Source: an uncultured Spirochaeta sp. (GTDB taxonomy: Bacteria > Spirochaetota > Spirochaetia > DSM-27196 > DSM-8902). Taken from it: 24,000 nt of DNA. The stretch covers positions 7,121 through 31,120 of the forward strand of contig CAZANF010000003.1 of NCBI GenBank assembly GCA_964486425.1, read 5' to 3'. The translations under genes were made by a program, and so were the position numbers. The stretch's first letter is position 1. The number at the start of each line of letters is the position of its first letter. The notes beneath the pieces were generated by a model. That model was not told where the DNA came from. It saw only the letters and a program-made list of their open reading frames with translations, and searched no databases. This document shows positions 1-24,000 of this stretch, one piece after another.

Positions 1-2
1 TC

Positions 3-665
3 ATCGAAATAAAGCAGGACAGCAATATCGGCGGTACGAGCGCAAGGTTCACCAAACATGCAAACTATATTCTCATCCAGCATGCAGACGGCAGCTTTGG
101 AAACTACGTCCATTTGCAGCTTGACGGGGCATTGGTAGAGGTCGGCGAAATGGTTGCGGCCGGGCAACGCATCGGACTGAGCGGCAATACCGGACGAAGC
201 AGCGGCCCGCATTTACACTTTGATGTACGCATTCCAACCATGGACGGAGAACTGCAATCAATCCCTGTTTTGTTTATGGATCATCAGGGACGGAGCATGA
301 CTGTAGAAGAGGGCAGATACTATTACGGACTTCACCCGGATAAACCGGGATTTGAGGTTTTTTTTGGTGCTGATCTTACCAATGATGATTTTATCGATCA
401 TAGAGCATCCATTCAGAGCGGAGAACTGGATATGCGAATCGAAGAAATCGACTCAACCTATGTGCTGTTTCTGCAAAATGGAACGACATCACGGCTAAAG
501 GTAGAGACAACCCTGCAGCTTCGCGGCATGAATGCGACTACTCCAACACAGTTGACAACTGTTGTTGATCCGGAAACCGAGGTCTTTTTAAGCATCCTCC
601 GTCCCCGAAATGATGCACGGCAGATTCAGTATGGCTATCAATTCCGTTATCAGGAGGTAGATTAA
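3..665 (+). CDS. M23 family metallopeptidase (LytM/NlpD-like), 5'-truncated at the window edge
   Basis: Frame 3 is open from base 3. The translation HANYILIQHADGSFGNYVHL...GLSGNTGRSSGPHLHFDVR carries the M23 zinc-ligand motifs HxxxD and HxH. Stop codon at 663-665. Confidence 0.85.
   Translation: MEIKQDSNIGGTSARFTKHANYILIQHADGSFGNYVHLQLDGALVEVGEMVAAGQRIGLSGNTGRSSGPHLHFDVRIPTMDGELQSIPVLFMDHQGRSMTVEEGRYYYGLHPDKPGFEVFFGADLTNDDFIDHRASIQSGELDMRIEEIDSTYVLFLQNGTTSRLKVETTLQLRGMNATTPTQLTTVVDPETEVFLSILRPRNDARQIQYGYQFRYQEVD
596..605 (-). repeat. GGGACGGAGG motif copy 1
   Basis: Exact CCTCCGTCCC on the plus strand, inside the M23 peptidase gene and antisense to it. The codons read L-R-P. Confidence 0.95.
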
Positions 666-720
666 TTCCCTGTATAGAGTGCGCATACCGCTGCAGCAGG
701 TCAGTGTCTACATTATTCAG

Positions 721-747
721 GTTTCCGGCGGACCCGAAACTCTTTTT
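721..747 (+). terminator. putative intrinsic terminator after the M23 peptidase gene
   Basis: GTTTCCGG...CCGAAAC forms a stem of 7 bp with one bulge, followed by TCTTTTT. It lies 56 nt after the stop codon. Confidence 0.4.
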
Positions 748-865
748 CGTATAAAGGGGTATCTTTCTGCTGCTGCTTGAACTTTCGATACAGCACACGC
801 TGTACCTGAATCGGTTCCTCTCCTGGGATTGTAAGAATTCGCTGATAGCTTCCATCCCTCTGCAT

Positions 866-2851
866 TTAATGGGCATGGGTGTTATCTGAAAAATACAAGC
901 TCAAGTCTTCGAAGATTTTCTCCCGCAGTTTCGGATCGTCTACAGGAAACAGTATTTCTACCCGGCGTTCAAGATTACGCGGCATCCAGTCCGCACTGGA
1001 GAGATACACCTCACGATTTCCACCATTCCTGAAATAAAACGCACGTGAATGCTCCAGATAGCGGTCGATTATGCTTATCACCCGGATATTTTCACTTTGA
1101 TTCTCTATACCAGGCACCAGCATGCAAATTCCCCGAATATTTAAATCTATTCGGACATGATTGCATGACGCATCGTACAATGCCGATATAACTTCCGGAT
1201 CTGCAAGTGAATTCAATTTCACAATAATGTGTCCGGGTGTTTCCAGTGTGCTTTTTTGCGATTCTCGCCTGATAAGCTCCAACACATGATTCTTCATCTG
1301 TACGGGAGCAAGAATCAATCGCTTGAGGGCTGGGATCGCCGAAAAACCGGTTATTGCATTAAAAAACTGTCCCACATCATATGCCAGTTCAGATCTGCAG
1401 CTGATAAGGCTCAAATCTGTATATCTCCTAGCCGTTTTATCATTATAGTTTCCCGTTCCCAGGTGCAGATATCGGGTAATTCCTGAATCCTCCCGGCGTA
1501 TAATCAGTAATGCCTTTGCATGTACCTTTAGCCGGGCAATTCCATACACCACCAATGCCCCTGCTTTCTCCAGCCGCTCCGCCCAGCTGATGTTGCGCTC
1601 TTCATCAAAACGAGCTTTTAGCTCAATCAGCACAGTGACCTGTTTACCATTTTGCGCCGCACGCTCTAACGCCTGGGCAATTGGAGAGTTTCCACTGGTT
1701 CTATACAGGGTCATTTTTATCGCAAGAACTTGCGGATCCTCGGATGCCTTGGAAATCAATCGTATCACTGAATCGAAGGATTCATAGGGATGATGCAGCA
1801 GAACATCTCCCTCTTTAACGGCATCCCATATGGTCGCTGCTCTCCCAATCCGCAAATTCTCCAATGGGCGCCAGGTCTCCGACCTCAGGTGATCGAGACC
1901 GTGAAGCTCTGTAAGCTCGATAAGTGGATTGATGTCTATCGGATTCGGTTTATAATAAACCTCAGAGTCCCGCAGTCCCAACCGCTCCTGCAGAATCGGC
2001 GTAAGAGGACTATTATCCACATCTACTGAAAGGCGAACGGCCTGACTTCGATCCCGCCACAGTAAGACTTGCTCCATGGCCTCCACAAAATCCTCATCAC
2101 GCTCCTCATTAACACCCATATCTGCATCGCGGGTAATTCGAAACAACACACGCTCACGAATTCGATATCCCGGGAATAGTGCATGGGCATGAGAGCGGAT
2201 AACATCCTCCAGCATTGTAAATGACGTTGTTGTCTCTGTATCTGGTAAAAACCAGATGCGAGGGAGTCCGGAAGGTATTGGTACAATGGCAAAATTCTCA
2301 CCTCCGTCCCCGAAAATTTGCTCTCCATCCTCATACTCCAGCTGAAAGGCCGCATATAAATTCAAATTTCCGATATACGGCAGGGATTTTTCGCTCTCTA
2401 TGCGGATTGGTGTGAGCAAGGGATATATCTGCTCGTGAAAACGCTTGCGAACCGTTGCTTCCTGCTCGGCGCTAAAATCGTTGGGGCGCCGTAAAATCAA
2501 CCCTTGTTCTGCAAGCGCAGGCAGCACCTCGTCCAACAAGCATGTGTACTGCATTTCCGTGAGTTCGCGTACTGTTTTGCTAATATACTGCAACTGTTCA
2601 CTCGGCCGCATTCCGGTAGGGCAAATGATATAATCACCATTATCCGCCTGACGTTTAATCGTCGCCACCCGAACCATAAAAAACTCATCAAAATTATTCG
2701 TACCGATACAGAGAAATTTCAATCGCTCCAGCAATGGCAAATCCGACCGCAAGGCCTCTGCAAGTACCCGACGATTAAACTCCAGCCAGCTCAATTCTCT
2801 GTTAACAAAGGTATATGCATTACTCACTTCTTCATCCTCTTTCTTCATCAC
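866..2851 (-). CDS. ppk: polyphosphate kinase 1
   Basis: 661 aa. The N-terminus FVNRELSWLEFNRRVLAEA and the overall length are typical of PPK1. Its start overlaps the ppx stop by 4 nt. Confidence 0.95.
   Translation of the reverse strand: MMKKEDEEVSNAYTFVNRELSWLEFNRRVLAEALRSDLPLLERLKFLCIGTNNFDEFFMVRVATIKRQADNGDYIICPTGMRPSEQLQYISKTVRELTEMQYTCLLDEVLPALAEQGLILRRPNDFSAEQEATVRKRFHEQIYPLLTPIRIESEKSLPYIGNLNLYAAFQLEYEDGEQIFGDGGENFAIVPIPSGLPRIWFLPDTETTTSFTMLEDVIRSHAHALFPGYRIRERVLFRITRDADMGVNEERDEDFVEAMEQVLLWRDRSQAVRLSVDVDNSPLTPILQERLGLRDSEVYYKPNPIDINPLIELTELHGLDHLRSETWRPLENLRIGRAATIWDAVKEGDVLLHHPYESFDSVIRLISKASEDPQVLAIKMTLYRTSGNSPIAQALERAAQNGKQVTVLIELKARFDEERNISWAERLEKAGALVVYGIARLKVHAKALLIIRREDSGITRYLHLGTGNYNDKTARRYTDLSLISCRSELAYDVGQFFNAITGFSAIPALKRLILAPVQMKNHVLELIRRESQKSTLETPGHIIVKLNSLADPEVISALYDASCNHVRIDLNIRGICMLVPGIENQSENIRVISIIDRYLEHSRAFYFRNGGNREVYLSSADWMPRNLERRVEILFPVDDPKLREKIFEDLSLYFSDNTHAH
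2301..2310 (-). repeat. GGGACGGAGG motif copy 2
   Basis: Exact copy in ppk, sense orientation. It encodes G-D-G-G. Confidence 0.95.
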
Positions 2852-4395
2852 TGCACTTGAACCCGATACCCAAAAACATTTTCAAATAGCTCTGCCTTAT
2901 CCAGGGCCCCCGCTTTCTCTGCTGATATATCACCGGTATGGGTACAGTGAATAACCACATCATTTTCCCGAATTTCTACCTGTATCCGAGATACCCGTCG
3001 TGAGTGTCCTCGATCTAATCCATCAGCGATCCGCAGAATCGCTGCCAGTTTTTGCACCAGCATTCGCTGCCCGGTCCGTAAAGCTGTATAGGAACTGTGC
3101 GCAGTGCTGGGCATTGATCGTCGATGATATCGCACCACATTGGACACCACCCGGATATCCTGCCGGGACAGTCCGAATATCTCTGAGTTAGACACGAGAT
3201 ACTGACCATGTTTATGGTGACCGCTGCCACGTATGAAATATCCGACATCATGAAGGACAGCCGCAACCTCTAAAAGCAGCCTCGCCTGATCATCCATACC
3301 ATGATCGGATTTCAATTGATCAAACAGCTGCAATGCAAGTATGGCTACATGGATTGAATGCTCCCGATCATAGTGAAACTTTTTTCCCAAACTCTCTGCA
3401 CTCGCCCGCACCTGCATATGAAACTGATCCTCTACCTTAGGACTTTTGCCGGTGATCAGATTCATAAGTACACCTTCGCGTATGCTTACATCAGGAATAA
3501 TCAGATTTTCCGAGGAGGTAGCCTGCAGGAAATATTTACACATCAGCAAAGCCGGAACAAATCCTTCCGCCTCGTTGTATGTAATCCCGAACTTTCGAAC
3601 AATTTTTTCCATGCTATAGCTCTGGGTACGGTCAACAAACTCCTCAAAATCCTTCCGCTCGATAATACTGAATTGATCGCGTCTTTTGGTGTTGGGTATA
3701 AAAGAGGCCGCCATCCGGGCATCTCCCCCGACTGCTACAAAAAATTTAATCCTGATTAGTGGCAGTTCGGTGTCCAGCAGCTCGAGATTGATTCGAAGAT
3801 TCTCCCGGATAAACGTATCTAGATAATTAGATGTTTCTGAGCGTCCACGGATCTGTTCCTCCAGGCGAACAGTGCCCAAACGAAGCGAATGAGCCGATAC
3901 CATTCGTCCGCGCTTTAACAGCATAACCTCTGTGGTGCCGCCCCCGACTTCAAGAATAAGTGAATTAAAACGCGCGAATTGTGGCCGTATCGCTCTGATC
4001 GCATGATTAACTGCAATATAGGTCAGGTAGTTTTCCTCTACACCTTCAATAAGATTTATTTTGAGGCCAGTCTTTGTCCACACTCTATCTATAAAAATAT
4101 CTCGATTCCGGGCTTCCCGAAGCGCGCTGGTAGCAATAACCCGTAAATCAGACTTTCTTAATCCGTATCCTAATGCCAACTCTACAAACCCGGCCAGGAT
4201 ACGGATTGATTGCAGTAAGCTGTCCCTGCTAATCATACCGTGTACAAACACATCACGGCCCAATGTAACAGGACGACTTGCCCGGTCTATGCGATTAATC
4301 GCACCTCCGTCCCTGGAAACCTCGGAGATTAATATGCGAATTGCAGTGGAGCCGATATCAATAACCCCAACCACTCGCGGAGGAGTTTTACTCAT
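2848..4395 (-). CDS. ppx: exopolyphosphatase (Ppx/GppA family) with C-terminal HD domain
   Basis: 515 aa. It has actin-like ATPase motifs (VIDIGSTAIRILI, LEVGGGTTE) and an HD region (LHDVGYF...GHHKHG). It overlaps both neighbours by 4 nt. Confidence 0.9.
   Translation of the reverse strand: MSKTPPRVVGVIDIGSTAIRILISEVSRDGGAINRIDRASRPVTLGRDVFVHGMISRDSLLQSIRILAGFVELALGYGLRKSDLRVIATSALREARNRDIFIDRVWTKTGLKINLIEGVEENYLTYIAVNHAIRAIRPQFARFNSLILEVGGGTTEVMLLKRGRMVSAHSLRLGTVRLEEQIRGRSETSNYLDTFIRENLRINLELLDTELPLIRIKFFVAVGGDARMAASFIPNTKRRDQFSIIERKDFEEFVDRTQSYSMEKIVRKFGITYNEAEGFVPALLMCKYFLQATSSENLIIPDVSIREGVLMNLITGKSPKVEDQFHMQVRASAESLGKKFHYDREHSIHVAILALQLFDQLKSDHGMDDQARLLLEVAAVLHDVGYFIRGSGHHKHGQYLVSNSEIFGLSRQDIRVVSNVVRYHRRSMPSTAHSSYTALRTGQRMLVQKLAAILRIADGLDRGHSRRVSRIQVEIRENDVVIHCTHTGDISAEKAGALDKAELFENVFGYRVQVQ
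4304..4313 (-). repeat. GGGACGGAGG motif copy 3
   Basis: Exact copy in ppx, sense orientation. It encodes R-D-G-G. Confidence 0.95.
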
Positions 4396-5372
4396 TGTTC
4401 TCTTCCCTGTAAGTAATCGTGTACCAGTGCCGAAACGCCCAATGGAACTGCATCATCACCCAGGGAAGCAGAAATAACCTTCACATGTGCAGACAATTCC
4501 GGCATACAGTGAGCTTTCATTGCGGTTATTGCCTTTTCTACATATGTTTTCCCCAGCTTTTGCACAATTCCTCCACCGAGTATTATTAGCTCTGGATTGA
4601 AAATTTGCACACAGGTTGCCATTCCAATTCCCAAATACCGGATACTCCGATCTATCAGATTCATCACCGCCGCTTCCTCAGCATCCAGAGCCTTCTTTAT
4701 TACTGAGCTTCGTATCTTGCTGATATCCGTCCCTGCATGTTTGAATACTGTTGGTGCATATCCTGCGGCTGAGAGCATGACAAGATCCTTTGCCAATGCA
4801 GTCTTACTTGCTAATCCCTCAAACGTACCATTAATTCCTGCAGTAGTTGCCGGTCCATCTGTCTGAAGAATAATATGTCCAATTTCTCCCGCGGCACCTT
4901 TTGCTCCACGATATAATTCTCCATTAAGAATCATTCCACCGCCGATGCCGGTACCTATAAACAGCCCGATTATATGCCGTGCTTTTCGGACAGAACCGAA
5001 GCGAAACTCTCCATACAATCCTGCATTTACATCATTCTCGATTACTACCGGAACCTTAAAGTATTCTGCGACTTTTTTCCTAATATCAAGGTTGCTGAGA
5101 TTCAAATTCGGCAGATGCGCAATATGGCCGGTATGAAGGTCGACCAGTCCAGGGACCGCCAGGCCGACTCCAGCGACCTCCGTCCCCGATATCGAAGCTT
5201 TTTGCAACGAATCCTCGATAGTCTGAATAATCTTGCGCACAAGCGCTTCTTCGCTGGTAATCTGCAGTGTCTTTCGCTTGCTCCTGGCGAGTATAGAGCC
5301 CTCAGGGGATATAACTGCCGAGAGCATTTTTGTTCCCCCCAGATCAAATCCGATAATACATTTATTGCTCAT
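4392..5372 (-). CDS. ROK family sugar kinase (glucokinase-like), first gene of the rok-ppx-ppk operon
   Basis: 326 aa. It has the GFDLGGTKM phosphate-1 motif, the ENDVNAG glucose motif and GEIGH. The usual CxCGxxGCxE zinc motif is absent and is replaced by ATTAGINGTFE. Confidence 0.85.
   Translation of the reverse strand: MSNKCIIGFDLGGTKMLSAVISPEGSILARSKRKTLQITSEEALVRKIIQTIEDSLQKASISGTEVAGVGLAVPGLVDLHTGHIAHLPNLNLSNLDIRKKVAEYFKVPVVIENDVNAGLYGEFRFGSVRKARHIIGLFIGTGIGGGMILNGELYRGAKGAAGEIGHIILQTDGPATTAGINGTFEGLASKTALAKDLVMLSAAGYAPTVFKHAGTDISKIRSSVIKKALDAEEAAVMNLIDRSIRYLGIGMATCVQIFNPELIILGGGIVQKLGKTYVEKAITAMKAHCMPELSAHVKVISASLGDDAVPLGVSALVHDYLQGREQ
5177..5186 (-). repeat. GGGACGGAGG motif copy 4
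   Basis: Exact copy in the ROK kinase gene, sense orientation. It encodes G-T-E-V. Confidence 0.95.
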
Positions 5373-5414
5373 TTCCTCTCCAAAACATAGGAAGATTGTG
5401 CTTACAGTGGCTAT

Positions 5415-6227
5415 ATGCTACCATCATCGCACATGGGCTTACCTGAATCAACGCAGCAGCAAACCACCGGAATCATTTTGGGAAGATTCCTCCCCCCTCA
5501 TGAGGGTCATCGCTTTTTAATTGACTATGCAAATTGTTTAGTAGATGAGCTCACAATTTTTCTATGTTCACTGCCTGACGAGCCTATTTCCGGTGAAACA
5601 CGTCTGGACTGGATGCAGGAGCTGTTTCCCAAATGCCGTATCATCCATTTCTCACAAGCTTTACCGGAAGCAGGCAGAGAAAATCCTCAAGCTCCTTTGA
5701 TCTGGGCGCAATATATAACCCCGCACATGCAGTCCGGTATTGACTTCGTATTTGCATCAGAGGACTACGGAAAACCGCTGGCCGATGCACTGAACGCACA
5801 ATTCATTCCGGTCGATCTTGGGCGAAACAGCGTACCAGTAAGCGGACGCCAGATACGGGAAAATCCTTTCCAACACTGGAATCGCCTTCCCCATCCTGTT
5901 CGAGCACATTTCGTGAAAAGAATCGGGATTATCTGCCGCACCGCCCGCGAACTCAAAGCTGTGGACACCGCAGCAGAACAACTGGAAACCCTCGTCGTGG
6001 CGCTCCCGGAAGATACCATAAAGGCCGATGCACTGTTATATGCAGCAAGCCGTCAGGCTTTTCGTTACCTGATTGTTATATTATCCCCATCACAAAAAGA
6101 TGAAATAGTTTTCCACCGTACAATTGAATCCTTTGACTCCATCATTGATATGCAAGACCTTACAGATCTATCAGCCGCAGCTATTCTTCATCATATTGGT
6201 GCGACTTTTCTGATTGACAACAACTAA
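5415..6227 (+). CDS. NadR-type nicotinamide-nucleotide adenylyltransferase-like protein
   Basis: 270 aa. GIILGRFLPPHEGHRFLI matches the (H/T)xGH nucleotidyltransferase motif as seen in the NadR NMNAT domain. VSGRQIRENP resembles the ISSTxxR motif. The C-terminal ~100 aa has no Walker A. An alternative start is ATG 5433. Confidence 0.7.
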   Translation: MLPSSHMGLPESTQQQTTGIILGRFLPPHEGHRFLIDYANCLVDELTIFLCSLPDEPISGETRLDWMQELFPKCRIIHFSQALPEAGRENPQAPLIWAQYITPHMQSGIDFVFASEDYGKPLADALNAQFIPVDLGRNSVPVSGRQIRENPFQHWNRLPHPVRAHFVKRIGIICRTARELKAVDTAAEQLETLVVALPEDTIKADALLYAASRQAFRYLIVILSPSQKDEIVFHRTIESFDSIIDMQDLTDLSAAAILHHIGATFLIDNN

Positions 6228-6248
6228 TCCCGCGTCTACGCTTTCTAC

Positions 6249-6737
6249 ATGACGTGGTTACCATATATATGGGCAATTGCCGGTGTTCTCATGATAGGTT
6301 CTGAAATCTTCTTCTCTGATTTTGTGATGTTCTTTTTTGGTCTCGGGGCTTTATTGACCGGTATCATCACATTGATGTTTCCCGACATAGCGCTGAATAT
6401 TCCTTTCCAATTTGGATTATGGATTATATTATCATCCGTTTCACTGCTGACATTACGAAGATATTTCAGTAAAACCTTCCGCGGTTCCATTTTAAGCGAA
6501 AACCGACAGGATGAGATGATTGGTCGATCGGCTCGTGTAGTTGAGGAAATTTCACCCGATAAGCCAGGTCGCATTTCTTTTGAAGGGACTACATGGAAGG
6601 CAGTTTGTTATGGTGAGCATTTCATGCCGGATGATCGGGTTACAATTATTCAGCAAGAAGGTATCGGCTATGTAGTTACCCAATCCCTGCTTCCGGAGGA
6701 GGAACCTGCTTCCAAAGAAAAGGGCGAAGAAACATAA
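6249..6737 (+). CDS. NfeD family membrane protein
   Basis: 162 aa. It has N-terminal transmembrane helices and a C-terminal OB-like soluble domain (GRSARVVEEISPDKPGRISFEGTTWKAV). It lies directly upstream of SPFH genes, which is the canonical NfeD context. Confidence 0.85.
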   Translation: MTWLPYIWAIAGVLMIGSEIFFSDFVMFFFGLGALLTGIITLMFPDIALNIPFQFGLWIILSSVSLLTLRRYFSKTFRGSILSENRQDEMIGRSARVVEEISPDKPGRISFEGTTWKAVCYGEHFMPDDRVTIIQQEGIGYVVTQSLLPEEEPASKEKGEET

Positions 6738-6764
6738 ACCGTTATTATCCACATAGGAGGAATT

Positions 6765-7754
6765 ATGGAACCGTTTGTTGCGTATAGCATTACCATATTA
6801 CTGTTAGGGCTTTTCTTCATGATCTTTTTTAAACTGCTTCGTATAGTACCTGAACAAGAAGCCTGGATCGTCGAAAACTTCGGAAAATTTCGGGCAACAC
6901 TGGGACCCGGATTTCATTTGGTTATACCTATCGTTCAAAAAATTGCATATAAGCAAATTATCAAGGAAGAGGTTATTGATGTACCTCCTCAAGTATGTAT
7001 CACCAAGGACAATGTCCAGGTTGAGGTAGATGGGTTGTTATATCTGCGTGTGGTGGATCCGGTAAAGGCCGCGTATGGAATAGACAACTATCGATTCGGT
7101 ACCGCGCAGCTCGCACAGACCACGATGCGATCGGAAATTGGAAAGATTTCCCTGGATAATACCTTTTCCGAACGGGACCTCATCAATCGGGCAATTGTAA
7201 AGGCTGTAGATGAGGCAAGTGATCCATGGGGAATCAAAATCACCCGGTATGAAATTCGTGACATCACCCCCACCGAAACAATACTGAAAGCAATGGAGCA
7301 GCAGGTACGAGCGGAGCGGGAAAAGCGAGCCGATATACTCACCAGCGAGGGGGAACGCGACAGCAGGATCAATCTTTCCAGAGGTGAACGTGCCGAAGCC
7401 ATTAATCTTTCAAAAGGAGAACGCCAGAAACGTATCAATCTCTCAGATGGAAAAGCCCGCGCAATTGAAATCATCGCAGAAGCAACTGCCGAGGGACTCA
7501 AAACCGTAGCGTCCGCAATCCGCGTGCCAAAAGGCGAACGCGCCCTCTCAATGCGCATCGCAGATCAATATATTGAACAACTAGGAGAAATACTCAGTAC
7601 AGCCGACACCACCGTGTTGCCACATGATCTCGCTCAAATTCGCGGGATGCTGCAGAGCATTATCCCCTCAGGAGAAAAACTGTTCACTGGAGGGACGGAG
7701 GTGAAGGCAAATGATTCACCCGTTGCCTCCAATACAAAAGGAGATATCGCATGA
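6765..7754 (+). CDS. SPFH domain / band 7 (stomatin/paraslipin-like) protein, paralog 1
   Basis: 329 aa. It has an N-terminal transmembrane helix, an SPFH core (VPPQVCITKDNVQVEVDGLLYLRVVDP...QTTMRSEIGK...WGIKITRYEI) and a C-terminal 11-aa repeat coiled coil. Confidence 0.9.
   Translation: MEPFVAYSITILLLGLFFMIFFKLLRIVPEQEAWIVENFGKFRATLGPGFHLVIPIVQKIAYKQIIKEEVIDVPPQVCITKDNVQVEVDGLLYLRVVDPVKAAYGIDNYRFGTAQLAQTTMRSEIGKISLDNTFSERDLINRAIVKAVDEASDPWGIKITRYEIRDITPTETILKAMEQQVRAEREKRADILTSEGERDSRINLSRGERAEAINLSKGERQKRINLSDGKARAIEIIAEATAEGLKTVASAIRVPKGERALSMRIADQYIEQLGEILSTADTTVLPHDLAQIRGMLQSIIPSGEKLFTGGTEVKANDSPVASNTKGDIA
7350..7448 (+). repeat. three tandem 33-bp (11-aa) repeats inside SPFH paralog 1
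   Basis: The units encode GERDSRINLSR / GERAEAINLSK / GERQKRINLSD. The same 11-aa periodicity is visible, in degenerate form, in paralog 2. Confidence 0.85.
7692..7701 (+). repeat. GGGACGGAGG motif copy 5
   Basis: Exact copy in SPFH paralog 1, sense orientation. It encodes G-T-E-V. Confidence 0.95.
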
Positions 7755-8692
7755 GTGCATATTTACCGTTCCAAATACTAATTGGGGTACTGGGATTAGT
7801 CATCATATACAGTCTTATACGCAGTATTCGTATCATACCCGCTAGAAGTACTATGGTTATCGAACGTTTGGGAAAATACGCACACACACTTCAGGCAGGA
7901 TTTCATATTCTGATTCCTTTTGTAGATCGCGTTAAATATACGCACAGTCTAAAAGAACAAGCTATTGATGTGCCCAGCCAACCGTGTTTTACACAAGACA
8001 ATGTAAAGGTTGAAGTAGATGGAGTCCTGTATTTCAAGGTGAGCGACCCCAAGCGAGCATCCTATGGAATAACCAACTATCGATATGCAACTATTCAGCT
8101 CGCACAAACAACCATGCGATCTATCATCGGAAAACTGGAATTGGATAAAACCTTCGAAGAGCGGGAAAATATTAATGCCTCAATACTTCGTGATATCGAT
8201 CAGGCAACAGATCCCTGGGGCGTTACAATTACCCGATATGAGATCCAGAATATTCGGGTCCCTGATAATATCCTCACTGCCATGGAAATCCAATTGCGGG
8301 CGGAGCGCGAAAAAAGGGCTGTGATCGCTCGAAGTATTGGCGAAATGGAATCACGCATCAACTATTCCAAGGGAATGATGGAAGAATCCATCAATATGTC
8401 AGAAGGTCAAAAAGAACGATATATTAATGAAGCTGAAGGAAAAGCAGCTGAAATACGAACAATTGCCAACGCTACAGCAGTAAGTCTTGAAAAAATCGCT
8501 TCAGCATTGCAGGGGGACGGAGGCGACGAAGCATTAGCCCTTCATTTATCGGAATCCTATATCCAACAGCTCAGAACTCTCGCAAATAAGAAAACCAAAC
8601 TCATTCTACCTCTTGATCTGAGTGATATGGGGTCTCTCATGGACACTGTTAACCAGATGCTTACAAGAACGGCTGGTTCATTCGAAACCTGA
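7751..8692 (+). CDS. SPFH domain / band 7 protein, paralog 2
   Basis: 313 aa and clearly paralogous to the upstream gene (VPSQPCFTQDNVKVEVDGVLYFKVSDP...QTTMRSIIGK...WGVTITRYEI). Its start overlaps the stop of paralog 1 by 4 nt. Confidence 0.9.
   Translation: MSAYLPFQILIGVLGLVIIYSLIRSIRIIPARSTMVIERLGKYAHTLQAGFHILIPFVDRVKYTHSLKEQAIDVPSQPCFTQDNVKVEVDGVLYFKVSDPKRASYGITNYRYATIQLAQTTMRSIIGKLELDKTFEERENINASILRDIDQATDPWGVTITRYEIQNIRVPDNILTAMEIQLRAEREKRAVIARSIGEMESRINYSKGMMEESINMSEGQKERYINEAEGKAAEIRTIANATAVSLEKIASALQGDGGDEALALHLSESYIQQLRTLANKKTKLILPLDLSDMGSLMDTVNQMLTRTAGSFET
8514..8523 (+). repeat. GGGACGGAGG motif copy 6
   Basis: Exact copy in SPFH paralog 2, sense orientation. It encodes G-D-G-G. 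Confidence 0.95.
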
Positions 8693-8713
8693 TTATTGTT
8701 TTATGATCCAACG

Positions 8714-8723
8714 GGGACGGAGG
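8714..8723 (+). repeat. GGGACGGAGG motif copy 7 (left arm of hairpin)
   Basis: Exact copy in the intergenic region, 22 nt after the SPFH2 stop. Confidence 0.95.
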
Positions 8724-8750
8724 AAAACCCGCATTTATACCAATTGTTTA

Positions 8751-8760
8751 CCTCCGTCCC
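8751..8760 (-). repeat. GGGACGGAGG motif copy 8 (right arm of hairpin)
   Basis: Exact copy in the intergenic region, inverted relative to copy 7. Confidence 0.95.
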
Positions 8761-8834
8761 TTATTCCTGTACTTATCCTGTAGTTTTCTTCATACATTTA
8801 ATGCCTGGCGATATTATTGAGAGTATATAAGTGT

Positions 8835-9344
8835 ATGAGAAGACCACGAAAAAAAATCTTAAGTGCAGAATATCATGTTATTGCAAAAATCAACTGCGGT
8901 GAATTTCTGATGGCGGAAGATAATATTAAACGCTTGATGCTTAAAATCATCCGCCGGGCCAAACGAAAGTATAAATTTCATTTACGTAATTTTTGCATTA
9001 TGGGTACTCATATCCACCTGATGATAAAACCTCTGGATCAAGAAAATCTATCACGAATCATGCAATGGATTCTCAGTGTATTCGCTATGCAGTATAATTC
9101 CTTGTTACAACGTCACGGACATGTTTGGTACGATCGTTTTAAAAGCTTCATTATAGAGAGCGGCAGACAATGGCTGCATACCTTTATGTATATTGCACAC
9201 AATCCTGTAAAGGCTGGAATAGTAACTGACATTACCGATTATAGATTCAGCGGGATGTGGTTCTACAGGAAAAAACAATACCATATACTTGAACCACCCA
9301 ATAACTCTGTAAAAGAAGCTCTTGCTAATCTTGGATATTCATAA
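8835..9344 (+). CDS. rayT: REP-associated tyrosine transposase (RayT / IS200-like Y1 HUH transposase)
   Basis: It has the HUH motif in GTHIHLMIKP, HVWYDRFKS, and the catalytic Tyr region YIAHNPVKAG. The ORF opens at TTG 8817. ATG 8835 is the more likely start. The gene is visibly more AT-rich than its neighbours. Confidence 0.8.
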   Translation: MRRPRKKILSAEYHVIAKINCGEFLMAEDNIKRLMLKIIRRAKRKYKFHLRNFCIMGTHIHLMIKPLDQENLSRIMQWILSVFAMQYNSLLQRHGHVWYDRFKSFIIESGRQWLHTFMYIAHNPVKAGIVTDITDYRFSGMWFYRKKQYHILEPPNNSVKEALANLGYS

Positions 9345-9350
9345 ACTCGC

Positions 9351-9374
9351 TTTATTCACACGTTTTGCACACCC
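9351..9374 (+). promoter_or_regulatory. element related to the 16329-16362 repeat, located 3' of rayT
   Basis: TTTATTCACACGTTTTGCACACCC aligns with GTTATTCACAAGCTTACACACCC, with about 18 matches out of 24. It overlaps a small hairpin, CGTTTT-N8-AAAACG (9361-9380). Confidence 0.3.
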
Positions 9375-9490
9375 AAAACGATCTCTTCTGGAATATTTCC
9401 CTGCAATCATCCTTTACGGAATAGTTCTCCACAGCCTTGGCCTGCCGAGAACTGTCATGTTAAGATATGAACGTGTAGCGGAGGTAAATT

Positions 9491-10324
9491 ATGTATCACA
9501 TATTGCACAAGGTGCAACTCGCAGAAAAAGTATATCTTATGAAAATTGACGCTCCCCTTATTGCCAGGGAGCGACGTGCAGGTCAATTCGTCATCCTTCA
9601 GCCGGATACTGACTTTGGCGAACGTATTCCCCTGACAATTGCAGATGCAGATCCAGAGGATGGCTCTATAACCCTGATTTTTCAGGCTGTTGGAAAAACA
9701 ACCCTGCAATTATCTCAAATGGAAGTCGGGCAAGATATTGCAAATATCCTCGGCCCTTTAGGGAATCCAACCCACATAGAGAACTTCGGTCATGTTGTAT
9801 GTGTGGGCGGAGGTATCGGCGTCGCGCCCATGCATCCAATTGCCCAGGCCCTAAAAGCTGCAGGAAACAAGGTTACCATTATTATTGGTGCGCGCAGCAA
9901 GGAATTAGTAATCCTCGAAGATCAGATGCGCACGATAGCCGATGAGCTTATCATTTGTACCGATGACGGCAGTTATGGTCGAAAAGCTTTAGTTACAGAA
10001 CCTCTCAAGCAGCTCTGTGAAGCAACGAATTCTCCTGATAAGGTATTCGCAATCGGCCCACCTGTTATGATGAAATTTTGTGTAGCAACCACTCAGCCCT
10101 ACAATGTACCAACTATGGTATCTCTTAATACGATTATGGTTGATGGAACCGGTATGTGCGGGGGGTGTCGCGTAACAGTAGGGGGAAAAACACAATTTAC
10201 CTGCGTTGATGGACCGGAATTCGATGGCCATCAAGTTGATTTCGAAAACATGCTGGCTCGGCTGGGATCATATAAATTGCATGAACAAGATGCATTTCAC
10301 AAATGTCGAATCGGTCTTCAGTAA
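9491..10324 (+). CDS. nfnA: sulfide dehydrogenase-like FAD/NAD-binding subunit (NfnA/SudB-type ferredoxin-NADP+ reductase subunit alpha)
   Basis: 277 aa. It has FAD- and NAD-binding regions (RAGQFVIL, ERIPLTIAD, CVGGGIGVAP) and a C-terminal Cys cluster (GMCGGCRV...CVDGPEF). An SD GGAGGT sits 7 nt upstream of the ATG. Confidence 0.85.
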   Translation: MYHILHKVQLAEKVYLMKIDAPLIARERRAGQFVILQPDTDFGERIPLTIADADPEDGSITLIFQAVGKTTLQLSQMEVGQDIANILGPLGNPTHIENFGHVVCVGGGIGVAPMHPIAQALKAAGNKVTIIIGARSKELVILEDQMRTIADELIICTDDGSYGRKALVTEPLKQLCEATNSPDKVFAIGPPVMMKFCVATTQPYNVPTMVSLNTIMVDGTGMCGGCRVTVGGKTQFTCVDGPEFDGHQVDFENMLARLGSYKLHEQDAFHKCRIGLQ

Positions 10325-10342
10325 TTTTAACGGAGAAAAATC

Positions 10343-11884
10343 ATGAATATGGAGAATAAAAATCAACATGCTTCACCTGAACAGTTGCAAATGAATGCAC
10401 GGCAAGAACTGGAAGCAATAAAAAGCATAAAAGAAAACGGGCGCATGAAAACCAAGCAGAGGCTTTCAATTCCACAGCAAGAAATGCCGGCGCAAGATCC
10501 AGTACAACGTCGGCACACAATGAGTGAAGTTGCATTAGGCTACTTTGAAGAGCAAGCATTAGTTGAAGCAGAACGTTGTCTACAGTGCAAAAATGCGCCT
10601 TGTGTTATCGGATGCCCGGTAGCTATAGATATACCAGGATTTATCCAAAAGATTACCGAACGAGATTATGATAGCGCATATAAGATTATTTCAAAATCCA
10701 GTTTATTGCCTGCCGTTTGCGGGAGGGTCTGTCCCCAAGAAAACCAATGCCAGGCTCCGTGTACTGTTGGCAAGTCACTCAAAGATACTTTTCAATCAGT
10801 GTCCATTGGACGATTAGAGCGTTTTGTTGCTGACTGGCATGTCGAAAACACAAAAAAAACTGCCTCCGTCCCTCAAGAAAACCCGTTCTCCATTGCTCCA
10901 TCCACCGGTAAAAGAGTCGGCGTTATTGGAAGCGGACCTGCATCCATAACCGCAGCAGCAGACCTCAGACGAGCCGGTCATGAGGTTACCATGTTTGAGG
11001 CTTTTCACAAGCCCGGGGGCGTTATGATGTACGGCATACCGGAATTCCGACTTCCAAAAGATATTGTTGAACGGGAAATTGACAACCTGCGACAAATGGG
11101 AGTGGAAATCAGGACCAATTTCCTTGTCGGACGCACTAGAAAGCTCATGGATCTTTTGCAGGAAGACAATTACGATGCTCTATTCATCGGAAGTGGTGCT
11201 GGTCTCCCCCGCTTTATGCATATTGAGGGAGAAAATCTCGTAGGAGTATTTGCTGCGAACGAATTTCTCACCAGAAGCAACCTTATGAAGGCTTATGATG
11301 CCGATAATGCAGATACTCCCATCCATCGTGCAAAAAAGGTCGCCGTACTTGGGGGCGGCAACGTAGCGATGGATGCCGCGCGTACTGCAATTCGCCTCGG
11401 TGCGGATGAGGTAAACGTAATTTACCGACGTACTCGAAATGAAATGCCCGCTCGCGCAGAGGAAGTTGACCACGCTGAAGAGGAGGGGATAAAATTCCAT
11501 TTTTTAAACAATCCAAGTCGGATTATCGGGGACAACAGTAGTCATGTATGCGGTATTGAGCTCATACAACATGAGCTTGGGGCTCCAGATGATTCCGGCC
11601 GCAGGCGTCCGATTCCAATCCCTGGAAGCGAGTACACTCTTGAGGTCGACACCATCATTGTTTCAATTGGCAATGACTCAAATCCGCTTCTTGTTTCAAG
11701 CACTCCGGATCTGAATACTAATCGCTGGGGGAATATCATTATTGATGAAAAATGTCGCACCTCCGTCCCCGGTGTGTACGCCGGTGGCGACATCGTTCTT
11801 GGAGCTGCTACAGTCATCCTTGCTATGGGTCAGGGTCGTGAAGCTGCAGCGGCTATCAACGATGATCTTACGAGCAAGGGATAA
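10343..11884 (+). CDS. nfnB: NADPH-dependent glutamate synthase small-subunit-like oxidoreductase (NfnB/GltD/SudA type)
   Basis: 513 aa. It has two Fe-S Cys motifs (CLQCKNAPCVIGCP; CGRVCPQENQCQAPC) and two Rossmann motifs (GVIGSGPA, AVLGGGNVAMD). About 35 aa at the N-terminus look like an extension. An alternative start is ATG 10445. Confidence 0.85.
   Translation: MNMENKNQHASPEQLQMNARQELEAIKSIKENGRMKTKQRLSIPQQEMPAQDPVQRRHTMSEVALGYFEEQALVEAERCLQCKNAPCVIGCPVAIDIPGFIQKITERDYDSAYKIISKSSLLPAVCGRVCPQENQCQAPCTVGKSLKDTFQSVSIGRLERFVADWHVENTKKTASVPQENPFSIAPSTGKRVGVIGSGPASITAAADLRRAGHEVTMFEAFHKPGGVMMYGIPEFRLPKDIVEREIDNLRQMGVEIRTNFLVGRTRKLMDLLQEDNYDALFIGSGAGLPRFMHIEGENLVGVFAANEFLTRSNLMKAYDADNADTPIHRAKKVAVLGGGNVAMDAARTAIRLGADEVNVIYRRTRNEMPARAEEVDHAEEEGIKFHFLNNPSRIIGDNSSHVCGIELIQHELGAPDDSGRRRPIPIPGSEYTLEVDTIIVSIGNDSNPLLVSSTPDLNTNRWGNIIIDEKCRTSVPGVYAGGDIVLGAATVILAMGQGREAAAAINDDLTSKG
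10863..10872 (-). repeat. GGGACGGAGG motif copy 9
   Basis: Exact copy in nfnB, antisense to the gene. The codons read A-S-V-P. Confidence 0.95.
11760..11769 (-). repeat. GGGACGGAGG motif copy 10
   Basis: Exact copy in nfnB, antisense to the gene. The codons read T-S-V-P. Confidence 0.95.
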
Positions 11885-11902
11885 AGACCTGAAATTCGAA
11901 CA

Positions 11903-11950
11903 ACGGAGGTAGTTGTACAGCTGACCTCCGTCCCTTTCATTTCCTTTCGT
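11903..11950 (+). terminator. putative intrinsic terminator of nfnAB incorporating the motif
   Basis: ACGGAGGT (11903-11910) pairs with ACCTCCGT (11924-11931), giving an 8-bp stem and a 13-nt loop. It is followed by the T-rich CCCTTTCATTTCCTTTCGTTTC. Confidence 0.5.
11925..11934 (-). repeat. GGGACGGAGG motif copy 11 (right arm of hairpin)
   Basis: Exact copy in the intergenic region, 41 nt after the nfnB stop. Confidence 0.95.
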
Positions 11951-12029
11951 TTCACTCAATCATTATCTCGGCCATGGAAAAATATTCGCTTCCGTCCTAT
12001 ACTGAATGCTAAACTCCCGAGGAGCATTT

Positions 12030-13241
12030 ATGAGTACTTGGCTGAAGCATCGTGCCCTCATTGTTGATGATGAGCGTACTACCCTCAAGACTGTAGAGGG
12101 CATTCTTGTTCGCAATGGTTTCGCGGTAGATATTTTTACCAATCCGATCGAGGCTCTTCACTCATTTCGTCGCGGCGGATATGATGTGATTCTTTCAGAC
12201 TTTTATATGCCGGAGATGAATGGCGATGAACTCCTTCAAAAGGTTCGTCAAATCAGTGCTGATTGCCCTTTTATTTTTCTCACGATTGATTCCAATCTCA
12301 AGCAGGCAATCGAGTTGATTCAAAGCGGTGCAGATGATTATATCGTTAAGCCGGTTGTACCAGATGACCTTGTTTTTCGAGTACGGAGAAGCCTGGAGTC
12401 TATTCGAAGGCGGCAAAGAGAGACAAATTGGCAGGCGCTGTATGCCGCAAAGGATATTCGGCAAACAGAAGAAATGATTGATCAGCTTTCGAAGGCAATA
12501 AATCAGACCGGTGGCTATCTTTGGTTGGACTTACTGAAGGATGAACTGCAGCATCCGGTAGACAATGCCTATACCATTAGCACCGATATTGCAGATATGG
12601 TGTTGGAAACTGCCTCCGTGCAAAAACAGATCCTGGAATACATCACTATGATTGCTGATACCAACCGTATTCAGCTTCATACGGAACCAATTTCGATTAA
12701 TTCACTTATGCAGAAATGTGCCGCCTTTACTCGACAACGAATAGAGGAGGATTTGCCAGAATACAAGCGAACGCTTTCTATCGGGGTTCCAAGTGTAATT
12801 CCTTCAGGAGAGGTGACTATTGATATACATGCGACAATGCGAGTACTCAATGAACTGCTTATTAATGCGGTGAAATTCTCACAACCGAATACCCGCATTG
12901 TATTATCTATCGACGTATTGCAGGATACACCTCACCCTCAGCTCGGTATTACCGTACAAAATGATGCCAAGAGCGGTGTTTTTACAGATGAAGATGGACA
13001 ACCGGTTGTCGGCATACCACTGTCCCACACCGAAACCATCTTTGACCTGTTCTATACAACCGAAGAGTTTCAGAAGCCCCTGCCTCATGAGGAATGGCCA
13101 ACAGGGGTCGGCCTGTATATCGCTCGCAAACTGATGAAGCGTCAGAATGGGTGGATCCGGACCGGTGTCGGAACAGATCACACAGGTGAACAAGCTGTTC
13201 CGGTAGTCAGGATGACCATGCTGCTACCGCTGAATCAGTAA
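12030..13241 (+). CDS. hybrid response-regulator receiver / histidine-kinase-like ATPase protein
   Basis: The REC domain shows LIVDDE, ILSDFYMPEMNG and YIVKP. The C-terminal HATPase_c shows an N-box (LNELLINAVKFS) and a G2 box (GVGLYIARKLM). The H-box is degenerate (DELQHPVDNA). ATG 12030 has the SD GAGGAG 5 nt upstream. The ORF track starts at 12006. Confidence 0.75.
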   Translation: MSTWLKHRALIVDDERTTLKTVEGILVRNGFAVDIFTNPIEALHSFRRGGYDVILSDFYMPEMNGDELLQKVRQISADCPFIFLTIDSNLKQAIELIQSGADDYIVKPVVPDDLVFRVRRSLESIRRRQRETNWQALYAAKDIRQTEEMIDQLSKAINQTGGYLWLDLLKDELQHPVDNAYTISTDIADMVLETASVQKQILEYITMIADTNRIQLHTEPISINSLMQKCAAFTRQRIEEDLPEYKRTLSIGVPSVIPSGEVTIDIHATMRVLNELLINAVKFSQPNTRIVLSIDVLQDTPHPQLGITVQNDAKSGVFTDEDGQPVVGIPLSHTETIFDLFYTTEEFQKPLPHEEWPTGVGLYIARKLMKRQNGWIRTGVGTDHTGEQAVPVVRMTMLLPLNQ

Positions 13242-13279
13242 CTTGAATATACCGTTGTATACACCGACAGAAGTCCTGA

Positions 13280-13624
13280 CTATTGTATCCTGTTAAACTC
13301 ATCCAGGAGGACAACCTTCGGCTCATGATGGACAGCTGATTCCATATCCATTTGACAATACGCCGCAATTATTACTCGATCGCCAGGATGTGCTAGTCGA
13401 GCGGCTGCACCGTTTAAACAGATTTCACCGGGTTTTCCCGGTATCACATACGTGGCAAACCGCTGTCCATTAGTAACATTATAAATCTCCACTCGTTCAT
13501 TCAGCAAAAATCCGGAAGCCTCTATAAGCTCCGGTGCGATCGAGATTGATCCTTCATAGTTAATATTGGCCTCAGTTACCGCAGCACGGTGAAGCTTGGC
13601 TCTAAGCATTGTTACGTACATCAT
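13280..13624 (-). CDS. panD: aspartate 1-decarboxylase
   Basis: 114 aa. [25 protein letters not shown] includes the Gly-Ser self-processing site. The start may be the second Met, at 13621. Confidence 0.93.
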
Positions 13625-14441
13625 TCCTCCTCAGGGTGACATATAACCCGACCAGTACTAAATCTGGTTCAATAACATCAAACAAACCGGCATCAGTAAA
13701 TAAATGTGCAAAACCGCCGGTACCAATGATTAGCGGATTGTGTTTCTCCATACCAGGATCCCCGTCAATTTCATTACCCGTAAAACACTCTTTTCGTATT
13801 CGGGTAACAAGCTCTCTCATCATTCCCAAGTGCCCGAAATAAAGCCCGGACTGGATACTCTCAACCGTAGATCGTCCACAAGCTGCCTTGGCAGAGAGAA
13901 TCTCAACCGCAGGTAGCTTGGCGGTATTCTGCTCTAAAACCTCCATACTCAACCGCAGACCAGGAGCAATTGCCCCGCCAAGATATCGCCTGTCTGCAGT
14001 AAGAGCCTCCATGGTAGTCGCCGTACCTAAATCAGCGATGATGCAGTTGCGGTTCGGATACAGCTCGGCCGCCCCCACAGCATTCGCAATCCGGTCTGCG
14101 CCGACTTCCAGTGGATTGCTATATCCGATCTGCAGTCCGGTCCGTACCCCTGCCTGCAAGATCAGGGGATCTATTCCGAAATATTTGGAGCAAGCTCGCC
14201 GAATGGAATATACCCGGTCTGGAACAACCGAACAGAGCGCAATTCTCTGTACATAATCGGGTTCAAACCCATTCTCCCGCAAGGCGGCCTTTAAAAATAC
14301 CCCATATTCATCCGCACTAATACCCTTCCCGGAATACTGACGGAATCGCAAGGCGATATTTCCGGCCCCATCAAATAGCCCTGCATAGACTTGGCTGTTC
14401 CCAACATCCAGGCACAGGGTCAACTGATCTGCTTCATTCAA
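13602..14441 (-). CDS. coaX: type III pantothenate kinase
   Basis: 279 aa. It shows [21 protein letters not shown] and GTGGFA, which are the actin-fold motifs of CoaX. Its start overlaps the panC stop by 4 nt. Confidence 0.9.
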
Positions 14442-15262
14442 AGATCACCTCCGATAACCTCTGACAATGGTATAGTATCAATAAGGCGAATGCCCTCCAC
14501 ATAAACTGCGGCAAATCGTCGCGGTTCTCCCGGCGATAATCCATCCGTATCCTCAATATAATCGATGGTAATCCCTTCGACTGCCAGCTTCTCAGCAGCA
14601 ATTTTCGGATCCTTGAATTCACGTAAAAATTTTGGAAGGAGTGCTGCCTTCCTCCGTCCCCCGGCAGATAAACGTCGATTTCGTGAACTCATTGCCAGGC
14701 CATCAGCCTCCCGGACAATAGGGCATCCGATTACCTCCGTCCCCAAAACGGCTGGAAGAAAAAAGGCCTCTGCCATTCGCCGGATCAGTACATACTGCTG
14801 ATAATCTTTTTCTCCAAAATAGGCACGATTAGCCTGAGTAAGCAGCAGCAGCTTCAAGACCACGGTCAGAACGCCGGTAAAATGTCCCGGACGGTGCAGA
14901 CCTTCCATTCCCTGGCTGAGTACCACTTCATCTACCCGGTATGCGTATGCATCGGGGTACATCACGTCATCACTTGGGAAAAAAACCGCGTCAATCCCGA
15001 GTTCATCTGCAAGCTGTAGATCATCATCATACGTGCGCGGATAGTTTTTCAGATCCTCAGCATCATTAAACTGGGTAGGATTCACAAAAATACTAATGAC
15101 AGTATAGGCATTTTCTCTTTTACTGCGGCGAATAAGCTCAGCATGGCCATGATGAAGCGCTCCCATAGTTGGAACAAAACCAATACTATCCCCGGCTTGT
15201 CTCACAGCCCTGCAATACTCACTCCAGGCGGCTGTAGCAGTGAATGTCTGTACATGCTTCAA
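14438..15262 (-). CDS. panC: pantoate--beta-alanine ligase
   Basis: 274 aa. It shows [22 protein letters not shown] and MSSRN. It starts at TTG, overlapping the panB stop (TTGA), with a GGAGGT SD 5 nt upstream. Confidence 0.92.
14651..14660 (-). repeat. GGGACGGAGG motif copy 12
   Basis: Exact copy in panC, sense orientation. It encodes G-G-R-R. Confidence 0.95.
14734..14743 (-). repeat. GGGACGGAGG motif copy 13
   Basis: Exact copy in panC, sense orientation. It encodes G-T-E-V. Confidence 0.95.
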
Positions 15263-16167
15263 CGTGTACCTCCGTTTGTTGTGTCGCCGCCGTTTGCTGT
15301 GTCACCTCCGTCCCCAGGGCTATCGTACAAGTGATCTACTTCAACGCTGCTTGCGTCATCGCTTTCCGGAGGTGTGTCGAGATACTGCTCATCGAGGCTG
15401 GGAAAGGATCCGTTTTTTACATCGGCAACAAAGGAATTCACTGCATTCGAAACGATTTTTCGTCCGTCAATATATTCACGGACAAATCGCGGGACTCGTT
15501 GTGAACCAAGGCCGAGTAAATCCTGTAGCACCAGAATCTGACCGTCGGTTTGATCCCCTGCCCCGATTCCGATTACAGGAATAGTCAGTTTTCGACTGAC
15601 CTCCGTCCCCAAAAAAGTCGGCACACATTCCATAACGATGCTGAAACAGCCCAGTTTCTCCAGCTGGACAGCCTGCTGCAGTATTTCATCGGCAGCCGAC
15701 TGATCCCGTCCCTGCACCTTGTATCCGCCAAACACATGCACCGATTGCGGTGTGAGTCCCACATGGCCCATAACAGGGATTCCGCTGTGGATGAGATGCG
15801 GAATCAGTTCCTCATGGCCATGAACCCCCTCGATTTTTACCCCATCAGCGCCGGCAGACATCAGCCTTCCTGCAGATACCACCGCATGCTCCAGACCGTG
15901 TCGGGTAGAGAGAAACGGCATGTCGGCAATAATCGGAAGCTTCGGGGCTCCGGCACGGACCGCACGGACATGAGCTTCTATCATAGCAATATCTGCAGAT
16001 AAGGTAGATGGGTATCCATGTACCACCATTGCCGCACTATCGCCCACGAGAACCGCATCAATATCAGTCTTTTGTAATAATGCCCCGAAACAGGCATCGT
16101 AACAGGTAAGCAGGGTCAGTCTTTTTCCCGACGACTTGCGGGCCGGAAAATCCATTAATTTTGTCAT
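15259..16167 (-). CDS. panB: 3-methyl-2-oxobutanoate hydroxymethyltransferase with an acidic low-complexity C-terminal tail
   Basis: 302 aa. It shows LTCYDA, VLVGDS, ADMPF, GVKIEG and GHVGLTPQS. The SD GAGGAG is 6 nt upstream of the ATG. There are about 38 extra residues after the usual GSFP end. Confidence 0.92.
   Translation of the reverse strand: MTKLMDFPARKSSGKRLTLLTCYDACFGALLQKTDIDAVLVGDSAAMVVHGYPSTLSADIAMIEAHVRAVRAGAPKLPIIADMPFLSTRHGLEHAVVSAGRLMSAGADGVKIEGVHGHEELIPHLIHSGIPVMGHVGLTPQSVHVFGGYKVQGRDQSAADEILQQAVQLEKLGCFSIVMECVPTFLGTEVSRKLTIPVIGIGAGDQTDGQILVLQDLLGLGSQRVPRFVREYIDGRKIVSNAVNSFVADVKNGSFPSLDEQYLDTPPESDDASSVEVDHLYDSPGDGGDTANGGDTTNGGTR
15269..15315 (-). repeat. imperfect 18-bp tandem repeat (about 2.6 units) at the panB 3' end, seeded on the motif
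   Basis: Plus-strand units are CCTCCGTTTGTTGTGTCG, CCGCCGTTTGCTGTGTCA and CCTCCGTCCCC. The first two match at 15 of 18 positions. They encode GGDTANGGDTTNGG. Confidence 0.8.
15305..15314 (-). repeat. GGGACGGAGG motif copy 14
   Basis: Exact copy in the panB C-terminal tail, sense orientation. It encodes G-D-G-G. Confidence 0.95.
15600..15609 (-). repeat. GGGACGGAGG motif copy 15
   Basis: Exact copy in panB, sense orientation. It encodes G-T-E-V. Confidence 0.95.
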
Positions 16168-16328
16168 GGCAGTCTCCTCTCGCAGAAAGGAGCCGGATAA
16201 TATTTTGCAGACCTAGATCCTGCCTATCCGCCGGTACCCGCTGTATATTCATTCCCTGCATGGTGTGCAGCTGGGAATACAGTCGAGTCCTTCCTGGAGA
16301 CTATAATATATGATCATAAAAACATCAC

Positions 16329-16349
16329 GTTATTCACATGTTATTCACA
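16329..16349 (-). promoter_or_regulatory. 11-bp-phased direct repeat TGTGAATAAC x2 upstream of panB; candidate winged-helix (OmpR/PhoB-type) regulator site
   Basis: GTTATTCACA occurs at 16329-16338 and again at 16340-16349. On the panB strand the repeats end 10 nt upstream of a TATGAT -10-like hexamer (16313-16318). Confidence 0.35.
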
Positions 16350-16503
16350 AGCTTACACACCCTATCGTCTCACCGAGTACAATGAGCGGTTCACCTATAC
16401 TGTTCTCATCATCACTGTGTAATGTAGTATAAAAATCATCTTTCGTGTAGGCCCCGGCAACAGGCTGCGAAGGCTGCCATAGTCGACATAAATTGATCCA
16501 GGT

Positions 16504-18138
16504 TCAGTTTTTCCGGTAATGACATCCCATACTGCAGCGATTCTCCCACGCAGCTGTCGTAACAATAACCGCACTACGGACCGCATTGCGCAGACCAATA
16601 AGTGCGTCCGTAAGCAGCGCCGTGCGGTAAAAGCGTTCGATTTCCGTTTCAAGGTGACGCAATTCGCTGAGTGCTCGCTCCAGGCGACGCGAAGTGCGTT
16701 CCAGGCCGACATAATTCCACATAATGTGACGGATGGATGTCATATCTTGATGGATCAATGCCGGATCCGGATCCTCCGTCCCCAGGTTTGTCCACGGCGG
16801 AATCTCACGTTCCGGATAGATTTCCATACCAGCCTTTTCCATATGCTGCAGTATTCGCCGTCCGGCACGCTGGCCCCAGACTATACCTTCCAGCAAGGAG
16901 CTGCTTGCCAATCGATTCGCTCCGTGTACTCCGCTACAGGAGACTTCGCCGACTGCATACAGGTTCTGAATGGTGGTGTGTCCATCCAGGTCAACCCATA
17001 CGCCGCCACAGGAATAATGTGCCGCCGGAACAACCGGAACCGGTTCACGGGTTATATCCACCCCATACTGCAGACATTTGGAAAAAATAGTTGGAAACTC
17101 CTGCCGGATATCATCCGCTGAAATTGTGGAGGCGGCATCCAAAAAGACATTCTCCGCTCCGGACAATAGCATATGCTGGTGGATTCCCCTCGCTACTACA
17201 TCCCGCGGGGCAAGATCGCCCCATTCTTCGTGATATTTTCGCATAAAAGGCCGGCCGGATCCGTCCACCAGGCGGGCGCCGGCTCCTCGAACCGCTTCGG
17301 AAATCAGAAAATTGGGTGCATGGGGATGATGAAAGGTAGTCGGATGAAACTGGATAAACTCGCTATTGATTACCCTGGCTCCAGCCCGGTGCGCCATAGC
17401 AACACCATCACCACGCGCTCCGACCGGATTAGTCGTTCGCAGAAAGAGCTGTCCCAGTCCGCCGGTAGCAAGAACAGTGCTCTGTGCCAGACACCTGATT
17501 ACCTGCCGACTGCTTCTATCAAGCAAATAGGCTCCAACACAGCGGGTCGGCGCATAAATTGCTACCCTGTCGCGCGCATGGTGAGCGGGGGTCAGCAAAT
17601 CCACAGCCGTATGTCCTGATAACAGCCGTATCCGGGGATGCTTATGTAATGCGGCAATCATCGCTTGCTGAATCACGGCACCGGTCGAATCGGCAGCATG
17701 CAATATCCGTGGAGCCGAATGTGCCGCCTCGCGAATCAGCGACAGACTGCCGTCCTTTTCCCGATCAAACGGAACCTGCAGGCGCTCGAGCAATACCTGA
17801 TCAACCACCTCCGTCCCCGACTGAACGAGACTCTGCACTGCTTCCGCCAGACAATGCCCGTGTCCGGCATACAACATGTCCTGCACTGCCTTGTCGGGAG
17901 TATCTTCGCCCTCGCCACCTGCAGGATACATTATTCCGCCCTGAGCATAATTCGTATTGGATTCTGCCGGATCCTCAGCCCTGGTTACTACAATAACCTC
18001 AAGCCCCGAATCAGCAGCCTGCAAAGCGGCTGTTCCGCCCGCAATCCCGCACCCGATTACCAGCACATTAGTTGTTAACAAGTTATCCACAGCATCCTCT
18101 TCGGCTGTACAGACCTCCCGCTGCTCCTGGTTTCTCAT
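16504..18138 (-). CDS. nadB: L-aspartate oxidase
   Basis: 544 aa. It has the FAD motif VLVIGCGIAGGTAAL, plus FHPT and GGLGQLF regions typical of NadB and the succinate dehydrogenase flavoprotein family. It is in an operon with nadA and nadC. Confidence 0.93.
   Translation of the reverse strand: MRNQEQREVCTAEEDAVDNLLTTNVLVIGCGIAGGTAALQAADSGLEVIVVTRAEDPAESNTNYAQGGIMYPAGGEGEDTPDKAVQDMLYAGHGHCLAEAVQSLVQSGTEVVDQVLLERLQVPFDREKDGSLSLIREAAHSAPRILHAADSTGAVIQQAMIAALHKHPRIRLLSGHTAVDLLTPAHHARDRVAIYAPTRCVGAYLLDRSSRQVIRCLAQSTVLATGGLGQLFLRTTNPVGARGDGVAMAHRAGARVINSEFIQFHPTTFHHPHAPNFLISEAVRGAGARLVDGSGRPFMRKYHEEWGDLAPRDVVARGIHQHMLLSGAENVFLDAASTISADDIRQEFPTIFSKCLQYGVDITREPVPVVPAAHYSCGGVWVDLDGHTTIQNLYAVGEVSCSGVHGANRLASSSLLEGIVWGQRAGRRILQHMEKAGMEIYPEREIPPWTNLGTEDPDPALIHQDMTSIRHIMWNYVGLERTSRRLERALSELRHLETEIERFYRTALLTDALIGLRNAVRSAVIVTTAAWENRCSMGCHYRKN
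16773..16782 (-). repeat. GGGACGGAGG motif copy 16
   Basis: Exact copy in nadB, sense orientation. It encodes G-T-E-D. Confidence 0.95.
17808..17817 (-). repeat. GGGACGGAGG motif copy 17
   Basis: Exact copy in nadB, sense orientation. It encodes G-T-E-V. Confidence 0.95.
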
Positions 18139-19184
18139 CCAATCTGCAGCATTCGCTCAACAGCGGTATACGCCCGTTGCCGGATATTTTCCGGTATCTC
18201 AACAACATACCGGGTATTCCTTAAGGCGGCTAAGGTATCCTCCAGGGTAATCTCGTTCATATGCGGGCAGCGGACACTGCATAACCGCAGCATCTCCCGA
18301 TCAGGGTTGTCTGCTGCCACATTGTCCCCCATTGCACACTCTGTCAGTAAAAGATACCGGGGAGCATTCATTTCGCGAACATAGCGTATCATGGCGGTAG
18401 TGCTCCCGGCAAAATCGGAGGCCGCGACAACCTCGGGACTGCATTCAGGGTGAGCAAGGATTACCGTACCAGGGAAATCCCTGCGGATATTTTCGATATC
18501 CTGTACGGTAAACTTCTCATGCACCTCACAGCGGCCGCTCCAGCCGATCATCTGATAATCCAGTCCCGGGGTCTGTCCCCCATTCACTCCTGCCACTGGT
18601 GACTTCGTCGGAAACACAATATGTTTGCCGGTTTCCTTCGCCACATTCCCGGCCAGATATTCATCCGGCAGAAAAATGACTGTATCGGTCCCCAACGATT
18701 CAACTACTGCCGCGGCATTGCCCGAGGTACAGCAGATATCCGATTCTGCTTTGACATCCGCATAGGTGTTAATATAGGTAACCACCGGTACTCCGGGATA
18801 CCGCGCCTTCAGCGTGCGTACATCTGCAGCTGTGATGCTCTCCGCTAACGAACAGCCGGCCTTTGATGAGGGAACCAGGACGGTTTTTTCGGGACTGAGG
18901 ATCTTCGCGGTTTCAGCCATAAACCGGACACCGCAGAATACTATCATGTCCTTATCCGTCTCCGCCGCCCGCCGGCTCAATTCCAGCGAATCCCCGGTGA
19001 AATCAGGGATGGAATGAAACAGTGCAGCCTCCATGTAATTATGTCCCAGGATAACTGCATTCCTCTGCCGCTTCAGCTGCTCAATGGCGACTGCGGTTTC
19101 CGCCTTCAGCCGAATTTCAAAATCCGGCATCGTATTCCGCAGGCGGTTGGAAAGCTTGCTGTACATCTGTTCAACGCTGTTCAC
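18135..19184 (-). CDS. nadA: quinolinate synthase
   Basis: 349 aa. It shows AVILGHNYM, VTYINT and ILAHPEC, and its conserved Cys residues are consistent with a 4Fe-4S cluster. It overlaps both neighbours by 4 nt. Confidence 0.93.
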   Translation of the reverse strand: MNSVEQMYSKLSNRLRNTMPDFEIRLKAETAVAIEQLKRQRNAVILGHNYMEAALFHSIPDFTGDSLELSRRAAETDKDMIVFCGVRFMAETAKILSPEKTVLVPSSKAGCSLAESITAADVRTLKARYPGVPVVTYINTYADVKAESDICCTSGNAAAVVESLGTDTVIFLPDEYLAGNVAKETGKHIVFPTKSPVAGVNGGQTPGLDYQMIGWSGRCEVHEKFTVQDIENIRRDFPGTVILAHPECSPEVVAASDFAGSTTAMIRYVREMNAPRYLLLTECAMGDNVAADNPDREMLRLCSVRCPHMNEITLEDTLAALRNTRYVVEIPENIRQRAYTAVERMLQIG

Positions 19185-20071
19185 AGGGCGTCTCCTTCTT
19201 GTTCCACCATATCCAAATGAATATCCAACGCCGCAACCGAATGTGTCAAACGCCCGACAGAGATAAAATCTACCCCGGTAGCGGCAATATCACGCACCGT
19301 TTTCAGCGTCACATTGCCCGATGCCTCCAGGAGCAGCCGTCCATCCGATGCTGCAACACAGTCACGCAGCTCAACCAGACTCATGTTGTCCAGCAATACG
19401 CGATCAATTTCCATTTCCATGCCCAGGCCGAGTACCTCATGCAGTCCCTCAACCGAAACAACCTCGATCTCCACCGGCAGTTGTGCCGTATTCGCTCGCT
19501 GCACCCGCGTGACAGCCGCGGTAATCCCACCGGCAGCCGCGATATGATTATCCTTAATCATTATCATATCAAACAATCCGCACCGATGGTTTACCCCGCC
19601 GCCCAGCTGTACCGCGAGTTTATCAAGTACCCGATGTCCCGGAACCGTCTTGCGGGTATCCAGTATCCGCACCCCCGTCCCTTCTACTTCCTGTACATAT
19701 CTTCGGGTTTCCGTCGCTATACCCGACATGCGCTGCAGAAAGGTCAGGGCGGTACGCTCAGCAGTCAGGACAGATTGGGCCGGACCTCGTATAACCGCAA
19801 CCTCCGTCCCCGCCACGACCTCCGTCCCTTCTTCTGCCAGGAGCTCACACTCGATACCGGGGTCAATTTTCGCAAAAACCCGCTGCATTATGGCCAGCCC
19901 TGCGATTATCCCGGCCTGTTTTGCCCTGCAGACAAAACTCATCTGCAGTTCAGGATGAATAATCGCCCGGCTGGTTACATCTCCCGGCCCCACATCCTCG
20001 GTGATTGCCAGATCAATAATGGCTTCTATTAATTCCCGTTCGCGTACATTCACGTTGGTCCTCTTTTGCAT
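19181..20071 (-). CDS. nadC: nicotinate-nucleotide diphosphorylase (carboxylating)
   Basis: 296 aa. It shows EDVGPGDVTS, TERTALTFLQ, ILDTRKT, IMIKDNHI and LLDNM. Confidence 0.93.
   Translation of the reverse strand: MQKRTNVNVRERELIEAIIDLAITEDVGPGDVTSRAIIHPELQMSFVCRAKQAGIIAGLAIMQRVFAKIDPGIECELLAEEGTEVVAGTEVAVIRGPAQSVLTAERTALTFLQRMSGIATETRRYVQEVEGTGVRILDTRKTVPGHRVLDKLAVQLGGGVNHRCGLFDMIMIKDNHIAAAGGITAAVTRVQRANTAQLPVEIEVVSVEGLHEVLGLGMEMEIDRVLLDNMSLVELRDCVAASDGRLLLEASGNVTLKTVRDIAATGVDFISVGRLTHSVAALDIHLDMVEQEGDAL
19801..19810 (-). repeat. GGGACGGAGG motif copy 18
   Basis: Exact copy in nadC, sense orientation. It encodes G-T-E-V. Confidence 0.95.
19819..19828 (-). repeat. GGGACGGAGG motif copy 19
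   Basis: Exact copy in nadC, sense orientation, 18 bp from copy 18. It encodes G-T-E-V. Confidence 0.95.
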
Positions 20072-20087
20072 GACTCAAATATGGTTC

Positions 20088-20117
20088 TGTATACCTTACT
20101 ACACTGCAATCACTCAA
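20088..20117 (-). promoter_or_regulatory. candidate promoter of the nadCAB operon
   Basis: On the minus strand: TTGAGT (20117-20112), an 18-nt spacer, then TATACA (20093-20088), about 17 nt upstream of the nadC ATG. Confidence 0.3.
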
Positions 20118-20209
20118 GTAGGAGGTAAGCCGCAGCAGCAACCCTTCCTGCTTCCAGATACACATCCTCTGCTTGCCCCTGCTTTGACTTTGCCCTACAT
20201 TATTCCAAT

Positions 20210-21322
20210 ATGCTGTATCAAACAAAAGCTCCAGACATCAAGTTTCACACCATTCCACATCGCACCGCTTTTACGGTTTTTATGATCACACTCGCTATTA
20301 TAGTTCCTTCAAATACGACCTTCCCCCAGCCGCAGCAGGATACCAGCCCCGGCCAGGAAAACCCGGGCAGTCCGGAAAAATTCCTTCCATCTGCAGAAAA
20401 TGATGAAGCACCCGTGAACCTTACTCCTGCCGCAAACACAGACTCCGGAACTGCCGGGACCCTGCCCGAGGCCGAGCATGAACTCAGTCGAGCTCCATCC
20501 CCACTCGATATCGTAAACGCGCTGCACTCCGCCTATCCTCACCGCATCCAGGAGGTGACCCTGCGTGACGACGATTATGCACTGCGGATCGATGATCAAT
20601 GGATCTACTTTGCACACTCCCGGTTTCTGCCCGAGGATCTTCGTCACCAGTGGGAGGACTATGACCCCATTACCTTTTATTCATACCCCCGCGAACTGCC
20701 CCGATTTCAACCTCCCGGCCCGGAAGAACAGCAGCGCTTTGAACGCATAGTGGAGGAGAGGCGTACAAATCCGCCGCGACGCCACCCCGGACTCTACAAC
20801 GCCATTTGGCGGGCCGCCGATAAAGCAAGTTCGTATGCACAGGTTAAAACTATCTATTTTCTCGGATTACAGACCTTGGCACATCGCGATCTGCTCTCGG
20901 TAATGGCGGCAGTCGAAGCAGAAATCCACACTGTCGCTGAAGACAACCCTGAGGTAGCAGCCTTTATCGACGGCCTTGCCGGCATAGAGGGGTACAGCTT
21001 TCGCCGCATCGCAGAAACCTCTTCATTGAGTTTCCATTCATATGGCACCGCCGTCGATCTTGTCCCGACATCATACAACGGCCAATCACCCTACTGGCTG
21101 TGGGCCAGCCGCTGGAATGCGAACTGGTATCTCATGTCGTATGAAGAACGCTATATGCTGCCTTTGCCTGTGGTAGAAATCTTCGAGCGTCATGGATTTA
21201 TTTGGGGAGGAAAATGGCGCCTGTTCGACACCATACATTTTGAATACCGGCCGGAAATCCTCATTCTGAACGGCTTTACAGTCGACACCCCCGCCGTCCA
21301 CAACCATCGCTTTTCCCACTAA
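20210..21322 (+). CDS. secreted or membrane-anchored M15 family peptidase (VanY / D-Ala-D-Ala carboxypeptidase-like)
   Basis: 370 aa. It has an N-terminal signal/anchor (TAFTVFMITLAIIV), a Pro/Gln-rich linker, and C-terminal SFHSYGTAVDL...GFIWGGKW...DTIHFEY, matching the H-x6-D...H zinc motif arrangement of M15. Confidence 0.75.
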   Translation: MLYQTKAPDIKFHTIPHRTAFTVFMITLAIIVPSNTTFPQPQQDTSPGQENPGSPEKFLPSAENDEAPVNLTPAANTDSGTAGTLPEAEHELSRAPSPLDIVNALHSAYPHRIQEVTLRDDDYALRIDDQWIYFAHSRFLPEDLRHQWEDYDPITFYSYPRELPRFQPPGPEEQQRFERIVEERRTNPPRRHPGLYNAIWRAADKASSYAQVKTIYFLGLQTLAHRDLLSVMAAVEAEIHTVAEDNPEVAAFIDGLAGIEGYSFRRIAETSSLSFHSYGTAVDLVPTSYNGQSPYWLWASRWNANWYLMSYEERYMLPLPVVEIFERHGFIWGGKWRLFDTIHFEYRPEILILNGFTVDTPAVHNHRFSH

Positions 21323-21398
21323 CCCGGGCGCCTCGATCCCTCCGGGCCCGACCGGGCTCTCCGCTCCAACTCCTCATACGCTGCACCCGTGTACAGTA

Positions 21399-21424
21399 AG
21401 CTCATGCCGCAAACGGCATGAGCT
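21399..21424. terminator. perfect 11-bp hairpin between convergent genes; possible bidirectional terminator
   Basis: AGCTCATGCCG-CAAA-CGGCATGAGCT. It sits in the 204-bp GC-rich gap between the M15 peptidase stop and the 529-aa gene stop. Neither side has a clear U-tract. Confidence 0.4.
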
Positions 21425-21526
21425 CACCCAGCCGAGGCAGATCCTGCCGTCCCTTCCGGCTCGCTTCCGCTCCGCCGGTGACGGCAGGCGCGTACTGCGG
21501 GGTTTCCGCTGCGATCCCTGGCGCAG

Positions 21527-23116
21527 TTATTCATTGGAATCGAACACCACCTCCCCGGTCCGGTAGCGCTCAAGGTCAATGCTGTCACGATATCGTTCTA
21601 CATCCTGCAGCTGCCGGCGAAGCTCGGTAAAACGATACTGATAGCCTTCACCGTCGGCTCCCGTGGCAGTAAATCCAGGTTCACCGGCATCCATCGGCAC
21701 CTCCGTCCCCACGTCGGCATGCTGTTCTGCGGCCAGCTCCTCGAACGCGCTCAGCAATGCCGTTTTCTCGCGGGAATTATCCGCACTATGCACAATATCC
21801 TGTGCGTCCACCACCTCCGTCCCCGAAGATACGGTATTCAGCACTTCCTGAAATACCGCTCGACGTGCATTGCGGGATTTGATCGAGGCATTGCGGGCTT
21901 TCAGGCGCCGGCTGCGGATAAGGGGTATCAGGTAGAACAGCAGAGAAAAGAGCAGCGGGACAAAACCCAGCCCGATCAGGACCACCGTAAAGGGAGCGGC
22001 AAGGATTTCCGCGGCCATTGTAACAACTATTGAGTAAAACAGGCCGAAACCTTCCTCAGGCAGCCCGCCCATAAATCCAAATACCGTGAAGTAGCTGCCG
22101 AATCCGAGATTTACTCCGTTCAGGACTGCAATCCATCTGTTCAAGGCCGGGGTATTGGTATTGAACGGAATGGTCGGCATTTCAGGAAGGAGTTTGCCCA
22201 GGCTGCCGCCGCGGCGGTCGGATGGCTGGGCGGTTCGCAGCAGTTCCGGGAAACGGTAGATAAGGCTGCCGGCTTCAGTAACATCGGGTTCACCATCATA
22301 TTCCAGCATCATGCTGTTCATCAGGTCCTGAGCGTCGTCGAGTGACCTTCCGGTAAGCGCGCGCAGCTCTTCAAGGGTCACCACTCCTTTATGGGTCTGC
22401 ACCAGCTGAATAAAGGCCTGTCGTTCCCTGGTTTCCCATTCCTTCGTCGGATCCTCGGATCCGAACACAAACGCAAATACGGATTGATGCAGCGGTGGTC
22501 CGTCACCCTGGCTCCGCATTTTTCGAAAACTCATTTCCTCCACATGCATGCGTCCCTGGGGGGACATGCGATTGCCATAGGCTCCGTACTGATTACGTCG
22601 TCCACTAAACATCCAGAGGAAGATTATCTGCTGGACAAGCCTGGTCAGCATGTAGGTTCCGCCAAGTCCGCCTCTGCCTCGAGATCTGCCTTCCGATTTT
22701 GCACTGGCGGCTGCGGATGCCAGCAGTGCCGCGATCACCAGCGCGATAAACAGAACGAAGTAACCAACCAGCATGAGCATGATCCATACTTTAAACAGCA
22801 CCCTGCCGACCGCTGCTGCACCACGGGCAAAGCGTCGCAGGCCGCGCTGGATACGTGCCTTTGTACTTCGTTCACGGTGGTGCACCCCATGCGGAAAGTA
22901 ATACAGTATTTCCCCGGACTCCGTTACCCGCAGATGCCCGCGGTAATCCTGCACAATTCTCGGGAGCATCTCTTCTATCTGCAGGCGAGGCAGGCTTGTC
23001 GCTCCGATCAGATCGGCAACGGTTGCCTCACTCCCTCTTTTGCGAAAGGCCTGTACCAGCCTGGTCTCTACCTTCCGTTCGTTATAGCTATAGATCGGCT
23101 TGTTCATACATATCAC
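21527..23116 (-). CDS. hypothetical multi-pass membrane protein with three repeated winged-helix-like modules
   Basis: 529-aa ORF with coding-like composition. It has about 5 hydrophobic helices. An internal repeat ends VTESGEILYYFP / VTEAGSLIYRFP / GEGYQYRFTEL. I recognise no family. The track start is GTG 23116. ATG 23107 is more plausible, with GAGGT 12 nt upstream. Confidence 0.7.
   Translation of the reverse strand: MICMNKPIYSYNERKVETRLVQAFRKRGSEATVADLIGATSLPRLQIEEMLPRIVQDYRGHLRVTESGEILYYFPHGVHHRERSTKARIQRGLRRFARGAAAVGRVLFKVWIMLMLVGYFVLFIALVIAALLASAAASAKSEGRSRGRGGLGGTYMLTRLVQQIIFLWMFSGRRNQYGAYGNRMSPQGRMHVEEMSFRKMRSQGDGPPLHQSVFAFVFGSEDPTKEWETRERQAFIQLVQTHKGVVTLEELRALTGRSLDDAQDLMNSMMLEYDGEPDVTEAGSLIYRFPELLRTAQPSDRRGGSLGKLLPEMPTIPFNTNTPALNRWIAVLNGVNLGFGSYFTVFGFMGGLPEEGFGLFYSIVVTMAAEILAAPFTVVLIGLGFVPLLFSLLFYLIPLIRSRRLKARNASIKSRNARRAVFQEVLNTVSSGTEVVDAQDIVHSADNSREKTALLSAFEELAAEQHADVGTEVPMDAGEPGFTATGADGEGYQYRFTELRRQLQDVERYRDSIDLERYRTGEVVFDSNE
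21700..21709 (-). repeat. GGGACGGAGG motif copy 20
   Basis: Exact copy in the 529-aa gene, sense orientation. It encodes G-T-E-V. Confidence 0.95.
21814..21823 (-). repeat. GGGACGGAGG motif copy 21
   Basis: Exact copy in the 529-aa gene, sense orientation. It encodes G-T-E-V. Confidence 0.95.
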
Positions 23117-23185
23117 TCTACCTCAGCATGCCCGGTTCGACAATCCACGCATGCGACGCTCCATTCTGAATTCACCGCCAACCCT

Positions 23186-23215
23186 TTGACGAGAATCCTT
23201 AGAGTACGATATAAT
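23186..23215 (+). promoter_or_regulatory. near-consensus sigma-70-type promoter for ectAB
   Basis: TTGACG (23186-23191), an 18-nt spacer, then TATAAT (23210-23215). The ectA ATG is only 10 nt after the -10 hexamer and has no SD. Confidence 0.45.
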
Positions 23216-23224
23216 TATGCAGAT

Positions 23225-23743
23225 ATGAAATTTCAGCATCCAACAGCACAAGATGGAGCCGCCATCTGGACGATTGTTCGAGATTCAGGGGTACTGGATC
23301 TGAACTCAAGCTACTGCTACCTCATGATGGGTCAGTACTTCAGTCGATCCTGTATCATCGCCCGCGATGAAGCAACCGGCTCAGTAGCCGGGTTCATCAT
23401 CGGATTCCGTCCCCCTGAAGACCAGCAAACCCTGTTTGTGTGGCAGGTAGCCGTAAGCCGGGACTTTCAGGGACAAGGAATTGCGACTCGCATGCTCATG
23501 CATCTGCTTGCAAGCCAGCCGCAAGATGAAGTCCGCTTTATTGAAGCCACCATCTCGCCGTCAAATACCGCCAGTCAGGCGCTCTTTATCGGTGCTGCCG
23601 GAAAACTTGCTGCCGAATACTCGGTAGCAGATCTCTTTCCCGCTGAGTGGTTTCCCGGCGGGGGAGTCCATGAGCCGGAGCAACGTTATCGCATCGGCCC
23701 ATTCACCACTATTCCCGAATCAGTTCTAGGAGGACATAAATGA
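23225..23743 (+). CDS. ectA: L-2,4-diaminobutyrate acetyltransferase
   Basis: 172 aa. [35 protein letters not shown]...[18 protein letters not shown] is typical of the EctA GNAT family. The 450-aa track ORF starting at 22391 is an upstream read-through antisense to the neighbouring gene. Confidence 0.88.
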
Positions 23744-24000
23744 GTACTAATACTCTCAAAAACAATGGATCAGGCACCTTGAAGACTCAGGATCCAGGCC
23801 GGAAGCACGACGCTACGGATCTTGGTATCTTTGAAAGCCTGGAATCAGAGGTACGCAGTTACATTCGCAATTTCCCGATTCTTTTCACCAAAGCCAAGGG
23901 GCATCTTATGTGGGATGCCGACGGGAAGGAGTATGTCGATTTTTTCTCAGGTGCCGGAGCACTCAACTACGGGCACAACAACCCGGATCTGCAGAAAAAG
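23740..24000 (+). CDS. ectB: diaminobutyrate--2-oxoglutarate transaminase, 3'-truncated at the window edge
   Basis: My own translation from ATG 23740 gives [12 protein letters not shown]...[52 protein letters not shown], a classic EctB N-terminus. It has an ATGA overlap with ectA. Confidence 0.88.

Follow-up and report, generated by a model that had tools for sequence, protein, structure and literature searches.

A G-rich 10-mer, spread mostly within genes, as the probable cognate motif of a RayT-like Y1 HUH endonuclease in an uncultured Spirochaeta

Among the closest described counterparts of the locus analyzed here are pairings of a Y1 HUH endonuclease gene with a short repeat. One is the REPtron, or REPIN-RAYT system (Nunvar 2010; Bertels & Rainey 2011; Ton-Hoang 2012; structure 4ER8), whose REPs are 20–40-bp extragenic hairpins, GTAG-tagged, that spread as insertions. 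In the TIRtron, or TIRYT, the inverted repeats on either side of the Y1 gene have GGGGWSAS in common (Di Nocera et al., 2013, PMC3733652); Quentin et al. (2018, PMC6006769) equate TIRtrons with TnpA-Y1 subclass 2.1. We propose, with a probability of roughly 0.6, that the motif GGGACGGAGG in the 24,000-nucleotide stretch of Spirochaeta DNA under study (the window), expanded mostly inside genes, is cognate to the RayT-like single-strand DNA endonuclease of the Y1 HUH type whose gene lies at 8835–9344.

The window holds 21 exact copies of GGGACGGAGG, 18 of them minus-strand and 3 plus-strand, an enrichment of ~1000-fold; 100 dinucleotide-preserving shuffles average 0.02 copies and never give more than 1. 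The original prediction had given these same 21 positions and the 18:3 split with a binomial p of 0.0015, and recounting and recomputation return identical figures. The exact class alone is in excess (21 versus 0.02 expected), one-mismatch copies (3 versus 1.3) and two-mismatch copies (18 versus ~17.7) being at chance level. Among the partial copies listed previously, 287–296 (plus strand) is the one-mismatch form GGGACGGAGC, also the dominant variant of another RayT subclade; 19672–19681 reads GGGACGGGGG; and 4724–4733 and 23404–23413 are two-mismatch copies. With the 21 copies aligned on the G-form, the 5' flanking base is G in 15 and A in 6, the 3' base is T in 15, and no conservation is seen beyond one base on each side. 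The earlier flank description was right on C (15/21) and slipped trivially on A, given as 14/21 where the count is 15/21.

Eighteen of the 21 copies are genic, spread over 11 genes, and three are intergenic (8714, 8751 and 11925). Read in sense, the motif encodes GTE(V/D) ten times, DGG four times and GRR once; in antisense it is read as SVP twice and LRP once, a tally that agrees with the earlier one. The motif spells 10/10 GTE and 4/4 DGG tripeptides in the genes of the window, where codon usage alone predicts ~1.5% for GTE, and these figures bear out the earlier claim of pressure at the DNA rather than the protein level. Antisense-compatible peptides are motif-spelled too (SVP 2/3, LRP 1/1), and the GTE tripeptide is itself over-represented 4.7-fold (10 versus 2.1 expected, p = 7e-5). 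The motif spells 30/36 GTE in other dense loci and 0/4 in S. africana. Almost every compatible peptide in this spirochaete lineage is spelled with the motif.

Orthologs from three relatives have no gaps at any alignable site and differ from the window by 1–7 bases (mean 3.6), an aligned counterpart being absent just for the tail copies of band7a and panB; the genic copies therefore arose by substitution, not insertion. Among minus-strand copies read in sense, those in ppk (2301–2310) and ppx (4304–4313) encode GDGG and RDGG, the ppx ortholog having SNGG and a one-residue gap two residues downstream. The ROK kinase gene carries GTEV (5177–5186; ortholog VPQI, 6 base differences), and panC carries GGRR (14651–14660) and GTEV (14734–14743), the latter matched in 3/3 orthologs by GTEI, encoded GGA/GGC ACx GAA with 4 base differences. 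In panB, GDGG (15305–15314) lies in a C-terminal extension that orthologs lack, and GTEV (15600–15609) faces GTEI or SSAI. In nadB, GTED (16773–16782) faces GTDA, GTEA or AQDI, and GTEV (17808–17817) faces GQVE, GTAA or GNPI. Two copies 18 nt apart in nadC (19801–19828) read EGTEVVAGTEV, with DGTEVSAGTDV, EGAEVVAGTEV and DGSQVMTGTEI in orthologs, and a gene for a 529-aa hypothetical protein has GTEV twice (21700–21709, ortholog EAEE; 21814–21823, ortholog GTAE, 1 base difference). The plus-strand genic copies, also in sense, encode GTEV in the variable C-terminal tail of the first band-7 gene (7692–7701) and GDGG in the second (8514–8523; orthologs EGG and DGG, 2–3 base differences). Antisense copies, all on the minus strand, give LRP in an M23-peptidase ORF (596–605) and, in the gltD-like gene, SVP in a variable segment (10863–10872) and TSVP (11760–11769; orthologs TSLP and TSVD, 1–4 base differences).

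Once present, sites are kept for a long time. At 87–89% nucleotide identity 17/19 and 27/29 are retained (p = 2e-7 and 2e-9), and at ~72% identity 9/9, 8/10, 9/11 and 11/13 are still members of the motif family (p = 5e-10 to 3e-14), against a background 10-mer conservation of 4–5% at that distance. One locus (L173) has GGGACAGAGC at 5/6 shared sites where its relatives have other variants; the sites move jointly toward a lineage-specific variant.

The RayT-like gene (8835–9344, plus strand; Pfam Y1_Tnp) encodes 169 aa, identical to P0121, with T-H-I-H as its HUH motif and Y-I-A-H-N-P around the catalytic Tyr; H59, H61 and Y119 are invariant in the alignment. The protein scores 76.1 bits with NCBIfam REP_Tyr_transpos, just below the 80-bit cut-off, and its sole PDB relative is 4ER8, TnpA-REP (E 2.5e-6). 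Motif copies lie upstream of this gene only, not on both sides. Between the band-7 gene end and the RayT promoter-like site, copies at 8714–8723 (plus) and 8751–8760 (minus) form an inverted pair (8714–8760), a hairpin with 15-nt arms whose RNA fold is −23.4 kcal/mol (z −4.1). It is followed by a promoter-like site, TTCATA-17-TATTAT (8789–8817, plus), identified by consensus match only; related loci have the same arrangement of motif, promoter-like TTGAAGCA...TATACT and RayT. A second hairpin (11903–11934; −15.5 kcal/mol, z −2.5), downstream of gltD, joins the intergenic minus-strand copy at 11925–11934 to a partial inverted copy, ACGGAGGT, at 11903–11910.

The RayT gene had been put forward earlier as a lead, and it proves to be the key, in that RayT homologs in at least seven phyla are flanked by the same 10-mer. 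When loci were retrieved by the motif pair only, 8/119 held a RayT homolog (Spirochaetales, Oceanispirochaeta, a gammaproteobacterium, Peregrinibacteria, Peptococcaceae, Myxococcales, Eggerthellaceae and Acidobacteriia), and in 7 of these 8 the G-form copies lie to the left and the inverted copies to the right. The exact 10-mer occurs in 58/80 metagenome RayT loci; in the 558 kb of these loci that lie farther than 400 nt from RayT there are 221 copies, where ~1 would be expected. Of 83 RayT loci, 66 show the pattern GGGAC[AG]GAG[GC] no more than 330 nt upstream of the gene and on its strand, 55 of these 66 at 53–170 nt from the start codon. RayT subclades have their own variants, GGGACGGAGC or GGGACAGA[GC]C, both upstream of the gene and genome-wide, and in the cultured Acetoanaerobium noterae a 32%-identical RayT has REP-like units at its flanks whose core is TAGGGACGGTT. 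Motif and RayT are thus associated and co-vary, a correlation drawn from sequence comparison. Some genomes carry 0.5–1.2 motif copies per kb, about 78% of them genic; on the other hand, five loci (L169, L171, L176, L147 and L165) have copies beside RayT only, with none in 8–19 kb of flank, which implies that the module is older than the expansion.

The motif is also skewed with respect to DNA strand. Over 21 independent related loci, the G-rich strand has 223 copies and the other strand 123 (p = 8e-8; 18 loci agree and 2 are opposed). GC skew is here a mere proxy for replication direction, and gene orientation is confounded with it. Within the window, DNA strand is statistically associated with gene strand and motif strand (Fisher p = 0.012), and to this extent the original prediction that strand and transcript sense could not be separated there holds; elsewhere a strand component does emerge, both in the 223:123 total and in the intergenic copies of the same loci (50:27). 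A transcript-sense or peptide component is present beside it, the motif being in sense in the majority for genes on the G-rich strand (108:42) and antisense about as often as sense for genes on the C-rich strand (65:54).

On the reading we favor, the motif would correspond to a REP, or to the TIR of a TIRtron, cut down to a bare 10–11-mer. The module taken as ancestral, one or more motif copies followed by a promoter and RayT, is found in many phyla, and in some lineages, including the Spirochaeta-like genome here, the motif population would have grown to ~1 copy per kb across the entire chromosome, mainly in genes. New genic copies come mainly from ordinary base substitutions where the peptide fits (in sense GTE, DGG or GRR, in antisense SVP or LRP); exact copies, once formed, persist very long and are jointly retuned to the variant preferred in the lineage. 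RayT may bind or cleave the single-stranded G-form, the G-rich strand being, by analogy with IS608-type Y1 enzymes, the one presumably exposed as lagging-strand template, and this interaction, via host benefit or biased fixation, would favor exact copies. Y1 enzymes are not known to generate a site through point substitution. A nuclease cutting at its own sites would be expected to lose them by repair from uncut copies (the "hot-spot paradox"), so that persistence of the motif would need some extra benefit or protection.

Four other explanations have to be weighed, of which the least improbable, though unlikely, is that RayT is a mere passenger, an IS200-like element inserting beside a motif that has become enriched in the host genome for an unrelated reason; the association would be genuine, with RayT neither causing nor maintaining the motif. 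IS608-type elements always lie 3' of their target sequence, and the motif precedes RayT at a roughly constant distance and, in the window, is found upstream only. Against this, the module also occurs in genomes with no other copies in 8–19 kb of flank, the same core adjoins RayT in at least seven phyla, and RayT subclades and motif variants co-vary. RayT copies are, besides, low-copy and diverged rather than identical as IS copies are; one contig (L144 and L177) holds two from different subclades, and no relative was found in viral contigs. We give still less weight to the idea that universal host machinery reads the motif as a signal for chromosome architecture or repair (Chi-like for RecBCD/AddAB, KOPS/SRS-like for FtsK/SpoIIIE), selected for orientation with replication. 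The G-rich character of the motif, its ~2:1 skew to the G-rich strand, the 18:3 split of the window and the long-term conservation of positions would suit such a signal. Known Chi and KOPS motifs are 5–8 nt long and enriched only few-fold, as against a 10-mer enriched ~1000-fold that saturates compatible codons. The likeness to Chi and KOPS drawn earlier holds for strand skew only. The syntenic region holds no motif copy in S. africana or the metagenome-assembled genome L007, both of which have such machinery, and 1 in S. dissipatitropha; cross-phylum identity of the motif follows RayT, not taxonomy.

That the motif is an uptake sequence of the DUS/USS kind, driven by biased uptake or recombination in natural transformation, strikes us as quite improbable, although several features recall one: ~1 copy per kb, an exact core without excess of near-misses, genic copies by substitution at compatible and often variable peptide positions, an enriched GTE tripeptide, and paired hairpins where genes end, all in keeping with the pattern of Findlay & Redfield 2009 (PMC2817400). 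Strand skew is foreign to DUS and USS, which are specific to a lineage, whereas here the same 10-mer stands, strand-skewed, beside a Y1 gene in unrelated phyla, and competence genes were not found in the window. A DUS-like drive could still come from a RayT that acts in the cytoplasm on incoming single strands, in which case this alternative merges with the RayT-motif explanation. Very improbable, finally, is action at the RNA or protein level, as an internal Shine-Dalgarno-like pause site or a favored GTEV/DGG peptide. The G-form includes GGAGGT, 15/18 genic copies in the window are in sense, and G-rich-strand genes of related loci share the sense bias. Yet the motif uses three sense and two antisense frames as well as intergenic sites, antisense peptides are saturated as well, C-rich-strand genes carry antisense copies as often as sense ones, intergenic copies are also skewed, and Rfam has no matching family.

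How, then, does the RayT-motif pair compare with described systems? It shares with the TIRtron a RAYT-like Y1 gene between inverted copies of a G-rich motif starting GGGGAC, a variant (GGGGACAG) that matches GGGGWSAS, and repeat families that are moderately abundant in some genomes and occur in many phyla including Acidobacteria; it differs in that the repeat is a bare 10–11-mer without a longer inverted repeat, at ~1 copy per kb and about 78–86% genic by substitution, and in that the window protein is short (169 aa), without the C-terminal HTH described for subclass 2.1. With the REPtron it has in common that the Y1 HUH gene is low-copy and has its cognate repeat on its flanks, that enzyme and repeat co-evolve, that repeat numbers vary with lineage and that positions are long-lasting. 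The likeness to REPs proposed earlier is upheld by the RayT association and fails on anatomy, the motif being a bare, non-palindromic 10-mer without GTAG, mainly intragenic, that entered genes without indels. IS200/IS605 elements (IS608, ISDra2) belong to the same enzyme superfamily as RayT. Their single-strand transposition acts on the lagging-strand template, and the skew seen here fits the strand bias expected from such action. A single case in L206, a 33-nt in-frame insertion with a new copy directly adjoining an existing one, also recalls them; unlike these elements, the locus shows no multi-copy identical elements, no tnpB and no subterminal hairpin ends, and its genic motif copies are not insertions. 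Cyanobacterial HIP1 (GCGATCGC) is likewise a short word highly iterated in genes by codon choice, by a mechanism not agreed upon, but is a palindromic 8-mer linked to methyltransferases rather than an asymmetric 10-mer linked to a Y1 gene.

Neisseria DUS and Pasteurellaceae USS resemble the motif in their 9–12-nt exact core, their ~1 copy per kb, their intragenic copies by substitution at compatible tripeptides, their slightly reshaped proteomes and their inverted pairs at gene ends. The likeness drawn in the original prediction is accurate for placement in genes and does not extend to membership, since the present motif is strand-skewed and shared over unrelated phyla with a Y1 gene. Nothing is seen that would tie it to pilus or competence receptors. 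As a whole that prediction was sound on DNA-level pressure and on the RayT lead, and each of its analogies (DUS/USS, Chi/KOPS, REP) fits in part only. The motif system is REP/TIR-RAYT-like, and it spreads in the manner of DUS and USS.

The 10-mer GGGACGGAGG (hereafter the motif, with its G-rich reading termed the G-form) occurs exactly 21 times in the 24-kb window, with the G-form on the minus strand at 18 positions (596, 2301, 4304, 5177, 8751, 10863, 11760, 11925, 14651, 14734, 15305, 15600, 16773, 17808, 19801, 19819, 21700 and 21814) and on the plus strand at three (7692, 8514 and 8714), just as the original prediction had counted and oriented them. Dinucleotide-preserving shuffles yield 0.02 copies, and the exact 10-nt core is enriched ~1000-fold. 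This excess is confined to the exact class, as one-mismatch words number 3 against 1.3 expected and two-mismatch words 18 against ~17.7, both at chance level. When the 21 copies are aligned, the base at -1 is a purine (G in 15, A in 6) and that at +1 is T in 15, with no conservation further out and none beyond 12 nt; because conservation ends at these two positions, the motif is best described as a bare word and not as a longer repeat. Hairpins involve two of the 21 copies, the GTAG tag is absent from all of them, and Rfam returns no family match within the window. Three copies are intergenic and the other 18 lie in 11 genes, where, as originally tallied, they are read in sense as GTE (10), DGG (4) or GRR (1) and in antisense as SVP (2) or LRP (1).

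The pressure on the motif acts at the level of DNA. All ten GTE tripeptides in the window genes are spelled GGG-ACG-GAG-G and all four DGG tripeptides are spelled with the motif, whereas codon usage predicts motif spelling for 1.5% of GTE (p ~7e-19 for all ten). A codon or peptide artefact is thereby ruled out for GTE, and the earlier suggestion of selection or spread at the nucleic-acid level, as opposed to the protein level, is borne out. The antisense-compatible peptides are likewise near saturation (SVP 2/3, LRP 1/1), and GTE itself is 4.7-fold commoner in the window than amino-acid composition predicts (p = 7e-5). GTE saturation recurs in other dense loci (30/36) and is absent from Spirochaeta africana (0/4).

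Protein and codon alignments against three relatives are ungapped at every alignable motif site. The orthologous sites, which are 1-7 bases (mean 3.6) away from the motif, encode GTEI, DGG, TSLP and the like in other spellings, or unrelated residues in variable stretches. The choice between insertion and substitution, which the original prediction had left to such an alignment, thus falls to substitution, and the absence of gaps leads us to reject the idea that the genic copies are 12-nt in-frame insertions. Motif copies in the C-terminal tails of band7a and panB have no aligned counterpart in the relatives. The 3' ends of the first band-7 gene (7680-7754) and of panB (15259-15330) are C-terminal extensions, each with a motif copy, that are missing in orthologs, the panB tail being a low-complexity GDGGDTANGGDTTNGG repeat. 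A Spirochaetaceae MAG (locus L097, 4641-4704) carries four tandem 18-nt units GGGACGGAGGTCGCCCTG, whose translation in the GTE frame would give (GTEVAL)n.

The window holds ppk, ppx, ROK kinase, nadR-like, two band-7, Y1 transposase-like and gltD-like genes, together with a response-regulator/kinase gene, panD, coaX, panC, panB, nadB, nadA, nadC and a peptidase gene. For NadB, 'MAG: Spirochaeta sp.' (GCA_048626355.1) has a protein at 100% identity, and the proteins of S. africana and S. dissipatitropha are at 68-70%. The exact ppk and M15 peptidase products have no database record, probably through a different choice of start codon. Across the syntenic regions, the motif is missing from S. africana (21.7 kb) and from a metagenome relative (13.7 kb), and S. 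dissipatitropha (21.6 kb) has a single copy. The slot between the band-7 and gltD-like genes (8817-9344), which in the window is that of the Y1 protein, houses an unrelated 383-aa hypothetical gene in S. africana (18812-19963 of locus L004); in S. dissipatitropha the whole gltD/regulator block is missing. Two long window ORFs overlap on opposite strands (21527-23116, minus; 22391-23743, plus). The minus-strand ORF has an ortholog in S. africana, and since the GNAT domain of the plus-strand ORF is confined to its last ~130 residues (318-399 of 450), the true start of the latter is probably near 23150.

The Y1 gene (8835-9344, plus strand), referred to here as RayT, encodes 169 aa whose single Pfam domain is Y1_Tnp (E 6e-11). 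Its best NCBIfam model is REP_Tyr_transpos ('REP-associated tyrosine transposase'), at 76.1 bits against a cut-off of 80, with the IS200 model reaching only 24 bits, and its sole relative of solved structure in the PDB is 4ER8, E. coli TnpA-REP. The elements H-I-H and Y-I-x-x-N-P (HUH and catalytic tyrosine) are invariant across 39 homologs, and by its sequence the ORF encodes a RAYT-type Y1 HUH protein. An inverted pair of motif copies (8714, plus; 8751, minus), with a hairpin of -23.4 kcal/mol, is found 84-121 nt upstream, past the end of the preceding gene and ahead of a promoter-like site; the downstream side of RayT has no copy. At many of the retrieved RayT loci (among L130-L209) an element TTGAAGCA ... 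(T)ATACT sits ~30-45 nt upstream of the RayT start codon, between it and the upstream motif copy. This element looks like a shared promoter or leader, and the motif upstream of RayT may double as an operator.

The pairing of motif and RayT can be approached from either side. A motif-first scan, taking one genome per species and asking for two copies no more than 30 nt apart, was diluted by microsatellites and chance matches; among the matches listed, the motif is dense, with lineage-specific flanks, in very different bacteria. A Pseudohongiella MAG has the 10-11-mer in perfect hairpins, MAGs of Lachnospiraceae and Eggerthellaceae have it in the loops of differing stems, and in Oceanispirochaeta, Peregrinibacteria, Metabacillus and others the copies are dispersed. 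At least seven phyla share the core, which outside the spirochaetes is set in REP-like units or in hairpins peculiar to the lineage. Some unrelated MAGs (L035, L045, L049) contain microsatellite-like (GGGACGGA)n/(GGGA)n arrays that match the pattern by composition and have no relation to the RayT motif. By tblastn, window RayT has homologs in at least eight of the motif-retrieved loci, and in seven of eight RayT-bearing loci among the matches listed the G-form copies stand left of the gene and inverted copies right of it.

In the reverse test, with loci retrieved by RayT similarity alone (alignment A1), the exact 10-mer is present in 58 of 80 metagenome loci, and at distances of more than 400 nt from RayT these loci hold 221 copies in 558 kb against ~1 expected. 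In long RayT loci the commonest 10-mer is either the motif itself or a word one base away from it, and it reaches 0.5-1.2 copies per kb. On the RayT strand, GGGAC[AG]GAG[GC] is found at most 330 nt upstream in 66 of 83 loci, a tally that retains near-duplicate metagenome loci; 55 of these copies are 53-170 nt from the start codon, and usually the TTGAAGCA...TATACT promoter-like element follows. There are, moreover, RayT subclades in a neighbour-joining protein tree in which GGGACGGAGC or GGGACAGA[GC]C replaces GGGACGGAGG, both in the upstream copy and genome-wide. Several loci have copies beside RayT only, with none in 8-19 kb of flank, so that the module exists without expansion. The cultured Acetoanaerobium noterae has a RayT at 32% identity, flanked by intergenic REP-like units AATCAnTAGGGACGGTTCTTTTTGA (plus-strand copies upstream, minus-strand downstream) that share the core GGGACGG with the motif.

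One 223-kb contig (Ga0209164_1000148) bears two diverged RayT paralogs, L144 and L177, whose subclades differ (GGGACGGAGG type in one case, GGGACAGAGC type in the other), and a 288-kb contig bears another diverged pair (P0146 and P0157). Such pairs parallel classical RAYTs, in which each enzyme has its own REP family. With phage as a conceivable vector, viral contigs were searched and gave no RayT relative; plasmid relatives reach at most 37% identity, and the one on a Sporomusa plasmid has no motif there.

Motif sites also persist. In syntenic metagenome loci at 87-89% nucleotide identity, where 31-40% of background 10-mers are unchanged, 17/19 and 27/29 motif sites are still family members; at ~72% identity, where 4-5% of background 10-mers are unchanged, the counts are 9/9, 8/10, 9/11 and 11/13. 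Over both levels of divergence the p values run from 2e-7 to 3e-14. Nearly all differences in the relatives are within-family switches, A/G at position 6 and G/C at position 10, and orthologous sites lean to the lineage's own variant, with GGGACAGAGC at 5/6 shared sites in locus L173 and GGGACGGAGG at most shared sites in L199 and L203. The only clean insertion event in the related loci is 33 nt, in frame, in L206 (14945-14977) relative to L193, with a new motif copy at its start and an existing copy directly at its end. This arrangement is compatible with Y1-type insertion beside a target site, and a single such event is too little to claim transposition of copies; indels near copies in the L199/L203 and L193/L206 comparisons fall mostly in messy variable regions. 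Near position 17798 of L206, a motif present in L193, L208, L199 and L203 is replaced by sequence with 7/10 differences, in a patch of ~35 nt whose divergence greatly exceeds that of the 89%-identical background and whose length is unchanged.

As to orientation, all 13 copies in minus-strand genes of the window are sense, and of the five in plus-strand genes two are sense and three antisense (Fisher p = 0.012). In 21 independent related loci (window excluded, near-duplicates removed, motif masked for skew, genes called by a longest-ORF approximation), the locally G-rich strand has 223 copies and the other strand 123 (p = 8e-8), 18 loci agreeing with this preference and 2 not. Some 78% of these copies are genic, genes on the G-rich strand having 108 sense and 42 antisense copies and those on the C-rich strand 65 antisense and 54 sense; intergenic copies are split 50:27 toward the G-rich strand. 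Two components are therefore at work, one tied to the DNA strand and one to sense or peptide. The original prediction had seen strand and transcript sense as confounded; across the 21 loci transcript sense alone is insufficient for the polarity, and a sense or peptide component is present too. At the scale of single loci, the orientation of the motif tracks GC skew (Spearman 0.64-0.74). By what is generally known of GC skew and IS608-type enzymes, the G-rich strand would be leading-strand sequence, and hence the lagging-strand template. A second strand-biased word, ATCTGCAG, occurs 12 times in the window against 1.15 expected (1393, 5260, 14128, 15870, 15991, 15993, 18142, 18822, 19941, 20389, 22977 and 23987), and 10 of these copies are on the plus strand, the reverse of the main motif's preference. 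In the S. dissipatitropha locus and in L129, 8-mers that include CTGCAG also rank among the most frequent words.

Beyond what is established here (motif and RayT are associated and co-vary, and the copies arose by substitution, saturate compatible codons, are maintained and are skewed), we propose that RayT would recognise the single-stranded G-form, and that this interaction would make exact copies likelier than near-misses to be fixed and kept. Near-cognate sites would drift into the exact state and then be held there, whether by host benefit or by a biased repair or recombination process, and copies would accumulate. That copies with one or two mismatches are no commoner than chance suggests that the exact word alone counts. 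A simple model in which a nuclease cuts its site would predict motif loss, not gain. We put at roughly one in three (~35%) the probability of the full reading, namely that a domesticated Y1 HUH endonuclease keeps genome-wide, strand-oriented 10-nt recognition words in coding DNA, with substitutions and not insertions being fixed, as a new molecular drive or chromosome signal in which RayT-dependent 'writing' and proofreading keep the motif at about one site in every kb, perhaps in connection with the processing of the lagging strand.

RAYT proteins occur in about a quarter of bacterial species, and their cellular role and the multiplication of their repeats are unsettled; motif 'writing', if true, would supply the long-missing function. 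Here the recognition word is separated from any hairpin or mobile unit, being 10 nt long, genic and made by substitution, and it is conserved in position over deep divergence and varies together with the subclade of the enzyme. Either a host benefit or a lasting bias in fixation appears to be linked to an enzyme of single-stranded DNA, with codon use and even peptide content (the 4.7-fold GTE enrichment) measurably reshaped. The recognition sequence is clean and easily synthesised for biochemistry, nature supplies variants (A6 and C10) for tests of specificity, and A. noterae is a cultured relative with the conventional REP-like form. For annotators, such a k-mer can mimic DUS, Chi or KOPS signals.

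We give lower weight to the rival explanations, several of which were raised as analogies in the original prediction. An uptake signal of the DUS type would share with DUS/USS the short exact core, the density of ~1 copy per kb and the substitution-made genic copies at compatible peptides, and to that extent the analogy stands; it breaks down in that DUS/USS lack strand polarity and are specific to one competent lineage, whereas the motif is skewed 223:123 and is found in at least seven phyla. The window contains no competence genes. A host signal of the Chi or KOPS type would fit the correlation of orientation with local GC skew, but those motifs are 5-8 nt long, read by RecBCD/AddAB or FtsK, and modestly enriched, as opposed to a 10-nt exact core enriched ~1000-fold. 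Action at the RNA or peptide level, also a less probable reading, has on its side the sense or peptide component of orientation and against it the near-saturated antisense peptides, the skew of intergenic copies and the lack of an Rfam match. That RayT is a passenger with target specificity is likewise given lower weight; the fairly fixed distance of the motif upstream of RayT and its upstream-only position in the window speak for it, and the module without expansion, the spread of the core beside RayT over at least seven phyla and the co-variation of motif with RayT subclade speak against it.

The likeness to REP elements is again partial. It holds for a RAYT-type gene flanked by the genome's repeat, here as the upstream pair only in the window, and fails for the remaining features: REP/RAYT repeats are 20-40-bp imperfect palindromes with a 5' GTAG (or CGTC) tag, extragenic, and spread as inserted units, whereas the motif has neither palindrome nor GTAG, is genic in 18/21 window copies, and arose at its sites by ungapped substitution. 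The motif's complement does contain CGTC, but CGTC-tagged REPs have 8-9-bp AT-footed stems and no associated transposase, and we reject them as a match. IS200/IS605 elements occur as near-identical multiple copies with subterminal hairpins and often tnpB; the window, in contrast, holds a single RayT copy, and RayT homologs sharing a contig are diverged, not near-identical.

Literature searches on the motif string and on intragenic RAYT repeats found nothing relevant, and in the literature searched we found no description of reduction to a flankless 10-mer, of ~1 copy per kb in predominantly intragenic locations, of substitutional origin with saturation of compatible codons, of deep positional conservation with concerted variant shifts, or of strand skew. 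The closest precedent is the 'TIRtron', a Y1 gene flanked by inverted repeats that share GGGGWSAS and belong to moderately abundant families (Di Nocera et al., 2013; PMC3733652). Most TIRtrons have been identified with TnpA-Y1 subclass 2.1, a group in which REP-like hairpins were not found (Quentin et al., 2018; PMC6006769). Variants of the form GGGGACAG match GGGGWSAS, so that the gene-motif association belongs to a known kind; the window's GGGGACGG is off at one position, and the subclass 2.1 protein is ~238 aa with a C-terminal HTH, as opposed to the 169 aa and Y1_Tnp alone of window RayT. The motif, then, behaves inside genes like DUS/USS and HIP1 and has a partner protein like that of REP/RAYT, and the system fails defining features of each.
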